A DNA stretch of 64,000 nt from NCBI GenBank assembly GCA_030445865.1, contig JASUSV010000004.1, positions 10,061 to 74,060 of the forward strand, in the 5' to 3' direction. Below the pieces are notes generated by a model. The model did no database searches. It was not told the DNA's origin and saw only the letters and a list, made by a program, of their open reading frames with translations. The stretch comes from Clostridia bacterium. GTDB taxonomy: Bacteria; Bacillota; DSM-521; Neomoorellales; Neomoorellaceae. Both the position numbers and the translations under genes were made by a program. This document shows, one piece after another, positions 1 through 64,000 of this stretch; positions within the stretch are counted from its first letter, which is position 1, and the number at the start of each line of letters is the position of its first letter.

Positions 1-1810
1 TAAGTTCCTGGAAGGCGAGGTAAACGTCCTCAGCTGTTCGACCACTTTTGAGTTGGGTGTCGACGTCGGAGAGTTGGAGGCAGTGTTTATGCGCAATATG
101 CCCCCTTCCGTGTCCAACTATATTCAGAGAGCCGGCCGTGCCGGAAGACGAGCGGACACTGTGGCTTTTGCCCTGACCTTTGCTCAGCGGCGCTCCCACG
201 ACCTCGACCATTATCGCGAACCCTGGCGGATGATTGCGGGGAAGGTGCAGGCTCCTTATTTTAAAATCGAAAACGAGAAGATCGTTCGGCGGCATGTTTA
301 CGCCACCGCCCTTTCTGCCTTTTGGCGCAGTGCGGAAGAATACCGCGAACTGTTTGGAACGGTTGGAGACTTCTTCTTCAGAGAAGGCCGCAGCGGACCG
401 GACCTATTTGCAGCGTATCTTGAGAGCCGGCCAATCTCGCTGTTGGATTCCGTCAAAAAGATTGTTCCACCCGGCTTACACGATAGTCTGGACCTTGAGG
501 GATGGGGTTGGGTGGCAGGCCTTTTCGACCCCCGGGATGGCCTTCTGCTTAAAGCGGAAGAGGAGGTTAAAAACGACGTTGAGCAATTAGAGGAGCTGAG
601 ACAAAAGTTATTTGGTGAGGGAAAGCCGGTCGATCATCTGACAAGGTTGATTAATACGTTGAAAGGCAAGTATCTTATCGACTTTCTGTCCAACCGAAAC
701 GTCATTCCCAAATATGGCTTCCCGGTCGATGTGGTGGAACTGCAACTATTGCATCACGGCGAGGAAGCGAGAAGGCTACAGCTGGAGCGGGATCTCCGCA
801 TCGCCTTGTCGGAGTACGCGCCGAGCAGCCAGGTCGTAGCTGGAGGAAGGTTGTGGACGAGCCGTTACATAAAAAGGCTGCCCAACAGGGAATGGGAGCG
901 TTTCAGATATGCTATTTGTGAGCAGTGCCAGAGCATCGTCCGGGCGCGAACGGAGTTGGTCGAAGCCAGGGGGGAGCTGGCGGAACGCTTTAGGCAATGT
1001 CCCGTTTGCGGGCAACGCTACGCAAATCAGGGAGTTTTTATTATTCCGTCCTTCGGATTTCTTACTGATATAAAAGGACCTGCGGTACCCGGGGAGGAGA
1101 GGCCAGAAAGGACCTACAGCACCCGCGCGTACTTTTCAGGTGAGGCCGACGAAGAAGACAGTATTGAGGTTTCGCTTCGCGGGGCTAGGCTGAAAGCGGT
1201 GCCGGCTTCACGCGGAAAACTGGTGGTAATTAACAACGCAGGGCATATTGGATTTAAAGTCTGCCAGCGTTGCGGGTATTCGGTTATGGGAAATGAGCGA
1301 GTACCAAATCCACATCCCATGCCGTGGGGTGCCGAATGCTCCGGTACGCTGCAGAGCCGTTTGTCTCTGGGCCACGAGTTCGAAACCGATATTCTTAAAC
1401 TTACTTTTGAGGGTTACGAGAATGCCGAGCGCGGCTTCTGGTACTCTTTGCTCTATGCTCTTCTGGAAGGTATCAGTAAAGCGCTGGATATCGAACGGCA
1501 GGATCTTGACGGCTGTCTTTATCCAGCTTCCCCTAATCCGGCCGTTCGGACGTTGGTGATCTTCGACGACGTGCCGGGTGGTGCCGGGCACGTCCGGCGG
1601 GTGGCAAATAAAGATTCCCTGGTGAAGGTCCTCCACACATCTTTGGAGCGACTGGCGCAGTGTGAGTGTGGAGGGCCTGACGGCGACGCGAGTTGCTACG
1701 GGTGCCTGCGGCATTACGGAAACCAGTTCTGCCATGAATTGCTGAAAAGAGGACCTGTCATCGCTTTTCTACGGGGTGTGCTTGCCGAAAAGTCAGCTAT
1801 TTTCCTTTAG
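1..1810 (+). CDS. DEAD/DEAH-box helicase, C-terminal portion with a DUF1998/MZB-type Cys-rich domain (5' end outside the window)
   Basis: The frame is open from base 2. Helicase motif V-like STTFELGVDVG and motif VI QRAGRAGRR are present. Downstream motifs are typical of DUF1998 helicases: NVIPKYGFPVDVVEL, ALSEYAPSSQVVAGG, and the Cys clusters CEQCQ..CPVCG, CQRCG and CECGG..CYGCL. Confidence 0.8.
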   Translation, partial: KFLEGEVNVLSCSTTFELGVDVGELEAVFMRNMPPSVSNYIQRAGRAGRRADTVAFALTFAQRRSHDLDHYREPWRMIAGKVQAPYFKIENEKIVRRHVYATALSAFWRSAEEYRELFGTVGDFFFREGRSGPDLFAAYLESRPISLLDSVKKIVPPGLHDSLDLEGWGWVAGLFDPRDGLLLKAEEEVKNDVEQLEELRQKLFGEGKPVDHLTRLINTLKGKYLIDFLSNRNVIPKYGFPVDVVELQLLHHGEEARRLQLERDLRIALSEYAPSSQVVAGGRLWTSRYIKRLPNREWERFRYAICEQCQSIVRARTELVEARGELAERFRQCPVCGQRYANQGVFIIPSFGFLTDIKGPAVPGEERPERTYSTRAYFSGEADEEDSIEVSLRGARLKAVPASRGKLVVINNAGHIGFKVCQRCGYSVMGNERVPNPHPMPWGAECSGTLQSRLSLGHEFETDILKLTFEGYENAERGFWYSLLYALLEGISKALDIERQDLDGCLYPASPNPAVRTLVIFDDVPGGAGHVRRVANKDSLVKVLHTSLERLAQCECGGPDGDASCYGCLRHYGNQFCHELLKRGPVIAFLRGVLAEKSAIFL

Positions 1811-2091
1811 GCCAAGAATTTTATCGATGGCTGTATTACACTGGGCCGTAGACGGGGAAGAAGTATAGCGAGAATATGCAGCTTAATGCTGAACTGGTAA
1901 AGGTTTGATGGGAAAGGCATCGTCCAGGAGCTAGCTGACATTCCGCGGTAGGCCCGCGGGCTGGCTTTACACAGCTCTCAGCGTCAGAGACTGGTCAACC
2001 TTTTTTTGAGCGCATGGTTCCGGTGCAGCGGCTCGCTGCAGGAATATGGAGAATAGTGAAGTCCCGGGTCTTCCTTCCTGGTAAATTTAGG

Positions 2092-2120
2092 AAAAAGGGC
2101 TCCTTACTGGAGTCCTTTTC
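2092..2120. terminator. Bidirectional intrinsic-terminator-like hairpin
   Basis: Sequence is AAAAA-GGGCTCC-TTACT-GGAGTCC-TTTT. The 7-bp stem has one G-U pair and is flanked by an A-run and a T-run. Confidence 0.4.
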
Positions 2121-2318
2121 CTGTATTAGGACAATCTGCAGCCTTCGTAAAATGTAGGGGAAGGGGAGATGACCGGTGCCAGGTAAAAACCTTAAAGTTA
2201 AGGCTTCAAGGCATTTTCCTATTAACTTGAAAGTTGTTTATTCCTCCGAAGACAGTACAGGACTGCAAGATGCGTACCGTTTATTGGCGCAGAAGCTATT
2301 GGAGGCTAGAGCGAGCAA

Positions 2319-3812
2319 GTGCAGGCAGCAATCTATATAAGGGTTAGCACTGAGGAGCAGGCCAGGCACGGTTATAGCCTGGCGGAGCAGCGTGAGGCTT
2401 GCTACCGCCGGGCTATTTCGTTAGGTGCTACGGCAATATTAGAATTTGCCGATGAAGGTGTGAGCGGGGCCACCCTGGACAGGCCAGGGTTGAACGCTTT
2501 GCGCGAGGCGGCTCGAGCGGGTCGTATAGGCGTTATAATCGTGCGCGATCCGGACCGCTTATCAAGGAGGTTGGCGCACCAGCTACTTCTCACGGAAGAA
2601 TTTGAGAAATCCGGGGTGCGGCTGGATTTCCTGGACTTCACCTGGCAGGATACCCCGGAAGGACGCATGTTTTATGCCATCAGGGGGGCCATTGCCGAGT
2701 TTGAAAAGGAAAAGATCCGGGAGCGCATGATCAGGGGGAAGACTCAGAAAGCCAGGCAAGGCGGCATTCCTATGGGTTTTTATAACTATGGCTATGCATA
2801 TGATCCGGAGACCGGCAAGGTATCAGTACTGGAAGAAGAAGCAGTAGTAGTGAAGAATATTTTCCAATGGTTTGTCCGGGAAGATATAGGGGTTAACGGT
2901 GTTGCCAAGCGGTTAAACGATCTGGGGATACCGACCCGGAAACGGCAAGGCCTATGGCATCGAGTGGTAGTAAGACAGATATTAACTAACCCGGTATACA
3001 CGGGAACGTGGAGATACAAAGATATAAATATTTCAGTTCCTCCTATAATTGAACCTGCTCTTTGGAAGAAAGCCCAGGAGAAATTGAAGGAGGCCCGGCG
3101 TTTATGGGCCGGCAGGAGCCGGTATAATTACCTTTTAAGTGGGTTGATTACTTGTGCCGATTGCGGTAACAGCATGACCGGCGCATACTCTAAATGGTGG
3201 GGGGTTAGAGAACGACGATATACTTGTAGAAAAAACAGCCAAGGTACGAGAAATTCAGGTTGCAGGCCTTCTAAGATGCTGCTGGCTGAACCCCTGGAGA
3301 ATGTGGTGTGGGAACAGGTATGTTTTTGGCTTAAGGATCCTGATAGGCTTGTTAAAGCTGCATTAGAATTTTCGCCCCAGGTGGAAGAAATAAATAAAGA
3401 GCTAAAGCACATCGAAAGACATTTGAAGGAAATTGAGAAGGGCAGGACGGCTATCCTGGATGCACTAGCTTCGGGCCTCTTAGACTTAGATGCGCAAACA
3501 AAAAATAAACTGGCTGAGTTAAAGCGACGAAAGGAAAGACTGGAGCAACGCCAGCAAGGGCTCAAGGTGGCCCTGCAGGGGGCGGAAACTATGGAACAAA
3601 GGCTTGAGGATTTACGTGTATTGGCAAAGGAGGTGTTAGCCAGGCTGGATGAGCTTGATTTCCCTTCAAAGAAGTCACTGATCAGGGCGGTGGTGGCCCA
3701 GGTGATCATCTCGGGACTTGTAAGCCCCGGGAGACATGGCCTGTCAGGGGTAAGCGTTACTGTTGTTGCCAAAATGCCTGGCCCGGAGACTGGTGTCGTT
3801 GACAATATTTGA
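2319..3812 (+). CDS. spoIVCA: Large serine recombinase (SpoIVCA-like)
   Basis: The N-terminal resolvase catalytic motif AIYIRVSTEEQ is present. It is followed by a recombinase domain, the zinc ribbon CADCGNSMTG..YTCRK and a long C-terminal coiled coil. The 497-aa size and the position abutting split sigK match SpoIVCA. The start is GTG, with GGAGG 13 nt upstream. Confidence 0.85.
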   Translation: MQAAIYIRVSTEEQARHGYSLAEQREACYRRAISLGATAILEFADEGVSGATLDRPGLNALREAARAGRIGVIIVRDPDRLSRRLAHQLLLTEEFEKSGVRLDFLDFTWQDTPEGRMFYAIRGAIAEFEKEKIRERMIRGKTQKARQGGIPMGFYNYGYAYDPETGKVSVLEEEAVVVKNIFQWFVREDIGVNGVAKRLNDLGIPTRKRQGLWHRVVVRQILTNPVYTGTWRYKDINISVPPIIEPALWKKAQEKLKEARRLWAGRSRYNYLLSGLITCADCGNSMTGAYSKWWGVRERRYTCRKNSQGTRNSGCRPSKMLLAEPLENVVWEQVCFWLKDPDRLVKAALEFSPQVEEINKELKHIERHLKEIEKGRTAILDALASGLLDLDAQTKNKLAELKRRKERLEQRQQGLKVALQGAETMEQRLEDLRVLAKEVLARLDELDFPSKKSLIRAVVAQVIISGLVSPGRHGLSGVSVTVVAKMPGPETGVVDNI

Positions 3813-4198
3813 CGCTGCACTTAGTAATTAAGATTGAGATTCTCATGCACCTGCGGGCCACCAAAAAGATGAGAAGCGAAGTATCGCTTTCCGACCCCAT
3901 CGGCGTAGACCGGGATGGCAATGAGATAACTTTGATGGATGTCTTAAGTTCCGAGCAGGATGTAGCCGAAGCAGTGGAGAATAGCTACGATCGTGAGCAG
4001 ATAATTACAAAAATTAATCTTCTTAATAAAAAAGAACGATGGGTCCTGGAAATGCGCTACGGGCTTTTCCGGGGTTTACGCCGTACCCAGCGGGAAATAG
4101 CCAGAAGGATGGGTATATCCCGCTCCTATGTTTCGCGTATCGAGAAGAAGGCCCTACAGAAATTGCTGCGAGAATTGACCGCCGAAAACTGCCGCTGA
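3809..4198 (+). CDS. sigK: 3' segment of split RNA polymerase sigma-K gene (regions 3-4 only); homology begins at about 3830
   Basis: The segment EILMHLRATKK..VSLSDPIGVDRDGNEITLMDVL..TQREIARRMGISRSYVSRIEKKAL matches my recollection of B. subtilis SigK (NEILMHLRALKK..DPIGQDKEGNEISLIDVL..GISRSYVSRIEKRAL). The first ~8 codons (MTLHLVIK) are not SigK-like, and regions 1.2-2.4 are absent. Confidence 0.85.
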   Translation: MTLHLVIKIEILMHLRATKKMRSEVSLSDPIGVDRDGNEITLMDVLSSEQDVAEAVENSYDREQIITKINLLNKKERWVLEMRYGLFRGLRRTQREIARRMGISRSYVSRIEKKALQKLLRELTAENCR

Positions 4199-4202
4199 AA
4201 AG

Positions 4203-4230
4203 TTACACTTAAGGGGAGTTATGGTATAAT
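4203..4230 (+). promoter_or_regulatory. SigA-type promoter candidate for the yqeG-aro operon
   Basis: TTACAC (4203-4208), a 16-nt spacer, then the extended -10 TGgTATAAT (4222-4230), about 45 nt upstream of the yqeG start. Confidence 0.45.
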
Positions 4231-4273
4231 TCTAGCTATAATTATGGGGAAAACCCGGCGATGAGGGTGAAAA

Positions 4274-4780
4274 ATGTTCAAATTTCTCCAACCCGATCTC
4301 TATGTAGAGTCTTTGCTCGCCATACCTTACGAAAGGTTATGGCAGCAGGGAATCCGGGGTTTTATCGTGGATCTCGATAATACGGTAACGGAATGGAACC
4401 TGGAGACTTTGCGGCCGGAGGTAAAGGAATGGTTTAATCGCGTCAGGGAAAAGGGCTTCAAAACGTGTCTGGTTTCCAATAATCGGGAAAACAGGGTGGC
4501 AAGTGTAGCCGAAATCCTGGATATCCCTTGTATTTCCAGGGCCGGCAAGCCGAGACGCAGGGCTTTTCGTCAGGCTATGGGAGTAATGGGAACCCGCAGA
4601 GAGGAAACCGCGGTTGTGGGCGACCAGTTGTTTACCGACATTCTGGGGGGTAACCGCCTGGGCCTTTATACCGTTCTGGTGGTTCCGCTGACGCGAAGGG
4701 AGTTCATCGGTACGCAACTGGTACGCAAGATCGAGCGCCTGGTTTTGAGGACCCTTTCTTTGGACAGGCCTCAACATTAG
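4274..4780 (+). CDS. yqeG: YqeG-family HAD-IIIA phosphatase
   Basis: HAD motif I IVDLDNTV is present, the size is 168 aa, and the gene precedes aroE as in Bacillus. Confidence 0.8.
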   Translation: MFKFLQPDLYVESLLAIPYERLWQQGIRGFIVDLDNTVTEWNLETLRPEVKEWFNRVREKGFKTCLVSNNRENRVASVAEILDIPCISRAGKPRRRAFRQAMGVMGTRREETAVVGDQLFTDILGGNRLGLYTVLVVPLTRREFIGTQLVRKIERLVLRTLSLDRPQH

Positions 4781-4806
4781 CCCGCACCGGAAAGTGAGGG
4801 AAATAC

Positions 4807-5664
4807 TTGGACGCCCGAACGAAACTAACCGGTATTATCGGCTACCCTGTTGAACATTCCTTTTCTCCGGCCATGCACAATGCCGCCTTTGTCGCCTGCG
4901 GACTGAACTGGGTTTACCTGGCCTTCGCGGTCAGGAAGGAGTTACTGGCCGACGCCCTGGCCGGAGTTCGCGGCCTCGGCCTGGTCGGGATCAACGTAAC
5001 CGTACCCCACAAAGAGGAAGTCCTGCCCCTGTTGGACGAACTCGACCCTTTGGCTGCTCGAATCGGCGCCGTGAACACCGTGGTCAACGAAGGCGGGCGT
5101 CTTAAGGGATATAACACCGATGCCTACGGCTTCCTCACTTCCTTGCGCGAAGAAGGCTTCGATCCGGCAGGTAAAAAGGCGGTGATCCTGGGAGCAGGCG
5201 GGGCGGCGCGGGCGGTGGCTTTTGGCCTGGCAGGCGCAGGGCTGGGAGCGCTCGTTATAGCCAACCGCAGCCCGGAGAGGGCAAGGGAATTGGCGGCAGC
5301 TTTAAAGAAAAATATTCCCGCCCTCCAGGTTGAATGGGCGAGGCTGAGGCCCGAAGAGGTGGCCCCGGCCCTCCGGGAGGCCGACCTTCTGGTGCAGACG
5401 ACTAGCGTGGGCATGTACCCCAAAATCGATGTCTCTCCCTTGGAAGATTATTCCTGTCTGCGGCCGGGACTCTGGGTATACGATCTAGTGTATAACCCCA
5501 GGCAGACGAAATTTTTAAAGGCGGCCAGGGCGGCCGGCTGCCGTACGCTGGACGGTCTGGGTATGCTGGTTCATCAGGGGGCGGCTGCTTTCCGACTCTG
5601 GACAGGCCTGCAACCGCCGTTGGAAGTAATGCGGCAGGCCGTAGTTGAACGGCTGGGAGCTTGA
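4807..5664 (+). CDS. aroE: Shikimate dehydrogenase
   Basis: GIIGYPVEHSFSPAMHNAAF and the NVTVPHK motif are present, plus the NAD(P) fold GAGGAARAV. Confidence 0.92.
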   Translation: MDARTKLTGIIGYPVEHSFSPAMHNAAFVACGLNWVYLAFAVRKELLADALAGVRGLGLVGINVTVPHKEEVLPLLDELDPLAARIGAVNTVVNEGGRLKGYNTDAYGFLTSLREEGFDPAGKKAVILGAGGAARAVAFGLAGAGLGALVIANRSPERARELAAALKKNIPALQVEWARLRPEEVAPALREADLLVQTTSVGMYPKIDVSPLEDYSCLRPGLWVYDLVYNPRQTKFLKAARAAGCRTLDGLGMLVHQGAAAFRLWTGLQPPLEVMRQAVVERLGA

Positions 5665-5706
5665 GGTAAAAGGAAGCATCTGTTTTAGACAAGGGGGAAA
5701 ATCGTA

Positions 5707-6864
5707 TTGCTCCGCTATTTGACGGCCGGTGAATCCCACGGCCGCGGTTTGACGATAATCGTAGAGGGTCTGCCTGCCGGCGTTCCTCTTACCGCCTCCT
5801 ACCTTGAAGGCTGGCTCAGGCGGCGGCAGGGGGGGTACGGTCGAGGTGGCCGCATGCAAATAGAGCAGGATCGGGCCGAAATCCTGGCCGGGGTGCGGTC
5901 CGGTATAACCCTCGGTAGCCCGGTAGCCTTGTTTGTCCCTAACCGGGACTGGCAGAACTGGCAGCAGGTTATGACGCCGGAACCGGGGGCCGTGGAGTCC
6001 CGGGCGGTTACCAGGCCGCGGCCGGGCCATGCCGACCTTCCGGGCGGCCAGAAGTACCGCCAGAAAGACCTGCGTAACATCCTGGAGCGGGCGAGCGCCA
6101 GGGAGACGGCGGCGCGGGTGGCCGCGGGCGCGGTGGCCGCCGCCTTTTTGGAGGAGTTGGGGGTGGAGGTCGTCGGCCACGTGGTGGCCATCGGGCCGGT
6201 TCGGGTTGAGCGGGAGTTAACCTGGGAAGAGATCAGGTCTGCCCGCAATTCTCCCGTTTACTGCGCCGACCCGACCGCCAGTCAGGCGATGATGGACGCC
6301 ATCGATGCAGCCCGGGCCGGGGGGGATACTCTGGGAGGGGTTTTTGAAGTCTTGGTCGCCGGCTTACCTCCCGGCCTGGGCAGTCACGTGCACTGGGACA
6401 GGCGCCTGGACGGGAAACTGGCCCAGGCCTTGATGAGCATTCAGGCCGTTAAAGCCGTAGAGATCGGCGACGGCTTTGAGGTGGCGGCCAGGCCCGGTTC
6501 GGCCGCCCAAGACGAGATTTTCTATCATCCGGAGCGCGGGTTTTATCGCGGCACCAACCGTGCCGGCGGGTTGGAAGGCGGCATCACCAACGGTGAAGTA
6601 TTGAAGGTAAGGGCGGCGATGAAACCCATACCCACTTTGGGCCGGCCCCTCCGCAGCGTGGATATATACAGGAAAGAGGAAGTAGGAGCTGCGGTGGAGA
6701 GGTCGGACGTATGCGCGGTCCCGGCGGCGGCAGTAGTCGGTGAGGCGGCCGTGGCCTGGGTGCTGGCCGGGGCCTTTTTAGAAAAGTTCGGCGGCGACCA
6801 TCTGGAGGAGATCAAGGAGCGCTTGCAGGCCTACCGCGCCTACCTGCGGCGCTGGCCGGAGTAA
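5707..6864 (+). CDS. aroC: Chorismate synthase
   Basis: The N-terminus [14 protein letters not shown] and the segment RPGHAD are present; the length is 385 aa. Confidence 0.93.
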
Positions 6865-6933
6865 ACCTTCCCATAAATGAAGCCGCCGCTCCGGCAAGGA
6901 GTACCGTTTCGGAAGTATAGGAGAGGGGTTAAT

Positions 6934-7467
6934 GTGGATAATTTCAGGGGCAAAAGCATCATTCTCATCGGCTTTATGGGCACCGGCAAAACCATCGTTG
7001 GGAGGTTGCTGGCGGAAAGGCTGGGGAGGGAATTCATTGACACCGACGAGCTGGTGGAAGAAGCCATGGGCTTGTCCATACCTTTAATCTTTCGGCGCTA
7101 CGGCGAGAGCCGTTTCCGCGCTGAAGAAAAAGCTGCCGTAGCCCGGGCAACTGCCCGGCAGGGGGCGGTAATTGCTACCGGAGGAGGAGCCGTTTTAGAC
7201 CCGGAAAACGTTGCCCGCCTTAAGGAAGCGGGGGTAATTATCTGGCTTCAGGCTACGCCGGAAGCCATCTTTGAGCGTACCGGGCGGGGAGAAGGTCGCC
7301 CCCTGCTGGAAGGCCGCCATTCCGTTGAAGTTATTGCCGGCCTGTTGGAGAGAAGGATGCCTTATTATCAACAGGCTGCCGACTTAATTATAAATACCAC
7401 CGGCCGGCCGCCGGAAGAAATAGCCAGGCAAATAGAGCAGGAGTTGAATTTATGGTCGCCGAATTGA
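6934..7467 (+). CDS. aroK: Shikimate kinase
   Basis: The P-loop GFMGTGKT and DTDELVEE are present. The ORF is open from 6877, but a GTG at 6934 preceded by AGGAGAGGGG is the more likely start. Confidence 0.85.
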   Translation: MDNFRGKSIILIGFMGTGKTIVGRLLAERLGREFIDTDELVEEAMGLSIPLIFRRYGESRFRAEEKAAVARATARQGAVIATGGGAVLDPENVARLKEAGVIIWLQATPEAIFERTGRGEGRPLLEGRHSVEVIAGLLERRMPYYQQAADLIINTTGRPPEEIARQIEQELNLWSPN

Positions 7468-8525
7468 CGGTTAACCTGGGCCAGCGCAGTTACCGCATTA
7501 TCTGCGGCCCGGGCCTCTTGGAGCAAGCGGGTGTTTTGCTCGCGGAACTAAAGCTTTCGCGCCGCTGCTTGATAGTTACCAACCCGGTAGTCGGCCCGCT
7601 TTACGCGCCCCGGGTTGAAGAAAGCTTGGCAGGGGCCGGGTTTAACCCTAAAGTGGTTACCGTGCCGGAAGGGGAAGAAGCCAAGACCCTGGCTGTTGCC
7701 GCCAGGTTATACGACGCCGCTTTAGAAGCGGGGCTAGACCGCGGCTCGGCCGTAATCGCCCTCGGAGGCGGTGTGGTGGGTGACGTGGCCGGATTTGTGG
7801 CCGCCACCCTCTTGCGCGGCGTGCCTTTTATCCAACTGCCTACCACCCTTCTGGCTCAGGTGGATGCCAGCGTTGGAGGCAAAGTGGCCGTCAACCATCC
7901 CCTGGGCAAGAACCTGATCGGCGCTTTTTATCAACCCCGGCTTGTAGCGGCCGATCTCGCAACTTTGCGAACCCTGCCGCCGCGGGAGGTGCGGGCAGGG
8001 CTGGCCGAGGTAATTAAATACGGCGTCATTGCCGAAGCCGATTTTTTTGCTTACCTGGAGAATAACCTGGAGGCCGCCTTGAACCTTGATCCGGCGGTGC
8101 TGACGGAAATAGTTTACCGCTCCTGCCGGATTAAAGCCCGGGTGGTAGAGGCCGATGAGCGTGAAAGCGGCCTGCGGGCCATCTTAAACTTCGGCCACAC
8201 CGTAGGGCACGCCCTGGAGGCTTTAACAGGCTTTAAAGAGCTTCACCACGGCGAGGGTGTGGCCATTGGCATGGTAGCGGCCAGCCGCCTGGCCCAGCGG
8301 CGCGGGTGGCTCCAGGCGGGTGAGGTAGGGCGGCTGATCGATCTGTTAAAGCGGGCAGGGTTGCCGGTAGAAATGCCCTCCCTGGATCGCGGGGCCTTGC
8401 TGACGGCTATAGGCCGGGACAAAAAGATAAAAGACGGTACCCTGCACATGGTTCTGCCCAGAAGCATAGGAAAGGTTGAGGTTGTGCCGGTAGGCCTGAA
8501 GGAATTGGAAGCCGTACTTGCCTAG
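7452..8525 (+). CDS. aroB: 3-dehydroquinate synthase
   Basis: GGGVVGDVAGFVAAT..PFIQLPTTLLAQVDASVGGKVAVN is present, together with the His-rich metal site FGHTVGHALE. Confidence 0.93.
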   Translation: MVAELTVNLGQRSYRIICGPGLLEQAGVLLAELKLSRRCLIVTNPVVGPLYAPRVEESLAGAGFNPKVVTVPEGEEAKTLAVAARLYDAALEAGLDRGSAVIALGGGVVGDVAGFVAATLLRGVPFIQLPTTLLAQVDASVGGKVAVNHPLGKNLIGAFYQPRLVAADLATLRTLPPREVRAGLAEVIKYGVIAEADFFAYLENNLEAALNLDPAVLTEIVYRSCRIKARVVEADERESGLRAILNFGHTVGHALEALTGFKELHHGEGVAIGMVAASRLAQRRGWLQAGEVGRLIDLLKRAGLPVEMPSLDRGALLTAIGRDKKIKDGTLHMVLPRSIGKVEVVPVGLKELEAVLA

Positions 8526-8720
8526 GGAAGTGGTGCATTACCTGGAGGCTCTGCTGGAGAGGATGTGCGGACGCAGTCGGGACGGCTTTTGTCTGCGTTC
8601 TGGGGGCACGTCGGGCGGCTCAAGGAAGTAGCGGCCTAACTGATTTTCGGCTGCGGCCTGCGGACAGAACTTATGCCCGTAGCCAGGCGGGCGGCACCAA
8701 TAGCGGGGAGGTCAAGGAAA

Positions 8721-9524
8721 ATGCTGTTGAGCTCCCGGGAGAAGACTATCCTCCTGGTGGAAGATTCGACTTTAACAAGGTTTTCTTCCAGGAGGGTCCT
8801 GGAGGACAGGGGTTATATCGTGGAAGAAGCCTCCGGCGGCGAAGAAGCGCTGGCCAAAGCGAGGCAGAGGGAAGAGCCTTACGACCTGGTAATCATCGAC
8901 ATCTACCTGCCGGGACTGGACGGGCTGGCCCTGCTGGAAAAGCTGAAAGCCACTCCTGAATACCGCTACGTCCCGGTCATGATGTTTACCTCCGAAACAC
9001 GCATGCCGGTGGTAAAGCGGGCTATAGAGCTCGGGGCCGTAGAATACCTCTGCAAACCCTTTACCGCCGAGCAGCTGGTGCACAGGGTAGAAAAACTCAT
9101 AGGCCCCGGGGTCGGGAAAGGGGAGACGCCCATAGCGCTCCTTCACAGGGTGCTGAAGAACGAAGTCAACAGGGCCGTCAGGGGCAACCTCAAGCTTGCG
9201 CTGGTGCTGGCCAGGCGCGAAGGCCTGGAGAAGGGGAAGATAGAAGAACACGGCAGGCGCGTCCAGCACCGGTTGCGCGGTATTGACACTGTGATAGTGC
9301 TGAGCAGCAGCACCCTGGCTGCCGTCCTGCCCCTTACGGGGGCGGAAGGCGCGCAAGTGGTGGCAAAAAAGATGTCTGCCTGGCTGCCGGGTGAATGGAG
9401 CTTCGGAGTTGCGGTCTACCCGGACAACGGGAAGGACGGAGAAGAACTGTTCAACTACGCCGAGAGTTCCCTTAAAGAGAGTTGGAAAAAAGATGGGGAC
9501 AAGGCCCCACCCCAGGACGGCTGA
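8721..9524 (+). CDS. Response regulator: REC domain plus degenerate GGDEF domain (SSSTL replaces GGDEF; RxxD I-site retained)
   Basis: The REC domain shows LLVEDS..DLVIIDIYLPGLDG..K. The C-terminal part aligns to a GGDEF domain: RGID-TVIVL-SSSTLAAVLPLT against the RxxD-x5-GGDEFavlLP pattern. The ATG at 8721 follows GGGGAGG. Confidence 0.8.
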   Translation: MLLSSREKTILLVEDSTLTRFSSRRVLEDRGYIVEEASGGEEALAKARQREEPYDLVIIDIYLPGLDGLALLEKLKATPEYRYVPVMMFTSETRMPVVKRAIELGAVEYLCKPFTAEQLVHRVEKLIGPGVGKGETPIALLHRVLKNEVNRAVRGNLKLALVLARREGLEKGKIEEHGRRVQHRLRGIDTVIVLSSSTLAAVLPLTGAEGAQVVAKKMSAWLPGEWSFGVAVYPDNGKDGEELFNYAESSLKESWKKDGDKAPPQDG

Positions 9525-9610
9525 GTCCCCGCCTTGAGCGCACAGGCGGCGGCTCCACTCGCCGGTGGGCGCCCTGGTGCGGGACAAGGTTTTGCGGCGG
9601 CGCAGAGGCG

Positions 9611-9644
9611 GCGCGGGGTAGCTTAAAGCCCCGCGTATCTTTTG
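9611..9644 (+). terminator. Intrinsic terminator after the response regulator gene
   Basis: CGCGGGG (9612-9618) pairs with CCCCGCG (9629-9635). The stem is followed by TATCTTTT. Confidence 0.55.
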
Positions 9645-9753
9645 GGGCGCGAAGAACAGGTACCTGCGGCCTGCCAGGGGCTCCCCGCGCAGGACAGGGA
9701 CGCCCGGGTCCTGGGGACCAAAGCCGTGCGCCAGTTCAAAGGGGCGATATTAA

Positions 9754-10632
9754 ATGTCTTTAAAGACCAAGACAGTTCTCACTATATCCACCGTTTTTGC
9801 TTTTCTTGCCCTTGCTTTTTTCGCGGTTTCTCATGTGGTCGCAAATAACATTGCAGCAGAGCTGGAAAGGGATGATATTCACCAGAATATTGAGCGGGCC
9901 CTGCAGGCTCTGGAAAGGGAAATCGTGACGCTGGATAAATTTGCCGAAGATTGGGCCGCATGGGACGACACGTATATATTTGTGGAAGACAGAAACGAGG
10001 AATACATAGAAAAGAACCTGGTCGACAGCACGTTTGAAGTTTTGAGGCTTAATTATGCGGTGTTCATAAACACCAGGGGAGAGATTGTCTACGCCAGAGG
10101 ATATGATCCGGAAGCGGGCGAAGAAATTGCCGTACCTCCAGGCATTGTTGAATATATTTTCAAAAAAGACCCTTTTTCGGTTCAACACGAGGCAGGCGGC
10201 GGCCTTAAAGGGCTGGTAGTAATGCCAGAAGGGCCTGTACTGGTTGCCGCAAGGCCCGTTTTAAAAAGCGACGACAGCGGGCCCGCCCGGGGGACCTTAA
10301 TCTTCGGCCGAATCCTTAGGGACAAGGATTTAAAGGAACTCTCTGAGATCACCCGCCTGCCCCTCTCTTTTCACACGCCGGGAGCCGTAGACTTCCGTGA
10401 CCTGACACCTGCAGGCTTTTTGGAAAACGGGGAGGCGTACTACACCGGGGTTATTTCCCCGCAGGAGAGTGCCGGTTTTGCCGTCATTAAAGACCTTCGG
10501 GGTGAAACCGCCTTAATCCTTCAAGTTAATGCCGAGAGGCGCACTGCCAGAGCGTTCCAGGCTGCAAGAAAGGCCTTCGGCATCTTTCTAGTGCTGGCGG
10601 GGGCCCTGTTCTGCGCACTGGCAGCATTTTGA
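9754..10632 (+). CDS. CHASE4 periplasmic sensor segment with two TM helices; ends at an in-frame TGA and is the N-terminal part of an interrupted gene
   Basis: An N-terminal TM helix, the CHASE4-like DWAAWDDTYIFV region and a second TM helix (GIFLVLAGALFCALAAF) are present. The TGA at 10630-10632 falls exactly where a HAMP domain should begin. Confidence 0.75.
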   Translation: MSLKTKTVLTISTVFAFLALAFFAVSHVVANNIAAELERDDIHQNIERALQALEREIVTLDKFAEDWAAWDDTYIFVEDRNEEYIEKNLVDSTFEVLRLNYAVFINTRGEIVYARGYDPEAGEEIAVPPGIVEYIFKKDPFSVQHEAGGGLKGLVVMPEGPVLVAARPVLKSDDSGPARGTLIFGRILRDKDLKELSEITRLPLSFHTPGAVDFRDLTPAGFLENGEAYYTGVISPQESAGFAVIKDLRGETALILQVNAERRTARAFQAARKAFGIFLVLAGALFCALAAF

Positions 10633-12570
10633 CTGGACAGAATTGTCATATCCCGACTGATAAAGCTGACCGGTGATGTAACAAACACAGGCAATAATTC
10701 CGCCTTTCTCCAAAGGGTTCAAGTTCTGGAGGGAAAGGATGAGCTTGCCCTTCTGTCCGTTGAAATCAACAAAATGTTGGACAGGCTGGAGGAGTACCGG
10801 CAAGAGATACATGAGAGGGAAAAGAAATATAGAGAGGTGGTGGAAAACGCCGCTGAAGCCATTGTTGTGGTCCAGGACGGTGTGGTCAAATTCGTCAACC
10901 GGGCGGCAGCGAAACATACGGGATACGCAGAAGAGGAGCTTATTTCAAACCCTCTTGCCAACTTCATCCACCCGGAAGACAGGAATGCGGTAACGGAACA
11001 TTGCAGGGAGTTGCTTGAAGGCAAGCGTGTCTTATACGCATTTCCGTTCAGGATAATAGCCAGAAACGGGAGTGTCAGGTGGGCGGAAACAAACTCCGTG
11101 GTGTGCGAATGGGAGGGGCGGCCCGCCACTTTAAATTTTCTCACCGATATTACCGCTCGCAAGTTGCTGGAAGAAGAGCTGCAGAGGTTGATGGCAGAAA
11201 AATCGCTAATTCTTGACAGCCTTGCGGAGCTGGTTGTATTTCTGGACCGCGATATGCACATTATCTGGGCCAACCGTGCGGCTGGCGAATCCGTTGGCGC
11301 CAGTCCCGAAGCCCTCTGGGGAGGGAAATGCCACGAAATATGGCACGGGAGGAGTTCTCCCTGCGAGGGCTGTCCGGTCGTCCGGGCCATGGAGACCGGC
11401 CAGGTATGCGCGGGTGAGATGGCCTCCCCGGACGGCCGCTTCTGGCATATAACGGCCTCTCCCGTCAGGGATAAAAACGGAAACGTTGTGGGCGCGGTTG
11501 AAGCAACTCTGGATATCACCGAGCGCAGGCGATACGAGGAACAGCTGAAATACTTAAGCCTGCACGACCTGCTGACGGGCCTTTACAACCGGGCCTTTTT
11601 CCAGGAGGAGCTCAGGCGCTTGTCCTCCAGCCGGGAATACCCGATAACAATACTGGTGGCGGACCTGGACGGCCTGAAACTGGTTAACGACACCCTGGGC
11701 CATGCCAAAGGCGATGAGATGTTAAAGGCCTGCGCGGATGTTTTGAGAACCTCCCTCCGCCGCTCTGATATCCTTGCCCGCATAGGAGGCGACGAATTTG
11801 CCGCCCTTTTGCCCAGAACAGGTGAAAAAACTGGGGAAGATATTGGGTGCCGGATACGCTCCCGTATCTATGGCTACAACAAAGAACACCCCGAGCTGCC
11901 CCTGCACCTGTCCATAGGCTTTGCCACGTGCCAAAGCGAGGATGAATCTCTCGAAGATACCTTTAAGCAGGCCGACGACCTCATGTACCGCCACAAGCTT
12001 GTGCACAGGGCCAGCGCGCGGAACCAGATTGTCGGCGCCCTGCTGGCAGCCTTGAAAGAAAAAGATTACATCACTGCGGGGCATGCTCAGCGGCTGGAGG
12101 AATTGTGCTTAAAAATGGGGGAAAAGATAGGTCTTTCTCCCCGGCAGATGGCCGACCTGGCCCTGCTGGCGCAGGTCCATGACCTGGGCAAAGTTGCCGT
12201 ACCGGACAGCATCTTGTTCAAGAAAGGCCCGCTTACAGAGGAAGAATGGGAGGTCATGCGCCGGCACCCCGAAAAGGGCTACCGCATCGCCCTTTCCTCA
12301 CCCGACCTTGCCGGGGTGGCAGATTTAATTCTCAAGCATCATGAAAGATGGGACGGCAGCGGCTATCCCCTGGGGCTAAAGGGCGAAGAGATACCTGTAG
12401 AATGCCGCATCCTGTCCATTGTCGATGCCTTTGACGCTATGACCAGCGAGCGGCCCTACAGGAAGCCCAAAAGTAAAGAAGGGGCGATCATAGAGCTTAA
12501 AAGGTGTGCGGGAAGCCAGTTTGACCCGCAACTGGTTGATATCTTTGTTTCCATGTTTTCGGCGGCATGA
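10633..12570 (+). CDS. HAMP-PAS-PAS-GGDEF-HD-GYP c-di-GMP turnover protein (C-terminal part of the interrupted gene; first Met at 10774)
   Basis: It is in the same frame as 9754..10632, with no other stop between them. The HAMP-like segment LDRIVISRLIKLTGDV..DELALLSVEINKMLDRLEE is followed by two PAS domains. The GGDEF motif is intact (RIGGDEFAALLP), as is the HD-GYP domain (VHDLGK..HHERWDGSGYP). Confidence 0.8.
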   Translation: MDRIVISRLIKLTGDVTNTGNNSAFLQRVQVLEGKDELALLSVEINKMLDRLEEYRQEIHEREKKYREVVENAAEAIVVVQDGVVKFVNRAAAKHTGYAEEELISNPLANFIHPEDRNAVTEHCRELLEGKRVLYAFPFRIIARNGSVRWAETNSVVCEWEGRPATLNFLTDITARKLLEEELQRLMAEKSLILDSLAELVVFLDRDMHIIWANRAAGESVGASPEALWGGKCHEIWHGRSSPCEGCPVVRAMETGQVCAGEMASPDGRFWHITASPVRDKNGNVVGAVEATLDITERRRYEEQLKYLSLHDLLTGLYNRAFFQEELRRLSSSREYPITILVADLDGLKLVNDTLGHAKGDEMLKACADVLRTSLRRSDILARIGGDEFAALLPRTGEKTGEDIGCRIRSRIYGYNKEHPELPLHLSIGFATCQSEDESLEDTFKQADDLMYRHKLVHRASARNQIVGALLAALKEKDYITAGHAQRLEELCLKMGEKIGLSPRQMADLALLAQVHDLGKVAVPDSILFKKGPLTEEEWEVMRRHPEKGYRIALSSPDLAGVADLILKHHERWDGSGYPLGLKGEEIPVECRILSIVDAFDAMTSERPYRKPKSKEGAIIELKRCAGSQFDPQLVDIFVSMFSAA

Positions 12571-12796
12571 GTGATACTGCACAGCGTGCTACCCAGAGTT
12601 AACCATAATTGACTGCGACCGACTGTTGCGTTACCATAGGACCGTGGAACTTTTATCCATCGGTGAAGCGGCAAAGAAATTAGGTGCGCATCCGAACCGC
12701 TCCGGGCGTGGGGGAAGCAGGGGAACATCGCCGGAATATATTATATATTGCCGGGGTTACTACGGCGTGGTTGTAATGGTAGAATAAGCTGGAGAG

Positions 12797-14536
12797 GTGT
12801 TAGAAGTGGCAGCGCAACGGCGGCGGCTGGGCGATCTCCTTGTCGAGACCGGCCTGCTAACTCCGTCCCAGCTCGAGCGGGCGCTTCAGGAGCAGAAAAG
12901 GACCGGCGAGAGGCTGGGTAAAATTTTAGTTCGCCTGGGATTTTTAAGCGAGAGAGACATCCTGGAGGCCCTGGAATTTCAGCTGGGAATTCCCAAGGTG
13001 AACCTGGAAGACTACCGCCTGGACCCGGAAGTAGTGGGCTTAATACCGGAAGAGCTGGCCCGGCGGCATATGGCCGTTCCTGTAAAGAAAGACGGTAATC
13101 GGCTTTTAGTGGCTATGGCCGATCCCCTTAACCTTCTGGCCATCGATGACCTGCGCCTGGCCACCCGCATGGAAATCCTGCCGGCCATAGCCACCGAAAA
13201 GGAGATCCAGGCAGCCCTCTCCATTTACCAGCAGAACCGGGCCAAGCAGGCAAAATGGGCCCAACTGGCAGATCTGGCCGAAACGGCCGCCGGCCTCGCC
13301 GCCGAAGCCGCGGCCGGGGCGCCTTCGCGGGAGATATTTAATTTGGACGGGGCAGGCGCCGCCAGCTCAGACGGCGCGCCTGTAGTGCGGCTGGTAAATA
13401 ACCTTATCGCCCAGGCCGTGCAGGTTAAGGCCAGCGATATCCACTTGGAGCCCCAGGGCGAAAGGATCCGCGTTCGCTTCCGGGTTGATGGACTGCTGCG
13501 CGAGGTGGCCCAGCTTCCCTTAAGCGCTTTGAGCAGCCTCGTCTCCCGCATCAAGATCATGGGCGGTATGGATATTGCCGAAAAAAGGCTGCCTCAAGAC
13601 GGCCGCTTCCAGGTGACGCTGGAAGGCCGTAACATCGACCTGCGCGTTTCTACCCTGCCGGCCGTTTACGGCGAGAAGGTGGTTTTACGCATCCTCGATA
13701 AGGAGGCCATGATGATCCCTTTGGAAGGCCTAGGCTTTTTGCCTTCCCTCCGCGAGCGCTATGAGGCCTTAATCCGGAGCACTTACGGCATGATCCTTAT
13801 TACCGGGCCTACCGGTAGCGGCAAGACGACGACCCTTTACGCCACCCTCAAGGCTTTAAACACCCCGGAAAAGAATATCGTTACTATCGAGGACCCGGTA
13901 GAATACCTGCTGGAAGGCATAAATCAGGTGCGGGTTAACCCTAAAGCAGGGTTGGATTTCGCTTCCGGCCTGCGCTCCATTTTGCGCCAGGACCCGGACA
14001 TTATCATGGTCGGTGAAATCCGCGACCGGGAGACGGCCGACATTGCCGTCCGCGCCGCCACTACCGGCCATCTCGTTTTAAGTACCCTGCATACCAATGA
14101 TGCCGCCGGTGCGGTGACCAGGCTGGTTGATATGGGAGTGGAGCCCTTTCTAGTAAATTCATCTTTAATTGGGGTCGTGGCCCAGCGGCTGGTGCGGCTG
14201 ATTTGCCCCCACTGTAAGGAAGAGTATCTGCCTGCCCCCGGGACGCCGGAATACGCTTATTTGCAGGGCGAGGGCGAAATTACCTCCCTGTATCGCGGTC
14301 GCGGCTGCCCGGCCTGCAACTACACGGGTTATCGGGGGCGGACGGCCATCCAGGAGGTGCTGGTTATGACCGAGAGACTTCGCTCCCTCGTCTCTGCCAA
14401 AGAGCCTTCAGTAATCATTCGTAAGGCGGCTATAGAAGAGGGCATGATTCCCCTGCACCGCGACGGGTTATATAAAGCCAGGCAGGGTTTGACCACGGTG
14501 AGCGAAGTAATGCGCGTTGCCCTGGGCGGTTTTTAA
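12797..14536 (+). CDS. pilB: Type IV pilus assembly ATPase PilB/GspE with N-terminal MshEN domain
   Basis: Walker A GPTGSGKTT, a tetracysteine site (CPHC..CPAC) and two N-terminal RLGxxLVxxG(L/F)Lxxxx(L/I)xxxLxxQ motifs are present. Confidence 0.92.
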   Translation: MLEVAAQRRRLGDLLVETGLLTPSQLERALQEQKRTGERLGKILVRLGFLSERDILEALEFQLGIPKVNLEDYRLDPEVVGLIPEELARRHMAVPVKKDGNRLLVAMADPLNLLAIDDLRLATRMEILPAIATEKEIQAALSIYQQNRAKQAKWAQLADLAETAAGLAAEAAAGAPSREIFNLDGAGAASSDGAPVVRLVNNLIAQAVQVKASDIHLEPQGERIRVRFRVDGLLREVAQLPLSALSSLVSRIKIMGGMDIAEKRLPQDGRFQVTLEGRNIDLRVSTLPAVYGEKVVLRILDKEAMMIPLEGLGFLPSLRERYEALIRSTYGMILITGPTGSGKTTTLYATLKALNTPEKNIVTIEDPVEYLLEGINQVRVNPKAGLDFASGLRSILRQDPDIIMVGEIRDRETADIAVRAATTGHLVLSTLHTNDAAGAVTRLVDMGVEPFLVNSSLIGVVAQRLVRLICPHCKEEYLPAPGTPEYAYLQGEGEITSLYRGRGCPACNYTGYRGRTAIQEVLVMTERLRSLVSAKEPSVIIRKAAIEEGMIPLHRDGLYKARQGLTTVSEVMRVALGGF

Positions 14537-14551
14537 AAAGGTGGAACGGCA

Positions 14552-15559
14552 ATGGACATACGAGATATACTTCAAGCGGCAGCAGCAAAAGGGGCTTCTG
14601 ACGTTCACCTTACTGTGGGTTTGCCGCCGGTTTTTCGTTACCTGGGAGAGTTGCTGCCCCAGGAGAACTGGCCGCCTCTGCAGACGGCAGTAACCGAAGA
14701 ACTGGCCAGGCAGTTGCTCGGGGAAAGATGGCCGGAATTTGCCACGCAGGGCGAACTGGATTTCGCTTACTCTCTTTCCGGAATTGGGCGTTTCCGGGTA
14801 AATGTTTTCCGCCAGCGGGGGAGCGTTGCTGCGGCCATCCGCCTGATCCCTGCGAGGGTACCCAGTTTAGAGGAACTGGGCCTGCCCCCGGTGGTAGGGG
14901 AGCTGGCCGACCAGCCCCACGGCCTGGTCCTGGTTACCGGGCCTACCGGTAGCGGTAAGACCACTACGCTGGCGGCCATGATCGATCGGATTAATCATCA
15001 GCGCAGCTGTCATATAATTACTCTGGAGGACCCCATAGAGTACCTGCACCAGCACAAAAAGAGCATGGTCAACCAGCGGGAGATAGGGAGCGATTCTCCT
15101 TCCTTTGCGAGCGCTTTGAGGGCTGCCCTGCGCCAGGACCCTGACGTTATTCTGGTGGGCGAGATGCGGGACCTGGAGACGGTGGCCACGGCCATTACGG
15201 CTGCCGAAACCGGGCACCTCGTGTTGACTACCCTGCATACCAGCAGCGCCGTCCAGAGCGTTGACCGCATTATTGACGTCTTCCCTCCGCACCAGCAGGG
15301 CCAGATAAGGATCCAGTTAGCTGATACTCTGGCCGGAGTTATTACTCAACAATTATTACCCCGCGCCGATGGTAAAGGCCGGGTGGCGGCGGTTGAAGTT
15401 CTCATTGCTACTCCAGCTGTACGCAATCTTATAAGGGAAGGTAAAACCCACCAGATTGTTTCTGCCATGCAGACGGGCGGCCGTTTCGGAATGCAGACCA
15501 TGGAGATGTCGCTAAAGCAATTGTCTGCTAGGGGAATAATTGACCTGGATCATGGTTAA
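14552..15559 (+). CDS. pilT: Twitching-motility (retraction) ATPase PilT
   Basis: The length is 335 aa. GPTGSGKTTT, the Asp box and the segment TLHTSSA are present, as in the PilT family. Confidence 0.9.
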   Translation: MDIRDILQAAAAKGASDVHLTVGLPPVFRYLGELLPQENWPPLQTAVTEELARQLLGERWPEFATQGELDFAYSLSGIGRFRVNVFRQRGSVAAAIRLIPARVPSLEELGLPPVVGELADQPHGLVLVTGPTGSGKTTTLAAMIDRINHQRSCHIITLEDPIEYLHQHKKSMVNQREIGSDSPSFASALRAALRQDPDVILVGEMRDLETVATAITAAETGHLVLTTLHTSSAVQSVDRIIDVFPPHQQGQIRIQLADTLAGVITQQLLPRADGKGRVAAVEVLIATPAVRNLIREGKTHQIVSAMQTGGRFGMQTMEMSLKQLSARGIIDLDHG

Positions 15560-15745
15560 ACAAGAAGGAATTTGGCTAATTTTGGCGAATTAAATGGTAT
15601 CCCTGTTAAGGGCAAACCTGGCGAAAGCCGGGGGCGCAAAGCTACGGGCCTAAGGGTGAAAATGCCTATGGCCGCCGGGCTGCCGGGGGAACTGGTTCTT
15701 CCGCAGCGGCTCGGCGCGTCTTTTTTCTGGCGGTGTAGTGTAGAT

Positions 15746-16957
15746 ATGGCGATTTTCAGTTATCGTGCCCGCGATGCTTCAGGTCGAGCGGTGGCTGGTT
15801 CTGTGGAAGCGGAAAATGAGGCGGTCGTTGTTCGACAACTAAGGGAGAAGGGCTTATTTGTCATTGATGTTCGCCCTGCGCGGACGCGGTTTGCCGTAAA
15901 TCTAAAACGCGCTCTTTTACGTCGCCTTGGAAGGCGAGATCTCTCGGTTTTTTGCCGGCAGCTAGCCACCATGTTGGGGGCAGGATTGCCTATTGTCTCG
16001 GCTCTCCAAATCCTGGCGAGGCAGGCTGAGAATAAAGTATTGCGCCAGAGCATTGAAGAGATCTTAAGGGACCTCGAAGGGGGTGGTGCTTTTCACGAAG
16101 CGTTGGGGCGGTTGCAGGGCCTTTTTCCCCCAATTATGGTACACGGAGTGGAGGCGGGTGAGGTCGGAGGGTCTCTCGATGAAACCCTCGAAGAGTTAGC
16201 TGCCCACCTGGAGCGCGAGCATGAGATTGAGGAGAAGGTTAAGTCGGCTCTCACCTATCCTGCCATAGTTGTGTCGGTAGCTATAGCAGTCCTGATTTTC
16301 TTACTGACGTTCGTGCTCCCGGCTTTTCAAAATATGTTGAACGATTTGGGTGTGCCCTTGCCGCTTCCCACTGTGGTAGTGCTGAGTATCAGTAGAGCTC
16401 TCCGGCAGGGTTGGTTTATCCTGACTTTGGTTATAGGTGTACTGGCGTACGCGGTCTACCGTATCCTCAAGATAGAAACCGTGAGATACCGCCTGGACAG
16501 CATTTTGCTGAAGCTGCCGGTATTTGGGCCGCTTCACCATAAGGCTGTTTTGTCCCGCTTTAGTCGTACTCTGGGCACGCTGCTGCGGAGCGGGGTACCG
16601 ATTCTCCAGGCCATGGAAGTAGTGCGGCGTACCGCTGGAAACCGGGTGGTAGCGGAAGCGGTAGCGCGGGCGCAGGAGAGTATTCGCGATGGAAGGGGTA
16701 TCGCCGGCCCGCTGGAAGAGAGCGGTCTTTTCCCCCCCATGGTTGTGGGGATGATCGCTGTGGGCGAAGAAACCGGTGCCCTGGATTCTCTTCTAGGGAA
16801 AATCAGCGCTTTCTACGACCGGGAAATCGGGGAGACTGTCGGTCGCCTGTCCTCGCTGATAGAACCATTATTGATCGTCATGTTGGGTGCGGCAGTGGGA
16901 TTTATTGTGATTTCTATATTGCTGCCGTATTTCCAGATGCTGGGGAACATCAGATAA
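15746..16957 (+). CDS. pilC: Type IV pilus platform protein PilC (GspF family)
   Basis: There are two GspF repeats and three TM segments. The family-typical N-terminus MAIFSYRARDASGR begins at the ATG at 15746. The ORF is open from 15572, but that extension is not family-like. Confidence 0.88.
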   Translation: MAIFSYRARDASGRAVAGSVEAENEAVVVRQLREKGLFVIDVRPARTRFAVNLKRALLRRLGRRDLSVFCRQLATMLGAGLPIVSALQILARQAENKVLRQSIEEILRDLEGGGAFHEALGRLQGLFPPIMVHGVEAGEVGGSLDETLEELAAHLEREHEIEEKVKSALTYPAIVVSVAIAVLIFLLTFVLPAFQNMLNDLGVPLPLPTVVVLSISRALRQGWFILTLVIGVLAYAVYRILKIETVRYRLDSILLKLPVFGPLHHKAVLSRFSRTLGTLLRSGVPILQAMEVVRRTAGNRVVAEAVARAQESIRDGRGIAGPLEESGLFPPMVVGMIAVGEETGALDSLLGKISAFYDREIGETVGRLSSLIEPLLIVMLGAAVGFIVISILLPYFQMLGNIR

Positions 16958-17062
16958 TGTTATGTTGAAGGGGGTTGGAACTGAGCAGCGAAGATACTGC
17001 GGTACCCTGGGCTACCATGTTTATAAAACAAATTAATATTCTATTAGGAGGTATTATTTATT

Positions 17063-17554
17063 ATGCGGAAAAAAGTGAGAGATGAGCGCGGTTTTACCCT
17101 GGTGGAACTGCTGGTGGTCATCGCCATCATCGGCATCCTGGCCGCCATAATCCTACCCAACGCCTTCAAGGCCATTGAGAAGGGCAAGGTGGCGGCAGCG
17201 GAAGCGGACTACAAGGCGATTAAGGCCGCGGCGCTGAATTACTATACTGATACTGGTGTATGGCCTACAGACGGTGCAGGTAACACGGGATTTGTGACTG
17301 CACCTACGCCATCGGTATCTGGCTGGAACGGCCCTTATCTTGAGCGCTGGCCGAGCAAGAACCCGTGGGGTGGCAAATACTATTACATCAAAGATGGCGA
17401 CTGGGATTTCGATAATGATGATGATTCAGGTTACAGGTTCTTACAGTTGGACAATGTTCCGTCCAGCGCCATAAGCAGGTTAGAGAGTGACCTTGGGAGC
17501 GACGTTGTAAAAACAGATAATAACAAGATTAACATCCTCATCTCTAAAGACTAA
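17063..17554 (+). CDS. pilA: Type IV pilin / GspG-like major pilin, paralog 1
   Basis: The prepilin signal RG|[19 protein letters not shown] and the GspG-like motif [14 protein letters not shown] are present. A strong RBS, AGGAGG, precedes the start. Confidence 0.88.
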
Positions 17555-17698
17555 GGTTACGATGTGCTAAAAGAAACTCGGAATTGTGGTTGGGTCTACG
17601 ATAAGTGTTTAGAAACTGTTTTGTGATACGAATAAAGCATTATATGGCTGAAAACAGTCGGTGATCGACAACAAGGGGCAGCTGGGCCTGCTTTACAC

Positions 17699-17735
17699 GT
17701 GTCCTGCCGGCGCCCTCCGGCGCCGGCAGGACATG
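17699..17735 (+). other. GC-rich perfect stem-loop downstream of pilin 1
   Basis: GTCCTGCCGGCGCC (17701-17714) and GGCGCCGGCAGGAC (17719-17732) form a 14-bp perfect stem with a 4-nt loop, extendable by flanking pairs. There is no U-tract. Confidence 0.6.
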
Positions 17736-17821
17736 GCCCCAGCCGGAACCGGTGCGCCTGTTCCTGGGAATGAAGTAGTAAACCGGAATCTCTTTTTCCC
17801 GGGAGAGGTTGTGAGCCATTG

Positions 17822-18353
17822 ATGTCAGGTTTCCCCAACCTGCACCGCGACCGCCGCGGCTTCACCCTGGTAGAGCTTCTGGTGGTCATCCGCCATCATC
17901 GGCATTCTCGCCGCCATAGTGCTTCCGAATGCATTTCAGTCCACCGAGAAGGCCAAAATCGCCCAGGCCTATGAGACCGCCAAGGCGATAAAGTCGGCTG
18001 CGGTGCAGTACTATGCGGATACGGGGCGCTGGCCCGCGATGACTGACAATTACAGTGACATCAACGGGTTCTTGAAAGATGACGGAACGCCCGGATGGAA
18101 CGGGCCGTACCTGGAGAAATGGAAATTTGGCCCCTGGAACGGCCGGCTACGCTGGGACACGAGCATAAACGTAACCGGGGGACCTGCCAAGGATGCGATT
18201 ATTGTTTTCGACGATGACCATACACGGGATTCCAATGATAACCAGGGTAAGATTCCGCGTCGTTCGATGGAGGTAATCGACCGCACCCTTGATGATGGGA
18301 ATCTGGCTACAGGTTTTGTTCAGGGCGACGGATTAGGACACCATGCTGCCTAA
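17822..18353 (+). pseudogene. Type IV pilin paralog 2, disrupted by a +1 frameshift in the N-terminal helix
   Basis: The ATG at 17822 gives [23 protein letters not shown]. The sequence then reads GTCATCCGCCATCATC where the paralogs have GTCATCGCCATCATC, an extra C at about 17890. The rest of the pilin (LPNAFQSTEKAKIAQ..WNGPYLEKW) continues in the ORF 17919..18353. Confidence 0.8.
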
Positions 18354-18491
18354 GGAGAACTGGTTATTGTACTGGTGGCGGATGTGCAGTAGTGATCAAT
18401 GCAAGGCGTTCTTGCAAATCATGCAGGCAGTTTTTGGCATAAACTATTTCATTTGGCGTACGGGAAGCGCTTTTCAAAAGCGGGTGACAAT

Positions 18492-19070
18492 ATGCTCGGA
18501 TTTCTAAACCTGCGCCGCGACCGCCGTGGCTTCACCCTGGTGGAGCTTCTGGTGGTCATCGCCATCATCGGTATCCTGGCCGCGATAGTTCTTCCCAGCG
18601 CCTTCAAAGCGGTGGAAAAGGCGAAGATATCGCGGGTGGTCGCCGACGTGCGGGCCATAAAGGCGGCCGGTCACGCCTATTACGCCGATACCGGTGACTG
18701 GCCTAAATCAGGGCAGGATGCTTACGATCCCGGCCCTGGCGACGACTACGGCTTCCGGTACTTCATGGAGGCCGACGGCAGCGGCAGCTGGAACGGGCCG
18801 TACCTGGAGAAGCCGCCGGGTACCACGCCCTGGGGCGGTTACTACCGCTACTGGAAGAGCAGAATAACCGGTACCGTCTATGACGCCGCGGGCAATCCGA
18901 TTACAGTTAACAACACTAAATGCGCCGTGGTCACCATCGGCGGCTTTCCTGACGAAGGCATCCGCAATGCCGTGGACCAGCGCATCCGGGAGAGTGTCGG
19001 TTACTCCTATGTTGGCGAGGAAAGGGGCACTTACTACATTTCGGTGATCATCTGGATGGAAGGGTTGTAA
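18492..19070 (+). CDS. Type IV pilin paralog 3
   Basis: MLGFLNLRRDRRG|[19 protein letters not shown] and WNGPYLEKPP..PWGG are present. The ATG at 18492 is parallel to the paralog 2 start; the ORF is open from 18399. Confidence 0.85.
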   Translation: MLGFLNLRRDRRGFTLVELLVVIAIIGILAAIVLPSAFKAVEKAKISRVVADVRAIKAAGHAYYADTGDWPKSGQDAYDPGPGDDYGFRYFMEADGSGSWNGPYLEKPPGTTPWGGYYRYWKSRITGTVYDAAGNPITVNNTKCAVVTIGGFPDEGIRNAVDQRIRESVGYSYVGEERGTYYISVIIWMEGL

Positions 19071-19146
19071 GTGCCGGTGCGCTTGTCGTTTGGGTATCCG
19101 GCGCCTAGCCTGTGGTTGGGCTCGCCATAAAGCCGGAGGGATTTGA

Positions 19147-19770
19147 TTGATTAAGCGGCGTTCTAAAAATGAAAAAGGCTTCACCCTGGTGGAACTTCTG
19201 GTGGTCATCGCTATCATTGGGATCCTACCGGCCATTATTGTCCCTAGTGCGTTCAGGGCTATAGAGAAGGGTAAGGTTTCCAGGGCGGTTGCGGATCTTC
19301 GGGCGATCGGTAAAGCGGCAATGGCTTATTATGCCGACGTGGGCGATTTTCCGGGGTCTAAAGGGCACCCTCCCGGTGAGCCTTTGCAGAACGGGAGCGA
19401 TCCCGGATTCGTTCGTAAGCCCGATAGCTCTTGGCAAACGGATAACCCCAATGTTGGTTATGGAGGAAACCTGGATGCCTGGGATGGACCGTATCTTGAA
19501 AAATGGCCGTCACGGCATCCCTGGGGGGACGCCTACAGCTGGAATTACTGGCGGGATTACCCTGTACCTGGAATAGGTACGACGGTAAGTAAGGCGGGAA
19601 TTGTAACGCTGGAGGACTACGGTCGCATCCCCCGTGAATCGCTGGAGGCCATTGATCGGATCCAGGATGATGGCGATCTATCCAAGGGCTATGTATTTTA
19701 CCAGCAGAGTGGCGGTGGCGTTGGTTACAATGGTAACGGCTATCTCCAAGTGGTAGTGGCTACGCAATAA
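19147..19770 (+). CDS. Type IV pilin paralog 4
   Basis: KG|[19 protein letters not shown] and [13 protein letters not shown] are present. Confidence 0.85.
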
Positions 19771-19777
19771 GAAGGAG

Positions 19778-19819
19778 CTATTGATAGTCGTCGCCATCAT
19801 CGGAGTGCTGGAGGCGTAA
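19778..19819 (+). pseudogene. Orphan fragment of a pilin N-terminal helix
   Basis: It translates as LLIVVAIIGVLEA*. The nucleotides CTATTGATAGTCGTCGCCATCATCGGAGTGCTGG resemble the conserved pilin 5' cassette. It sits immediately after the pilin 4 stop. Confidence 0.5.
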
Positions 19820-19843
19820 GGCTAGGATCTGCGGTATTGTTAC

Positions 19844-20632
19844 TTGGATAGAAGGAATGTAAGCAAAAGGAAAAATATGTTTTGGATGGAAGGTTTTTTC
19901 TTCTTATTGGGTCTTTTTATCGGTAGTTTCCTCAATGTAGTGATTTACCGCCTACCGCGAGGAGAAACGGTAGTTTCGGGGCGATCCCGTTGCCCTGCCT
20001 GCGGGCGGGTGCTGGCCTGGTATGATCTCTTCCCGGTGCTTAGCTACCTCGTCCTGCGGGGTAGGTGCCGTTACTGCGGGGCGCAAATTTCCCCGCGGTA
20101 TCTGATAGTGGAGTTGTTGACCGGCGCGGTGTTTGCCGCGCTGTTTTACCGTTTGGGGCCGACACCGGCGCTGGCCAAGTACCTTTTTCTCGGCGCCGTC
20201 TTGATAGCAGCCGCCTTTATCGACCTGGAGCACTACCTGATCCCGGATCGCCTTGTGCTTGCCGGGCTGGCGGGCGCCGTAATCCTGGGTTTCGCGGCCC
20301 GAGACCTGGAAATCTGGTCGGCTCTGGCGGGATTCGCGGCGGGAGCAGGATTTTTGTCTGTTGTTGCCGTAATTAGCAAGGGTGGGATGGGTGGTGGTGA
20401 CGTGAAGCTGGCAGCGGTAGCGGGGCTTTTTCTCGGCTGGCCGCTCGCGGCTTTAGCCTTGTTTCTGGCCGTAGTTGCCGGTGGTCTGGCGGCGGCTGTT
20501 TTCCTGTTTCTCGGGATAAAGGGGCGGAAAGATCCCGTTCCGTTTGCCCCCTTCATCGCGGCGGGCACGCTTGCCGCGATCCTTTGGGGCGCTCATATCA
20601 TTGACTGGTATCGGCAAGTTTTTCTGCTCTAA
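19844..20632 (+). CDS. pilD: Prepilin peptidase (A24 family) PilD
   Basis: The N-terminal Cys box CPACG..CRYCG is present in a polytopic membrane protein, together with the catalytic-region motif GMGGGDVKL. The start may instead be the ATG at 19877. Confidence 0.88.
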   Translation: MDRRNVSKRKNMFWMEGFFFLLGLFIGSFLNVVIYRLPRGETVVSGRSRCPACGRVLAWYDLFPVLSYLVLRGRCRYCGAQISPRYLIVELLTGAVFAALFYRLGPTPALAKYLFLGAVLIAAAFIDLEHYLIPDRLVLAGLAGAVILGFAARDLEIWSALAGFAAGAGFLSVVAVISKGGMGGGDVKLAAVAGLFLGWPLAALALFLAVVAGGLAAAVFLFLGIKGRKDPVPFAPFIAAGTLAAILWGAHIIDWYRQVFLL

Positions 20633-20665
20633 AGCAATTAAGAAACCTAGCGCAGGCGAAAAGGC

Positions 20666-21154
20666 TTGAGAAGTGGTCTTAAAGGCACGGAAGCCCGCAC
20701 GTTGCTCGAGGTTGTCATAGTGATGCTGATAGTTTCTACGGTGCTGGCCATCGCCGTGCCCGAACTTGGGAAGCCCCTCGCCGCCGCCCGCCTGGATGCC
20801 CTGGCCGGGCAGGTGGCGGCGGATATCCGAACGGTACAGCAAAGGGCCATTAGTGAGGAAAGCGCCGCCTATTATATTAATTTTTACCCGCATGGCAACC
20901 GGTATGAGGTCAGAAAGACGGGCTACCCGGTGTACGTGATACTGGATAAGGTAACCCTGCCCAGCACCGCCCAGCTCGTGGAGACCACTTTCAATGAGGA
21001 CAGGCTGGCGTTTTCGGCGGGTGGTAGGCCCGTCCAGGGTGGCACCATAACGCTGCGGGACAGGCGATCGGGGCGTTCCCGGTATGTGATCGTTGCTCCC
21101 GTCACGGGGAGGGTGCGGGTGAGTGATAGTCCTCCGGAAAGCTGGGAAAAATAG
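20666..21154 (+). CDS. GspH/FimT-like minor pilin
   Basis: An N-terminal hydrophobic helix (TLLEVVIVMLIVSTVLAIAVP) and a GspH-like C-terminus (GTITLRDRRSGRSRYVIVAPVTGRVRV) are present. Confidence 0.65.
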   Translation: MRSGLKGTEARTLLEVVIVMLIVSTVLAIAVPELGKPLAAARLDALAGQVAADIRTVQQRAISEESAAYYINFYPHGNRYEVRKTGYPVYVILDKVTLPSTAQLVETTFNEDRLAFSAGGRPVQGGTITLRDRRSGRSRYVIVAPVTGRVRVSDSPPESWEK

Positions 21155-21581
21155 GCATCGGTGGAATAGCCTGGATAATAGTGGTTTTACCTTGATAGAA
21201 GTATTAATCGCCGTCCTGGTTCTCGTGGCTGCCATTGTTCCCCTGATGACGGCATTTATTCACGGTACGCGCTGGACGGCCGAATCGCGCGACCTGATAA
21301 CGGCTGTAAATCTTGCCCAGGGGAAGCTGGAGGAGCTGAAGAATAGGCCCTACGTGAACCTCGAAGCGGGAGAACCGACCGACCCCAATCAACCACCACG
21401 CTCCTTTACCGGCTATCCCCGGTATGCTTATGGGGTTGCCGTTTCCCTGATTGCCGTACCCGAAGGTGCGAACGCGAAGAACGTGAAAACGGTAACGGTG
21501 GCCGTCTACGACACCGCCACCGGCCGGGAAGTCGTCTCCCTGACGATGGACAAGGGCGACTGGAAAGGTGACTGGAAGTGA
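21123..21581 (+). CDS. PilV-like minor pilin (prepilin-type N-terminal cleavage/methylation domain)
   Basis: The motif SG|FTLIEVLIAVLVLVAAIVPL is present. The start codon is uncertain. Confidence 0.7.
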   Translation: MIVLRKAGKNRHRWNSLDNSGFTLIEVLIAVLVLVAAIVPLMTAFIHGTRWTAESRDLITAVNLAQGKLEELKNRPYVNLEAGEPTDPNQPPRSFTGYPRYAYGVAVSLIAVPEGANAKNVKTVTVAVYDTATGREVVSLTMDKGDWKGDWK

Positions 21582-22099
21582 GGCGCGGGTGCGCGGGGGA
21601 ACGCGGTTTTACCCTGGTCGAGGTCGTGGTGGCCGTTTTGATCTTCAGCCTGTTGGTGGGGGCGGCACTGGCCCTGTACCATCAGGCCGTGTTGTCCTGG
21701 CGCCGGGAAGAAGCGAGGGTTGACGTCCAGGAGAACTTGCGCATCGGCCTGGATAGGATGAGCAGAGAACTTAAGACCGCCTTAAGACTGGTCGAGGCTC
21801 AGGAGGGCAGGCTGGGTTTTATTATTGAGGCAAAAGACGACGCGGGTAATACCGTACAGAAGACCGTATATTATTACCGTGATTCCGCCCGCGGGCAGTT
21901 AATGCGCAAGGTCGACGGCGGGCAGAACCCGCTGGCCAGCTACGTGACGGTTTTAAGGCTGGTGTACTACGATGCGGGTGACAATCCCACGCAGAACTTG
22001 GACAGCATCCGCCGGGTCGAGATCACCCTCACCGGGCGGAAAGGCAACGGACCCGAAGTCACAATGACTACTTCTGTAAGGATTAGGGCGCTCGGCTGA
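21578..22099 (+). CDS. PilW-like minor pilin (prepilin-type N-terminal domain)
   Basis: The motif ERG|FTLVEVVVAVLIFSLLVGAAL is present. Confidence 0.7.
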   Translation: MRRGCAGERGFTLVEVVVAVLIFSLLVGAALALYHQAVLSWRREEARVDVQENLRIGLDRMSRELKTALRLVEAQEGRLGFIIEAKDDAGNTVQKTVYYYRDSARGQLMRKVDGGQNPLASYVTVLRLVYYDAGDNPTQNLDSIRRVEITLTGRKGNGPEVTMTTSVRIRALG

Positions 22100-22107
22100 G
22101 GGGGTGC

Positions 22108-23349
22108 TTGCCTTTGCATCGGAAGAGCGCTGGGCAAGGGCGATCCAGGGGCGCGCAACGGGGACAGGCCCTCATCCTGGTTATGCTCGTGCTCCTTGTC
22201 GTCGCCGTGCTCGGCACCGCGGCCGTCACCCTGGCCACAAGCCACCGACAGACGGCCGCCCGGCAGCGGAACCTCGTGCAGGCGTACTACGCGGCGGACG
22301 CCGGCGTGGAGAGGGTACTGGTGATGATCAGGCAAAACCCGGGATGGTTTATGCCGGAGCCTTTGAAGAACGTTCCTTACGCCGGCGGCAACATTGAGAG
22401 GGTGACCGTCGAAAAGCTGCAGGGAGGGCCCGGAACGGGGCTGAAGATAACCTCCGAGGGCACCTTCATAAAGGCGCGAAAGACGCTGGAGGTCAAAGTC
22501 CGGGTTTACACCCCCGGCGACCTGCTTAAAGGGGTCAGCATTTTTCCGCCGGCGCCGGATTACCTGCAAGAAATTACCGGGAACTTTACCCTGAAGGGCG
22601 AGTCGGGGAAGCCTAGGCCGGTATTTCTGATAGACGGGAGCCTGGATGTCCGTGGCGCGACCCAAAAGCACATCGATGCCGACGTGTATGCTTCGGGCAG
22701 TATTGAAGGGCTGACAGGCGACAACGTCCACCCCAGGTACCTGGCCGTCCCGCCTTTTCCAGAGCTGAAAGAGGAATGGTACCGGACTCAGGCTAAGTAT
22801 CTTTATTCGGATGATATCACTTTTCCACTAGAGTCGCAGAAGCGTGACCACGGAAAGGAACGCAAGCGAGATGTGCCAAGTAGTGACCACGGAAAGGGAG
22901 AGGGGCAGCAGGGGAAGAGCGAAGACGTTGCCGAGTACAGTGGCGTGTACTTTGTGGACGGAAACGTTCGAATTTCAGGCGCGTACAGCGGGCAGGCGGT
23001 CATCGTGGCGGGAGGTAACATAGAGGTCACCGGTGACCTTCGGGCTGAGGACCGGGGTAACGACCTCTTGGTTCTTATCTCGCTGAATCCCGGCGGCGGC
23101 GTAGACATAAAGAATTATTCGGTGGACGCCTTAATTATAGCCAGCGGTATTTTCTCGGCCCAGGGAAACGCCCAACTTTTCGGGGGAATAATCGCCAGTC
23201 AGCTGGATCTCAACGGCAGCGTAACGATTACCTGTGATCCCGCCCTTACTGAGAGCAATCAGGACTTGTTAGGGCTGGCTTTTGGCGACAGCAACAACCG
23301 GCCGGTCATAAGGATTGAAAGCTGGAGTGAGCAGTATCCGGTCTTTTAG
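22108..23349 (+). CDS. PilX-like pilus assembly protein
   Basis: The PilX_N-like N-terminus GQALILVMLVLLVVAVLGTAAVTLA..QAYYAADAGVE is followed by a large variable C-terminal domain. Confidence 0.65.
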   Translation: MPLHRKSAGQGRSRGAQRGQALILVMLVLLVVAVLGTAAVTLATSHRQTAARQRNLVQAYYAADAGVERVLVMIRQNPGWFMPEPLKNVPYAGGNIERVTVEKLQGGPGTGLKITSEGTFIKARKTLEVKVRVYTPGDLLKGVSIFPPAPDYLQEITGNFTLKGESGKPRPVFLIDGSLDVRGATQKHIDADVYASGSIEGLTGDNVHPRYLAVPPFPELKEEWYRTQAKYLYSDDITFPLESQKRDHGKERKRDVPSSDHGKGEGQQGKSEDVAEYSGVYFVDGNVRISGAYSGQAVIVAGGNIEVTGDLRAEDRGNDLLVLISLNPGGGVDIKNYSVDALIIASGIFSAQGNAQLFGGIIASQLDLNGSVTITCDPALTESNQDLLGLAFGDSNNRPVIRIESWSEQYPVF

Positions 23350-23527
23350 AACCCTTATATGTCAGCCTGGTGGAGGTCGCGGGCGCGCAGGAACCGGAAT
23401 TGCACCTGCTTGTAAAGCAATTTTAAGAACCCCTTTTTTTCGAGCTGGACTTAGATTATTATAAAGTGGAGGCTAGGTACTAGGGCCATTATTACGAAGG
23501 TAACCAACCATTTCACGGGAGGATTTT

Positions 23528-24367
23528 ATGTTCTGGTCTCGAATCCTGGGCGTAGACCTGGGAACCGCGAACATCAAAGCAGTTTTGATTGCCGGCCGCC
23601 GGGTCCACACGGCGAAAGCCCCTGCACCGCCTGCCGGACCGGGCGACCGCGCCGGCCTAACCGCCGCTTTGTCGGCAGCCGTGGCTCAATTAAAAGGCGG
23701 GGCAGGCCGGGCGGTGACGGCGCTGTCCGGGGACCAGGTGGTAGTGCGCTTTATAAAACTGCCGCTAATGACCGGGAAGGAATTGCGCTCCGGCTTGCAG
23801 TATGAGGCCGAGCGCTATCTGCCCGTGAACCTGCAAGAATATGTTTTGGACTGGGTCGTCCTGCGGAAACTGCCTGACCGGCAAATGCTGGTCATGCTGG
23901 CGGCTGCCCCCAGGGAGCTGGCCTATAGTTACTACGAGTTATTCCAGGCCGCGGGCCTGACTCTTCTATCCCTGGACGTAGCGCCCCTGGCCCTGCTGCG
24001 TTCCCTGGCCCCGGGCAGGGAGGAGAACGCCATCCTCTTGGATGTCGGAGCCGGTTCCACCCAGATAGTGGTCGCCCCCGGCGGTTGCCCGGAATTCAGC
24101 CGGCTGGTAACCCTGGGTCTAAATAGCAGGTCGGGTCCGGACGACCTGGCTTTATTAGTTCAGGAAGTACGCCGTTCGCTGGAATTTTACCGGAGCCAGA
24201 CCGGGAATAACGTAGACTTCCGCCGCCTTATTTTGGCCGGCGGCGGCGCCTACCTGCCGGGAATTAAAGAATATCTTCAGGAAGAACTGGGATTCGAAGT
24301 TGATGTCGGCCCTTCCAGGGTGCCGCCTGAATTTGCCCTGGCCTACGGCCTGGCTTTAAGGAGATAG
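23528..24367 (+). CDS. pilM: Type IV pilus assembly protein PilM (actin-like ATPase fold)
   Basis: ILGVDLGTANIKAV..DVGAGSTQIV is present, and the gene sits directly upstream of pilN and pilO. Confidence 0.8.
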   Translation: MFWSRILGVDLGTANIKAVLIAGRRVHTAKAPAPPAGPGDRAGLTAALSAAVAQLKGGAGRAVTALSGDQVVVRFIKLPLMTGKELRSGLQYEAERYLPVNLQEYVLDWVVLRKLPDRQMLVMLAAAPRELAYSYYELFQAAGLTLLSLDVAPLALLRSLAPGREENAILLDVGAGSTQIVVAPGGCPEFSRLVTLGLNSRSGPDDLALLVQEVRRSLEFYRSQTGNNVDFRRLILAGGGAYLPGIKEYLQEELGFEVDVGPSRVPPEFALAYGLALRR

Positions 24368-24371
24368 GCGC

Positions 24372-24890
24372 ATGCATGCCGTTAACCTGTTGCCGCCTGA
24401 ACTTAGACCCCGCCGCTTTGTAGTTTTGGGCCCGAAGCAGGTGGCATTGGCTTTCCTGCTGGCCCTGAGCCTCGCTCTTGCCTATTTCCCGCTGGCCAAT
24501 TCTTTCCTGGCCCGGCAGTTGCAACAAATCGAAAGAGAACTGGCCTTGCTGGGTCCCCAGGTGCAGAAGGTTGAAAACCTTGCCGCCTCGTTAGAGCGCG
24601 AGGCGGCGGAAGATAAAGTTTTAACTCAAAGAGCGGCCGGCCGCCGGGCTTTAAGCCCCTTTTTAGAAAGCCTGGATTCCAGTTTACCCCCGGGAATCTG
24701 GCTGGTAGAGCTACAGGTGTCCGCTCAGGGTGAAATAAATTTAAAAGGAAAGGCTCTCGGGCTTGAACCGGTGGGAGAACTGTTGAACAATTTACAGGTA
24801 AGAGCCGGGCTTAAAGAAGTCGTCCTGCCGGAAATTAAGGCGGATCCCGAAGGTAGCTACGTGAGCTTTGTTGTGAAAGCTAGACTATGA
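24372..24890 (+). CDS. pilN: PilN-like fimbrial assembly protein
   Basis: The N-terminus INLLP-like (AVNLLPPELRPRR), a single TM helix and a coiled coil are present. Confidence 0.7.
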   Translation: MHAVNLLPPELRPRRFVVLGPKQVALAFLLALSLALAYFPLANSFLARQLQQIERELALLGPQVQKVENLAASLEREAAEDKVLTQRAAGRRALSPFLESLDSSLPPGIWLVELQVSAQGEINLKGKALGLEPVGELLNNLQVRAGLKEVVLPEIKADPEGSYVSFVVKARL

Positions 24891-25726
24891 ATTTCTTCCG
24901 TCTTAATCTAAACCGCCGGGAAAAGATCTTGCTGGGGGTTTTGGGTTGCCTGTTAATTTTCTTTTTAACCTACAGCTTTATCGGGCGCCAGCAGCTCCCG
25001 CGTTACCGTCAGCTCAAGGCCGAGATCGCCGCCCGCGAGGTCCGGCTAAAAAAAGCCCAGCAGGTAGTGGCAAGCGCCCAGGCCCTTGGCGAGCGCCAAA
25101 ATAAGTGGCAGGCCGAGAAGGAAGTTTTGCGCCGGCGCCTGGCTTTAGACGATACGGCGCTGGAAGGCTTCCTTAAAATTTTGCAGCCGGAAGAAGAAGG
25201 GTTGCAGGTTAGTGAGTTAAGGCCGGGCCAAGAGCGCCGGGAAGGTAACCTCAAGATACAATCCTGGCAGCTCAAGCTGGTAGGATTCTACCCCTCTTTA
25301 AAATTGTACCTTAAACGCCTGGAGACCCGGCTGCCTCTCCTGCAGGTTACCAGCATAAAAGTTAATGCCCGGCCCGGAGCCCCTTTTTCCTCGGTAGAGG
25401 CCGATCTTACCCTGGAGTTACCGGTTTTACCCGGTGAAAAAGGGCTGCCAGCCGGACCGGTTATCGCCTTGCCCAAGAATGTAGATGTTTTTGCCCCGCC
25501 TCCAAAAGGCGGACCAGCGGCAGAAGGGCGCCAGGCGCCCGGTACAACAGAGGGAGAGAAAAGCCGGGCTGCTGCCCCTGCCCTGTCCTATACTCCCGCC
25601 AACACCCCACCTGCTTCTCCCGGCAAGGACCGGCCTGCCGTTCCGGGAAGTCTGGGCGGGCCGGGAAACGGGAACGAGCCGGGCGGCAGGGCGGAGAAGC
25701 CCAGCTATACCTTTCCGCGCCGGTAA
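24887..25726 (+). CDS. pilO: PilO-like pilus assembly protein with Pro/Gly-rich C-terminal tail
   Basis: It has a single N-terminal TM helix and a coiled coil, its start is coupled to the pilN stop, and it occupies the PilO position. Confidence 0.6.
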   Translation: MNFFRLNLNRREKILLGVLGCLLIFFLTYSFIGRQQLPRYRQLKAEIAAREVRLKKAQQVVASAQALGERQNKWQAEKEVLRRRLALDDTALEGFLKILQPEEEGLQVSELRPGQERREGNLKIQSWQLKLVGFYPSLKLYLKRLETRLPLLQVTSIKVNARPGAPFSSVEADLTLELPVLPGEKGLPAGPVIALPKNVDVFAPPPKGGPAAEGRQAPGTTEGEKSRAAAPALSYTPANTPPASPGKDRPAVPGSLGGPGNGNEPGGRAEKPSYTFPRR

Positions 25727-25861
25727 AGGACGTAGCTGCGTGTTGTGGATAGCAGCCGGCGGATAATTTAGCTTGCGGACTTCGAGGCCGGGAAAAGGCT
25801 GCCGGAAAGTTCGTTTGGGGCACCCGCAGCTTTCACCCCGGCCGGAACGGAGGGTGTTGCT

Positions 25862-26605
25862 TTGCGTCCTAAAATTTTGGCCGCGCTGGCCGTTTTACTG
25901 TTAAGTTTTATCCTTATCTTACCCCGGGCCGGGGGCACCCCGCGGGGCAGCCAAACTTTGAGCGCCTATTTCGCGGGGATAAAAATTTACCTTAACGGGA
26001 GGCCAATTAATTTTCCCGTCGAGCCCTTCCTGCTGGGTGAAACCGGGATGGTTTTTGCGCCGGTAAGGCCGCTGGCCGAAGCATTGGGTCTCGAGGTGAG
26101 CTGGGATGGGAGGGCCAGGGCCGTTTACCTCGGCGAAAGGCCCGGTAAATCCACAGAGCAGGCGTCGGCAACAACAAGCCGGCCGCCAGAATTCCTGGAG
26201 GACCTTATGGTCATCCGCAATGTCGGGCCTTTTTACCGCCTCCAGAGCCGGAATCTGGCCATTGCCGGCCGGGAATTCGGCCACGGCCTGGCCGTAGAGT
26301 TAAATAAAGATGCCAGGGCAGAAGCCGTGGTGGACCTTAAAGGACAGTACCGCTCCTTGGAGGGTTTTATCGGGGTAGAAGATGAAACCATGAACAGCCG
26401 CGGCGCTTATAAACTCACCATCCTGACTGACGACGTGGTACGCTACGAAAGCCATCTTATTAAACCCGGAACCTACCCTTACTTTATCAGCCTGGACTTG
26501 CGGGGCGTCAAGCGCCTGACTTTCCAGGTTAACTGGCAGGCGGCAGGAATAGGCGATTATGATCGTATAGTGGCCGCCTTGGCGGATATCAAGTTATTTC
26601 GTTGA
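25862..26605 (+). CDS. Secreted protein: copper-amine-oxidase-N-terminal-like (stalk) domain plus NPCBM-like beta-sandwich
   Basis: A signal peptide and a stalk-domain-like segment (IKIYLNGRPINFPVEPFLL..VFAPVRPLAEALGLEVSWD) are present. The C-terminal domain assignment is from memory only. Confidence 0.5.
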   Translation: MRPKILAALAVLLLSFILILPRAGGTPRGSQTLSAYFAGIKIYLNGRPINFPVEPFLLGETGMVFAPVRPLAEALGLEVSWDGRARAVYLGERPGKSTEQASATTSRPPEFLEDLMVIRNVGPFYRLQSRNLAIAGREFGHGLAVELNKDARAEAVVDLKGQYRSLEGFIGVEDETMNSRGAYKLTILTDDVVRYESHLIKPGTYPYFISLDLRGVKRLTFQVNWQAAGIGDYDRIVAALADIKLFR

Positions 26606-26706
26606 TTCCAGGGCAGGAATATTTCTAGACCTGGTGAATTATACTAAAGCAGCATACTCTAATTTTGGCAAAATCCAGCACCGCACATAAGCTTTAAATT
26701 GAAGAG

Positions 26707-28119
26707 GTGGACCGATTGCTGGCAAAGGAAGCCGATTTGATGGCCGTATTGGAAATAGCCCTGCAGCGGGGCGGCGACTTTGCTGAAATCTTTATCGAAC
26801 GCAAAAGGATAACCAGTATTAGCTGTGAAGATGACAAAATCGAACGGGTGAATTCCGGCCTGGATCAGGGAGCCGGGATCCGCGTGCTGGCCGGCGACCG
26901 CACGGTTTACAGTTATACGAACGACATCAGCCGGGAGGGGCTGGAGAAAGCTGCGGCTCAGGTGGCGGCGGCTTTCCAGGGAGAGGCTCAGGTAAAACCG
27001 TGCGCCTTTTCCAGGCCCCGGCCGGGAGCCGATTTTGAATTCAGGCGCCGACCAGATTCCGTACCGGTAGAAGAAAAAGTGGAACTGGTGCAGCGGGCCA
27101 ATAAAGCCGCCCGCGAGGTTGACCCCAGGATCCGGCAGGTAACGGTGGCCTACGGCGATGTTATCCAGGAAGTCACCATAGCCAACAGCGAAGGCGTGCT
27201 GGTCGAAGACGAGCGAGTGCGCTGCCGCCTGGCCGTAAATGCCGTGGCTTCCGACGGCAAGATCATCCAGACGGGTTACGAAGCTGCCGGGGGCCTGTGC
27301 GGCTTCGAACTTTTTGAAGAAATAGATGCGGCCGAACTGGCCAGGAAGGCCGCCCGGCGGGCGGTGCAGATGCTGGAGGCCAGACCGGCGCCGGCGGGGA
27401 AAATGACCGTAGTTATGGCTGCCGAGGCCGGCGGGACCATGATCCACGAAGCCTGTGGCCACGGCCTGGAGGCCGACCTGGTGCAAAAAGGCCTTTCCGT
27501 TTACGCCGGCAAGAAAGGACAGCAGGTGGCCTCGCCCCTGATTACCGTCATCGACGACCCGACCCTTCCCAGTAAATACGGTTCTTTCCGGTTTGATGAT
27601 GAGGGGGCGCCCGGCCAGCGCACGGTGCTCATTCAAAACGGCATCTTGCAGGATTACATGTACGACTACCTCACGGCCCGTAAAGAAAAGCGCCGCTCTA
27701 CCGGCAACGGCCGGCGGGAATCTTACCAGGATCGCCCGATCCCGCGCATGTCCAACACCTTTATCGCCCCCGGCAATGACGATCCGGAGGAAATAATCCG
27801 CTCTACTGCCAGGGGTTTGCTGGTCAAAAAAATGGGCGGCGGCCAGGTAAATACTACCAACGGCGATTTCGTCTTCGACGTAGCCGAAGGTTATCTCATT
27901 CAGGATGGAAAAATCGGGCCGGCCGTAAGGGGCGCTACCCTGACCGGCAACGGGCCCGAGGTTTTGCGCCTGGTAGACCGCGTGGGCAAAGACTTGGGTT
28001 TCAGTTTGGGCACCTGCGGTAAAGACGGCCAGGGCGTACCGGTAGGCGATGCCCAGCCGACCATACGCATTCCGGAAATGGTTGTAGGCGGTATTCTGGA
28101 GGACGAAGAAGGTGAATGA
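26707..28119 (+). CDS. tldD: TldD metalloprotease
   Basis: The HEACGHGLE metal-binding motif is present, the size is 470 aa, and it is paired with pmbA. Confidence 0.9.
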   Translation: MDRLLAKEADLMAVLEIALQRGGDFAEIFIERKRITSISCEDDKIERVNSGLDQGAGIRVLAGDRTVYSYTNDISREGLEKAAAQVAAAFQGEAQVKPCAFSRPRPGADFEFRRRPDSVPVEEKVELVQRANKAAREVDPRIRQVTVAYGDVIQEVTIANSEGVLVEDERVRCRLAVNAVASDGKIIQTGYEAAGGLCGFELFEEIDAAELARKAARRAVQMLEARPAPAGKMTVVMAAEAGGTMIHEACGHGLEADLVQKGLSVYAGKKGQQVASPLITVIDDPTLPSKYGSFRFDDEGAPGQRTVLIQNGILQDYMYDYLTARKEKRRSTGNGRRESYQDRPIPRMSNTFIAPGNDDPEEIIRSTARGLLVKKMGGGQVNTTNGDFVFDVAEGYLIQDGKIGPAVRGATLTGNGPEVLRLVDRVGKDLGFSLGTCGKDGQGVPVGDAQPTIRIPEMVVGGILEDEEGE

Positions 28120-29469
28120 ATGGACCCGCAGTTAGAAAAGGATTACCTTGATCTGGTTGTGCAGGTAGTGGAAAAAGCTGGAAAACGTGGCGTTATGGCC
28201 GAGGCCTACTTGAGCGGCAGCCAGGAATTAAACATTGAGGTGCGCGACCAGGAAATTGAAGCCCTAACGGTGGCCAGCGACCGGGGGCTGGGCCTGCGCG
28301 TGCTTGCCGGCGGCAAGGTAGGATTTGCCTATACGACGGATTTAAGCCCTGCGGCGTTAGACGAAGTGGTAGACCGGGCCCTGGCCAACGCCGGCCTGGC
28401 AACGGCCGATCCCTTTAACCGCTTGCCGGGGTCTCCGGGCGGCTACCCAGAACTGGCGATCTACGATCCGGACATCGAAGCTACGCCGGTGGCAGATAAA
28501 ATCGAGATGGCGCGAAAGTTGGAGCGCGAGGCCAGGGCTTTCGACCCTAGGGTAAAGATTACGGAAAGCTGTTGCTACCGCGACCAGACCTATGTAGTTG
28601 CCCTGGCCAATTCACAGGGCGTGGCGGCCAGCTACCGCGGCGCTTACTGCGGCCTGAGCCTTTTTGTGGTCGCCGTAGAAGGGGCTGAAAACCAAACGGG
28701 TTTCAGCTTGCAGTATACCTTGCGTTTAAAAGAGCTGGACGCGGCCAGGGTAGGCCGCGAGGCGGCAGCCAGGGCGGTGCGCCAGCTGGGAGCCAGGCGG
28801 ATCGAGACCCAAAAGGCGGCAGTTGTCTTCGATCCCTACGTGGCCAGCAATTTTTTGAGCGTCCTTGCCTCCAGCCTGACGGCCGAGGCCGTGCAGAAAG
28901 GTAAGTCGCTTTTTAAAGGCCGCGTAGGCCAGAAAGTGGCTTCGGATATGGTGAGCATCATCGACGACGGCCGCCTGGCCGGCGGCATTGCAACGGCGCC
29001 CTTTGATGGCGAAGGCGTGCCTACCGGCCGCACCGTCCTAATCGAGGGCGGCATCCTGCGCGGCTTTCTCCATAACACCTACACGGCGGCCAGAGAGGGG
29101 GTAAAGTCCACCGGCAACGGCAGCCGCGGCTCTTTTAAGACTACGCCAGAGGTTGGGACGACCAACTTTTTTATCCAGCCGGGAAAACTGTCGCCCGAGG
29201 AACTTTTAAAAGATATCGAGCGCGGCTTTTACGTCACCGAGGTTATGGGCATGCATACTGCCAACCCCGTTTCCGGCGACTTCTCCGTAGGCGCCAGTGG
29301 CCTTTTAATCGAGAAGGGCGAGCTCACGCGGCCGGTACGCGGCGTGGCCATAGCCGGTAATCTCATCGGCCTCCTGGAGGCGGTGGATGGGGTTGGCAAC
29401 GACCTCGTATTTTTTGGCGCTACCGGCTCTCCGACTTTGCGCATAGCCAGGATGACCATAAGCGGGTAA
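28120..29469 (+). CDS. pmbA: PmbA/TldE
   Basis: It is a TldD/PmbA-family sequence without the HExxxH motif and is translationally coupled to tldD. Confidence 0.88.
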   Translation: MDPQLEKDYLDLVVQVVEKAGKRGVMAEAYLSGSQELNIEVRDQEIEALTVASDRGLGLRVLAGGKVGFAYTTDLSPAALDEVVDRALANAGLATADPFNRLPGSPGGYPELAIYDPDIEATPVADKIEMARKLEREARAFDPRVKITESCCYRDQTYVVALANSQGVAASYRGAYCGLSLFVVAVEGAENQTGFSLQYTLRLKELDAARVGREAAARAVRQLGARRIETQKAAVVFDPYVASNFLSVLASSLTAEAVQKGKSLFKGRVGQKVASDMVSIIDDGRLAGGIATAPFDGEGVPTGRTVLIEGGILRGFLHNTYTAAREGVKSTGNGSRGSFKTTPEVGTTNFFIQPGKLSPEELLKDIERGFYVTEVMGMHTANPVSGDFSVGASGLLIEKGELTRPVRGVAIAGNLIGLLEAVDGVGNDLVFFGATGSPTLRIARMTISG

Positions 29470-29480
29470 AATCGGGTTAT

Positions 29481-29658
29481 GAGACCGAGCCCGGAGGCGG
29501 GGCTGAGGCATGGAGGCCCGAGGCCGGCCACTTAAGTCTGCGATGTCGAATTGGCCGGGAACCCCGCCGGAGGGTGAGGGGGGCCGTACGGCTTGTTGGC
29601 GAGCCCGAAAGACACCGGCGCCAGCGCCCCGGCATGGGGAATGTTTCGGAAGCATCAT
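29481..29658 (+). repeat. GC-rich intergenic repeat, copy A (right arm plus core; 5' arm absent)
   Basis: By eye it is roughly three-quarters identical to 37281..37463. Shared blocks are GAGACCGAGCCCGGAGGCGGGGC, GGCCGGCCACT, GTCGAATTGGCCG, CCGGAGGG, GGCGAGCCCG, CGCCAGCGCCCCGGCA and TTTCGGAAGCATCAT. Confidence 0.75.
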
Positions 29659-29700
29659 AAAAACTACCCAAGAGAGCGAAAATATGGTAAAATGCTGCCC

Positions 29701-30171
29701 ATGAGGATTCTAGTTATTAACGGTCCTAACCTGAACCTGCTTGGGGAGCGCGAGCCCGAAATTTACGGCAGGGCCACCCTGGCGGAGATCGAGCAGGAGT
29801 TAAGGCGCCAGGCCGAAGCCGGAGGCGTGGAGATCGAGTTTTTTCAATCCAACCACGAAGGAGAGCTGATCGACTACCTCCACGGAGCCCGGCAGCGGGC
29901 CGACGCCCTGGTAATTAACCCCGGCGCCTTGGCCCATTACAGTTACGCCTTGCGGGACGCCCTGGCAGCGGTAGGCATACCGGCGGTAGAGGTGCATTTA
30001 TCGAACATTTACCGGCGCGAGGAATTTCGCCATCATTCCGTACTGGCCCCGGTAGTGCAGGGCCAGATCAGCGGGCTGGGAGCTTTAAGTTACCGGCTGG
30101 GGCTGGAGGCAGCCATCGCCCTGGCGAAAGAGCGCAAAACCGGGGGCGGCCCATGGGGCAGGCGCGCATAA
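29701..30171 (+). CDS. aroQ: Type II 3-dehydroquinate dehydratase
   Basis: [23 protein letters not shown] is present. The ORF is open from 29593, but that upstream part lies in the repeat. Confidence 0.92.
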
Positions 30172-31247
30172 GCAACTTGCGCCGCCGGATGCAGGAAGAA
30201 AACATAGAGGCCCTGCTCGTTTCGGCGCCGGAAAACCGTTTTTATTTGAGCGGCTTTACCGGGGACGAAGGCTGGCTTTTAGTTACCAGCGGAAAGGCTT
30301 TTCTCATTACCGACCGCCGTTTCCTGGAACAGGCCGCCGCCGAGGCGCCGAATTTTATAATCGTCGACCGCGGAGATTCCTTTCTTGCCAGGCTGGGAGA
30401 AGTGGTGGCGGAAGAAGGTATCCGCATCCTGGCGCTGGAAGAAGACCACGTTACCTTCAATTTTTACCGCCGGGTAATGGAGGCAGTTGCCGATCCTAAA
30501 AGCAACTTGCCTAAGAATTTAATTTTAAAACCCGCTTCGGGCTTAGTAGAAGGTCTAAGGGAAATTAAAGAGGAGGGCGAAATCCAACTCCTGCGCCGGG
30601 CGGCTAACCTGGCCGACGCCGCCTTTGAATACATTCTCAGTTTCTTAAAGCCGGGGGCACTGGAAATAGAAATAGCGGCCGAACTGGAATATTTTATGCG
30701 GCGGAAGGGCGCCGAAGGCCCGGCTTTTCCGACCATAGTCGCCAGCGGGCCCCGCTCTTCCCTGCCCCATGGCAGGGCGGGGAAGCGGGCCCTGCAGAAG
30801 GGCGATTTGGTAGTCCTGGATTTCGGCGCCCTGTTCGGCGGCTATAACTCCGACCTTACGCGCACGGTTGTCCTCGGGCCCGTTACGCCGGAGCAAACCC
30901 GCCTTTACCGGACGGTAAGGACGGCCCAGGAGCTGGCCTTGCAGGGGCTAAAAGCCGGCCTGAAAGCCCGCGAAGCCGATGCCCTGGCGCGAAATTATAT
31001 TGAGAGCACGGATTATGCTGGCCGCTTTGCCCACGGCCTGGGCCACGGTGTAGGCCTCTCCATACACGAAGGGCCGACCCTATCGCATAACCGCGAAACT
31101 ATTTTGCAGGCGGGTATGGTGGTCACGGTGGAGCCGGGTATTTATCTTCCGGGATGGGGCGGGGTGCGCATCGAGGATATGGCGGTGGTGGAAGAAGACG
31201 GGTGCGCCATCCTGACACATGCCGATAAAAGCCTGCTAGTATTATAG
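30153..31247 (+). CDS. pepP: Xaa-Pro aminopeptidase/dipeptidase (M24B)
   Basis: The metal ligands ([31 protein letters not shown]) are present, and the gene sits upstream of efp. Confidence 0.88.
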
Positions 31248-31259
31248 GGGGGTTGACTT

Positions 31260-31817
31260 TTGATCTCAGTTAACGACCTGCGTACCGGACTGACCATTGA
31301 GGTAGACGGCGAAGTTTACAGCGTGATAGAGTTTATGCACGTCAAGCCTGGAAAAGGAGCCGCCTTTGTGCGCACCAAATTAAAAAACAGGCGTACGGGC
31401 GCGGTAATCGAGCGCACCTTCCGGGCCGGGGAAAAAGTTAACCGGGCGCATGTTGAGCGTCGGGAAGTGCAATATTTATATAACGACGGTGATAATTATT
31501 ACTTCATGGATACCGAAACTTTTGAACAGTTTACCCTCCCGCGCCACCAGCTGGAGGAAGCGATAAAATACTTGAAAGATGACATGATTCTGGCCATCTT
31601 ATTTTACCAGGGCGAAACCATAGGCATTGATTTGCCTAATTTCGTCGAACTAAAGGTGGTGGATACCGAGCCGGGTATTAGAGGCGATACGGCTACGGGC
31701 GGCAGCAAGAGCGCCACCCTGGAAACCGGGGCCGTGGTACAGGTACCGCTTTTTATCGAGGTCGGCGATGTGGTCCGTATCGACACCCGTACCGGCGAGT
31801 ACCTCGAACGCGCCTAA
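31260..31817 (+). CDS. efp: Elongation factor P
   Basis: [36 protein letters not shown] is present; the length is 185 aa. Confidence 0.95.
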
Positions 31818-31877
31818 AGGCGTTTAAACGGCGTGGAGCGAGGGGAATAATAAAGGAGCGGAAAGGAGCGTTGCTAA

Positions 31878-32393
31878 ATGAAACATTTACGTAAGAAGGT
31901 CGCTTACCTGCAAGGCCTCATGGCCGGCCTCGACCTGGATCAGGATAGCAAGGAGGCCCGCATTTTAACGGAAATCGTTGGCGTGCTAGAGGATATGGCC
32001 GAGGCTATTGCCGACCTGCGCGAAGACTACGAGGAACTCGAGGAGTACCTGGAGAGCATTGACGAGGATTTGTACGACCTGGAAGACGAGGTCTACGAAG
32101 ACGATGAAGATGAAGATGAGGAAGAAGAAGACGAATACGAGGAAATAGACGAAGACGAGGAAGAAGATGAAGATGAGGGCGATTACATCGAGGTCGAATG
32201 TCCCAAGTGCCACGAGATCGTCTGTTTTGACGCCGATGTTTTGGACGACGAAGATGTGGTAGAAGTCACCTGCCCCAACTGCGAAACCGTGGTCTTCGTT
32301 AACGAGGCCGAGGAAGCGCCGGAGGCCGAGGAAACCGGGGAAGCCGCCCCAAGTAAAGCGCCGGCAGGTAATAAAGATACGGAAGATATTTAA
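31878..32393 (+). CDS. Highly acidic protein with C-terminal CxxC..CxxC zinc ribbon (function unknown)
   Basis: A long Asp/Glu tract is followed by CPKCH...CPNCE. A good RBS (AAAGGAG) is present and two terminators follow the gene. Confidence 0.7.
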   Translation: MKHLRKKVAYLQGLMAGLDLDQDSKEARILTEIVGVLEDMAEAIADLREDYEELEEYLESIDEDLYDLEDEVYEDDEDEDEEEEDEYEEIDEDEEEDEDEGDYIEVECPKCHEIVCFDADVLDDEDVVEVTCPNCETVVFVNEAEEAPEAEETGEAAPSKAPAGNKDTEDI

Positions 32394-32413
32394 CCAGCGG
32401 GAGAACCGTTTTT

Positions 32414-32441
32414 AGCCGCCTAAAAGAAGGGCGGCTTTTTA
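32414..32441 (+). terminator. Intrinsic terminator
   Basis: AGCCGCC-TAAAAGAAG-GGCGGCT followed by TTTTT. Confidence 0.7.
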
Positions 32442-32460
32442 CTCCGGTTCCAAAAACAAA

Positions 32461-32492
32461 ACCCGTTACCTTAGATGGTAGCGGGTTTTTGT
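32461..32492 (+). terminator. Second intrinsic terminator in tandem
   Basis: ACCCGTTACC-TTAGAT-GGTAGCGGGT (10 bp, one G-U pair) followed by TTTTTGTTT. An A-run lies upstream, so it could act in both directions. Confidence 0.7.
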
Positions 32493-32542
32493 TTGCATAA
32501 AATTGGTAAGGCGTTAATATCCATATGTTAAGGGGGACAAGA

Positions 32543-33580
32543 ATGGCCGTGGTAAAGCTTGCGCTGAAAACCCAAAATGGGGAGGCCCCTCAACAAGATG
32601 AGGTCTATAACTGGGAGCCGGTTTTCGGTTTATTGCCCTCTCCCCTTCATTCCTTAATCGGCTCGTTGCCGGTTGAAGTATTGAAAAATCTCGAAGAAAT
32701 TCGCCTCCGCCGGGGACGGCCCCTGCAGGTTCGCTGGTCCGGCGGCGAGGGCTGGGTGGCGGGAGGGGGAGGCACTACTTTAGATTTGGGCCAGGCTCGT
32801 ATCCTCCAGGCCGGCGAACTCCAATACGCCCTTCAGGCCTTGACGCGAAACTCCCTCTACGCTCTCGAGGAGGAGTTGCGGCTCGGGTACATCACCATCC
32901 CCGGCGGCCACAGGGTGGGGTTGACCGGCGAGGCGGTGGTAGAAAACGGAGAAGTTAAAACCTTGAAAAATATTACCGGCTTAAACATCCGGCTGGCCCG
33001 CAGCCTGACGGGTTGCGCCCGGCCGCTGCTACCCTTCCTAAGCGACGGCCAGAACAGGCCTTATAATACCCTGATAATTTCGCCCCCGCGCTGCGGCAAA
33101 ACCACCCTTTTGCGGGATTTAGTGCGCAGCTTCAGCCTGGGCCTGCCGCCGCTTCCCGGCGGCTTCAATGTCGCCGTGGTAGACGAGCGTTCGGAAATAG
33201 CCGGATGTTACCAGGGCATCCCCCAGTTGGACGTGGGGCCGCGCACCGATGTCCTTGACCGCTGCCCCAAGGCTTCGGGTATGCTTATGCTCCTGCGCTC
33301 CATGGGCCCGGAAATTATCGCCACGGATGAAATCGGCCGGCCGCCGGATCTGGAGGCCCTCCAGGAGGTTCTCAATGCCGGCGTGGCCGTCCTGGCTACG
33401 GTCCATGCGCCTGACATCGAGGCCTTAAGCCGGCGGCCGGGCTGGGCCCCTTTGCTGGCGGCAGGCGTGTGGCAGCGGCTTATAGTTTTAAGCCGTAGAT
33501 CCGGCCCCGGCACGGTAGAAGCGGTTTTTGACGGGGCTGGAGGGAAGATTCAAAAGCTCTATCTACACCCACAAACCTAA
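32543..33580 (+). CDS. spoIIIAA: Stage III sporulation protein AA (ATPase)
   Basis: Walker A PPRCGKTTLLRDL is present and the gene heads the spoIIIA operon. The ATG at 32543 follows AGGGGG; the ORF is open from 32525. Confidence 0.88.
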   Translation: MAVVKLALKTQNGEAPQQDEVYNWEPVFGLLPSPLHSLIGSLPVEVLKNLEEIRLRRGRPLQVRWSGGEGWVAGGGGTTLDLGQARILQAGELQYALQALTRNSLYALEEELRLGYITIPGGHRVGLTGEAVVENGEVKTLKNITGLNIRLARSLTGCARPLLPFLSDGQNRPYNTLIISPPRCGKTTLLRDLVRSFSLGLPPLPGGFNVAVVDERSEIAGCYQGIPQLDVGPRTDVLDRCPKASGMLMLLRSMGPEIIATDEIGRPPDLEALQEVLNAGVAVLATVHAPDIEALSRRPGWAPLLAAGVWQRLIVLSRRSGPGTVEAVFDGAGGKIQKLYLHPQT

Positions 33581-33613
33581 CATCAAGGGCGGCTTTGCTG
33601 GGAGGAAATTACC

Positions 33614-34132
33614 GTGCTTAAACTTCTCGGTTCCGGCTTGGTAATATTCGGCTGCGGCATGCTGGGTTTGAGCTTGGCCCAGGGCTACAGGTTGCGGCCG
33701 CTCCACCTGCGCAACTTGCAGTCGGCGCTTAAGATGCTGGAAACGGAGATAGAGTATGCGGCTACGCCGCTGCCGGAAGCTCTAGCCAAGATTGCCGGTT
33801 TGGCCGACGCGCCGGCCACTACTTTTTTTAGCCAGGCCGCTGCCGCTCTCCGGGAAGAACCCGGCCGGCCGGTTTTAGAAACCTGGCAGCAGGCACTAAA
33901 ATTTTTGGCTGCCGAGGGCTCTTTAACCGCCGCCGATCTCAATATCCTTAAATCCCTGGGCCAAACCCTGGGGGCTTCCGACCGGGAAGACCAGTTGAAA
34001 AATATCGAACTGGCCCGGTTGCAGTTGCAGGAGCAGGAAAAGCAGGCCGAGGAAGAAGAAAAGCGCCAGGGGAGAATGTGGCGTACTTTAGGCTTCTTAC
34101 TGGGAGCGGCCCTGGTGCTGGTTTTCTATTAA
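33614..34132 (+). CDS. spoIIIAB: Stage III sporulation protein AB
   Basis: Size, the N- and C-terminal TM helices and the operon position fit SpoIIIAB. Confidence 0.8.
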   Translation: MLKLLGSGLVIFGCGMLGLSLAQGYRLRPLHLRNLQSALKMLETEIEYAATPLPEALAKIAGLADAPATTFFSQAAAALREEPGRPVLETWQQALKFLAAEGSLTAADLNILKSLGQTLGASDREDQLKNIELARLQLQEQEKQAEEEEKRQGRMWRTLGFLLGAALVLVFY

Positions 34133-34149
34133 GGGATAGGGGGAGGAAT

Positions 34150-34356
34150 ATGCTGAACGTAGATGTCAGCCTCATCTTTCGCCTGGCAGCACTGGCAATC
34201 ATTATATCTATCTTTTATACCTTCTTAAAACAGGCCGGCCGCGATGAATACGCTTATATGACCCTGCTTGCCGGCCTGGCCATTGCCTTGCTCTGGGTTA
34301 TTCCGGTAATTATGCAGCTGTTCGAGGCGGTGCGGGCGGTCTTTCAATTGTATTAA
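34150..34356 (+). CDS. spoIIIAC: Stage III sporulation protein AC
   Basis: It is a 68-aa two-TM protein beginning MLNVDVSLIFRLAALAII. The ATG at 34150 follows GGGAGG. Confidence 0.85.
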   Translation: MLNVDVSLIFRLAALAIIISIFYTFLKQAGRDEYAYMTLLAGLAIALLWVIPVIMQLFEAVRAVFQLY

Positions 34357-34370
34357 AAGGGGTAATCGGG

Positions 34371-34760
34371 ATGGAAATTTTTCAGATAGTAGGCCTGGGA
34401 CTCACCGCCACCCTGATCATTGTGATCTTGCGCCAGGCCAAAAGCCCGGAAACCGCCCTGCTCATCAGCATAACCGTGGGAGCGATAGTCTTTATCCTTT
34501 TGTTGGACCGCCTGGGAGTAGTCATCCGGCTGTTGGCCGACCTTTCGGACCGGGCGGGCATCAACCAGTTTTACCTTAACACTTTGTTGAAGATAATCGG
34601 CATCGCTTATGTGGCCGAATTCGGCTCCCAGGTCTGCCGGGATGCCGGGGAAAATGCCGTCGGCGACAAGATCGAACTGGCGGCCAAGGTGCTGATCCTA
34701 GTTCTGGCCATACCCATTTTAGCCGCCATCCTCGAAACCATAATACGGCTCCTGGGCTAG
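34371..34760 (+). CDS. spoIIIAD: Stage III sporulation protein AD
   Basis: It is a 129-aa polytopic protein containing LLKIIGIAYVAEFGSQVCRDAGE. Confidence 0.85.
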   Translation: MEIFQIVGLGLTATLIIVILRQAKSPETALLISITVGAIVFILLLDRLGVVIRLLADLSDRAGINQFYLNTLLKIIGIAYVAEFGSQVCRDAGENAVGDKIELAAKVLILVLAIPILAAILETIIRLLG

Positions 34761-34770
34761 GTGAAAAAGA

Positions 34771-35973
34771 TTGCGCCGGAGATGGAGAATAATTTTTTAC
34801 CTGCTGCTTATATTCATTAATTTTACCCCTCAGGTTATGGCCCGGGAATTATCCGGCGAGGGTTCCCGGCCGGTATTCTTGCTGGACGAAGAAATCCGGC
34901 GCCAGCTCGGCGAACTTGACCTGGGAGGGGTAGAAGATTTTCTGCAGCACTTAGACCGGGAAGTCGGGCAGTATTTGCCCCGCCTGGACTTGCGCCAGAC
35001 GGTTCTGGCTCTTGCGAGGGGAGAATTCAGCCTGTCCCCTGCAGGCATTCTCCAGGGTTTGCTCCGCTATTTTTTTCATGAAGTCTGGGCCAACCTGGCT
35101 TTACTGGGGCAACTTATCGTCCTGGCCGTCGTCTGCGCCCTCTTGACCAACCTCCAGGCTGCTTTCGAAAAGGGCACGGTTGGCCAGCTGGCCAGGGGAG
35201 TTGCTTTTCTGGCCCTGTCGGCCATAGCCCTTACCTCCTTTCATGTGGCGCTGCGCAGCGGCAGTGAGGCCATCGAGCGCATGGTTAGTTTTTTGCAGGC
35301 CATGGTTCCCCTGCAGGCGGTTTTGCTTGCGGCTGTAGGCAGCTTTTCTTCCGCCGCCATTCTGCAGCCGGTGCTCCTGGTGGCGGTGAGCGTTTTAAGC
35401 ACGGTAACGCGCACCACCATTTTCCCCGTCCTTTATTTTGCCGCCGTTTTAGGGGTGGTAAGCCAGCTTTCCGACCGCTTCCAGGTTTCAAAGCTGGCCG
35501 ATCTCCTCCGCCAGGCAACCGTGGCTCTGTTGGGCTTGATGCTAACCGTTTTTATCGGCGTGTTAACCGTCTATGGGGTGGCGGGTTCGGTGGCCGACGG
35601 CGTGGGCCTACGGGCGGCGGAGTTCGCCACGGCAGTATTTATCCCGGCCATCGGCAAGATCCTTTCCGATGCCGTGGGCGTAGTTGCCGGGACAACCCTC
35701 TTGATTAAGAACGGCGTGGGCCTGGTAGGCGCCATGGGTATCCTGGCCTTGACAGCCTTGCCGGCGCTGAAGATCCTGGCCCTGGTAGCCGTCTATAAAA
35801 TCGCCGCCGCCCTGGTGCAGCCTTTTGGCGAAAGCGGTACGGTGGAAGTTTTAAACGGCATGGGCAACGCCCTGGTCCTTATCTTCGCCTGCGTCACCTC
35901 CGTAGGATTAATGTTTTTTATGGCCATCGCCTTGCTCGTCGCCTTAGGTAATTTAACCCTAGCCTTAAGGTAG
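34771..35973 (+). CDS. spoIIIAE: Stage III sporulation protein AE
   Basis: It is a 400-aa polytopic membrane protein in the expected operon position. Confidence 0.85.
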   Translation: MRRRWRIIFYLLLIFINFTPQVMARELSGEGSRPVFLLDEEIRRQLGELDLGGVEDFLQHLDREVGQYLPRLDLRQTVLALARGEFSLSPAGILQGLLRYFFHEVWANLALLGQLIVLAVVCALLTNLQAAFEKGTVGQLARGVAFLALSAIALTSFHVALRSGSEAIERMVSFLQAMVPLQAVLLAAVGSFSSAAILQPVLLVAVSVLSTVTRTTIFPVLYFAAVLGVVSQLSDRFQVSKLADLLRQATVALLGLMLTVFIGVLTVYGVAGSVADGVGLRAAEFATAVFIPAIGKILSDAVGVVAGTTLLIKNGVGLVGAMGILALTALPALKILALVAVYKIAAALVQPFGESGTVEVLNGMGNALVLIFACVTSVGLMFFMAIALLVALGNLTLALR

Positions 35974-35984
35974 GTGGTGCCTAT

Positions 35985-36566
35985 TTGGAAGCGCTCGCCG
36001 ATATTGTCCGCCAGGTGGCCCTGATCGTCTTGCTGGCTGCATTTTTAGAAATGCTGCTGCCGCGGCGGGGGCTGACGAACTACGTGAGGCTGGTGCTGGG
36101 GCTTTTCGTGCTGGTGGCCATCCTCAACCCTATAGTGGGTATGCTGGGCCGGGGCGGAGAAGTCGCCGTAGCCGCCTGGGACTTGCGCCCACCCCCTCCG
36201 CTTTCAGAAGCGGTAGCCAAAGGACGGGAGCTGGCCAGGCGCAATAATGAAAAAGCCTTGGAAACCTACCGGCATTCCTTGGCCAACCAGATTAAGGCCC
36301 TGGTAAGCCTCATTCCAGGCGCGGGCGAGGCAGAGGTGGAGGTAGAAATAGAACCGGGGGAGACGGGCAGGCTTAAGCTGGTAAGGGTCATCCTGTTCAG
36401 GCCGGCCGAAGTGCGAGGTGAAATTAAGATTCCGCCGGTAGAGCTTGTCCCCGGCGACGGCGAAAATAGGAAGGTGGAACCGGAACTGGTAGAGCGGATC
36501 AAAACCACGGTTTGCCGGTTTTATAACCTGTCGCCGGACCAGGTCCAGGTAATTGCAAGGGGGTGA
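35985..36566 (+). CDS. spoIIIAF: Stage III sporulation protein AF
   Basis: Two N-terminal TM helices and the operon position fit SpoIIIAF. Confidence 0.8.
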   Translation: MEALADIVRQVALIVLLAAFLEMLLPRRGLTNYVRLVLGLFVLVAILNPIVGMLGRGGEVAVAAWDLRPPPPLSEAVAKGRELARRNNEKALETYRHSLANQIKALVSLIPGAGEAEVEVEIEPGETGRLKLVRVILFRPAEVRGEIKIPPVELVPGDGENRKVEPELVERIKTTVCRFYNLSPDQVQVIARG

Positions 36567-37185
36567 AATCGTGTCGGATAAGACCCTTTTCCCTAAAGGC
36601 TGGCTGTGGCTTTGGCAGCGGCCCCGGCGGGCCCTCTGGTTGGGCGTGGCTGTCCTGCTCGGGCTGGCGTTATTGAGTACCGGCAATCTTATGAAAGACG
36701 GTTCCGGGGTTAAAACCGCGGGCCTGCGCCCTGCTCCGGTAACAGCAGGCGGGGGCTCCCAGCAAGAAGGTAAGGGCGAGCTGGGAACCGTTGCCCGGCA
36801 GCTGGAATCGCAGTTAAAGGGTATTTTAGAGCAGGTGCGGGGTGCCGGCAGGGTTGAAGTAAGCGTCACCCTGGCCGCCGGGCCTATGCGGGAATATGCC
36901 GTCAACACCAGGACCACCAGCCGCAGCGTGGAGGAAAAAGACCAGAACGGCGGCACGCGGCTAACCAAAGAGACCAACGCCGACGACCAGGTGGTCATGG
37001 CGCGGGCCGGCCAGATCGGGGGCGAGGGGCCGGTGGTGATTAAGGAATCCATGCCCAAGGTGCAGGGGGTGCTGGTGGTTGCCGACGGAGCCGAAGATCC
37101 GGTGGTGCGCGCCCAGATGGCCCAGGCCGTGCAGACCCTGCTGGGCATAGCCGCCCACCAGGTTCAGGTGTTGCCGCGGAGATGA
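36553..37185 (+). CDS. spoIIIAG: Stage III sporulation protein AG
   Basis: A single TM helix is followed by a ring-building-motif-like C-terminal domain (KVQGVLVVADGAEDP). The operon position also fits. Confidence 0.8.
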   Translation: MQGGEIVSDKTLFPKGWLWLWQRPRRALWLGVAVLLGLALLSTGNLMKDGSGVKTAGLRPAPVTAGGGSQQEGKGELGTVARQLESQLKGILEQVRGAGRVEVSVTLAAGPMREYAVNTRTTSRSVEEKDQNGGTRLTKETNADDQVVMARAGQIGGEGPVVIKESMPKVQGVLVVADGAEDPVVRAQMAQAVQTLLGIAAHQVQVLPRR

Positions 37186-37194
37186 GGTATTGTG

Positions 37195-37469
37195 TTACAA
37201 GGGCACTTCCGCAAGAAGTATGAAAATGCCGGGGGATACTGGCGTAAGGCGACTTTGGGCGAGCCCTGCGAGCCGTTGGCGAGACCGAGCCCGGAGGCGG
37301 GGCCGAGGACAGAGAAGGCCTACGGCCGGCCACTGAGACAAACAGGAGGTCGAATTGGCCGTGAACCCCACCGGAGGGCGAGGGGGAGCCATACGGCTCG
37401 CAGGCGAGCCCGTCTGGAGCCGTCGCCAGCGCCCCGGCACAGAGAATATTTCGGAAGCATCATTACAAG
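37195..37469 (+). repeat. GC-rich intergenic repeat, copy B (full dyad-symmetric form) between spoIIIAG and spoIIIAH
   Basis: The left arm 37202-37280 is complementary in blocks to the right arm 37388-37463: CTTCCG/CGGAAG, TGCCGGGG/CCCCGGCA, CTGGCG/CGCCAG, CCTGCGAGCCGT/ACGGCTCGCAGG. The core 37281-37463 is homologous to copy A. TTACAAG occurs at both edges (37195-37201 and 37463-37469). Confidence 0.75.
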
Positions 37470-37485
37470 CAATGGGGTGAAGAAG

Positions 37486-38082
37486 ATGATGGTTGTGACC
37501 AATAGGATGCGCGTTTTGCTGGCGCTGCTACTAACCTTCGGCGTGCTGGTCTACCTGGTACAGGGTGAAAGGCGGGCTCTCTCGCCGGCAGGAATAGAGC
37601 AGCCGGCAGAAGGGCCGGGCGACAAAATTAATACCGGCGCTAAAACGACCCCTGCTGCGGCTCCTATAGTTCAGGAGCCCAGGGCGGAAGATATCCTTAA
37701 GGGCGCTCAGAGCAAGGCGGGCAGTAAAAGCGGCTCGGCTTTTTTTGTGGAATATCGCCTGGAGCGCGACCGCAACCGCAGCAAACAAATCCAGTTATTA
37801 AAGGAAATTATTGATAGCCCCAGCGCGCCCGGCGAAGGCAAGCAGGAGGCCCAGAAGAGGCTGGTGGATTTAACCCAGCAGATGGACCTGGAGCTTCAAT
37901 TGGAAAAATTAATTGTCGCTAAAGGCTACCAGGAGGCCGCCGTTTTTATCCAGCCGCATGCGGTCAACGTCCTGGTCATGGCAGCCAATTTTGGCCCAGG
38001 GGATGCGAACAAAATCGGCGACCTCGTATGCCGCGCCACCGGTCGCCCGCGGGAGCAGGTAAGCATTATACCTTTTTCCTAA
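37486..38082 (+). CDS. spoIIIAH: Stage III sporulation protein AH
   Basis: The ATG at 37486 gives MMVVTNRMRVLLALLLTFGVLVYLV (TM helix), followed by a YscJ/FliF-like C-terminal domain. The ORF-track extension back to 37192 runs through the repeat. Confidence 0.82.
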   Translation: MMVVTNRMRVLLALLLTFGVLVYLVQGERRALSPAGIEQPAEGPGDKINTGAKTTPAAAPIVQEPRAEDILKGAQSKAGSKSGSAFFVEYRLERDRNRSKQIQLLKEIIDSPSAPGEGKQEAQKRLVDLTQQMDLELQLEKLIVAKGYQEAAVFIQPHAVNVLVMAANFGPGDANKIGDLVCRATGRPREQVSIIPFS

Positions 38083-38140
38083 TCGTTGTAGGCTAAGACT
38101 TAAGCCTTTGGCGTTGTCGTAAAGAAAACAACCGGATTCA

Positions 38141-38195
38141 GGAAAGGCGAATGCATCATGTATACTTGCGCTGAAAGCATTGCATTCGCCCTTCC
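38141..38195 (+). other. 15-bp stem-loop downstream of spoIIIAH
   Basis: GGAAAGGCGAATGCA (38141-38155) pairs with TGCATTCGCCCTTCC (38181-38195), with one mismatch and a 25-nt loop. Confidence 0.55.
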
Positions 38196-38236
38196 TGCTC
38201 TCATATAATATTTTAAGCGGGCCAGATGAATAACCG

Positions 38237-38259
38237 CTCAGGCTAACGCCTGAGTTTTT
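38237..38259 (+). terminator. Intrinsic terminator 38 nt upstream of pycB
   Basis: CTCAGGC-TAAC-GCCTGAG followed by TTTTT. Confidence 0.65.
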
Positions 38260-38296
38260 ATATATTTTTAAATGGGCAGAATGGAGAGATAAAAGT

Positions 38297-40120
38297 TTGA
38301 AGCTTACCGATACGACTCTGCGCGACGGTCACCAGAGTCTCTGGGCTACCAGGATGGCCCTGGAAGATATGCTGCCTATCCTGGAAAAGATCGATAGCGT
38401 TGGTTACCATTCCCTGGAGGTCTGGGGCGGCGCTACTTTCGATGTCTGTATGCGTTACCTGGATGAAGATCCCTGGGTGCGCCTTAGGTCCTTAAAACGC
38501 AATATCCGCAAAACTCCTTTGCAGATGCTTCTGCGCGCCCAGTCGCTGGTAGGGTACCAGCTCTACCCCGACGACGTGGTGGAAGCTTTTATCGGCCGGG
38601 CGGTGGCCAACGGCATCGACATCATCCGCATCTTCGATGCCCTTAACGACGTTCGCAATATGGAAGTACCTATTAAAATCGCCAAGCGCGAGGGAGCGCA
38701 CGTCCAGGGAACGGTAGTCTACACCATTAGCCCGGTGCATACAACCGAGCATTATCTGAAAACGGCCCTGGAGCTAAAGCAGTTGGGAGTAGATTCTATT
38801 TGCATTAAAGATATGGCCGGGTTGCTGACGCCTTTTGCCGCCTACGACCTGGTGAAAACTTTTAAGGAAAATTTGGACCTCCCCGTACAGTTGCACAGCC
38901 ACTACATCGGCGGCCTGGCCCTGGCCGCCTACGTGGAGGCGGCGCGGGCCGGAGTAGATGTGGTGGATACGGCCTCGGTGCCCCTGGCCTTCGGCGCCTC
39001 CCAGCCGCCGGTGGAGACGGTAGTTCGGGCTCTGCAAGGGACGCCTTATGATACCGGGCTGGACCTGCACCTGCTTTTCGAGATCGCCAACTACTTCGAT
39101 GAGGTGCGGAAAAAGCTGGGTTACGAGCGGGGCGTGACGCGCATTACCGATATGTGGGTCTTCGAGCACCAGGTGCCCGGCGGCATGATTTCCAATCTTA
39201 TAAGCCAGCTGAAGGAGCAGAAGGCCGCCGACAGGTTGCCCGAAGTTCTGGCCGAAATCCCGCGCGTGCGGGCCGACCTGGGCTACCCGCCGCTGGTGAC
39301 GCCTACCAGCCAGATCGTCGGTACCCAGGCGGTGCTTAACGTTCTCTTAGGCCAGAGGTATAAAATGATTCCCGGCGAGGTAAAGAATTACGTGCGCGGC
39401 CTTTACGGCCGGCCGCCGGCGCCCATTAGCGAGGAAATACGCCGTCTGATAATCGGGGACGAGGAACCCATTACCGGGAGGCCGGCCGATTACCTGCAAC
39501 CCCGCCTGGAAGCCGCCCGTCGGGAAATCGGCGACCTGGCCGAAAGCGAAGAAGATGTCCTATCGTACGCCCTCTTTCCCCAAGTAGCGCGTAAATTTTT
39601 AGCCGACCGCCGGGCCGGCAAGTTGCAGCCGGGCAAGATGGCGGCGGCCAGAAAGGTTTCCGCCCAAAAAGAGGGGGAGATGAAAAAGGTGGAGTTGAAG
39701 GAAATTACCCAACTAATCAAAACTTTAGAGGAGACGGGCATTACGGAGTTAAACCTGGAAAGCGAGGGCGTTAAATTAGCCATCAAGCGGGGAGGGGGTG
39801 GCAGCCAGGCGGCGGCCGAAGGTCCGGGGCCGCTGGTGAATACCTCCTTGCCTGTTTTAAGCGAGCGGCCGGCCAACGGGTACGTCGAGGTGCGCTCGCC
39901 CATGGTGGGAACTTTTTATCGCGCTCCGGCGCCGGGTGCGCCGCCTTTTGTAGAGGTGGGTAGCCGCGTGGAGCCGGGCCAGATCCTCTGTATAATCGAG
40001 GCCATGAAGTTAATGAACGAAATTGCGGCCGAAACCGCCGGGGTGGTGGTAGAAATCCTGGCAGAAAACGGGCAGCCGGTAGAATACGGCCAGGTCTTAT
40101 TCCGCCTGGCAGAGGGGTAG
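38297..40120 (+). CDS. pycB: Pyruvate carboxylase subunit B-type protein: carboxyltransferase (HMGL-like/PYC_OADA) fused to a biotin carboxyl carrier domain
   Basis: The N-terminus [19 protein letters not shown] is present. The C-terminal biotinyl domain carries the EAMKLMNEI attachment motif. The start is TTG. Confidence 0.85.
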
Positions 40121-40124
40121 GAGG

Positions 40125-41468
40125 ATGTTCAAGCGGGTGCTGGTTGCCAACCGGGGCGAGATCGCCGTGCGGGTGATCCGGGCCTGCCGCGAGCTGGATA
40201 TTGAGACGGTGGCCGTTTACTCCGAGGCCGATCGCGAGGCCTTGCACGTCCGGATGGCCGATAAAGCCATCTGCATCGGTCCCCCGCCTGCGGCGCGCAG
40301 TTATTTGAACATCCCGGCGATTATCTCTGCTGCCAGGATAAGCGGCGCCGAAGCCATCCACCCGGGCTACGGATTCCTGGCGGAAAACCCTTACTTTGCC
40401 GAGATGTGTTCAACTTCCGGCCTCGTCTTTATCGGGCCGTCGCCGGCGGCCATGCAATTGATGGGTGCCAAGGCTTCCGCCAGGGCGGCCATGCAGCGGG
40501 CCGGCGTGCCGGTGGTGCCCGGCTCCGACGGAACCGTTCAGGACGACCGCCAGGCGCTGGCCGTGGCGGAAGAGATCGGGTACCCGGTAATAGTTAAAGC
40601 TTCGGCAGGCGGCGGCGGGCGCGGTATGCGTATTGCCCAGAATCCCCAGGAGCTACGCCGGGCTTTGTTGTTATCCCGCCAGGAGGCCCAGGCGGCTTTC
40701 GGCGATGCCGAAGTTTACCTGGAAAAATACTTGGAGGAGCCCCGCCATATCGAATTTCAAATCCTGGGCGACGGCCGGGGTAACGTTATCCACCTGGGGG
40801 AAAGGGACTGCTCCCTGCAGCGGCGCCACCAAAAAATACTGGAGGAAGCGCCCTCGCTGGCCCTTACGCCTTCCTTGCGCCGCGAAATGGGCGAAGTGGC
40901 CGTAAAAGCGGCTAAAGCGGTAAATTACAGCGGCGCTGGAACGGTGGAATTTTTGCTCGACAAGCACGGCCGCTATTATTTTATCGAAATGAATACCCGC
41001 ATCCAGGTCGAGCACCCGGTCACAGAACTTATCACCGGGGTTGACCTGGTGCAGGAGCAGTTGCGTATAGCAGCTGGAGAAGGCTTGCGCTTTAATCAGG
41101 AAGACATCGAGCTCCGCGGCCACGCCATAGAGTGCCGCATCAACGCCGAGGACCCGGAGTCTGATTTCCGGCCCTCGCCGGGGCGCATCGAAGAGTATCG
41201 CGTTCCCGGCGGTTTCGGCGTGCGCGTGGACGCCGCCGTCTACCAGGGATACGAGATCCCGCCTTATTATGATTCCTTAATTGCTAAATTGATCGTCTTG
41301 GCGCCGGCGCGGCCGGAGGCCATCAGCCGCATGCGGCGGGCCCTGCAGGAATTCGTAATCAAGGGCGTACCTACCACCATCCCCTTTCACCTGAAGCTGC
41401 TGGACAACGCTTTCTTCCGCCGGGGCGAAGTTTATACCAATTTCATTCAGCGAAGGGGTATCGCATGA
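40125..41468 (+). CDS. pycA: Biotin carboxylase (pyruvate carboxylase subunit A / AccC type)
   Basis: [36 protein letters not shown] is present in an ATP-grasp protein of 447 aa. Confidence 0.9.
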
Positions 41469-41747
41469 ATTAACTTTATCGCTATTTCTTTTCTGGCTCA
41501 ACCCTTCGCCAACTTCCTTTCCCGTTCCCATGAAGCCGAAGCCGATCGCCTAGCTGTAGAACTTACGGCCCGCCCCCGGGCTGCCGCGGACCTCCAGATC
41601 AACCTGGCGAGGCGCAACCTGGCCGACATCGCCCCGCCTCCTTTTATTGAATGGTTTGTCTACTCTCACCCTTCGGCCCTGCGGAGGATCAAAGCTATTT
41701 TAGGAGAAACGGTTGATGATTCTGTGGACAGGACTGTAGCGTTATAG
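41469..41747 (+). pseudogene. Remnant (C-terminal ~90 codons) of an M48/Ste24-type metallopeptidase gene
   Basis: The translation is INFIAISFLAQPFANFLSRSHEAEADRLAVELT..NLADIAPPPFIEWFVYSHPSALRRIKAIL. It matches the M48 C-terminal pattern (SRxxExxAD..NL..p.P...ysHPp..eRI). There is no HExxH region and no start codon, and it begins immediately after the pycA stop in the same frame. Confidence 0.65.
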
Positions 41748-41797
41748 TTAACTTATGGTAAAATACCCTTTAAAAAAGAAGAAGAGAGGGGAACGGC

Positions 41798-43705
41798 TTG
41801 CTATTGGATGCGCGGGTTCTCATGACCTCGCCTTATCCCGAAATTACGGAACTGGCAGGCGAAATAGCGCAGGAGATCGGGCTACCGGTCAAGGTGATAG
41901 ACGGGGCCTTAGACGAAGTTGTGCAAATAGTGCAGCAATATATGGCAGATTTCGGCGTCGAGGTTCTGGTCAGCCGCGGGGCTACGGCTGACCTTTTGCG
42001 GCAACACTTTTCTTCCCTGCCTTTAATCCGCATCGACCCGTCGGAGTTCGATATTATCGAAGCCCTGGGTAAGGCCAAAAGCGAGCGAGGGGTAACAGGT
42101 TTTTTGGGCTCCCGGTTTGACGAAGTGCACCGGCGGGTGGGGCATATCGCTGCCCTTATGGGATTAGACGTAGTGCCGTATCTCTACGGCAACTCGGCTG
42201 AGTTTCGCCTGCAGTTTGAAAGGGCACGGCGGGATGGCGTGCAGGTTTTAATTGGCGGGGGCCAGCGGGGAGCGGATATGGCCGCTGCCGCCGGCATAAA
42301 ACACATCCGCCTCTTGGTAGGGCGGGCGACGGTAAAGCAGGCTTTGGAGAGGGCCAAAGAAATTGCCGAGGCTTCCAGAAGGGAAAGGGAAAAAGCGGAA
42401 AAATTTCAAGCGGTAGTCGAATATTCTCACGAAGGGATTATTGCCTTGGATCAAAGCGGTGCTTTTACCATTTTTAACCCGGTAGCGGGGAAATATTTCG
42501 GTTTAACGGCTCATATGGTTCTGGGGAAGAAAATGTCGGAATTGCCTTTTATTAAGCCTTTAGCTGAACTGGTTGAAAGCGAAGCCCCTCTCCTGGGCCA
42601 CTTGCAGGAAACCAAAAAAGGCTTTATCGTAGTCAACAGGGTGCCTTTAATTGCCAATGGCGAAAAGCAAGGTTTGTTAATTACCTTCCAGGATGTCGGT
42701 AAAGTGCAACAATTGGAGCGCAAGATCCGGGGCGAGCTGCATCAGAGGCGCTTTCAGGCCAGATATTCTTTCCGGGATATTATCTATCAGAGCTCTGTTA
42801 TGGAACACGTCCTCGCCACGGCCCGGCGCTTCGCCGCCACCGATTCTACGGTGCTCATCAAGGGCGAGAGCGGTACTGGTAAAGAATTGCTGGCGCAGGG
42901 AATCCACCAGGCCCACCCGGAGCGGCGCGAGGGGCCCTTTGTGGCCATCAACTGCGCTGCCTTGACCGAAAGCCTGCTGGAGAGCGAGCTTTTCGGTTAC
43001 GAGGAAGGATCTTTTACTGGCGCGAAAAAAGGCGGCCGCGCAGGCCTCTTTGAGCTGGCCCACGGGGGAACCATTTTTCTCGACGAGATCGGCAAACTGC
43101 CCTTTAACCTCCAGGGACAGTTGCTGCGGGTGCTCCAGGAAAAAGAAATCCGGCGCGTAGGCGGCAATCAGCTCATCCCGGTCGATGTGCGGGTAGTGGC
43201 CGCCACCAACGAAGACCTGCGGGATCTGGTGCGCAAGGGTTCTTTCCGCGAAGATTTGTATTACCGCTTAAATGTGCTCACCCTTTACTTGCCGCCTTTG
43301 AGAGAGCGCTCCGAAGACATCCCCCTCTTGGCAGAAAACTTTTTGAATAAATTTAACCATAAGTACGCCAAAAAAATTAAAATTCCGCCCGCTTTTATGG
43401 GTTCATTAACCCGCTTAAAGTGGCCCGGCAACGTGCGGCAACTGGAGAATTTTATCGAACGCCTGGTCCTGGTTGCCGACGAAAACAACGTGGAAGTCGT
43501 CCTGAGGGAAATGCTGCGGCAAGAATTCGGCAACGAAGAGCACGGTCCAACTTTGGAGTTGCAGCCGCATATGAATTTAAGGGAAATGCAGCGGGAAATT
43601 GTCAAGAAGTATTTGCGCAGCGGGAAGATGACGCGCACCGAATTGGCGCAGAAACTAGGCATCAGCCGTACGACTCTCTGGAAGTTGTTGAAGGAAGAAG
43701 CTTAA
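41798..43705 (+). CDS. Sigma-54-dependent transcriptional activator, PrpR-like (PrpR_N sensor, PAS, AAA+, Fis-type HTH)
   Basis: The AAA+ domain shows Walker A GESGTGKE, the sigma-54 contact loop (GAFTGA-type) EGSFTGA and LFLDEIG. The C-terminal HTH LAQKLGISRTTLWKLLK is present. Confidence 0.88.
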   Translation: MLLDARVLMTSPYPEITELAGEIAQEIGLPVKVIDGALDEVVQIVQQYMADFGVEVLVSRGATADLLRQHFSSLPLIRIDPSEFDIIEALGKAKSERGVTGFLGSRFDEVHRRVGHIAALMGLDVVPYLYGNSAEFRLQFERARRDGVQVLIGGGQRGADMAAAAGIKHIRLLVGRATVKQALERAKEIAEASRREREKAEKFQAVVEYSHEGIIALDQSGAFTIFNPVAGKYFGLTAHMVLGKKMSELPFIKPLAELVESEAPLLGHLQETKKGFIVVNRVPLIANGEKQGLLITFQDVGKVQQLERKIRGELHQRRFQARYSFRDIIYQSSVMEHVLATARRFAATDSTVLIKGESGTGKELLAQGIHQAHPERREGPFVAINCAALTESLLESELFGYEEGSFTGAKKGGRAGLFELAHGGTIFLDEIGKLPFNLQGQLLRVLQEKEIRRVGGNQLIPVDVRVVAATNEDLRDLVRKGSFREDLYYRLNVLTLYLPPLRERSEDIPLLAENFLNKFNHKYAKKIKIPPAFMGSLTRLKWPGNVRQLENFIERLVLVADENNVEVVLREMLRQEFGNEEHGPTLELQPHMNLREMQREIVKKYLRSGKMTRTELAQKLGISRTTLWKLLKEEA

Positions 43706-43723
43706 GCTGGGTCTGTTCATTAT

Positions 43724-43743
43724 TTGAACTTATTGGAGTTCAA
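43724..43743. promoter_or_regulatory. Perfect 7-bp inverted repeat, candidate activator-binding site (UAS)
   Basis: TTGAACT-TATTGG-AGTTCAA lies about 130 bp upstream of the -24/-12 element. Confidence 0.4.
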
Positions 43744-43835
43744 AATTTTGGTCTTCGTTTAAAATATAAACATCTAACAGCCTTAAGTTTATTATTTTAA
43801 CAACAAGATTATCAAAACTTAGTGAAATTTTAAAC

Positions 43836-43860
43836 AAGCCTTTCTCTTAAAGGCTTTTTC
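43836..43860 (+). terminator. Intrinsic terminator after the activator gene
   Basis: AAGCCTTT-CTCTT-AAAGGCTT followed by a T-run. It abuts the sigma-54 promoter. Confidence 0.55.
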
Positions 43861-43864
43861 TTTT

Positions 43865-43880
43865 TGGCATACTTTTTGCT
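43865..43880 (+). promoter_or_regulatory. Sigma-54 (-24/-12) promoter
   Basis: TGGCAT-ACTTT-TTGCT has GG and GC exactly 12 nt apart, matching the TGGCAC-N5-TTGCW consensus. It lies directly downstream of a sigma-54 activator gene. Confidence 0.75.
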
Positions 43881-43929
43881 AAGGATCATGTTTGGCGGAT
43901 CCTCTTATAGTTTTAATAACCAGAGAGAG

Positions 43930-44796
43930 GTGGAGTCCTTGCTTCTGCGCAGCCTTTTATTCATACCGGGAAATAAAGAGAAAATCTTGCTCAAAACCTC
44001 TACGGTCAATGCCGACGCCGTCGTCTGGGATCTGGAAGACGCCGTTCCCCTCGCCGAAAAAGCCCTGGCCAGGCAGCTCATCCGTCAGCACCTTTCCGAT
44101 CTCGCTTCGCCAGCTCCTCTAGTTTACGTGCGGGCTAATGCTGTAACTACCGGACTGGTAGATGAAGATCTCCGGTATGTAGTGGGCCCTAATTTAACAG
44201 GTATTATGCTCCCCAAGGTTGAGACTGCCGACGAGGTGCGCTACGTCGCCAGGAGCCTGGTAACTTTAGAAAAAGAAAGCGGCATGGCCGGCGGCTCGGT
44301 AAAAATAATTGCCACTTTGGAGACAGCCCTGGGCGTATTACGGGCCTATGATATAGCCGCGGCTTCCGACCGGGTCGAAGCCCTGTGCCTGGGGGCCGAA
44401 GACTTCACCCGCGACCTGGGCACTTCCCGCAGCCGCGAAGGCAGTGAGCTGGCCTACGCTCGTGGGGCTATAGTTTTGGCTGCCGCCGCAGCCAGGGTAG
44501 CAGCTATCGATACCGTTTTTTCGGATTTAAACGACGAGGAGGGATTAGAAAAAGAATGCCACCTTGTTAGAGGCCTTGGCTTCGGCGGCAAGTGCGCCAT
44601 TCACCCCAGGCAGTTAGATATAATCAACCGGGCTTTTTCGCCCACAGAAGAGGAGGTGGCGTACGCCCGCCGGGTGGTGGCGGCTTTTGAAGAAGCCAGG
44701 GCCCAGAATCTAGGCGTTATCCTAGTGGACGGCAGGATGGTGGATAAACCCGTTGTGGAACGGGCGCAACGGATACTGGAACGCTTCGGCGGTTAG
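43930..44796 (+). CDS. CitE/HpcH-HpaI family acyl-CoA lyase (citryl/malyl/citramalyl-CoA lyase-like)
   Basis: RSLLFIPGN..DAVVWDLEDAV..GIMLPKVE..EDFTRDLG is present. The ORF is open from 43864, but the sigma-54 promoter occupies 43865-43880. The start is therefore placed at GTG 43930 or TTG 43939, downstream of the predicted transcription start. Confidence 0.8.
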   Translation: MESLLLRSLLFIPGNKEKILLKTSTVNADAVVWDLEDAVPLAEKALARQLIRQHLSDLASPAPLVYVRANAVTTGLVDEDLRYVVGPNLTGIMLPKVETADEVRYVARSLVTLEKESGMAGGSVKIIATLETALGVLRAYDIAAASDRVEALCLGAEDFTRDLGTSRSREGSELAYARGAIVLAAAAARVAAIDTVFSDLNDEEGLEKECHLVRGLGFGGKCAIHPRQLDIINRAFSPTEEEVAYARRVVAAFEEARAQNLGVILVDGRMVDKPVVERAQRILERFGG

Positions 44797-44808
44797 GGGG
44801 AAGTTAAA

Positions 44809-46023
44809 ATGGGCCGGATGCTGGAAAATCATACTAAGACTTTGCTTTATGAAAACGGCCTAGCGGTGCCACAGTTTAAAGTAGCCGCCTCGGTTGATGA
44901 GGTGCGGCAGGCGGCGGATGAACTGGGCGGTAAGGTTGTGCTTAAAGCCTTGGTGCCGGTAGGCAAGAAGGGCAAGGCCGGAGCGGTGAAATTTGCCGAC
45001 GGCGCGGAAGAAGCCGGCGAGGCGGCCGCCGGGCTTCTGGGAACGACCGTCCGCTTCTTCCCGGTAGAAAAAATCCTGGTAGAACAGAAGCTGGAAATCG
45101 AGCAGGAACTCTTTGTTTCCATCACTCTAGACAAAATGCGCCGCTGCCCGGTGGTGCTGGCTAGCACTGCCGGCGGTATGGATGTGGAAGAAATAGCGGC
45201 GCAGTACCCAGAAAAGATGCGGGTTATCCCCCTGGACCCTTTTGAGGGCCTGCCGGAATATAAGTGTCGGGAGATCTGGACCGAACTGGGTCTGAGCGGA
45301 GGGTTGCTGCGCGAGGCCGCTTCCTACCTCTACCGCCTTTACCAGGTATTTGCCCGCTACGAAGCGACCGTTTTAGAAATCAATCCCCTGGCGGTAACCC
45401 CCGAAGGCAAGGTGGTAGCGGCCGGGGCGTTGATGGCCGTAGACGATGCCGCCGTCTTCCGCCACCCCGAACTCAAGGACTACGTACAGCTGGGCAGCGA
45501 ACGCGCCTGGCGACCTCTGACAGAACTGGAAAAAGAGGTAGTGGCGGTCAACGAAGCTGACCCCTACCGTGGGACGGCCAGGTACACTGAAATGGAAGAC
45601 GGGGATATCGGCTTTATGTGCGGGGGTGGAGGAGGGAGCCTCATGGTTTTCGATACCCTCCTATCCTACGGCGGCAGGCCGGCCAATTATACCGAATTCG
45701 GCGGTAACCCGCCGGAGCGTAAGGTTTTCGGCCTGGTTAAGACCATCCTTTCCAAGCCGGGTGTTAAAGGGCTGCTGGTGGACGCCAATATTACCAACAA
45801 TACCCAGGTCGACCTGGTGGCCCAGGGGATCGTGCGCGCTTTGAAAGAAAAGGGTATTGACCCGCGGAAATTTCCGGTAGTAGTACGGCTGGCCGGGGTC
45901 AATGACGCCGAAGGCCGCAGGATTTTGGCTGAAGCCGGAGTGGAATATTACGGCGAGGAAATGAGCATGTCCCAGGCGGCCCGGCGCATGGTGGAGAAGA
46001 TGCGGGAAGCTTACGGCGGTTAA
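44809..46023 (+). CDS. ATP-grasp beta subunit of an acyl-CoA ligase of the succinyl-CoA synthetase/ATP-citrate lyase superfamily
   Basis: It has a SucC-like N-terminal ATP-grasp domain. The CoA-ligase part reads DIGFMCGGGGGSLMVFDT..ANYTEFGGNP, which looks closer to ACL/citryl-CoA synthetase-type than to canonical SucC. That comparison is from memory. Confidence 0.75.
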   Translation: MGRMLENHTKTLLYENGLAVPQFKVAASVDEVRQAADELGGKVVLKALVPVGKKGKAGAVKFADGAEEAGEAAAGLLGTTVRFFPVEKILVEQKLEIEQELFVSITLDKMRRCPVVLASTAGGMDVEEIAAQYPEKMRVIPLDPFEGLPEYKCREIWTELGLSGGLLREAASYLYRLYQVFARYEATVLEINPLAVTPEGKVVAAGALMAVDDAAVFRHPELKDYVQLGSERAWRPLTELEKEVVAVNEADPYRGTARYTEMEDGDIGFMCGGGGGSLMVFDTLLSYGGRPANYTEFGGNPPERKVFGLVKTILSKPGVKGLLVDANITNNTQVDLVAQGIVRALKEKGIDPRKFPVVVRLAGVNDAEGRRILAEAGVEYYGEEMSMSQAARRMVEKMREAYGG

Positions 46024-46051
46024 AAACTTTCCTAGCGAGGAGGTCCAAAAA

Positions 46052-46957
46052 TTGGGCATTTTAATTGACGCCGGCACCAGAATTTTAATCCAGGGTATTA
46101 CCGGTCGCGAGGCTTCTATGGTCACCAGGCACATGCTGGACTACGGCACGCCGGTAGCTGCCGGCGTTACGCCGGGTAAAGGCGGTACGGAGGTGCACGG
46201 CGTCCCGGTCTACGATACCGTTAGGCAGGCCTGCCGGGAGCACGAAATAAACGCCGCCTTGATTTACGTTCCACCGGCTTTTGTTTATGATGCCGTGCTG
46301 GAAGCAGTGGCCAACGGCATTAACCTCATTGTGATCATTACCGAAAATATCCCTCAGCACGACGTGATGAAACTGCTGGCGGCTACCAAGAAGGCTGGGG
46401 CCAGAGTTATCGGCCCCAACACCACGGGTATCATCAATCCCAGGGCGAGGATGAAGATGGGCGCCATCGGCGGCGATAACGTAGAGCGCTGTTTCGTACC
46501 CGGCTGCGTGGGCGTAATCTCCCGGAGCGGCGGTATGACGGCGGAGACGGCCCACATGGTGAAACGGGCCGGGCTGGGGGTGAGCACGGCCATCGCCATC
46601 GGCGGTGACCCCATGATCGGCAGCCCGCCCAGGGAACTTTTGGAACTTTTTGAACAAGATCCCGAAACGCAGGCCGTGGTCATGTTCGGCGAACCGGGCA
46701 CCACTTTTGAGGAAGATGTGGCCGAACTGTTGGCCGCCAAAGGTTTTACCAAGCCGCTGATCGCCTATATAGCCGGCCGCTTTACCGAAGATATGCCGGA
46801 AGGTACGGTCTTCGGCCATGCCGGAGCCATTATCGAGGGAGGCAAGGGTAAACCTTCGACCAAGATGCGGCTTCTGCGTGAAGCCGGCGCCTATGTGGCC
46901 GAGCGGTATGACGACATAGTCGATTACTTGAAACAACTGGATTTACCCCAGAATTAA
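46052..46957 (+). CDS. Alpha subunit (CoA-binding, SucD-like) of the same ligase
   Basis: RILIQGITGREASMVTRHMLDYGT..GVTPGKGG is present, with the phosphohistidine loop region FGHAGAII. Confidence 0.82.
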   Translation: MGILIDAGTRILIQGITGREASMVTRHMLDYGTPVAAGVTPGKGGTEVHGVPVYDTVRQACREHEINAALIYVPPAFVYDAVLEAVANGINLIVIITENIPQHDVMKLLAATKKAGARVIGPNTTGIINPRARMKMGAIGGDNVERCFVPGCVGVISRSGGMTAETAHMVKRAGLGVSTAIAIGGDPMIGSPPRELLELFEQDPETQAVVMFGEPGTTFEEDVAELLAAKGFTKPLIAYIAGRFTEDMPEGTVFGHAGAIIEGGKGKPSTKMRLLREAGAYVAERYDDIVDYLKQLDLPQN

Positions 46958-47045
46958 CGTTCCCTGGTTTTGTCAGCGTGAATAACGGCGGGGCCAAAAA
47001 TTATTAGCCAGGTTGAGCGGTATCTCTTCTGGAGGAACAAATGCC

Positions 47046-47657
47046 ATGTGGTATTACCGCAGCTTTTTCTGGCGCAAATTGCATTCCTTAACAGGAGTCA
47101 TCCCGGTGGGCTTATTTTTGCTCGAACATTTTACTGTTAACTCCTTTGCCACCCGTGGCCCGGAGGCCTACAACCGCGCCGTAGCCTTTTTGCAGGGCCT
47201 ACCCTTCCTTCTGGCCATTGAAATTGTCTTTATCTTTTTGCCCCTGGCCCTGCACGCCGGGTACGGCCTGTGGGTTGTCTATACCGGCAGTATAAATGTG
47301 CGTAGCTACCCCTATTTTCGCAACTGGATGTACCTTTTACAGCGGGTTACAGGGGTTATCGTGCTGTTATTTTTGATCTATCACATCTACGCACTCCGTT
47401 TGGCAAGGATTTTTACCGGAGCGGAAGTTTCCTTTGAGCAGGTGGCTGCTCACCTGGCCAGTCCCCTTGTCCTGGCCCTCTATGTCCCGGGTTTGCTGGC
47501 GGCGATTTTTCACCTGAGCAATGGCCTGGTGACCTGGGCCATCGGCTGGGGTATTATCACCGGGCCTAAAGCCCAGACCGGCGCTAGCATTTTCGGGGGC
47601 ATAATCTTTTGCGCCCTCACTGTTGTAGGCTTTAGTTTCCTTCTGGCTTTCATTTGA
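47046..47657 (+). CDS. sdhC: Succinate dehydrogenase/fumarate reductase cytochrome b subunit (Bacillus 5-TM type)
   Basis: It is a polytopic protein with conserved His residues, sits immediately upstream of sdhA and sdhB, and starts at the ATG at 47046 (MWYYRSFFWRKLHSLTG). Confidence 0.82.
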   Translation: MWYYRSFFWRKLHSLTGVIPVGLFLLEHFTVNSFATRGPEAYNRAVAFLQGLPFLLAIEIVFIFLPLALHAGYGLWVVYTGSINVRSYPYFRNWMYLLQRVTGVIVLLFLIYHIYALRLARIFTGAEVSFEQVAAHLASPLVLALYVPGLLAAIFHLSNGLVTWAIGWGIITGPKAQTGASIFGGIIFCALTVVGFSFLLAFI

Positions 47658-47676
47658 CAGGAGAGGGGATCTAGTC

Positions 47677-49410
47677 ATGGCAAAGCCTAAAATAGTGGTT
47701 ATCGGTGGCGGTTTGGCGGGGTTGATGGCTACCCTCAAGGCAGCGGAAGAAGGGGCGGAGGTAGAAGTATATTCCCTGGTGCCGCCCAAGCGTTCTCATT
47801 CGGCTACGGCGCAGGGGGGAATAAATGGAGCTATAGATACTAAGGGCGAGGGCGACAGCCCGCAAAAACATTTTGAAGAAACCATATACGGCGGCGATTT
47901 TTTGGCCAACCAGCCGCCGGTGAAAAATTTTTGCGAGGCCGCTCCGGGAATCATCTACATGTTCGACCGTATGGGCGTGATGTTCAACCGTACGCCGGAG
48001 GGCCTTATCGACCTGCGCCGGGCAGGAGGTACCAAGTACAGCCGGGTGGCCTTCGCCGGCGGCACCACCGGTCAACAGATGATGTACGCCTTGGATGAGC
48101 AGGTGCGCAAGTTAGAAGCCGAAGGAGGAGTTAGGGTCTACTTTCCCTGGGAGTTCTTGAGCGCGGTTATCGACGACGGCGGCATCTGCCGCGGAGTGGT
48201 GGTCCAGGATTTGATAAGCATGGAGATCCATGCGGTGCGTGCTGACGCGGTTATTATCGCTACCGGCGGGATAGGGTATCTCTTCGGGCGCAGCACCAAC
48301 GGGATAATGAACACGGGCAGCGCCCAGAGCGCCCTTTACCAGCAGGGGGCTTGCTATGCCAACGGCGAGTTTATCCAGATCCATCCTACGGCCATACCCG
48401 GCGAAGACAAATGCCGTTTAATGTCCGAAACCTGCCGCGGCGAAGGCGGCCGGATATGGGTTTACAAAGACGGTAAACCATGGTATTTCCTGGAAGAATG
48501 GTACCCCAAATACGGCAACCTGGTGCCGCGGGATATCGCTACGCGGGCCATCTTTAAAGTTTGCGTCGAGATGGGGCTGGGCATCGACGGCCAAAACAAG
48601 GTTTACCTGGATCTTTCCCATATCGATCCCAAGCATCTGGAGCGGAGGTTGAGCGGCATCCTGGACATATACGAAATCTTCGTAGGCGAAGACCCGCGCA
48701 AAGTGCCCATGCAGATCTTTCCGGCAGTCCATTTCACCATGGGCGGCCTGTGGGTGGACTACAACCACATGACCAATATCCCCGGCCTTTTCGCTGCCGG
48801 CGAGTGCGAGTACCAGTACCACGGCGCCAACCGGCTGGGAGGTAATGGGATGCCGGCCTGCACCTACGCCGGGGGCGTAGCAGGGCAGAAGGCGGTGGAG
48901 TACGCCCGCGGCCGTCAGGAGAAAAGCCCTCCCAGACCCGAGCTTTTAGAAGCGGAAAAGAAACGGCAGGAAGAAATGGAGGCCAGAATCCGGAGCATGG
49001 AAGGGCCGGAAAATCCCTACCTTTTACACCAGGAACTGGGCGAGTGGATGAACAACAACGTCACCGTAGTGCGCTACAACGACCGCCTTAAAGAAACGGA
49101 TAATAAAATCCTGGAGCTTATGGACCGCTACCGCCGCATAGGTATTGCCGACAAGAGCGGCTGGAGCAACCAGGTCGTGCCCTTTACCCGGCGCCTCTGG
49201 CATATGCTCCAGTTGGCTAGGGTGATCACTATAGGCGCGCTTCTGCGTAACGAAAGCCGGGGCGCTCACTATAAACCCGAATTTCCGGAGCGCGACGACG
49301 TAAATTGGTTGAAAACTACTAAGGCTTATTTTACCCCTGACGGCCCTCGCTTTGAGTACGAGCCGGTGGATACTTCCTTGCTTGAGCCGCGTCCCCGGCG
49401 CTACGACTAG
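47677..49410 (+). CDS. sdhA: Succinate dehydrogenase/fumarate reductase flavoprotein subunit
   Basis: The FAD fold VVIGGGLAGLMA and the covalent FAD His region RSHSATAQGGING are present; the length is 577 aa. Confidence 0.92.
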   Translation: MAKPKIVVIGGGLAGLMATLKAAEEGAEVEVYSLVPPKRSHSATAQGGINGAIDTKGEGDSPQKHFEETIYGGDFLANQPPVKNFCEAAPGIIYMFDRMGVMFNRTPEGLIDLRRAGGTKYSRVAFAGGTTGQQMMYALDEQVRKLEAEGGVRVYFPWEFLSAVIDDGGICRGVVVQDLISMEIHAVRADAVIIATGGIGYLFGRSTNGIMNTGSAQSALYQQGACYANGEFIQIHPTAIPGEDKCRLMSETCRGEGGRIWVYKDGKPWYFLEEWYPKYGNLVPRDIATRAIFKVCVEMGLGIDGQNKVYLDLSHIDPKHLERRLSGILDIYEIFVGEDPRKVPMQIFPAVHFTMGGLWVDYNHMTNIPGLFAAGECEYQYHGANRLGGNGMPACTYAGGVAGQKAVEYARGRQEKSPPRPELLEAEKKRQEEMEARIRSMEGPENPYLLHQELGEWMNNNVTVVRYNDRLKETDNKILELMDRYRRIGIADKSGWSNQVVPFTRRLWHMLQLARVITIGALLRNESRGAHYKPEFPERDDVNWLKTTKAYFTPDGPRFEYEPVDTSLLEPRPRRYD

Positions 49411-49412
49411 GG

Positions 49413-50168
49413 GTGGTATTAGTGCCGGAAAAGATTCACCTAAAAATCAAGCGCCAGGACGGCCCGGATAAACCAGGTTACTGGGAGGAGTTTGTCATCC
49501 CCTACCGCCCTCGCCTTAACGTCATCGCCTGCCTGATGGATATTCAGAAAAATCCGGTCAACGCTGCTGGAAAAAAGACGACGCCGGTGGTATGGGAGTG
49601 CAATTGCCTGGAAGAAGTGTGCGGCGCCTGCACTATGGTCATCAACGGCAAAGCCCGCCAGGCCTGCACGGCACTTATCGACAAGCTGGAACAGCCGATT
49701 ATTCTGGAGCCCCTCAGCAAGTTCCCGGTAATCCGGGACCTTATGGTCGACCGCAAGGCCATGTTCGAGCATCTAAAACGCGTGCGGGCCTGGATCGACA
49801 TCGACGGCACCTACAATATCGGTCCCGGGCCGCGTATTTCCGAGAAGGTACGCGAATGGGCTTACGAGCTCAGCCGCTGCATGACCTGCGGTTGCTGCAT
49901 GGAAGCCTGCCCCCAGGTCAATCCCAGGTCCGGCTTTATCGGCCCGACGGCCATAGCCCAGGTAAGGCGCTTCAATGCCCACCCCACCGGGGCTGGGGAG
50001 CGCGAGGCCAGGCTGGAGGCCTTAATGGGCCCGGGCGGCATTGCCGAGTGCGGCAACGCCCAGAACTGCGAGAAGGCCTGCCCTAAAGGCCTGCCGCTTA
50101 TTAAATCGCTGGCCGAACTCCATCAAGAAACGACCCTGCACGGCGTTTTTGGCTGGCTCAAACGCTAG
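49413..50168 (+). CDS. sdhB: Succinate dehydrogenase/fumarate reductase iron-sulfur subunit
   Basis: Cys clusters CNCLEEVCGAC, CMTCGCCMEAC and CGNAQNCEKACP are present. Confidence 0.9.
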   Translation: MVLVPEKIHLKIKRQDGPDKPGYWEEFVIPYRPRLNVIACLMDIQKNPVNAAGKKTTPVVWECNCLEEVCGACTMVINGKARQACTALIDKLEQPIILEPLSKFPVIRDLMVDRKAMFEHLKRVRAWIDIDGTYNIGPGPRISEKVREWAYELSRCMTCGCCMEACPQVNPRSGFIGPTAIAQVRRFNAHPTGAGEREARLEALMGPGGIAECGNAQNCEKACPKGLPLIKSLAELHQETTLHGVFGWLKR

Positions 50169-50198
50169 CAAGAAAGTACTAGAAAGAAGGTAATCGCC

Positions 50199-51107
50199 TT
50201 GGCTATTAGCGAGCAATTAATCCAGGCGACGGCAGAAAAACTTCTCACCTACGCCTCCATCGACCTTCCGGCCGACGTTAAAAGAGCTTTAAACGAGGCC
50301 TATTCGAAAGAAGAAGACCCGGCTGCCCGGAGCCAGATGGAAGCCATATTTAAAAATATCGAACTTGCCCACCAGAAGCGGGTAGGCCTCTGCCAGGACA
50401 CCGGTGTTCCCTTGTTTTTCTTGAAACTCGGCTTAAGATGCCAGATAACCGGCGACCCGGAAAGGGCCCTAACCAGGGCTGTAGAAAAGGCAACGCGAGA
50501 AGTTCCTTTGCGCCAGAACGTCATCCACCCTTTAACTAAAAAGAACTCCGGCACTAACACCGGCTGGGGTATCCCCTACTGCCACTGGGAGGTAGTGCCC
50601 GATCAGGACTACCTGGAAATAACGGCTGTTCCTAAAGGCTTCGGCTCGGAGATGCGGGCCGCCATTAGCTGGGTGCTCACCAGCGAAGAAGTAGACCGGG
50701 CGGTAGTCAAAGCCGTCCTCGATATAGTCGAAGACGCCATGGGCGAGCCCTGCCCGCCGGTGATCATAGGTATAGGTATCGGCGGCTTTGCCGACAGCTC
50801 TATGCTTAATGCCAAAAAAGCCCTTTTCAGAAACCCTATCGGCTCCCATCACCCGGACCCCAAGGTTGCGACCCTGGAAGAAGAGATCTACCGGGCCGTA
50901 AACAGCTTGGGATTAGGCCCCATAGGGCTGGGAGGCAAAACCTATTGCTTGGGCGTGCATATCGAAATTAACGGCTCCCATACCGCCGTCATTCCCATAA
51001 GCGTAATCTACCAGTGCTGGGCCTGCCGCTACTCCACCGCCCGCATCTACAACGACGGCAGGGTCGCCTACCTCACCCACGGCGAAGGGGATGAACAACA
51101 TGGCTAA
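50199..51107 (+). CDS. fumA: Class I Fe-S hydro-lyase alpha subunit (fumarate hydratase/tartrate dehydratase type)
   Basis: GLCQDTGVPLFF and the rest of the family-typical N-terminal domain are present. Confidence 0.85.
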   Translation: MAISEQLIQATAEKLLTYASIDLPADVKRALNEAYSKEEDPAARSQMEAIFKNIELAHQKRVGLCQDTGVPLFFLKLGLRCQITGDPERALTRAVEKATREVPLRQNVIHPLTKKNSGTNTGWGIPYCHWEVVPDQDYLEITAVPKGFGSEMRAAISWVLTSEEVDRAVVKAVLDIVEDAMGEPCPPVIIGIGIGGFADSSMLNAKKALFRNPIGSHHPDPKVATLEEEIYRAVNSLGLGPIGLGGKTYCLGVHIEINGSHTAVIPISVIYQCWACRYSTARIYNDGRVAYLTHGEGDEQHG

Positions 51108-51759
51108 AGAATACCGCTTCACGTTACCCGCAGAAGAACAGGAAGTGCGCCGGCTAAAAATAGGCGACATCGTGTACCTCACCGGCACCTGCTACACCAT
51201 GCGCGATATGGGCCACCGCCGGTCTATCGAAATTCTCCAGCAAGAAGAAGCTCTGCCCTTTAACCTGGCCAAAGGCGCCCTCTGGCACTGCGGCCCCATC
51301 GTGAAAAAAGAGGGGGAAAGCTGGCAGGTAGTTTCGGCAGGCTCTACCACCAGTTCCCGCTTCACACCGCTGGGAAGTGAATTGATCCGCCAGGTTAAAG
51401 TGCGCTTCACCATCGGTAAAGGCACCATGGGCCCGGAAGCCGTGGCCGCCATGCAAGAAATAGGCGCCTGCTACCTGAACTCCATCGGCGGCTGCGCCGC
51501 CCTCTACGCCGAGCAGATAAAAGCCGTCAAAACCGTCTTCTGGACCGACCTGGGGCTTCCCGAAGCCATCTGGGTGCTGGAAGTCGAAAACTTGGGGCCC
51601 CTGGTGGTAGGCATCGACAGCCACGGCCAGAGCCTTTTTGAGAACATTAAAAAAGACATGCAAAAAGCCTTGCAGGAAATTTACGCAGCCAGCCGCCTAG
51701 AAAAAGGATATAGCTACACTTACCTTCCCAGGCGAGTGCCGGGGAAACTGGATAGATAA
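51100..51759 (+). CDS. fumB: Class I Fe-S hydro-lyase beta subunit
   Basis: The family-typical C-terminal domain (LTGTCYTMRDMGH..GKGTMG) is present and its start overlaps the alpha subunit stop. Confidence 0.85.
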   Translation: MAKEYRFTLPAEEQEVRRLKIGDIVYLTGTCYTMRDMGHRRSIEILQQEEALPFNLAKGALWHCGPIVKKEGESWQVVSAGSTTSSRFTPLGSELIRQVKVRFTIGKGTMGPEAVAAMQEIGACYLNSIGGCAALYAEQIKAVKTVFWTDLGLPEAIWVLEVENLGPLVVGIDSHGQSLFENIKKDMQKALQEIYAASRLEKGYSYTYLPRRVPGKLDR

Positions 51760-51763
51760 GCGC

Positions 51764-52180
51764 TTGATTGTTCTGGAGGAAAAAACAGTTATGGAAAATT
51801 TAAATTTAAAAGAATGCGCTGCCCGCATTATTGGGGAACGGGTTAGCATCAGGAAATATCAACCAGTCAAAGTAAAGCGCGAGGACCTGCTGCAGGTGTT
51901 AGAGGCGGGGCGTCGTGCCCCTTCGGGGGAAAACGCACAGCCCTGGCGCTTTATAGTTGTTGAAGATGAAATAACCAAGAAAAAGTTAGGGCGCATTGCC
52001 CGCCAGGGAAGCGGCCGGCGCTTTGTCGGGGAGTTTGTGGCGGGCATTTTAGAAGAGCGGTTTAAGACGGTCACCGACCCGCAGAAAAAGCAACAATTGT
52101 ACCGTAATCTCATGTCTGGCGATGTTTCTGCCTTTATCGCCGAGGCCTCTCTTTCTGACCATATGGGCAGGTTGATATAG
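51764..52180 (+). pseudogene. Nitroreductase-family gene, truncated; decayed remainder likely continues to about 52400 in other frames
   Basis: The N-terminal part is family-like (RVSIRKYQPVKV..RAPSGENAQPWRFIVV), but the ORF stops at 138 aa. Downstream frames contain nitroreductase-like fragments (VDIGAA..). Confidence 0.5.
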
Positions 52181-52497
52181 CAGGCGGCAGCATTTTTGGT
52201 TCAGATAGAGATAATGCCTGGGGAAGGGTAGATATTGGAGCGGCCAGAAAGGATATGGGCGCAAGTAGTGGCGGAAGAGCGAGGCAGTCGCTGAAATAGA
52301 AGGCAGTGGCCCCTGTATGCTGGGAACAGCGCAGATATTGTGGCTCAAGGGTTTTAGCGAATTTAATTCGGAAGTATCGAAGCAGGTTTAGAGGGGGTGG
52401 TCTTGCAGGAAAATAGTCAACACACCACGCGAATTGCCTGTCAAAGATTAGGATTTTTAAAGTTAAATAAATATAATTTTTAGGAAAGGAGATTACT

Positions 52498-53586
52498 ATG
52501 CTATTTTCGAAAATTAGGTTTCTAGTTCCAATAATTTTAATTTCTTTCTTGCTCGCTGCCTGCGGTGGCGGCGGCGGGCAGAAGGGCCAGCCCCAGGCGG
52601 GCGGTAAGCCGGAAGAGAAAAAGCAGGAACAGGCGGCCAAAACTCAGCAGATCGTAGCCAAGTTCCCTCATGTTGTCGCCCCGGATACGCCCAAGGGGAA
52701 GGCGATTAGCCTCTTTGCCAAGCGGGTGGAAGAAAAGACCCAGGGGAAAATGAAGGTCGAAGTCTTCCCCTCTTCCCAGCTATACGGCGACGCCGAAGAA
52801 ATGGAGGCGTTGCTTGCCGGCAACTGCCATTTCATCGCCCCTTCTTCCACTAAAGTGGTGCAGTTGAACCCCAGCTTCCAGATTTTTGACGTGCCTTTCT
52901 TGTTCGATAGCGAGGAGGCGGTCAAGATCTTCTGGAACGATCCCAACGGCGGCCAGGCCATGCAAAAGAAACTGGAGCCAAAGGGCCTGATGGGCCTGGG
53001 CTTCCTGTGCAGCGGCTTTAAGCAACTTTTTAGTTCCAGGCGGCCTTTACTGACGCCGGAAGACTGCAAGGGGCTAAAATTCCGTGCGGCAGCAGGAGGC
53101 ATTCTTACCGAGCAGTTCCAGGCTTTAGGCGCTACCAGCGTTTCTATCCCGTTCGGCGAAGTTTATACTGCTCTGCAGCAGAAGACGGTAGACGGTTCGG
53201 AAAATAACCTGGCCAATATTTATACGCAGAAGTTTTATGAAGTTTGCCCTTATCTAACTATCACTAACCACGGCCGCTTCGATTACAGCATTATTACCAA
53301 TAAGAAATGGTTTGAAGGTCTGCCGGCGGACGTTCAAAACGCCGTTCGCGAGGCCGCCAGAGAAGCCCAGGAATTTTCCCAGCAGGAGCAGATCAGGCAA
53401 GACAATGAGTACTTAGAGAAAATTAAGCAGAGCGGGAAGGTGCAGGTTTTTGAACTTACTCCGGAACAGCGCGCGGCTTTCCGCAAGGCTGAAGAGGCCT
53501 ATTACCCCAAATGGGAAGAGCGCATCGGTAAGGATTTGTTTGACGCGGCCAGAGAAGCTAACGAGGCAGCCAAGCAGAAAAAATAA
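52498..53586 (+). CDS. dctP: TRAP transporter substrate-binding lipoprotein (DctP family)
   Basis: The lipobox LLAAC followed by a Gly-rich linker is present, together with a DctP-family body. Confidence 0.88.
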   Translation: MLFSKIRFLVPIILISFLLAACGGGGGQKGQPQAGGKPEEKKQEQAAKTQQIVAKFPHVVAPDTPKGKAISLFAKRVEEKTQGKMKVEVFPSSQLYGDAEEMEALLAGNCHFIAPSSTKVVQLNPSFQIFDVPFLFDSEEAVKIFWNDPNGGQAMQKKLEPKGLMGLGFLCSGFKQLFSSRRPLLTPEDCKGLKFRAAAGGILTEQFQALGATSVSIPFGEVYTALQQKTVDGSENNLANIYTQKFYEVCPYLTITNHGRFDYSIITNKKWFEGLPADVQNAVREAAREAQEFSQQEQIRQDNEYLEKIKQSGKVQVFELTPEQRAAFRKAEEAYYPKWEERIGKDLFDAAREANEAAKQKK

Positions 53587-53650
53587 AAAGGGGTATGGGG
53601 TGGGCAAAACCCACGCCCGCCCCCTTCATCCCAAAAGTTGAGGTGAAAAT

Positions 53651-54124
53651 ATGAACTGGCGGCAAATTTACGACCTGGTTGAAGATTATCTTACCGGTGT
53701 TCTTTTAATAACGGGCTTAGGTATCGTCCTAGCAGGAGTATTTATGCGTTACGTCCTTAACGCCCCGCTCTTTTGGGCTGACGAGATCGGCAATTATTTT
53801 GTCATCTGGGGGGCTCTGCTAGGGACGAGCGTGGCGTTGAGGGAAGATAAGCATATAAGGGTAAAGATTTTATATAACTTACTGCCGCTCAAGGCCCAGC
53901 GCTGGGTAAGCATCTTTTCCGAAGCTGTGGGGCTAGGTTTTTGCGTTTTCTTTACTATTGGCGGCTTCATCCTGGTCGGGAAATACTTGCAGATCGGCCA
54001 GGTATCCCTTAACAGCCAGACCCCTCTATGGATTCCTTATCTGATTGCCCCTATTACCGGAATGTTGTTTGGCTTGCGCTTTGCCGACAACTTGCTTCGC
54101 TTGTTATTTAGCAAACGTACTTAG
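53651..54124 (+). CDS. dctQ: TRAP transporter small permease (DctQ)
   Basis: It is a 157-aa four-TM protein located between dctP and dctM. Confidence 0.85.
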   Translation: MNWRQIYDLVEDYLTGVLLITGLGIVLAGVFMRYVLNAPLFWADEIGNYFVIWGALLGTSVALREDKHIRVKILYNLLPLKAQRWVSIFSEAVGLGFCVFFTIGGFILVGKYLQIGQVSLNSQTPLWIPYLIAPITGMLFGLRFADNLLRLLFSKRT

Positions 54125-54157
54125 ATTTATAAGGATGGCTAAAGGGGGCTAAAATAA

Positions 54158-55435
54158 TTGCTTACCGTTACGTTATTTTTAATTTTTATTTTCCTCTTTT
54201 TGCTTAACGTGCCTATAGCTATTTCTCTTGCCTTATCAACCGTAATAATCCTCTCATTGAGCGGGGATTTTAGCCTTTATATGGTCATGCAGAGAATGGT
54301 GGCCAGCCTGACCAACCCGGCGCTTATGGCCATCCCCGGCTTTGTCTTCGCCGGCGTTATCATGTCGCGGGGCGGGATTGCCAAGTATTTAATTGACGCG
54401 GCCAATGCCTGGCTTGGCCATTTAAAAGGCGGCCTTTCCATTGTTACCGTCTTGACCTGCATGATCTTTGCCGCCATCTGCGGATCCAGCCCGGCTACGG
54501 CAGCAGCCATAGGCTCGATAATGATACCTGGGATGGTGCGCTCCGGCTATGATAAGATTTATGCCATGGGCCTGGTAGCTGCTTCCGGTACTTTAGGCAT
54601 CCTTATACCTCCGAGCATACCCATGGTCCTTTACGGCGTAACCGCCGAGGAGTCCATCGGCCAGCTTTTCATGGCCGGGGTTATTCCCGGCATTATTTTG
54701 GGCTGCGTTTTAATCTTGACGGCTATAATTTATGCCCGCAAGCGCAACTACGGCGGGCTGCCAAAACAATCTAGCCGAGAGCGCTGGCTGGCGACGTTTA
54801 AGGCCCTCCCGGCCCTCTTTTTACCCTTCTTAATTTTAGGCTCCATATACTTGGGGGTCGCCACGCCGACGGAAGCGGCCATGATCGCCTCGCTTTACGC
54901 TATCCTGGTTTCCGCCTTTCTCTACCGGGAACTGCACCTGAGGGACATCCGGGATATATTGAAGGAAAGTGTTTCGACTACCTCCATGATTTACCTGATC
55001 ATCTCTGCGGCCATGGTCTTCGCCCTTTATTTAACTAATGAGCGCGTGCCCTGGATGGTTTCCGAATGGATTGCGGCCCGTAAAATTCCGGTTTGGATGT
55101 TTTTCTTCATTACCCAGCTGATGTTTTTTATCATGGGAACTTTTCTAGAAGCTGCTTCCATTATTTTGATTACCTTACCGATACTTTTACCCATTATGAA
55201 GGGGTTGGGTATCGACCCTATCCATTTTGCCGTAGTCATGACAGTAAATATGGAGCTGGCGCAGATAACCCCGCCCGTAGGCCTGAACCTTTTTGTGGTC
55301 TCAAGCATAGCAAAAGAACCCTTAGAAAAGGTTATTCTAGGGGTTCTACCTTTCATTATGATTATGATTGCCGTACTAATAGTGTTTGTTGCCCTGCCCC
55401 AACTTTCTTTATTCCTCCCCCAGCTCATGTACTAG
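54158..55435 (+). CDS. dctM: TRAP transporter large permease (DctM)
   Basis: It is a 425-aa polytopic protein with DctM-family sequence. Confidence 0.88.
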   Translation: MLTVTLFLIFIFLFLLNVPIAISLALSTVIILSLSGDFSLYMVMQRMVASLTNPALMAIPGFVFAGVIMSRGGIAKYLIDAANAWLGHLKGGLSIVTVLTCMIFAAICGSSPATAAAIGSIMIPGMVRSGYDKIYAMGLVAASGTLGILIPPSIPMVLYGVTAEESIGQLFMAGVIPGIILGCVLILTAIIYARKRNYGGLPKQSSRERWLATFKALPALFLPFLILGSIYLGVATPTEAAMIASLYAILVSAFLYRELHLRDIRDILKESVSTTSMIYLIISAAMVFALYLTNERVPWMVSEWIAARKIPVWMFFFITQLMFFIMGTFLEAASIILITLPILLPIMKGLGIDPIHFAVVMTVNMELAQITPPVGLNLFVVSSIAKEPLEKVILGVLPFIMIMIAVLIVFVALPQLSLFLPQLMY

Positions 55436-55603
55436 ATGATGGCAATCTATACCAGCAAGGCGCTCATGCCGCCCGGGCAGCACCAGCAGGAGGATGAAAA
55501 TGCAATGTTAGCTTCATTTTTAAGGTAGTACCCTGTGGCCGGCAGGACCGACCACCTGCGGCCCATGGAAACGGAAGGCGATATAGTTTAGGGGGGCTAA
55601 GAA

Positions 55604-56947
55604 ATGCAAGAAGCTATAGCCGATTTTATTTTAAGACCTCCCGGTTTCCCTGCGGAGGCCTTGGACCGGGCCAAGTTCCATATTATCGATACTATAGGCG
55701 TAATGCTGGCCGGCAGCCGGGATGAGGTAGGTAGGGCAATAAAAACCTACCTGGAGCAAATAGGTAGCGCCGGGAAGTCTACCGTGCTCGGCTGGGGCCT
55801 AAAAGCGCCCCCTCCCGAGGCGGTGCTGGCCAACGCTACCCTGGCCCACGCCCTGGATTACGACGACTCTTCCTGGCGGCTGATCGGCCACCCCAGCGCC
55901 GTGGTGTTGCCGGCGGCCCTGGCGGCAGCCGAGATGGTAGGCGCGTCAGGCGCTAAATTGCTGCGCGCCTACTTAATAGGTACCGAAATTTCCTGCAAAT
56001 TGGGAGTACTTGCCGAGCCCGAGCTTTACGAAAACGGCTGGCATGCAACCAGCATCGTGGGCGTGTTCGGCGCCACCTGCGCGTGCGCCTATTTGTTCGG
56101 CCTGGATAGGGAACAAATTATCCACGCCCTGGGCATGGCGGCCTCCTCAGCTTCCGGCCTGCGCCAGAACTTCGGCACCATGACCAAGCCGCTCCACGCC
56201 GGACTGGCGGCCCGGGGTGGCGTCACGGCGGCTTTGCTGGCCCTAAATGGTTTTACCGCCAGCCATGAGGCTTTATGCGGTAAGTGGGGGTTTTTTGCTA
56301 ATTTTGCCGGCAAAAAAGATGCCGACGCCGCCCAGCTCAATCTAGGTCAGCCCTGGGACATCCTGGAGCCGGGGTTTTCGGTTAAGCTCTACCCTTCCTG
56401 CGCGGCCAGCCACACGGCCATCGATGCCGTGCTTGAGCTTAAGAACGAATATGGCTTTACCGCCGGGGATGTTGTCAGGGTTGAAGTAGGGGGAGGGCCG
56501 GTAGGGCCGATGATGCTCTTCCACCGGCGACCGGCAAAAGGGACGGAGGGCAAGTTCTGCATGCCGTTCCTTATCTCTGTGGCTATTATAGAAGGCAGGG
56601 TGGGGCTCGATGCTTTCAGCGATGCTTGCGTTAACAATCCTGCCGTCCAGAGCTTGATGGAAAAGGTTGAGTTCGGCGTTGATCCTCAATTTGTGAGCCG
56701 GTCCATAGACGACGCCCCTGCGCTGGTGAAGGTGCACTTGCGGGACGGGCGGGAGTTGAGCAGGCTAGTCGAGCAGCCTAGGGGGAGCCCGACCGAACCG
56801 CTGGGCCGGGAGGATTTTATCGCCAAGTACCGCGACTGCGCGGAGAGGGTTTTGCCGGCGGAAAAAGTGGAAAGTTCCCTGGGGCTCATACTCAATCTGG
56901 AGGAAGTAAATGATCTGGGCACTTTGATCGGAGAATTATGCCTTTAA
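55604..56947 (+). CDS. MmgE/PrpD family protein (2-methylcitrate dehydratase superfamily; specificity unknown)
   Basis: The length is 447 aa and PrpD-family blocks are present (HALDYDD, GWH, KPLHAG, YPSCAASH). Confidence 0.82.
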   Translation: MQEAIADFILRPPGFPAEALDRAKFHIIDTIGVMLAGSRDEVGRAIKTYLEQIGSAGKSTVLGWGLKAPPPEAVLANATLAHALDYDDSSWRLIGHPSAVVLPAALAAAEMVGASGAKLLRAYLIGTEISCKLGVLAEPELYENGWHATSIVGVFGATCACAYLFGLDREQIIHALGMAASSASGLRQNFGTMTKPLHAGLAARGGVTAALLALNGFTASHEALCGKWGFFANFAGKKDADAAQLNLGQPWDILEPGFSVKLYPSCAASHTAIDAVLELKNEYGFTAGDVVRVEVGGGPVGPMMLFHRRPAKGTEGKFCMPFLISVAIIEGRVGLDAFSDACVNNPAVQSLMEKVEFGVDPQFVSRSIDDAPALVKVHLRDGRELSRLVEQPRGSPTEPLGREDFIAKYRDCAERVLPAEKVESSLGLILNLEEVNDLGTLIGELCL

Positions 56948-57038
56948 AAGCAGAAAACGCGAATGCCCCGGTGGTATTGCAGGTTTTTCTTGCTCCTCCT
57001 TGGGAAAAATGTTATTATTTAGACAAGGGGGGGTTGGC

Positions 57039-57467
57039 ATGCCTGAAGAAGCTAAGAAAGAAATAGCCGCTGGCGCTGATGAGCAAATCTTAGGAAGAGG
57101 TTTTGACCCTTTTGTCTATATAATTCAGCAGCTCACCAACATGGATGCTCGCTATGAGGCCCGTTTCGACCGGATTGAGACGAGGATTGATAAGCTCGAT
57201 AATAAGATCGATACTCAGATAAATGCCCTGCGCCAGGAAATGCAGGAGAATATTACTGCCCTGCGCCAGGAAATGCAGCAAGGCGATGCTGCCCTCCGTC
57301 GTGATATGCAGCAGGGTGATGCTGCCCTTCTCCAAGCGGTACAATCCCTGCAGCAGGAGATGCGGAGCATACAGAGATGGTCTATGGGGAGTTTACTGGC
57401 CGTTGTTGTAGGTCTGGGCGGAGTCATCGCCTCTTTTCTTGCCATATTGGCCAGGCTCCCTCAATAA
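57039..57467 (+). CDS. Coiled-coil protein with C-terminal membrane anchor and 11-residue tandem repeats (function unknown)
   Basis: The ATG at 57039 follows GGGGGG. The repeat region is ALRQEMQENIT/ALRQEMQQGDA/ALRRDMQQGDA/ALLQAVQSLQQ, and the C-terminal TM helix is LLAVVVGLGGVIASFLAIL. Confidence 0.65.
   Translation: MPEEAKKEIAAGADEQILGRGFDPFVYIIQQLTNMDARYEARFDRIETRIDKLDNKIDTQINALRQEMQENITALRQEMQQGDAALRRDMQQGDAALLQAVQSLQQEMRSIQRWSMGSLLAVVVGLGGVIASFLAILARLPQ
57225..57356 (+). repeat. Four tandem 33-bp in-frame repeats
   Basis: The units are 57225-57257, 57258-57290, 57291-57323 and 57324-57356, the last being degenerate. The first two share GCCCTGCGCCAGGAAATGCAG exactly. Confidence 0.8.
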
Positions 57468-57589
57468 GGGATTCTCGCAATAGAGAGACGTGTAGGTTAA
57501 ACCGCTGTGGCGGCTTAATCTTTAAGACTAAAAACAGCCTGGACCGTCCTTCTAAACATTGGGCGGCAGCGGGTACTTGCTGTAATCGG

Positions 57590-57622
57590 CCGTTGTGGAA
57601 GCTGCCGGTTTTTTGGTATAAT
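57590..57622 (+). promoter_or_regulatory. SigA-type promoter candidate for the asp23 operon
   Basis: The extended -10 TGGTATAAT (TATAAT at 57617-57622) has a TTGTGG-like -35 about 18 nt upstream. Confidence 0.4.
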
Positions 57623-57651
57623 ATAGAAGTTATGGAAGGGGGCAGGTTAAA

Positions 57652-58050
57652 ATGCAGGCGGACAGCGAAAAAGAAGTTAAAACCGAAAAAGGCTCCATCA
57701 AGATCGCCGATGAGGTTGTGGCCGTAATTGCCGGCCTGGCGGCAACGGAGATCGAAGGCGTGGCCGGTATGAGCGGCGGCCTGGCCGGCGGCATAGCCGA
57801 GATGCTGGGGCGGAAGAACTTGGCCAAAGGGGTAAAAGTTGAGGTAGGCGAGAAAGAGGCGGCAGTAGATGTCTTCATCATCGTCGAATACGGGGTGCGG
57901 ATTCCGGAAGTAGCATTTAAGATACAGGAAAGCGTGCAAAAAGCCATTGAAGCTATGACGGGACTGAAAGTGGTGGAAGTTAACGTCCATGTCCAGGGCG
58001 TGGCCTTCCCCCAGGAAACGGGAGCCGAAGAGACGAGCAGGGTGCGCTAG
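57652..58050 (+). CDS. asp23: Asp23/Gls24 family envelope stress protein
   Basis: GSIKIADEVVAVIAGLAATEIEGVAGM is present. Confidence 0.88.
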   Translation: MQADSEKEVKTEKGSIKIADEVVAVIAGLAATEIEGVAGMSGGLAGGIAEMLGRKNLAKGVKVEVGEKEAAVDVFIIVEYGVRIPEVAFKIQESVQKAIEAMTGLKVVEVNVHVQGVAFPQETGAEETSRVR

Positions 58051-58063
58051 GCAGGTGTAAAGG

Positions 58064-58612
58064 GTGAATGTTTGGGAAAGGGCCCTCCTGGCCCTCTACA
58101 TATTTGTCACCGGGCTCGCAGCCCTTTTCTTTTTAACCGTAGCCGCCGGCTGGCAGCTAGCTTTAAACTACCTGCAACTGGTATTAAGCTGGCCCGACTA
58201 CCGCTTGATTTTAGGCGTTGCTTCAGGCATAGTATTTTTAGTTGCGGCGCGGTTTTTATGGGCCGGCCTGGCCATTTTGCGCCCCAGGTCGGACTCTGAC
58301 CAGGCTTTAATCCAGACTACGGATTTGGGCGAAGTCCGCCTTACCATGCCTGCTCTTGAGAGCATGGTCGTCCGGGCGGCCAGGCAAATAAAGGGCATAC
58401 GCGAGGTAAAAGTACGGTTAAAAGTGCTGCCGGGAGGCCTGGCGGTCATGCTGGAGCTAACGGTCTTGCCGGACCGCAGCTTGCCGCCGCTAGCTCAGGA
58501 AGCGCAAGAAGCCGTACGGCGCTACCTGAGCGAGATCGCCGGTTTGGAAGTATTGGAGGTACGCGTGCTGGTTAGCGGCCTCACTCCCGAAAGCATCCGC
58601 CGGGTGGAATAG
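58064..58612 (+). CDS. amaP: Alkaline shock response membrane anchor protein AmaP-like
   Basis: Two N-terminal TM helices are followed by an Asp23-like C-terminal region, and the gene follows asp23. Confidence 0.7.
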   Translation: MNVWERALLALYIFVTGLAALFFLTVAAGWQLALNYLQLVLSWPDYRLILGVASGIVFLVAARFLWAGLAILRPRSDSDQALIQTTDLGEVRLTMPALESMVVRAARQIKGIREVKVRLKVLPGGLAVMLELTVLPDRSLPPLAQEAQEAVRRYLSEIAGLEVLEVRVLVSGLTPESIRRVE

Positions 58613-58627
58613 GCAGGTGGCAGAGCG

Positions 58628-58846
58628 GTGGATAGGGAGCAGATTTTCGGGATTTTGCGAGAACACCGCGGCAAGGTGTTGGGGATGCTCTGCGGCCTTA
58701 TCTTCGGGCTGATGACGGCTTTTTTGGGTTTTGGTAAGGCCCTCTTTATCGCCTTTTGCGTGACCGCAGGGTACTTCATAGGCCGGCGCTGGGATGGGCG
58801 GCAGGGGTTTCAGGATTTGCTTGACCGTTTATTCCGAGGGAGGTAG
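58628..58846 (+). CDS. Small integral membrane protein (DUF2273-like)
   Basis: It is a 72-aa two-TM protein in the conserved position between amaP and nusB. Confidence 0.65.
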   Translation: MDREQIFGILREHRGKVLGMLCGLIFGLMTAFLGFGKALFIAFCVTAGYFIGRRWDGRQGFQDLLDRLFRGR

Positions 58847-58849
58847 ACC

Positions 58850-59290
58850 TTGAGCAGGCGGGCAGCCAGAGCCAAAGCTTTGCAAGCTCTTTTCCAGGTA
58901 GATCTGGGGCATGTTGAACCCGAGCAGGCCCTTGCATATGTTTTCGAAGAAGAAGCTCTTCCGCCCTCTGCGGCGGAATTTGCCAGGCGGCTGGTCTACG
59001 GTAGCGCCGGCCAAATGGGAAAACTAGATGCTATTATCGAGCGCTATGCTATAGGCTGGCGGGTGGAGCGTCTGGCGGCCGTGGACCGGAATATCCTGCG
59101 CCTGGCCCTTTACGAAATGCTCTACCTTAAAGGTGAAATACCACCGTCGGTAACCATTAATGAAGCCGTGGAACTGGCCAAGACTTTTAATGATGATGAG
59201 GCGGCGGGTTTTGTAAATGCCCTGCTCGATAGTGTGCGGAAAGACTTGGAAGCCGGAATCCTGGCATATCCAGGCGAGAGGGAGAGCTGA
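58850..59290 (+). CDS. nusB: Transcription antitermination factor NusB
   Basis: [27 protein letters not shown] is present. Confidence 0.92.
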
Positions 59291-60267
59291 TGGGTTTAAG
59301 CCTGGGGCTGGATACGAGTTGTTACACCACTTCGGTAGCCGTTGTCGATGAGCAAGGAAAATTGCTTTTTGAGCACCGCCAGCTGCTTAAGGTGCCCGTG
59401 GGCGAACGGGGACTGCAGCAGTCTATGGCGGTGTTTCAGCATGTGCAAAATTTACCGGTAATTATTCCCAGAGCTTTTGAACATATCAATTCGCGGGAAG
59501 TGAAGGTAATCGCTGCTTCTGTCAAGCCCCGTCCCCTGCCCGGCTCCTACCTGCCGGTTTTTGTAGTAGGCGAAGCCCTGGGCCGCAGCCTGGCCGCAGC
59601 CCTGAGAGTGCCTTTTCGGGGAGTATCTCACCAGGAAGGCCACCTGGTGGCCGGCCTGTGGTCGGCCGGAGCGGTGCCCCGGGGAGACTTTCTTGCCGTG
59701 CATTTGTCCGGCGGCACTTCGGAAATTTTATTAGTCAAATTACAGGGCGACAGTTGGGCCATTCAAAAGCTGGGGGGCACCAAGGACCTGCACGCCGGCC
59801 AACTGGTGGATCGCGTTGGCGTGCGTTTGGGCTTGCCTTTCCCGGCGGGGCCGCATTTAGAAAAGCTGGCCTGGGAAGGCGAGGGCAAGATACGCTTGCA
59901 CTCGTGCGTACGCGGTTACGACTTTAGCTTTTCGGGCCCTGAGGCCCAGGCGCTGCGTTTTATAGAGGCGGGAACAGAGCCCGCCGAAGTGGCCTGGGCA
60001 GTAGAACAATGTATTGCTAAAACCTTGGAGCGGGTCTTGCGCCGGGCGGTGGAGGAGTATGGCTTAAAGGATATTCTCATCGTCGGCGGTGTGGCGGCCA
60101 ATGAACACCTGCGCCGGCGCCTGGTTGCGCGCCTGGAGCACCGGGCCGTAGGCGCACGTCTTTATTTTGCCCGGCCGGAGCATACCACCGATAATGCCAT
60201 CGGTGTGGCCCTACTGGGATTGGGCTGGGGTACGGCGCAAATCCGGCAAGAAAAGAGCCAGTATTAA
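59290..60267 (+). CDS. Kae1/TsaD-family (ASKHA fold) protein, divergent paralog
   Basis: LGLDTSCYTTSVAVV..HQEGHL..HLSGGTSE..VGGVAAN is present. Confidence 0.7.
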   Translation: MGLSLGLDTSCYTTSVAVVDEQGKLLFEHRQLLKVPVGERGLQQSMAVFQHVQNLPVIIPRAFEHINSREVKVIAASVKPRPLPGSYLPVFVVGEALGRSLAAALRVPFRGVSHQEGHLVAGLWSAGAVPRGDFLAVHLSGGTSEILLVKLQGDSWAIQKLGGTKDLHAGQLVDRVGVRLGLPFPAGPHLEKLAWEGEGKIRLHSCVRGYDFSFSGPEAQALRFIEAGTEPAEVAWAVEQCIAKTLERVLRRAVEEYGLKDILIVGGVAANEHLRRRLVARLEHRAVGARLYFARPEHTTDNAIGVALLGLGWGTAQIRQEKSQY

Positions 60268-61386
60268 GGCCAGGACAGGGATGGCGGCCATGAGGGAGAG
60301 GGTGAAGGGCACGCCCCACCTATCGGCTATGGCCCCCAGGAAGGTCACGCCGACGCCGCCGGTGCCGATGGCAAAGCCGATCATTAACCCCGAGGCCATG
60401 CCTACATATTGGGGCAGCAGGGCTTGTGCCATAACGATGGTGGTGGCAAAAGTTGAAATTAGGAAAAATCCGGAGATAGCGATTACGGCCACCACCCATG
60501 CCCCCTGGGCGCGGGGAAATATTAAGACCAGGGGTATCATTACGGCCATAGACAAAAGAATCATCTTTTTCGGGCCCCAGTAATCGGCAGCGCGGCCGCC
60601 CAGGAGGGTCCCTAGGGCGCCGCTAATCAAAAATATAGATAGCAATGTGCTGGCAAAAGTTGGATCACCGTGCAGATAATTTACGTAGTATAATGGTATA
60701 TAGTTGGTCAGGCCGGCGTGAAGCCAAGAGCGCAGTATTACTATCGTGATTAGGAGCACTAGGCCCCCCAGATGGGCATTTGCCTTAACTTCTTTTTGCC
60801 GGGTTAGAGTATACTCGGCGGCCTCGCGCGCGGCTATTACCCTGGCGATGGCCGGCAGGGAAAGCCAGAGTAGCAGGGCCGTAAGGGCTGCCGGCAGTAT
60901 AAGCAAGGGCGAGGCTTTAAGACCGCCGTAGCTTAAAATTGCGCCGGCTATGAGCGGCCCTAAACCGAAACCCAGGTTCCCACCGACGGAAAAAATGGCC
61001 ATAGAGCTGGCCTGTAGGCGGCCGCTGGCAAAGTGGGCCGTTTTGGAGGCTTCGGGGTGGTAAGAGGCTATACCCAGGCCGCTTATCAGGACGGCCAAGA
61101 GCAAACTCCAGAAGTTGGGAGCCAGTCCGGCCAGGGCCATGCCCGCCCCGGCCAGAAATACGCCTGCCGGCAGGAGCCAGCGGTTGCTGGTGCGGTCGCT
61201 CCAGTAGCCGAAAAGAGGTTGGATTACCGAGGAGCTTATGTTCGAGGCCATGACTACTACGCCTACGGCCATGTAGGACAGGCCCATTTGTTCCTTTAGT
61301 ATGGTAAGAAAGATGGGCAAGAGCCCCTGGTTGATATCTGTTACCATATGGCCGAAGCTCAAAAGAGCTAGGATGCGTTTTTGCAA
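60211..61386 (-). CDS. MFS transporter
   Basis: It is a 391-aa protein with about 12 TM segments and typical MFS loop motifs. It is the only well-supported gene on the - strand. Confidence 0.85.
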   Translation of the reverse strand: MQKRILALLSFGHMVTDINQGLLPIFLTILKEQMGLSYMAVGVVVMASNISSSVIQPLFGYWSDRTSNRWLLPAGVFLAGAGMALAGLAPNFWSLLLAVLISGLGIASYHPEASKTAHFASGRLQASSMAIFSVGGNLGFGLGPLIAGAILSYGGLKASPLLILPAALTALLLWLSLPAIARVIAAREAAEYTLTRQKEVKANAHLGGLVLLITIVILRSWLHAGLTNYIPLYYVNYLHGDPTFASTLLSIFLISGALGTLLGGRAADYWGPKKMILLSMAVMIPLVLIFPRAQGAWVVAVIAISGFFLISTFATTIVMAQALLPQYVGMASGLMIGFAIGTGGVGVTFLGAIADRWGVPFTLSLMAAIPVLALILALFLPDLRRTPAQSQ

Positions 61387-61551
61387 AGCTTGAACACCTC
61401 TTTGGAATTTAATTCTAATAATAAATCCTGTTAAATCTTAGATCAAGATAAAAACCCGGCTAAAAGGCGCCGTTTTTAGCAGGAAATTATTTTTAAATAG
61501 CGAACTTAGACCTAGTTAAGCTTCTTTGCCAAAGGAGGGTTTTCTCAGCAA

Positions 61552-62391
61552 GTGTATCGTATAGTTAATAAAAAACCCCTAGCTACGAGCATCCACCTTA
61601 TGGAAATCGAAGCCCCCGAAGTAGCGGCCAAGGCTTTGGCCGGCCAGTTCGTAATCCTGCGCGCCGATGATTGCGGGGAGCGCATCCCCTTGACCATAGC
61701 CGATTACGACCGCCAGCGGGGCACGATTACCACCATCTTTCAGGAAGTCGGCTTCACTACCAGGAAACTGGCCACTTTGCGTGCGGGCGATTATTTGGCG
61801 GACTTTGTCGGCCCGCTGGGGCAGCCGACGGAAATCGAAAATTATGGCCGGGTGGTTTGCGTCGGCGGTGGCGTGGGCGTGGCCCCCGTTTACCCTATCG
61901 CGCGGGCCCTTAAGGAAGCCGGCAACGAAGTGATCGCCATCATCGGCGCCCGCACTAAAGAACTATTGATCCTGGAAGAAGAAATGCGGGCCGTATCTAA
62001 CGAGCTCCTGGTGGCCACCGACGACGGCTCCTACGGGCATCACGGCTTTGTCACCGACGTCTTAAAACAGGTCTTGACGGAACGGCGCGGCATAGCCCGC
62101 GTCTGGGCGATCGGCCCGGTAGTTATGATGCGGGCCGTAGCCGAGACGACCCGGCCCTTCGGCGTGCCGACTATCGTCAGCATGAACCCCATTATGGTGG
62201 ACGGCACGGGTATGTGCGGCGCCTGTCGGGTGAGCGTCGGCGGCGAAACCAAATTTGCCTGCGTTGACGGCCCGGAATTCGACGGCCACCAAATCGACTG
62301 GCAACTGGCCATACGGCGCCTGAATATGTACAAAGAAGAAGAACAGCGGGCCTTGGAGGCCCAGACAGGAGGTGGTTGCCGGTGCCGGTAA
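61552..62391 (+). CDS. nfnA: NfnA-type subunit (FAD/[2Fe-2S]; sulfide dehydrogenase beta / PyrK-like) of NADH-dependent ferredoxin:NADP+ oxidoreductase
   Basis: It is PyrK-like. RIPLTIADYD and the C-terminal Cys cluster CGACRV..C are present, and it is coupled to a GltD-like gene. Confidence 0.82.
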   Translation: MYRIVNKKPLATSIHLMEIEAPEVAAKALAGQFVILRADDCGERIPLTIADYDRQRGTITTIFQEVGFTTRKLATLRAGDYLADFVGPLGQPTEIENYGRVVCVGGGVGVAPVYPIARALKEAGNEVIAIIGARTKELLILEEEMRAVSNELLVATDDGSYGHHGFVTDVLKQVLTERRGIARVWAIGPVVMMRAVAETTRPFGVPTIVSMNPIMVDGTGMCGACRVSVGGETKFACVDGPEFDGHQIDWQLAIRRLNMYKEEEQRALEAQTGGGCRCR

Positions 62392-63776
62392 TCCCGAAAA
62401 AGAATCCCATGCCTTCCCAGTCGCCGGAAGAGCGGAGGCGCAACTTCCGGGAGGTCGCCCTGGGATATACCCGCGAGTTGGCTCAGGCGGAAGCCGAGCG
62501 CTGCCTGCAGTGCAAGAAAGCCCCCTGCCGGCAGGGCTGCCCGGTGGAGATCGATATTCCCGCTTTCATCAAGCTGATTAAAGAAGGGGATTTCGAGGGC
62601 GCCATCGCTAAAATTAAGGAGAAGAACAACCTGCCGGCCATCTGCGGCCGCGTCTGCCCCCAGGAGAACCAATGTGAGAAATATTGCACCTTAGCCAAAA
62701 AGCACGATCCGGTAGGCATAGGCCGCCTTGAGCGCTTTGTGGCCGACTATCAGTTGCAGAACGGGAGGGTAGAGGTACCGGAACTGCCGCCGGCCAGCGG
62801 CTATAAAGTTGCCGTAATAGGTTCCGGCCCGGCCGGGCTTACGGCGGCTGCCGACCTGGCCCGCCTGGGGCATAAAGTAACGGTTTTTGAGGCCCTGCAC
62901 GTGCCCGGAGGCGTGCTCATGTACGGCATTCCGGAATTCCGCCTGCCCAAGCATGTCGTCCAGGCGGAAATAGATTATATCCGCAGGCTCGGCGTAGAGA
63001 TAAAGACCAATACCGTAGTGGGTAAAGTGACCAGTGTGGACGAGCTTTTGAACAGCGGATACGACGCCGTATTTATCGGCACGGGGGCCGGTCTGCCCCA
63101 CTTTATGGGAATTCCCGGCGAAAACCTCCTGGGCATTTATTCCGCCAACGAATTTTTAACCAGGACCAACCTCATGAAGGCCTACCTCTTCCCGGAATAC
63201 GCCACCCCCATTAAAGTAGGCCGACGGGTGGCGGTGATCGGCGCCGGCAACGTGGCCATGGACGCCGCCCGCACCGCCTTGCGCCTGGGCGCAGAAGAAG
63301 TTCACATCGTCTACCGGCGCTCGGAAGAGGAAATGCCGGCCCGTAAAGAAGAGATTGAACACGCCGTGGAGGAAGGCGTGAAATTCCAGCTATTAACCAG
63401 CCCGGTAGAATACCACGGCAATGAGCAGGGCTGGGTTACGGGTATGACCTGCATCCGCTATGAGCTAGGTGAGCCGGACGCCAGCGGCCGCCGGCGGCCG
63501 GTAGCCATCCCGGGATCGGAATTCCAAATGGAGGTAGACACGGTAGTGGTGGCCATCGGCCAGGGGCCCAACCCGCTGGTCTTGAGGACGACGCCAGGCC
63601 TGGAACTTACCAGGAAGGGCACCATTAAGGCCGATGAAACTACCGGCGCCACTTCCCGGCCGGGCGTCTTTGCCGGCGGCGACATCGTTACCGGCGCAGC
63701 TACGGTTATCCTGGCTATGGGCGCCGGCAAGACGGCGGCCAGAGCCATAGATGCTTACCTGAGGTCAAAAGGTTAG
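62376..63776 (+). CDS. nfnB: NfnB-type subunit (GltD-like; two [4Fe-4S] plus FAD/NADPH)
   Basis: CLQCKKAPC..CPVEIDIP..CGRVCP and the dinucleotide folds VAVIGSGPAG and VAVIGAGNVAMD are present. Confidence 0.85.
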   Translation: MPVPVIPKKNPMPSQSPEERRRNFREVALGYTRELAQAEAERCLQCKKAPCRQGCPVEIDIPAFIKLIKEGDFEGAIAKIKEKNNLPAICGRVCPQENQCEKYCTLAKKHDPVGIGRLERFVADYQLQNGRVEVPELPPASGYKVAVIGSGPAGLTAAADLARLGHKVTVFEALHVPGGVLMYGIPEFRLPKHVVQAEIDYIRRLGVEIKTNTVVGKVTSVDELLNSGYDAVFIGTGAGLPHFMGIPGENLLGIYSANEFLTRTNLMKAYLFPEYATPIKVGRRVAVIGAGNVAMDAARTALRLGAEEVHIVYRRSEEEMPARKEEIEHAVEEGVKFQLLTSPVEYHGNEQGWVTGMTCIRYELGEPDASGRRRPVAIPGSEFQMEVDTVVVAIGQGPNPLVLRTTPGLELTRKGTIKADETTGATSRPGVFAGGDIVTGAATVILAMGAGKTAARAIDAYLRSKG

Positions 63777-63956
63777 AGATCGGGGCTATCATGAAGGCCG
63801 GGGGAAGGCCGCGGGCAGCCTGGTTTAAGGCATTGTATACCGCCGCAAGTTCGAAAACCTTGCGCTGGTGAACGGGATTGCCGGCTTTTGCACCGGAGCC
63901 CGGAAGCCTTTTACCCCAGCCGAAGAGAAGTATATAAACCCAGGGAGGTAACAAAA

Positions 63957-64000
63957 TGGCAGCTCAAATTTTGGACGGCAAGCAAATCGCCGCTGAGGTG
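63957..64000 (+). CDS. folD: Start of bifunctional methylene-THF dehydrogenase/cyclohydrolase FolD (3' end outside the window)
   Basis: MAAQILDGKQIAAEV is a typical FolD N-terminus, and GGGAGG lies upstream. Confidence 0.7.

What the first reader, a model, noticed from the sequence alone, without database searches (positions are those of the whole stretch)
37195..37469. Full-length copy of the repeat forms a ~260-nt imperfect hairpin, flanked by TTACAAG direct repeats, inside the spoIIIA operon
Seen: copy B has an extra left arm (37202-37280) that copy A lacks. This arm is complementary in ordered blocks to the right arm (37388-37463): CTTCCG/CGGAAG, TGCCGGGG/CCCCGGCA, CTGGCG/CGCCAG, and the 12-bp CCTGCGAGCCGT/ACGGCTCGCAGG. 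The 7-mer TTACAAG occurs at both edges (37195-37201 and 37463-37469). The element fills the whole spoIIIAG-spoIIIAH spacer.

Inference: terminal inverted repeats plus a possible target-site duplication fit a MITE-like insertion. As RNA, it would place a long stem between two cotranscribed sporulation genes and might affect spoIIIAH expression or processing. The extreme termini (GGCA.. versus ..CATCA) are not complementary, so the duplication could be coincidental.
Basis: partly seen in the sequence, partly recalled or inferred. Interest (0 to 1): 0.6.

Follow-up and report, generated by a model that had tools for sequence, protein, structure and literature searches.

The report
Ribosome-site-homing mini-transposon in spoIIIA
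The 260-base hairpin between two sporulation genes is an old copy of a miniature transposon that almost always lands a fixed few bases upstream of a gene's ribosome-binding site, in one orientation, and whose tip is a relative of an unexplained bacterial RNA motif (TwoAYGGAY).

Summary
Window 37202-37461 (+) is a 260-nt imperfect hairpin (MFE -135.5 kcal/mol, z = -7.5). It is flanked by an 8-bp target duplication (GTTACAAG/ATTACAAG) in the spoIIIAG-spoIIIAH spacer.

It is one of about 70 copies of a MITE in this 2.08-Mb Moorellaceae genome. Consensus ends are GGTGCTTCCGAAAG...GTTTCGGAAGCATC. Eighteen relatives from other genera have a 15-90 nt spacer without the element.

The same ends bound a 1.4-kb IS6-like insertion sequence with a zinc-ribbon transposase (ISCpe7-related). 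That IS is found in other genomes and metagenomes. Here only a remnant survives, so the family is probably immobile.

- The GATGC end lies 8 nt plus about 3 nt upstream of a Shine-Dalgarno run, with the start codon about 24 nt away. This holds for 35-45 of 58 right ends here, against 0.8% of random positions and 0 of 42 left ends. It also holds for 24 copies in three other genera, four core-less mini-MITEs and six IS copies.
- The 92-nt apex is a covarying three-way junction found in 53 of 401 genomes of the phylum. Distant members score as Rfam TwoAYGGAY.

The parts
36553..37185 (+). spoIIIAG (upstream gene; stop codon TGA at 37183-37185)
   Evidence: ORF. NCBIfam TIGR02830 spore_III_AG, E = 1.1e-42, 145.6 bits, just under the 147.7 cut-off. 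SpoIIIAF (PF09581) lies directly upstream.
37194..37201 (.). Left copy of the 8-bp target-site duplication, GTTACAAG
   Evidence: Sequence. The register was fixed by aligning 28 copies with their flanks.
37202..37461 (+). The MITE (260 nt), a type-A member of the family. The + strand is the sense strand of the downstream gene.
   Evidence: Family profile match at hmm positions 3-255. Fold z = -7.5. Best identity to another copy is 91%.
37202..37215 (+). Left terminal inverted repeat, GGCACTTCCGCAAG (consensus GGTGCTTCCGAAAG; three substitutions in this copy)
   Evidence: It corresponds to the GGTSCTTCCGAA end of the IS6-like element.
37286..37382 (+). Apical core, a TwoAYGGAY-like three-way junction: basal stem P1, hairpin P2, and the long hairpin P3-P4 with a UGAG/CGAAU internal loop. 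This copy is partly decayed, with about four broken pairs.
   Evidence: Covariance model R1 scores 69.9 bits, E = 3e-14. Covariation is shown.
37448..37461 (+). Right terminal inverted repeat, ATTTCGGAAGCATC. This is the 'GATGC' end that always faces the downstream Shine-Dalgarno sequence.
   Evidence: It is identical to the end of the IS6-like element that lies upstream of its transposase gene.
37462..37469 (.). Right copy of the target-site duplication, ATTACAAG
37474..37479 (+). Shine-Dalgarno run GGGGTG of spoIIIAH, at positions 13-18 after the element's end
   Evidence: One search shows G in 34-42 of 58 copies at positions 12-17. The same motif stands before spoIIIAH in relatives that lack the element.
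37486..38082 (+). spoIIIAH (start codon ATG 24 nt after the element's end)
   Evidence: Translation. Pfam PF12685 SpoIIIAH, E = 7.7e-33.
29483..29656 (+). Copy A: a 5'-truncated copy of the same MITE (left arm lost), 46 nt upstream of aroQ
   Evidence: hmm positions 77-255. Its core at 29486-29578 scores 86.4 bits with R1.

Best explanation
**What it is.** The stretch is a miniature, gene-less transposon (MITE). It inserted into the 32-nt spoIIIAG-spoIIIAH spacer in the lineage of this Moorellaceae genome.

**How it moved (partly shown, partly inferred).**
- Its two 14-nt ends are the ends of a 1.4-kb IS6-like insertion sequence. That IS encodes a roughly 342-aa DDE transposase with two N-terminal zinc ribbons, distantly related to ISCpe7.
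- Supplied in trans, that enzyme would cut the target with an 8-bp stagger (inferred from the duplications).
- The insertion site is not random. The end that lies upstream of the transposase gene in the IS (GATGC...) is joined 8 nt plus about 3 nt upstream of a G-rich Shine-Dalgarno run. The element therefore ends about 24 nt before the start codon, always in sense orientation.
- My reading is that the transposition complex recognises the Shine-Dalgarno-like DNA motif itself. This step is inferred. Plausible readers are the zinc ribbons or the end-binding domain, because the end contains CTTCC and the target strand contains CCTCC.

**Present state.** This genome has only a remnant of the IS. 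Its copies are old (median 86.5% identity). This copy has mutated termini and broken core pairs, so it is probably an immobile fossil.

**As RNA (inferred).**
- The element is co-transcribed with spoIIIAG-AH as a stable rod. Its base ends 12 nt before the ribosome-binding site, so translation initiation should remain possible.
- The rod's tip is a structurally conserved module related to the TwoAYGGAY RNA motif, with GGA-containing hairpin loops.
- Mini-MITEs without the tip still transposed to the same kind of site. The tip is therefore kept for something other than mobility. CsrA binding or RNA stabilisation are candidates; neither has been tested.
For: **MITE.**
- 91 profile hits, 28 of them full length, covering 0.72% of the genome; 33 of 180 contig ends stop inside a copy.
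- Inverted ends and 8-bp duplications of differing sequence.
- The element is absent from the same spacer in 18 relatives.

**Parent IS.**
- G023:C168 carries a 1376-bp element bounded by GGTCCTTCCGAATC and GATGCTTCCGAAAC, with zinc-ribbon and DDE_Tnp_IS240 reading frames (Pfam 35 bits, cut-off 27).
- Three metagenome copies are 1405-1474 bp. One has a perfect 8-bp duplication, GGAGGTGC. One encodes an intact 342-aa transposase.
- The nearest annotated relatives are ISCpe7-family IS6-like transposases, about 31% identical.
- The long clostridial zinc-finger IS6 clade with 8-bp duplications is described in PMC6807381 and PMC7986276.

**Homing to the ribosome-binding site.**
- After 58 right ends, G occupies positions 12-17 in 34-42 copies. 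A start codon follows 22-28 nt after the end in most copies.
- 45 of 58 right ends have a G-rich run at positions 12-17, and 35 of 58 also have a start codon at positions 21-31. The combined test is met by 0.78% of random positions and by 0 of 42 left ends read outward.
- The distance to the upstream stop codon varies from -1 to more than 300 nt, so the element is anchored to the downstream signal.
- The same geometry holds in 24 non-redundant copies from three other genera.
- It holds in four 96-97-nt mini-MITEs that lack the core and have perfect duplications.
- It holds in 6 of 6 informative IS copies.

**Fossil status.**
- No transposase match in this genome.
- Median identity among copies is 86.5% here, against 94% in G023, which keeps the IS.

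**RNA-level structure.**
- The + strand folds better than the - strand in 47 of 50 copies, by 18.4 kcal/mol on average.
- Core covariation: 12 of 25 pairs change on both sides in a MAFFT alignment, and 0 of 500 shuffles reach the observed values.
- Among 31 diverse hits, 23 of 25 pairs change on both sides.
- The core model hits 53 of 401 genomes of the phylum.
- Distant hits score as RF01731 TwoAYGGAY: 46.6 bits against a threshold of 43, and others at 42.7 and 39.4.
Against: - No intact transposase is present in this genome. The link between MITE and IS rests on 14-nt ends, the 8-bp duplication and the shared target geometry; no assay supports it.
- The DDE domain is only distantly IS6-like. 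The NCBIfam IS6 model gives 37.8 bits against a cut-off of 125.
- Three of the four full IS copies seen with both flanks lack a duplication.
- The fixed position could in principle be sharpened by selection. Every copy we see has survived.
- About a fifth of right ends have no recognisable gene start at the expected distance.
- Strand asymmetry of folding can be inherited from a founder copy, or caused by strand-biased mutation. A column-wise count on a profile-forced alignment gave only a weak excess of G-U over A-C (60 against 48 sites).
- The alignment behind one search was fitted to the model.
- The window's own copy does not match RF01731 at E < 10. Its P2 loop lacks the AYGGAY motif.
- There are no expression data.
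Confidence: 0.85

Rival explanations
1. The element is a MITE, but its position next to ribosome-binding sites comes from purifying selection and not from target choice. Insertions would land in A/T-rich 8-mers anywhere. Only those that leave the ribosome-binding site intact, do not break genes or promoters, and lie in the non-terminating orientation would persist.
For: - The duplicated 8-mers are A/T-rich, and A-rich sequence is typical just upstream of ribosome-binding sites.
- Many copies sit in short operon spacers where few positions are tolerable.
- Every copy seen is a survivor, and the copies are old.
Against: - The register is too sharp for selection alone. G peaks at positions 12-17 in about 70% of copies, even where the upstream spacer is 100 to more than 300 nt long.
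- Copies without a recognisable downstream gene mostly still have a G-run at the same offset.
- 1.4-kb IS copies, core-less 97-nt minis and 260-nt MITEs share the geometry, although their RNA and polarity effects must differ.
- 0 of 42 left ends face a gene start.
Confidence: 0.2
2. The copies are mainly domesticated RNA modules. The TwoAYGGAY-like tip binds a dimeric GGA-reading protein such as CsrA, or the rod stabilises the downstream mRNA. The copy before spoIIIAH would then be kept because it tunes spoIIIAH expression. This does not exclude a MITE origin.
For: - The core structure is conserved with compensatory changes across 39 genera and under different transposon shells.
- Folding stability is strand-specific, in the sense of the downstream gene.
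- Mini-MITEs show that the core is dispensable for transposition.
- A csrA homologue is present.
- The loops resemble the CsrA SELEX hairpin ACARGGAUGU (from memory: Dubey et al. 2005). The preprint 10.64898/2026.09.22.753630 cites a proposal that the AYGGAY loops are Csr/Rsm binding sites.
Against: - There is no binding or expression evidence.
- The window copy has four broken core pairs, and its P2 loop has lost the motif, as expected for neutral decay.
- The element is absent from this spacer in all other genera, so it is not part of conserved spoIIIA control.
- The loops lie about 80 bp of helix away from the ribosome-binding site. One CsrA dimer bridging the two is therefore unlikely.
Confidence: 0.3
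3. It is not a transposon but a family of structured RNA genes or REP-like palindromes. These would be spread by recombination or by a hairpin-reading HUH/RAYT enzyme, and the flanking repeats would be coincidental.
For: The elements are long hairpins and multi-copy, they lie in intergenic regions, and no transposase is present in this genome.
Against: - 8-bp direct repeats of differing sequence flank most copies. This is the mark of a staggered DDE cut, which HUH enzymes do not make.
- The ends equal those of a DDE insertion sequence.
Confidence: 0.03
4. The hairpin is a built-in attenuator or terminator, or a processing site, of the spoIIIA operon.
For: It lies between two co-transcribed genes and forms a very stable stem.
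Against: - No U-tract or terminator pattern on either strand.
- Absent from the same spacer in 18 relatives.
- About 70 copies sit before unrelated genes such as rpmF and aroQ.
Confidence: 0.02

Closest known systems
Long clostridial IS6/IS26-like insertion sequences with a zinc-finger N-terminal extension (ISCpe7, ISCbo1, ISTps1, ISNth1; clade VII of Harmer and Hall 2019, PMC6807381; clade h of Varani et al. 2021, PMC7986276) and the few IS6-derived MITEs listed there
   Same: - The partner IS is 1.38-1.47 kb long.
- Its transposase has about 342 aa, with CxxC zinc ribbons ahead of a DDE_Tnp_IS240 domain.
- It makes 8-bp target duplications and has short inverted ends that begin with G.
- Copies without duplications are frequent.
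- tblastn finds ISCpe7-family transposases as the nearest annotated relatives.
   Different: - Identity to ISCpe7 is only about 31%, and the match is below the NCBIfam IS6 cut-off.
- The ends have a different sequence.
- Neither review describes any target preference, and they note that these long elements have no experimental data. Here the IS and its MITEs sit at a fixed offset upstream of Shine-Dalgarno runs, in one orientation.
- The MITE interior is unrelated to the IS and carries a structured module.
TwoAYGGAY RNA motif (Rfam RF01731; Weinberg et al. 2010, PMC2864571; extended in bioRxiv 10.64898/2026.09.22.753630)
   Same: - A basal stem bears two successive hairpins with GGA-containing loops (A[U]GGAU/G).
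- It is multi-copy, and in Bacillota it has an elongated basal stem.
- Distant members found with my core model reach or approach the Rfam threshold.
- The preprint notes mobile-element-like expansion.
   Different: - Moorellaceae copies, including this one, do not match RF01731.
- The second hairpin has a conserved UGAG/CGAAU internal loop.
- The motif here is demonstrably the cargo of a MITE with defined ends, target duplications and a candidate transposase. The literature leaves this point open.
Co-transcribed hairpin MITEs such as Correia elements of Neisseria and ERIC/IRU elements of enterobacteria (from memory)
   Same: They are small inverted-repeat elements inserted between genes. They are transcribed as part of the mRNA and fold into long RNA hairpins that can be processed or can alter mRNA stability.
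   Different: - Those elements duplicate TA, are shorter (about 100-160 bp) and occur in both orientations.
- They show no fixed offset from the ribosome-binding site.
Insertion sequences with structured or signal-specific targets, for example IS1397/ISKpn1 into REP loops and Tn7 downstream of glmS (from memory)
   Same: They use a recurrent, harmless intergenic signal as a landing site, and insertion is orientation-specific.
   Different: Here the signal is the Shine-Dalgarno region, which offers thousands of sites per genome. No accessory targeting protein is evident.

Membership tests
Bacterial MITE (non-autonomous DDE transposon) | Terminal inverted repeats | tested here: met
   Consensus GGTGCTTCCGAAAG / GATGCTTCCGAAAC (reverse complement of the right end), 12 of 14 positions identical. 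This copy has three substitutions on the left.
Bacterial MITE (non-autonomous DDE transposon) | Target-site duplication of fixed length and variable sequence | tested here: met
   8 bp. Perfect or 7 of 8 in about two thirds of full copies here, in copies from three other genomes and in all four mini-MITEs. This copy has GTTACAAG/ATTACAAG.
Bacterial MITE (non-autonomous DDE transposon) | Multi-copy, no coding capacity, empty sites exist | tested here: met
   91 hits and 28 full copies. The only frames across the element are the upstream extension of spoIIIAH and antisense ORFs. The spacer is empty in 18 relatives of other genera. No same-genus genome was available for an exact empty site.
Bacterial MITE (non-autonomous DDE transposon) | An autonomous element with the same ends | tested here: met
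   Found in G023, G027 and three metagenome contigs. In this genome only a remnant exists, at contig C89:13504.
IS6/IS26 family, long zinc-finger clade | DDE domain of the IS240/IS6 type | tested here: inconclusive
   Pfam PF13610 gives 35 bits, above the cut-off of 27. NCBIfam transpos_IS6 gives 37.8 bits, far below its cut-off of 125. The nearest annotated relatives are ISCpe7-family, at about 31% identity.
IS6/IS26 family, long zinc-finger clade | 8-bp duplication, length 1.2-1.5 kb, N-terminal CxxC zinc finger | tested here: met
   L176 has the duplication GGAGGTGC. Lengths are 1376-1474 bp. P0006 has two CxxC...CxxC ribbons. The comparison values come from PMC6807381.
IS6/IS26 family, long zinc-finger clade | Replicative cointegrate mechanism | not testable with these tools
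   The only hint is indirect: three of four IS copies with both flanks lack a duplication.
TwoAYGGAY RNA (RF01731) | Score at or above the Rfam gathering threshold | tested here: not met
   The window copy and the Moorellaceae copies give no RF01731 match. Distant sequences reached with my core model do: L209 46.6 bits (threshold 43), L199 42.7, L197 39.4.
TwoAYGGAY RNA (RF01731) | Basal stem bearing two successive hairpins, supported by covariation | tested here: met
   P1, P2 and P3-P4. 12 of 25 pairs change on both sides in the MAFFT alignment A1, and 0 of 500 shuffles reach the observed values. 23 of 25 pairs do so among diverse hits, in a model-fitted alignment.
TwoAYGGAY RNA (RF01731) | AYGGAY in both terminal loops | tested here: inconclusive
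   The family consensus loops are AUGGAG or AGGAU (P2) and A(A)GGAU (P4). In the window copy P4 keeps GGA (AAACAGGAG), but P2 is the variant ACAGAGAAGG...UAC without the motif.
REP/BIME elements mobilised by RAYT | Short GTAG-type palindromes, no target duplication, a RAYT gene | tested here: not met
   8-bp duplications and DDE-type ends are present. Presence of a RAYT gene was not tested.

The most novel reading that the evidence does not exclude
The zinc-ribbon IS6-like transposase reads the Shine-Dalgarno motif in DNA as its landing beacon. Through its MITEs it has installed a portable TwoAYGGAY module, a two-site GGA-loop RNA that binds CsrA or a similar dimeric regulator, directly upstream of the ribosome-binding sites of dozens of genes. 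The module would thereby couple those genes, including spoIIIAH, to a global post-transcriptional regulator or titrate that regulator. TwoAYGGAY RNAs in general would then be passengers that different transposon families pick up because the module benefits the host or the element.
Probability: 0.2. Interest if true: 0.9.

Novelty: new variant of a known kind. Interest (0 to 1): 0.7.

Why it matters
Three points matter.

1. **Target choice.** A DDE transposon that lands at a fixed offset from the Shine-Dalgarno sequence, in one orientation, would be a new kind of target choice. I found no description of such a preference, either in two reviews of the IS6 family or in full-text searches. It would explain how an element can reach about 70 copies in a 2-Mb genome, inside essential operons, without killing the host. 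It would also suggest a natural protein that recognises ribosome-binding-site DNA.

2. **The TwoAYGGAY question.** The orphan TwoAYGGAY RNA family has been known since 2010, and its function is unknown. Its mobile-element-like expansion was called unresolved in a September 2026 preprint. This finding gives it a concrete vehicle with ends, target duplications and a candidate transposase. That makes the question testable.

3. **Genome annotation.** A third of the contig breaks in related draft genomes may be caused by such elements. The long open frame across this one (37192-38082) would mis-annotate the start of spoIIIAH.

Tried and rejected
- **Rfam on the window.** At gathering thresholds, and at E <= 10 on the window copy, no family covers the element. 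A weak c-di-GMP-II-GAG match (E = 0.015) covers only part of the left arm and was dismissed.
- **Parent IS in this genome.** I looked for pairs of the terminal motif 0.4-6 kb apart and found none. The leftover motif hits led to the remnant on contig C89.
- **Transposase searches.** The search at 'class' level returned the same 28 genomes as 'order' and added nothing. The phylum-wide search found the IS almost nowhere.
- **G-U against A-C counts.** Column-wise counts on a profile-forced alignment were noisy, with many 'other' pairs caused by module indels. I replaced them with per-copy folding of both strands.
- **RNAalifold.** On the full-length alignments it gave poor structures in the mosaic apex. 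I therefore defined the core helices by hand and tested them.
- **Promoter and terminator scan** of 36900-37700: nothing on either strand.
- **Literature searches.** Searches for a Moorella MITE and for MITEs or ISs that target ribosome-binding sites found nothing relevant. One query was malformed.
- **Ideas considered and rejected.**
  - An outward promoter in the right end: the spacing to the ribosome-binding site is too short and no match was found.
  - The mini-ORF ATGAAAATGCCGGGGATGCTGGCGTAA in the left arm as a leader peptide: there is no usable ribosome-binding site.
  - A K-turn in the P3/P4 internal loop: the loop is symmetric, with tandem G-A pairs and no 3-nt bulge.
Full report
**1. 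The observation.**
- As RNA the + strand folds into one long imperfect hairpin of -135.5 kcal/mol. Dinucleotide shuffles average -101.9 +/- 4.5 (z = -7.5), and none of 200 folds as well.
- The - strand is weaker (-129.3, z = -5.9).
- The window's second copy (copy A, 29483-29656) matches only the right two thirds.
- The genes on either side are SpoIIIAG (TIGR02830, E = 1e-42, 145.6 bits, just under the 147.7 cut-off) and SpoIIIAH (PF12685). SpoIIIAF lies before them.
- No Rfam family covers the element, either at gathering thresholds or at E <= 10.

**2. It is a MITE.**
- The genome is 2.08 Mb in 90 contigs, and the window is C69:10061-74060. A profile built from the copies finds 91 hits, 28 of them full length. 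The hits cover 15 kb (0.72% of the genome). 33 of 180 contig ends stop inside a copy. I estimate about 70 copies.
- Aligning 28 full copies with their flanks fixes the ends at GGTGCTTCCGAAAG ... GTTTCGGAAGCATC. It also shows 8-bp direct repeats of differing sequence directly outside them, for example AACTAAAA, ACATAAAA, AGGTGGAA and AAATTTTT.
- In this copy the element is 37202-37461 and the duplication is GTTACAAG/ATTACAAG. Its left end has drifted to GGCAC.
- In 18 relatives, all from other genera, the spoIIIAG-spoIIIAH spacer is 15-90 nt and has no element. A GGGG(A/T)G ribosome-binding site like the one here stands before spoIIIAH in those genomes. Removing the element and one duplication copy here leaves a 32-nt spacer.
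- Record titles of matching loci place the family in Moorellaceae and their neighbours: Neomoorella, Moorella mulderi, Desulfovirgula and several MAGs.

**3. The parent element.**
- This genome has no pair of the terminal motif 0.4-6 kb apart.
- One stray right end, at contig C89:13504, is followed by a 65-codon zinc-ribbon frame and then decays.
- Its homologues led to a 1376-bp element in G023, bounded by GGTCCTTCCGAATC and GATGCTTCCGAAAC. That element carries zinc-ribbon and DDE_Tnp_IS240 frames.
- Three metagenome contigs carry 1405-1474-bp copies. One has a perfect 8-bp duplication (GGAGGTGC). One encodes an intact 342-aa transposase with two CxxC ribbons.
- The nearest annotated relatives are ISCpe7-family IS6-like transposases, at about 31% identity.
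- Length, zinc finger and 8-bp duplication fit the long clostridial clade of the IS6 family. The reviews say that no experimental data exist for this clade (PMC6807381, PMC7986276).
- The fit to IS6 proper is weak: the NCBIfam model scores 37.8 bits against a cut-off of 125.
- The transposase is absent from this genome and rare in the order and the phylum.
- MITE copies are 94% alike in G023, which keeps the IS. They are 86.5% alike here. The family in this genome looks like a fossil.

**4. The unexpected part: where it lands.**
- In every copy oriented like this one, the right (GATGC) end is followed by the 8-nt duplication, about 3 mostly A-rich bases and then a G-run.
- Over 58 right ends, G occupies positions 12-17 in 34-42 copies. 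A start codon that opens a real frame follows at 22-28 nt in most copies.
- A combined test asks for at least 4 G in positions 12-17 plus a start codon at positions 21-31 that opens at least 60 codons. It is met by 35 of 58 right ends, by 0.78% of 200,000 random positions, and by 0 of 42 left ends read outward.
- The distance to the upstream stop codon ranges from -1 to more than 300 nt. The element is therefore anchored to the downstream signal and is not squeezed into short spacers.
- The same geometry recurs in several independent sets:
  - 24 non-redundant copies from three other genera;
  - four 96-97-nt mini-MITEs that share one internal deletion, lack the whole apex and have perfect duplications;
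  - all six IS copies whose flank could be read. In each, the end upstream of the transposase gene abuts 8 nt + 1-5 nt + ribosome-binding site + start codon of an outward-reading gene.
- Elements with such different lengths and RNA consequences share the register. I therefore favour target recognition by the transposition complex over selection, at roughly 65:35. That step is still an inference.
- A possible basis is the C(T/C)TCC shared by the element's end (CTTCC) and the complement of the ribosome-binding site (CCTCC). The zinc ribbons are another candidate reader.

**5. The apex.**
- The central 92 nt fold as a three-way junction:
  - P1: GGCGGGG/CCCCGCC;
  - P2: a 4-bp hairpin with loop AUGGAG or AGGAU;
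  - P3: CCGGCCA/UGGCCGG, a conserved UGAG/CGAAU internal loop, then P4 with loop A(A)GGAU.
- On a MAFFT alignment of 30 cores from at least 8 genomes, 93% of cells pair and 12 of 25 pairs change on both sides. No shuffle or slid register comes close.
- A covariance model of this core hits 53 of 401 genomes sampled across the phylum (39 of 278 genera), usually in many copies.
- On 31 diverse hits, 23 of 25 pairs covary. That alignment was fitted to the model, which favours the structure.
- Several of these distant hits are TwoAYGGAY (RF01731) at or near the Rfam threshold: 46.6, 42.7 and 39.4 bits against a threshold of 43. The Moorellaceae copies do not match RF01731. I treat the apex as a divergent relative of that motif and not as a scored member.
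- In other lineages the same core and inner arms sit inside different outer shells.
- The mini-MITEs show that the core is not needed for transposition or for target choice.
- The + strand folds better than the - strand in 47 of 50 copies, by 18 kcal/mol on average. This fits an RNA-level constraint in the sense of the downstream gene. Founder effects and strand-biased mutation are not excluded.
- A recent preprint reports TwoAYGGAY as multi-copy with mobile-element-like expansion that is unresolved. It notes that the loops have been proposed as Csr/Rsm binding sites (10.64898/2026.09.22.753630).
- This genome has a csrA homologue.

**6. This copy.**
- Its core scores 69.9 bits with four broken pairs, and its P2 loop is a variant without GGA.
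- Its termini are mutated, and its best match to another copy is 91%. It looks like an old, decaying insertion.
- The ribosome-binding site GGGGTG (37474-37479) and the ATG (37486) are untouched and begin 12 nt beyond the hairpin base. No terminator or promoter pattern is present on either strand.
- A large effect on spoIIIAH is therefore not expected. A modest effect on mRNA processing or stability is possible.

**7. Earlier notes of this scan.**
- A previous agent called copy A a MITE with a 7-bp duplication and IS4-like affinities (e1-2950662). My alignment gives 8 bp and an IS6-like parent.
- Another note, on a different genome, describes MITEs of a long IS6-like element that land about 23 nt upstream of start codons in one orientation (e1-2090362). 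That agrees with section 4, but it is an unchecked AI note and not independent proof.
- Several notes report TwoAYGGAY-type tips inside MITEs with ends from other IS families. This matches the different shells seen here.

**8. Verdict.**
- The element is an ordinary kind of thing (a MITE of an IS6-like element) with two unusual properties: oriented insertion at a fixed offset from the ribosome-binding site, and a TwoAYGGAY-like structured cargo.
- Both properties are supported by sequence statistics across several genomes. Neither has been tested experimentally.

Noticed in passing
window 15601-15687 (+): A c-di-GMP-I riboswitch aptamer (RF01051, 84 bits, E = 4e-15) inside the pilus/type II secretion-like gene region. 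It is the only Rfam family in the window that reaches its threshold.
   Followed up: no
G000 contigs C60:35019-35114, C60:104513-104609, C26:55332-55428, C6:42691-42787 (outside the window): A subfamily of 96-97-nt mini-MITEs. All four share the same internal deletion junction and lack the whole apex. All have perfect 8-bp duplications and the same offset to a ribosome-binding site.
   Followed up: yes
G000 contig C89:13504-~13900 (outside the window): The only trace of the parent IS in this genome: a GATGC end abutting a gene's ribosome-binding site, followed by a 65-codon zinc-ribbon frame and then decayed sequence.
   Followed up: yes
Whole assembly G000: 33 of 180 contig ends stop inside a copy of this element. 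The breaks cluster at profile positions about 68-72 and 97-137. The repeat is therefore a main cause of assembly fragmentation.
   Followed up: partly
Neomoorella / Moorella loci L038, L041, L066, L073, L074, L081, L082, L090: - A sister shell ('type B') of the element ends in TTTTCGGAGGAGC, so its own terminus serves as the ribosome-binding site of the downstream gene (purQ, hisH-like, leuC-like and others).
- Its left end carries a second copy of that motif plus an ATG. This opens a conserved frame of about 18 codons (M..NHREHEN.GLAFV*) that runs into the left arm.
   Followed up: no
Loci L067, L180, L181 (Desulfovirgula sp., G007, G402): A third shell around the same core has inverted ends CTGAGTTATCCCCACTTTT. 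In all three cases read, it sits 10-21 nt upstream of a TTGAC(A/G) -35 box that is followed by a TATAAT-like box. This may be a different landing signal.
   Followed up: no
Locus L074 (Moorella mulderi): One copy carries a nested insertion of about 70 nt in its right arm (CCCAGCACTCAACTCG...CGAGTTGAGTGCTGGG). The insert is itself a hairpin.
   Followed up: no
It is relevant only to the untested idea that the GGA loops bind CsrA.
   Followed up: partly
MITE copies of G000 compared with G023 (a different family of the same order): The best between-genome identity is 91.5%, higher than the median within G000 (86.5%). This hints at horizontal spread of the element between lineages.
   Followed up: no
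window 37192-38082 (+): A 296-codon open frame starts at a GTG just before the MITE and runs in frame through the whole element into spoIIIAH. An automatic gene caller could mis-start spoIIIAH there. The real start is the ATG at 37486, behind GGGGTG.
   Followed up: partly

What the first reader, a model, noticed from the sequence alone, without database searches (positions are those of the whole stretch)
41798..56947. Sigma-54-controlled 13-kb cluster encoding a closed dicarboxylate-to-acyl-CoA-cleavage route plus TRAP uptake and a PrpD-family enzyme: candidate uncharacterised pathway
Seen, in gene order: PrpR-like activator; sigma-54 promoter; CitE-like acyl-CoA lyase; two-subunit ATP-dependent CoA ligase of the SCS/ACL superfamily; sdhC, sdhA and sdhB; class I Fe-S hydratase alpha and beta; a decayed nitroreductase; TRAP DctPQM; an MmgE/PrpD protein.

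Established enzyme chemistry lets these steps be chained: dicarboxylate to enoate (Sdh/Frd type), to hydroxy-acid (class I fumarases also hydrate mesaconate), to hydroxyacyl-CoA (thiokinase), to acetyl-CoA plus a 2-oxo acid (CitE family).

Inference, possible overall routes:
- Succinate to fumarate, malate and malyl-CoA, giving acetyl-CoA plus glyoxylate.
- The methyl-branched version: methylsuccinate to mesaconate, citramalate and citramalyl-CoA, giving acetyl-CoA plus pyruvate.
- The same enzymes running in reverse, with fumarate reductase as the sink.

PrpR-type control, the TRAP importer and a PrpD homolog (a family that includes methylcitrate and cis-aconitate-acting enzymes) point to an imported C4-C6 di- or tricarboxylate. 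Co-localisation of a full membrane-bound Sdh/Frd with a thiokinase and lyase pair under sigma-54 control is unusual.
Basis: inference. Interest (0 to 1): 0.7.

Follow-up and report, generated by a model that had tools for sequence, protein, structure and literature searches.

The report
Natural free-acid methylsuccinate/mesaconate breakdown operon
This 15-kb operon most likely lets an anaerobic Clostridia bacterium import and break down methyl-branched C5 dicarboxylic acids (methylsuccinate, mesaconate) to acetyl-CoA and pyruvate. It would do so with a specialised second succinate dehydrogenase and an undescribed ATP-dependent citramalate-CoA ligase, a route so far published only as an engineered, "new-to-nature" pathway.

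Summary
The gene set is not a chance neighbourhood. The ligase plus CitE-like lyase recur with Sdh/Frd-type, FumAB-type, PrpD-like, TRAP and PrpR-type genes in dozens of species from several phyla.

- **SdhA residue.** All 42 cluster-linked SdhAs, from two lineages, have Leu, Ala or Val where 14 canonical SdhA/FrdA have Phe (E. coli F119). F119L is the mutation selected in the laboratory for methylsuccinate oxidation.
- **PrpD-like protein.** It carries the epimerase-type catalytic set, like the characterised methylsuccinate isomerase, and co-occurs with the Sdh genes.
- **Transporter.** The binding protein resembles C4-dicarboxylate DctPs.

Proposed route: methylsuccinate → mesaconate → (S)-citramalate → citramalyl-CoA → acetyl-CoA + pyruvate. 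No enzyme was assayed. The substituent, the direction of flux and co-transcription of the TRAP and PrpD genes remain inferences. I rate it a new variant of a known kind, interest about 0.7.

The parts
41798..43705 (+). Sigma-54-dependent activator with a PrpR_N sensor domain, PAS, an AAA+ domain (Walker A GESGTGK, GSFTGA loop) and a C-terminal HTH. It is not the orthologous PrpR.
   Evidence: Pfam. TIGR02329 scores 418 bits against a cut-off of 499. Motifs. PrpR-type genes lie beside the cluster in 20 of 54 fully flanked loci.
43723..43744 (.). Perfect palindrome TTTGAACT-N6-AGTTCAAA about 120-140 bp upstream of the promoter. It is a candidate activator binding site, unverified.
   Evidence: The sequence is not conserved in relatives.
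43833..43859 (+). Terminator-like hairpin followed by a T-run, downstream of the activator gene.
43865..43880 (+). Sigma-54 promoter, TGGCAT-ACTTT-TTGCT (-24/-12 elements).
   Evidence: Only exact match in the window, 0.09 expected. The same exact consensus lies directly upstream of the first cluster gene in 17 related loci.
43939..44796 (+). CitE/HpcH-family acyl-CoA lyase, proposed (S)-citramalyl-CoA lyase (285 aa). The mechanical ORF starts at 43864 and overlaps the promoter.
   Evidence: PF03328. Bit scores: CitE 288, RipC/Ccl 188, malyl-CoA lyase 69, all below cut-offs. PDB: 1sgj, then CLYBL 5vxc. Start site. Lies within the flanks scanned (up to 10 kb either side of the ligase gene) in 47 of 54 loci.
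44809..46023 (+). Large (beta-like) subunit of an ADP-forming acid-CoA ligase with a citryl-CoA-synthetase-type acid-binding domain. Proposed citramalate-CoA ligase.
   Evidence: The C-terminal domain matches Hydrogenobacter CCS at 1e-24 against SCS at 4e-17, and shares the GGGGS, GGNPP, ILSKPG and NNT motifs. It scores below the SucC and MtkA cut-offs.
46052..46957 (+). Small (alpha-like) subunit of the ligase, with CoA-binding domain and GHAGA phosphohistidine motif (His256).
47013..47657 (+). sdhC, dihaem cytochrome b558-type membrane anchor. The likely start is 47046.
   Evidence: TIGR02046 scores 118 against a cut-off of 96. Gene call.
47677..49410 (+). sdhA flavoprotein with all canonical catalytic residues, but Ala (RRAGG) where canonical enzymes have Phe (E. 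coli SdhA F119). Proposed methylsuccinate:quinone oxidoreductase subunit.
   Evidence: PRK08641 scores 972 against a cut-off of 855. Residues. F119-equivalent survey.
49413..50168 (+). sdhB iron-sulfur subunit.
   Evidence: NF006391 scores 420 against a cut-off of 244.
50199..51107 (+). Class I Fe-S hydratase alpha subunit. Proposed mesaconase (mesaconate -> (S)-citramalate).
   Evidence: PF05681. NF004885 scores 290 against a cut-off of 276. Three invariant Cys at positions 65, 185 and 273. 87% identical to the homolog in the L004 citE-ligBA-fumAB cluster.
51091..51759 (+). Class I Fe-S hydratase beta subunit.
   Evidence: PF05683. TIGR00723 scores 209 against a cut-off of 145.
51764..52180 (+). 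Truncated nitroreductase remnant, probably non-functional.
   Evidence: Matches residues 11-118 of the 216-aa L004 homolog at 59% identity, with no remainder in any frame.
52498..53586 (+). TRAP solute-binding protein DctP, of the C4-dicarboxylate type.
   Evidence: Best PDB matches are C4-dicarboxylate DctPs (4o94, 4ovs, 9dsy, 9dtl, 9ht3) at 1e-83 to 1e-75.
53651..54124 (+). TRAP small membrane subunit DctQ.
54158..55435 (+). TRAP large membrane subunit DctM.
55604..56947 (+). MmgE/PrpD-family protein of the IDS-epimerase/IRG1 branch. Proposed (S)-(R)-methylsuccinate epimerase.
   Evidence: Residues H82, D85, H96, Y142, H147, K195 and K261 are present. Co-occurs with Sdh-type flavoproteins in 32 of 34 loci. 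Precedent in PMC12290011.

Best explanation
The block 41.8-56.9 kb is a sigma-54/PrpR-type-controlled catabolic operon for methyl-branched C5 dicarboxylates. It works on the free acids.

Proposed steps (all inferred; nothing was assayed):
1. The DctPQM TRAP system imports methylsuccinate and/or mesaconate.
2. The PrpD-like protein interconverts (R)- and (S)-methylsuccinate, so that both enantiomers can be used.
3. A dedicated membrane-bound SdhCAB oxidises methylsuccinate to mesaconate with menaquinone. Its substrate pocket has Ala in place of the canonical Phe.
4. The two-subunit class I Fe-S hydratase adds water to give (S)-citramalate.
5. A two-subunit ADP-forming ligase with a citryl-CoA-synthetase-type acid site makes (S)-citramalyl-CoA.
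6. The CitE-like lyase cleaves it to acetyl-CoA + pyruvate.

The design is modular across genomes. Lyase + ligase form the universal core. The hydratase, the Sdh + epimerase pair, or glutamate mutase + methylaspartase are alternative feeder modules. In a fermenting host the Sdh could also run as a mesaconate reductase. The direction of flux is not settled.
For: **Shown by computation**

1. *Conserved module.* In 54 species-representative loci with at least 8 kb on both sides, the ligase gene is accompanied by citE in 47, an Sdh/Frd-type flavoprotein in 41, a PrpD-like gene in 34, TRAP in 30, fumA in 27 and prpR in 20. Gene orders are shuffled.
2. *Methylaspartate context.* ligBA + citE lie directly beside glmS-mutL-glmE-mal in 8 loci. 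These come from Planctomycetota, Halanaerobiaceae, Thermotogota, Bipolaricaulota and Desulfobacterota, and are scattered over the ligase tree. L067 also has fused fumAB and TRAP. This is the position citramalate lyase occupies in the textbook pathway (PMC4682846).
3. *SdhA residue.* At the E. coli SdhA F119 position, 42 of 42 cluster-linked SdhAs in two independent lineages carry L, A or V. All 11 canonical SdhA/FrdA carry F, including B. subtilis housekeeping SdhA at 65% identity (Fisher p = 1e-11, with a phylogeny caveat).
4. *Prospective test.* Of 4 unseen non-Phe homologs, 2 are in the cluster. One is in a genome that holds the rest of the cluster on another contig. One lone flavoprotein is not in such a cluster. 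Of 3 Phe-type homologs, all are stand-alone housekeeping sdhCAB operons.
5. *Ligase.* The acid-binding domain is CCS-like, not SCS-like.
6. *Lyase.* It is closer to CitE and Ccl than to malyl-CoA lyase.
7. *PrpD-like protein.* It has the full epimerase-type residue set, including the second-base Tyr. It co-occurs with Sdh-type genes (32 of 34 loci against 9 of 20, p = 9e-5). It is absent from all 8 methylaspartate loci.
8. *DctP.* It resembles C4-dicarboxylate binders.
9. *Promoter.* The sigma-54 promoter is conserved in 17 loci.

**From the literature**

- SdhA F119L arose under selection for methylsuccinate use and doubles catalytic efficiency (bioRxiv 10.64898/2026.01.16.699985).
- An MmgE/PrpD protein is an (S)-(R)-methylsuccinate isomerase acting on the free acid (PMC12290011).
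- Class I fumarases hydrate mesaconate to (S)-citramalate (PMC4682846).
Against: - No enzyme activity, transcript or growth phenotype is available.
- Ligase and lyase score below every curated family cut-off, so specificity is inferred from context alone.
- Their nearest characterised relatives act on citrate or citryl thioesters.
- The window's own SdhA clade has Ala rather than the Leu seen in most clusters and in the laboratory mutant. This could mean a bulkier substituent than methyl.
- The methylaspartate-linked ligases are only 53-59% identical to the window's.
- Characterised Msi enzymes are almost all from Pseudomonadota and always sit beside a methylsuccinyl-CoA dehydrogenase. Clade membership of the window protein was not tested.
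- Gaps of 317 and 168 nt precede dctP and the PrpD-like gene. No sigma-54 site lies in them, so co-regulation is unproven.
- The F119-equivalent statistics are inflated by shared ancestry within each lineage.
Confidence: 0.68

Rival explanations
1. The same enzyme logic applies, but to another 2-substituted succinate. One example is tricarballylate -> trans-aconitate -> citrate -> citryl-CoA -> acetyl-CoA + oxaloacetate. Another is an ethyl- or hydroxymethyl-succinate. The enlarged Sdh pocket would accommodate a bigger substituent.
For: - The ligase acid-binding domain is most like citryl-CoA synthetase.
- The lyase's best family hit is true CitE.
- The window clade has Ala, smaller than the Leu of other clusters.
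- The PrpD-like protein belongs to a branch whose other members bind aconitate or iminodisuccinate.
- CitA/DpiA-type sensors and CitMHS carriers occur in relatives.
Against: - DctP is closest to C4-dicarboxylate binders.
- Tricarballylate has no stereocentre that would need an epimerase.
- Aerobic Brevibacillus and Cytobacillus carriers could send citrate straight into the TCA cycle, without needing a ligase and lyase.
- The methylaspartate context points to citramalate.
Confidence: 0.12
2. C4 route: succinate -> fumarate -> malate -> malyl-CoA -> acetyl-CoA + glyoxylate, or its reverse for glyoxylate assimilation. The ligase would be a malate thiokinase and the lyase a malyl-CoA lyase.
For: - SdhA keeps every canonical succinate/fumarate residue.
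- The hydratase alpha subunit passes the fumarate hydratase cut-off.
- DctP is of the C4-dicarboxylate type.
- All these enzyme families are promiscuous between C4 and methyl-C5 substrates (PMC4682846).
Against: - The ligase scores 235 bits against a 604 cut-off for malate-CoA ligase. The lyase scores 69 bits for malyl-CoA lyase.
- The universal loss of the pocket Phe in cluster Sdh enzymes is unexplained if succinate is the substrate.
- Carboxydocella keeps a separate Phe-type Sdh.
- An epimerase has no role in this route.
- No glyoxylate-handling gene is in the cluster.
Confidence: 0.07
3. Citrate fermentation. TRAP imports citrate. The CCS-like ligase plus the CitE-like lyase act as a two-step ATP-citrate lyase. 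Oxaloacetate is then reduced via malate (Mdh encoded elsewhere), the fumarase and the Sdh acting as fumarate reductase, giving succinate as in E. coli citrate fermentation.
For: - NCBI names the MAG protein 'citryl-CoA synthetase large subunit'.
- The ligase has CCS-like motifs.
- The lyase's best family hit is CitE.
- The host is probably an anaerobe (sporulating Clostridia MAG).
Against: - No mdh was found among the cluster genes or the flanking ORFs that were scanned; the window was not annotated in full.
- The same cluster occurs in aerobic bacilli.
- The pocket Phe replacement, the epimerase-type PrpD and the methylaspartate linkage are all unexplained.
- DctP is not tricarboxylate-like.
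Confidence: 0.07
4. The sdh, fum and ligase genes are ordinary housekeeping TCA-branch genes (succinyl-CoA synthetase, Sdh, fumarase) that happen to lie near a transporter and a lyase.
For: - PGAP-style models would name SdhA, SdhB and FumA as the standard enzymes.
- Sdh, fumarase and SCS genes are clustered in some anaerobes (from my own knowledge of the Pelotomaculum mmc cluster).
Against: - The ligase is below the SucC and SucD cut-offs and lacks SCS acid-site motifs.
- It is partnered with citE in 47 of 54 loci.
- Phe-type housekeeping sdhCAB operons exist separately in Carboxydocella, and 3 of 3 Phe-type operons checked lie in unrelated contexts.
- The operon sits behind a conserved sigma-54 promoter.
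Confidence: 0.03

Closest known systems
Itaconate/methylsuccinate degradation cluster of Pseudomonas aeruginosa and Cupriavidus necator (Ict, Ich, Ccl, Mcd, Msi; Gonner et al. 2025, PMC12290011)
   Same: [quoted passage not shown]
- Same use of an MmgE/PrpD-family epimerase on free methylsuccinate.
- Same CitE/HpcH-family lyase as the last step.
   Different: - That route activates the acid first, with a CoA-transferase. It then dehydrogenates and hydrates the CoA esters with an acyl-CoA dehydrogenase and an enoyl-CoA hydratase.
- Here dehydrogenation (membrane Sdh) and hydration (class I Fe-S hydratase) act on free acids. CoA is added last, by an ATP-dependent ligase.
- The taxa differ: Pseudomonadota there, mainly Bacillota, Desulfobacterota and Acidobacteriota here.
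Engineered 'CoA-independent methylsuccinate module' in E. coli (SdhA F119L -> FumA -> citramalate lyase; bioRxiv 10.64898/2026.01.16.699985)
   Same: - Identical first two steps and logic.
- The natural cluster-linked SdhAs carry Leu, Ala or Val at the very position (F119) that was selected in that work.
   Different: - The engineered module ends with the ACP-type citramalate lyase, giving acetate + pyruvate.
- The natural cluster uses ligase + lyase, giving acetyl-CoA.
- The natural cluster also has an epimerase, a transporter and sigma-54 control.
Methylaspartate pathway of glutamate fermentation (GlmSE, Mal, MesAB, CitDEF citramalate lyase; Clostridium tetanomorphum; PMC4682846)
   Same: - A two-subunit class I fumarase-type mesaconase is followed by citramalate cleavage.
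- In 8 related loci the ligase + lyase sit in the glm-mal operon.
   Different: - The window has no glutamate mutase or methylaspartase.
- Cleavage uses a CCS-like ligase plus a stand-alone CitE-like lyase, not the ACP-dependent CitDEF complex.
Citryl-CoA synthetase / citryl-CoA lyase of Hydrogenobacter thermophilus (CcsAB + Ccl; PDB 6HXQ)
   Same: - A two-subunit SCS-like ligase with the same acid-binding motifs.
- A two-step, ATP-dependent cleavage of a 2-hydroxy-2-substituted succinate.
   Different: - The partner lyase here is CitE/HpcH-type, not of the citrate-synthase family.
- The context is catabolic with a transporter, not the reductive TCA cycle.
- The overall E-value against CCS (2e-58) is no better than against Thermus SCS (4e-63).
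Bacillus subtilis-type succinate:menaquinone oxidoreductase SdhCAB
   Same: - Same three-subunit, dihaem b558 architecture.
- 65% SdhA identity.
- All catalytic residues conserved.
   Different: - The pocket Phe of the R-x-F-G-G motif is replaced by Ala here and by Leu in most relatives.
- The genes are embedded in a catabolic operon.
- In Carboxydocella it is an extra copy beside a Phe-type Sdh.

Membership tests
Succinyl-CoA synthetase (SucCD) | Scores above the NCBIfam equivalog cut-offs for SucC and SucD | tested here: not met
   Beta subunit 286 bits against a cut-off of 370. Alpha subunit 296 bits against 336.
Succinyl-CoA synthetase (SucCD) | SCS-type acid-binding loops in the beta C-terminal domain (NGAGLAM, GGGAT, FGGIVRCD) | tested here: not met
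   The window has GGGGGS, GGNPP and NITNNT, as in CCS.
Succinyl-CoA synthetase superfamily (ADP-forming acid-CoA ligases) | ATP-grasp beta subunit plus CoA-binding alpha subunit with the GHAGA phosphohistidine | tested here: met
   Pfam. GHAGA with His256.
Citryl-CoA synthetase (CcsAB) | CCS/ACL-type citrate-binding domain | tested here: met
   PF16114 hit. The C-terminal domain's best PDB match is 6hxq_B at 1e-24.
Citryl-CoA synthetase (CcsAB) | Partner lyase of the citrate-synthase family, and a reductive TCA context | tested here: not met
   The partner is HpcH/CitE-type. The context is a TRAP-linked catabolic operon.
Citryl-CoA synthetase (CcsAB) | Activity with citrate | not testable with these tools
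   Needs an enzyme assay.
Malate-CoA ligase (MtkAB) | NCBIfam NF010647 cut-off | tested here: not met
   235 bits against a cut-off of 604.
Citrate lyase beta subunit (CitE proper) | TIGR01588 cut-off, and presence of CitD (ACP) and CitF partners | tested here: not met
   288 bits against a cut-off of 443. No CitD or CitF among the cluster genes.
(S)-Citramalyl-CoA lyase (Ccl/RipC/CLYBL) | HpcH/CitE fold | tested here: met
   PF03328 at 3.5e-57. CLYBL 5vxc at 2e-41 and RipC 3qll at 5e-35.
(S)-Citramalyl-CoA lyase (Ccl/RipC/CLYBL) | NCBIfam RipC_Ccl equivalog cut-off | tested here: not met
   188 bits against a cut-off of 375. Not an ortholog of RipC.
(S)-Citramalyl-CoA lyase (Ccl/RipC/CLYBL) | Genomic association with enzymes that make citramalate or citramalyl-CoA | tested here: met
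   Adjacent to mesaconase-type hydratases, and in 8 loci to glutamate mutase and methylaspartase.
(S)-(R)-Methylsuccinate isomerase (Msi, MmgE/PrpD family) | MmgE/PrpD fold with the carboxylate-binding and catalytic set His, Asp/Glu, His, Tyr, His, Lys, Lys | tested here: met
   H82, D85, H96, Y142, H147, K195 and K261, compared with the residues listed in PMC12290011.
(S)-(R)-Methylsuccinate isomerase (Msi, MmgE/PrpD family) | Located next to a methylsuccinyl-CoA dehydrogenase, as always found by Gonner et al. | tested here: not met
   No acyl-CoA dehydrogenase is present. It co-occurs instead with Sdh-type methylsuccinate-dehydrogenase candidates in 32 of 34 loci.
(S)-(R)-Methylsuccinate isomerase (Msi, MmgE/PrpD family) | Falls in the Msi clade, or passes the authors' HMM | not tested
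The closest solved relatives are B. subtilis 'IRG1' and IDS epimerase.
cis-Aconitate decarboxylase (CAD/IRG1) | The eight CAD active-site residues (list recalled from my own knowledge of the human CAD structure paper) | tested here: not met
   H277 is Cys and Y318 is Phe. The epimerase-type Tyr is present where human CAD has Met.
2-Methylcitrate dehydratase (PrpD) | NCBIfam PrpD cut-offs | tested here: not met
   64 bits against a cut-off of 575, and 56 bits against 458.
Class I (Fe-S) fumarase / mesaconase, two-subunit type | Fumerase and Fumerase_C domains, and conserved Cys ligands | tested here: met
   Cys65, Cys185 and Cys273 are invariant or nearly so in 31 homologs. The beta subunit is below one equivalog cut-off (223 against 269) but above the subfamily cut-off (209 against 145).
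Succinate:quinone oxidoreductase type B (SdhCAB) | The three subunits pass curated cut-offs, with covalent-FAD His and the catalytic His/Arg set | tested here: met
   Residue mapping against E. coli FrdA (residue list from my own knowledge).
Succinate:quinone oxidoreductase type B (SdhCAB) | Phe in the R-x-F-G-G substrate-pocket motif (E. coli SdhA F119) | tested here: not met
   The window has Ala. 42 of 42 cluster-linked enzymes are non-Phe, against 14 of 14 canonical enzymes with Phe (11).
Sigma-54-dependent PrpR (propionate regulator) | PrpR_N + AAA+ with a GAFTGA-type loop + HTH | tested here: met
   (loop is GSFTGA).
Sigma-54-dependent PrpR (propionate regulator) | TIGR02329 / PRK15424 equivalog cut-offs | tested here: not met
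   418 bits against a cut-off of 499, and 390 against 703. Same architecture, different regulon.
TRAP transporter DctPQM | The three components pass family cut-offs | tested here: met

The most novel reading that the evidence does not exclude
The CCS-like ligase plus stand-alone CitE-like lyase form a widespread, previously unrecognised ATP-dependent cleavage system for 2-hydroxy-2-substituted succinates, found in at least 269 species representatives. If it also accepts citrate, it would be a third kind of ATP-dependent citrate cleavage, alongside ACL and CCS/CCL. It could operate in Bacillota, Acidobacteriota and Chloroflexota, where only the ligase + lyase pair is present. It would also be an evolutionary intermediate between succinyl-CoA synthetase and ATP-citrate lyase.
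Probability: 0.1. Interest if true: 0.85.

Novelty: new variant of a known kind. Interest (0 to 1): 0.7.

Why it matters
If the model is right, it matters in five ways.

1. **A natural version of an engineered pathway.** A free-acid methylsuccinate route published in 2026 as an engineered, new-to-nature pathway would already exist in nature. It would come with an adapted dehydrogenase, a transporter, an epimerase and a regulator. These are ready-made parts for synthetic CO2-fixation cycles that pass through methylsuccinate.

2. **Two enzyme activities with no described representative.** These are an ATP-dependent citramalate-CoA ligase of the CCS/ACL lineage and a quinone-linked methylsuccinate dehydrogenase.

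3. **A gap in glutamate fermentation.** It would explain how Thermotogota, Bipolaricaulota, Halanaerobiaceae and others complete the methylaspartate pathway without the ACP-type citramalate lyase.

4. **An anaerobic sink for methylsuccinate.** Gut and soil anaerobes form this compound by reducing itaconate. Only an aerobic CoA-ester route in Pseudomonadota is known for its breakdown.

5. **A one-residue annotation marker.** The residue in the R-x-F-G-G motif (Phe against Leu or Ala) separates these enzymes from housekeeping Sdh enzymes that annotation pipelines currently name identically.

Tried and rejected
- **PrpD-like protein as cis-aconitate decarboxylase or 2-methylcitrate dehydratase.** Rejected on active-site residues and family scores.
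- **Tricarballylate or citrate as substrate.** Considered seriously because the ligase and lyase resemble CCS and CitE. Down-weighted after the DctP comparison, the methylaspartate contexts and the argument from aerobic hosts.
- **Literature searches.** Searches for the cluster, for 'citramalyl-CoA synthetase' or 'citramalate-CoA ligase', and for citryl-CoA synthetase with CitE found no description.
- **The rTCA survey paper (PMC13147460).** It mentions only the classical CCS/CCL.
- **Plasmid collection.** It holds no close ligase homolog; the best hits are about 35% identical SCS/Mtk. It gave no identifiable Msi for a direct comparison.
- **The palindrome upstream of the promoter.** It is not conserved in relatives, so it stays a candidate only.
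- **Extra sigma-54 sites before dctP or the PrpD-like gene.** None found, even allowing 2 mismatches.
- **Terminator scan.** Not informative: 34 sites found against 24 expected.
- **Adjacency to the pyruvate carboxylase-like genes.** Initially read as functional. It is probably just the conserved spoIIIA-acc-asp23-nusB backbone into which the cluster is inserted.
- **Mesaconase genes next to the glm-mal-ligase operons.** The neighbouring ORFs turned out to be unrelated housekeeping genes.

Full report
**1. Observation**

Pfam and NCBIfam scans give fifteen genes on the + strand.

| Coordinates | Gene |
|---|---|
| 41798-43705 | PrpR_N/PAS/sigma-54 AAA+/HTH activator |
| 43864-44796 | HpcH/CitE-type lyase (ORF as listed) |
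| 44809-46023 | ATP-grasp ligase subunit with a 'Citrate_bind' domain |
| 46052-46957 | CoA-binding ligase subunit |
| 47013-50168 | sdhC (b558), sdhA, sdhB |
| 50199-51759 | Two-subunit class I Fe-S hydratase |
| 51764-52180 | Short nitroreductase ORF |
| 52498-55435 | dctP, dctQ, dctM |
| 55604-56947 | MmgE/PrpD protein |

- **Promoter.** TGGCATACTTTTTGCT at 43865-43880 is the only exact match to TGGCAY-N5-TTGCW in the window (0.09 expected).
- **Lyase start.** Because the promoter overlaps the listed lyase ORF, the real start is most likely TTG 43939, behind GGTGGAG. This gives 285 aa, like the homologs.
- **Activator.** It has Walker A GESGTGK and the sigma-54 contact loop as GSFTGA.
- **Nitroreductase.** It covers only residues 11-118 of a 216-aa homolog, with nothing further in any frame. 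'Decayed' is the right description.
- **Source.** NCBI holds these proteins from a Clostridia MAG and names the ligase subunit 'citryl-CoA synthetase large subunit'.

**2. It is a conserved module, not a chance neighbourhood**

A scan of one genome per GTDB species with an alignment of the ligase large subunit found 269 relatives, of which 80 loci were fetched. I ran tblastn with every window protein against them. In the 54 loci with at least 8 kb on both sides, the ligase gene is accompanied by:

| Partner gene | Loci (of 54) |
|---|---|
| Ligase small subunit | 54 |
| CitE-like lyase | 47 |
| Sdh/Frd-type flavoprotein | 41 |
| PrpD-like gene | 34 |
| TRAP transporter | 30 |
| FumA-like hydratase | 27 |
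| PrpR-type activator | 20 |

- Gene order differs between Brevibacillus, Cytobacillus/Bacillus, Desulfovirgula/Desulfofundulus, Desulfosporosinus, Paradesulfitobacterium, Carboxydocella and delta-proteobacterial MAGs. Shuffled order with conserved content is the signature of functional linkage.
- An exact sigma-54 consensus lies just upstream of the first cluster gene in 17 of these loci.
- Relatives add CitA/DcuS-type sensors with DpiA-type regulators, DASS/CitMHS carriers and GntR/FCD regulators. All are typical of di- and tricarboxylate catabolism.
- The closest cluster, in an Armatimonadota MAG (L004), is citE-ligBA-fumAB-nitroreductase without sdh. Its FumA is 87% identical to the window's.

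**3. What the ligase and lyase are**

- Both fall below every curated equivalog cut-off: SucC, SucD, MtkA, CitE, RipC and malyl-CoA lyase.
- Over its whole length the ligase is equidistant from Thermus SCS and Hydrogenobacter citryl-CoA synthetase.
- Its C-terminal acid-binding domain is clearly CCS-like (1e-24 against 4e-17). It shares GGGGS, GGNPP, ILSKPG and NNT where SCS has NGAGLAM, GGGAT and FGGIVRCD.
- The lyase is nearest to true CitE (288 bits) and then to Ccl/RipC (188 bits). It is far from malyl-CoA lyase (69 bits). CLYBL is its second-best solved relative.
- The pair is therefore built for a 2-hydroxy-2-substituted succinate, such as citrate or citramalate, rather than for succinate.

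**4. Clue one: the methylaspartate pathway**

[quoted passage not shown] An example order is citE-ligB-ligA-glmS-mutL-glmE-mal. The loci are:
- L060, Sedimentisphaerales;
- L074, Halanaerobiaceae;
- L047 and L057, Thermotogota;
- L048 and L062, Acetothermia/Bipolaricaulota;
- L031 and L067, Syntrophales.

L067 also carries a fused fumAB directly upstream of ligBA, plus a TRAP system. The 8 loci are scattered over the ligase tree. One of them sits inside the clade whose other members have sdh and prpD genes.

In the textbook pathway, mesaconate made by methylaspartase is hydrated by a two-subunit class I fumarase-type mesaconase. The product, (S)-citramalate, is then cleaved by the ACP-type citramalate lyase CitDEF. 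The only other described route uses a CoA-transferase plus Ccl (Kronen and Berg 2015, PMC4682846).

Here ligase + lyase occupy that slot. Full-text searches for a citramalate-CoA ligase or citramalyl-CoA synthetase found no description.

**5. Clue two: the Sdh pocket residue**

A 2026 preprint (bioRxiv 10.64898/2026.01.16.699985) built a 'novel, CoA-independent methylsuccinate module' in E. coli: Sdh -> FumA -> citramalate lyase. It reports three things:
- native Sdh has basal methylsuccinate activity;
- the variant has about two-fold higher catalytic efficiency.

I verified on the MG1655 gene that F119 is the Phe of the R-x-F-G-G motif.

| Group | Motif or residue | Count |
|---|---|---|
| Window SdhA | RRAGG (Ala) | 1 |
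| Cluster-linked type-B orthologs (65-72% identity) | RRLGG (Leu) | 24 |
| One further type-B copy | RGVGG (Val) | 1 |
| Independent SdhA lineage (34-38% identity; Desulfovirgula, Desulfofundulus, Desulfobaccales) | R(S/A)LGG (Leu) | 16 |
| Canonical enzymes | Phe | 11 of 11 |

In total, 42 of 42 cluster-linked enzymes are non-Phe. The 11 canonical enzymes are:
- B. subtilis housekeeping SdhA in its uvrC-lysC-sdhCAB-gerE context, which is as close to the window protein (65%) as the cluster-linked ones;
- S. aureus, another Bacillus and a Paenibacillus;
- Streptomyces, Prevotella, Xanthomonas, Rhizobium and Legionella;
- E. coli SdhA and FrdA.

Fisher p is 1.3e-11. Shared ancestry inflates this, but two lineages converge on the same change.

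*Prospective test.* Among the 120 closest database homologs of the window SdhA, 93 have Phe, 13 Ala, 13 Leu and 1 Gly.
- An Ala-type protein lies in citE-ligBA-sdhCAB-fumAB.
- A Leu-type protein lies in TRAP-prpR-DUF1847-prpD-sdhCAB-citE-ligBA.
- Another Leu-type protein belongs to a genome (PH28_bin88) that carries citE-ligBA-prpD-TRAP on a second contig.
- The single Gly-type protein is a lone flavoprotein elsewhere.
- Three Phe-type proteins are stand-alone sdhCAB operons in housekeeping contexts.

Carboxydocella has both a Leu-type cluster Sdh and a Phe-type Sdh. There, the cluster enzyme is a dedicated extra copy.

All other catalytic residues of the window SdhA are canonical. The residue list is from my own knowledge of E. 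coli FrdA.

**6. Clue three: the PrpD-like protein**

- Its solved relatives are B. subtilis 'IRG1' and iminodisuccinate epimerase (about 1e-69). Next come cis-aconitate decarboxylases (1e-42). True PrpD is far off (1e-11).
- Gonner et al. 2025 (PMC12290011) showed that the MmgE/PrpD protein of the pseudomonad itaconate cluster is an (S)-(R)-methylsuccinate isomerase. It acts on the free acid by a two-base His/Tyr mechanism.
- The window protein has the whole set: H82, D85, H96, Y142, H147, K195 and K261. This includes the second-base Tyr, which is Met in human CAD. It lacks two CAD residues (H277 is Cys, Y318 is Phe).
- Across genomes it tracks the Sdh-type flavoprotein: 32 of 34 loci against 9 of 20, p = 9e-5. 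It is absent from all 8 methylaspartate loci, where mesaconate is made directly and no methylsuccinate step is needed.
- I could not test whether it falls in the authors' Msi clade. Their Msi genes always sit beside a methylsuccinyl-CoA dehydrogenase, which is absent here.

**7. Other constraints**

- DctP is closest to solved C4-dicarboxylate binding proteins (1e-83 to 1e-75). This argues against a tricarboxylate.
- The hydratase alpha subunit has three conserved cysteines. It is the same two-subunit type as the classical clostridial mesaconase.
- IrdA, the itaconate reductase that makes methylsuccinate in gut anaerobes, belongs to the same flavoprotein family, PF00890. An environmental source of the substrate under anoxia is therefore known.

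**8. Model**

TRAP uptake is followed by:
1. epimerisation of methylsuccinate;
2. Sdh-type oxidation to mesaconate;
3. hydration to (S)-citramalate;
4. ATP-dependent thioesterification;
5. cleavage to acetyl-CoA + pyruvate.

*Shown:* gene content, conservation, promoter, residue patterns and contexts.

*Inferred:* every substrate assignment, the direction of the Sdh step, and co-transcription of dctPQM and the PrpD-like gene. Gaps of 317 and 168 nt precede these genes, and no sigma-54 site lies in them.

*Caveat specific to this window:* its SdhA clade has Ala rather than Leu. This would leave even more room, so a larger substituent cannot be excluded.

**9. Comparison with what is known, and novelty**

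The end products and the last enzyme type match the known itaconate, mesaconate and methylsuccinate routes. The epimerase has a characterised precedent. The first two steps match an engineered module.

Three things are new:
- the combination as a natural, regulated, widely distributed operon working on free acids;
- a CCS-lineage ligase as the activating enzyme;
- a specialised membrane Sdh, recognisable by one residue.

I therefore classify it as a new variant of a known kind. It is of real interest to people working on C5-dicarboxylate metabolism, glutamate fermentation and synthetic carbon fixation, but it still rests entirely on inference.

**10. Context in the window**

The cluster lies between a biotin carboxylase gene (40125-41468) and amaP/asp23-nusB (58064-59290). 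It is downstream of spoIIIA genes (32.5-36 kb). This is the usual Bacillota backbone order. GC is 0.50-0.51 at both ends of the cluster, against about 0.57 elsewhere. The cluster therefore looks like an insertion. Its adjacency to the pyruvate carboxylase-like genes is probably positional rather than functional.

Noticed in passing
L010, L011, L013, L014, L017, L021, L022, L026, L034, L042-L045, L049, L056, L063, L068, L079, L084/L085, L099, L100: A DUF1847 protein sits next to the cluster-linked sdh genes in more than 17 loci, often with an FrhB/FdhB-like Fe-S flavoprotein. Its role is unknown; it might be an alternative electron-transfer partner. The window has no copy.
   Followed up: partly
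L053 (Neomoorella carbonis) 2759-14519; L050: Here citE-ligBA sit with a glycyl-radical enzyme (PFL2/HypD-like, 796 aa), its activase, a TRAP system and an aldehyde:ferredoxin oxidoreductase. This context differs from all the others and suggests a further feeder route into the ligase and lyase pair.
   Followed up: partly
L004 7794-9023; L015, L018, L019, L025: A short protein (409-437 aa) of the isopropylmalate/citramalate/homocitrate-synthase family lies directly beside citE in five loci, including the cluster most similar to the window's. It scores below all curated cut-offs and its function is unknown.
   Followed up: partly
L060 13096-14037; L074 4158-5069; L081 153-1037; L054 48-842: A conserved protein of about 300 aa lies next to citE in four loci. 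Its only family hit is a weak TsaE-like P-loop match.
   Followed up: no
L066 16669-18228; L063 8287-9879 and homologs in Cytobacillus/Bacillus and Desulfosporosinus loci: These clusters carry a second, soluble-type PF00890 flavoprotein (about 520 aa, closest to TfrA/NadB models) in addition to sdhCAB. The itaconate reductase IrdA belongs to the same family, so this protein might reduce or oxidise an isomeric C5 enoate.
   Followed up: partly
window 38297-41468: A 607-aa carboxyltransferase + biotinyl protein and a 447-aa biotin carboxylase lie immediately upstream of the activator, in two-subunit pyruvate carboxylase-like architecture. The same pair lies near the cluster in L013. This is probably backbone synteny rather than part of the operon.
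   Followed up: partly
window 41798-56947 versus flanks: The cluster interrupts the conserved Bacillota order spoIIIA ... biotin carboxylase | amaP/asp23 - nusB. GC is 0.50-0.51 at 42-44 kb and 52-56 kb, against about 0.57 elsewhere. This suggests acquisition by insertion. No integrase or transposase was found among the ORFs scanned; the window was not annotated in full.
   Followed up: partly
window 51764-52180 and 52181-52497: The nitroreductase is cut after residue 118 of 216. It is followed by 317 nt of non-coding DNA before dctP. The full-length gene follows fumAB in the Armatimonadota cluster L004, so the deletion probably occurred after the gene order was established.
   Followed up: yes
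window 10774-23349: This stretch holds a PAS-GGDEF-HD-GYP signalling protein and a type IV pilus gene set (two T2SSE ATPases, a T2SSF platform protein and a PilX_N protein). These are followed by a TldD/PmbA pair at 26.7-29.5 kb. They appear unrelated to the finding.
   Followed up: no
L098 (Selenomonadales bacterium) 10001-11734: A lone SdhA-like flavoprotein is 73% identical to the window's, with Gly at the F119-equivalent position and no sdhB or sdhC. It lies beside a DASS carrier and a Crp-type regulator. L021 has a similar lone copy with Val. These may be soluble enoate reductases derived from the cluster Sdh.
   Followed up: no
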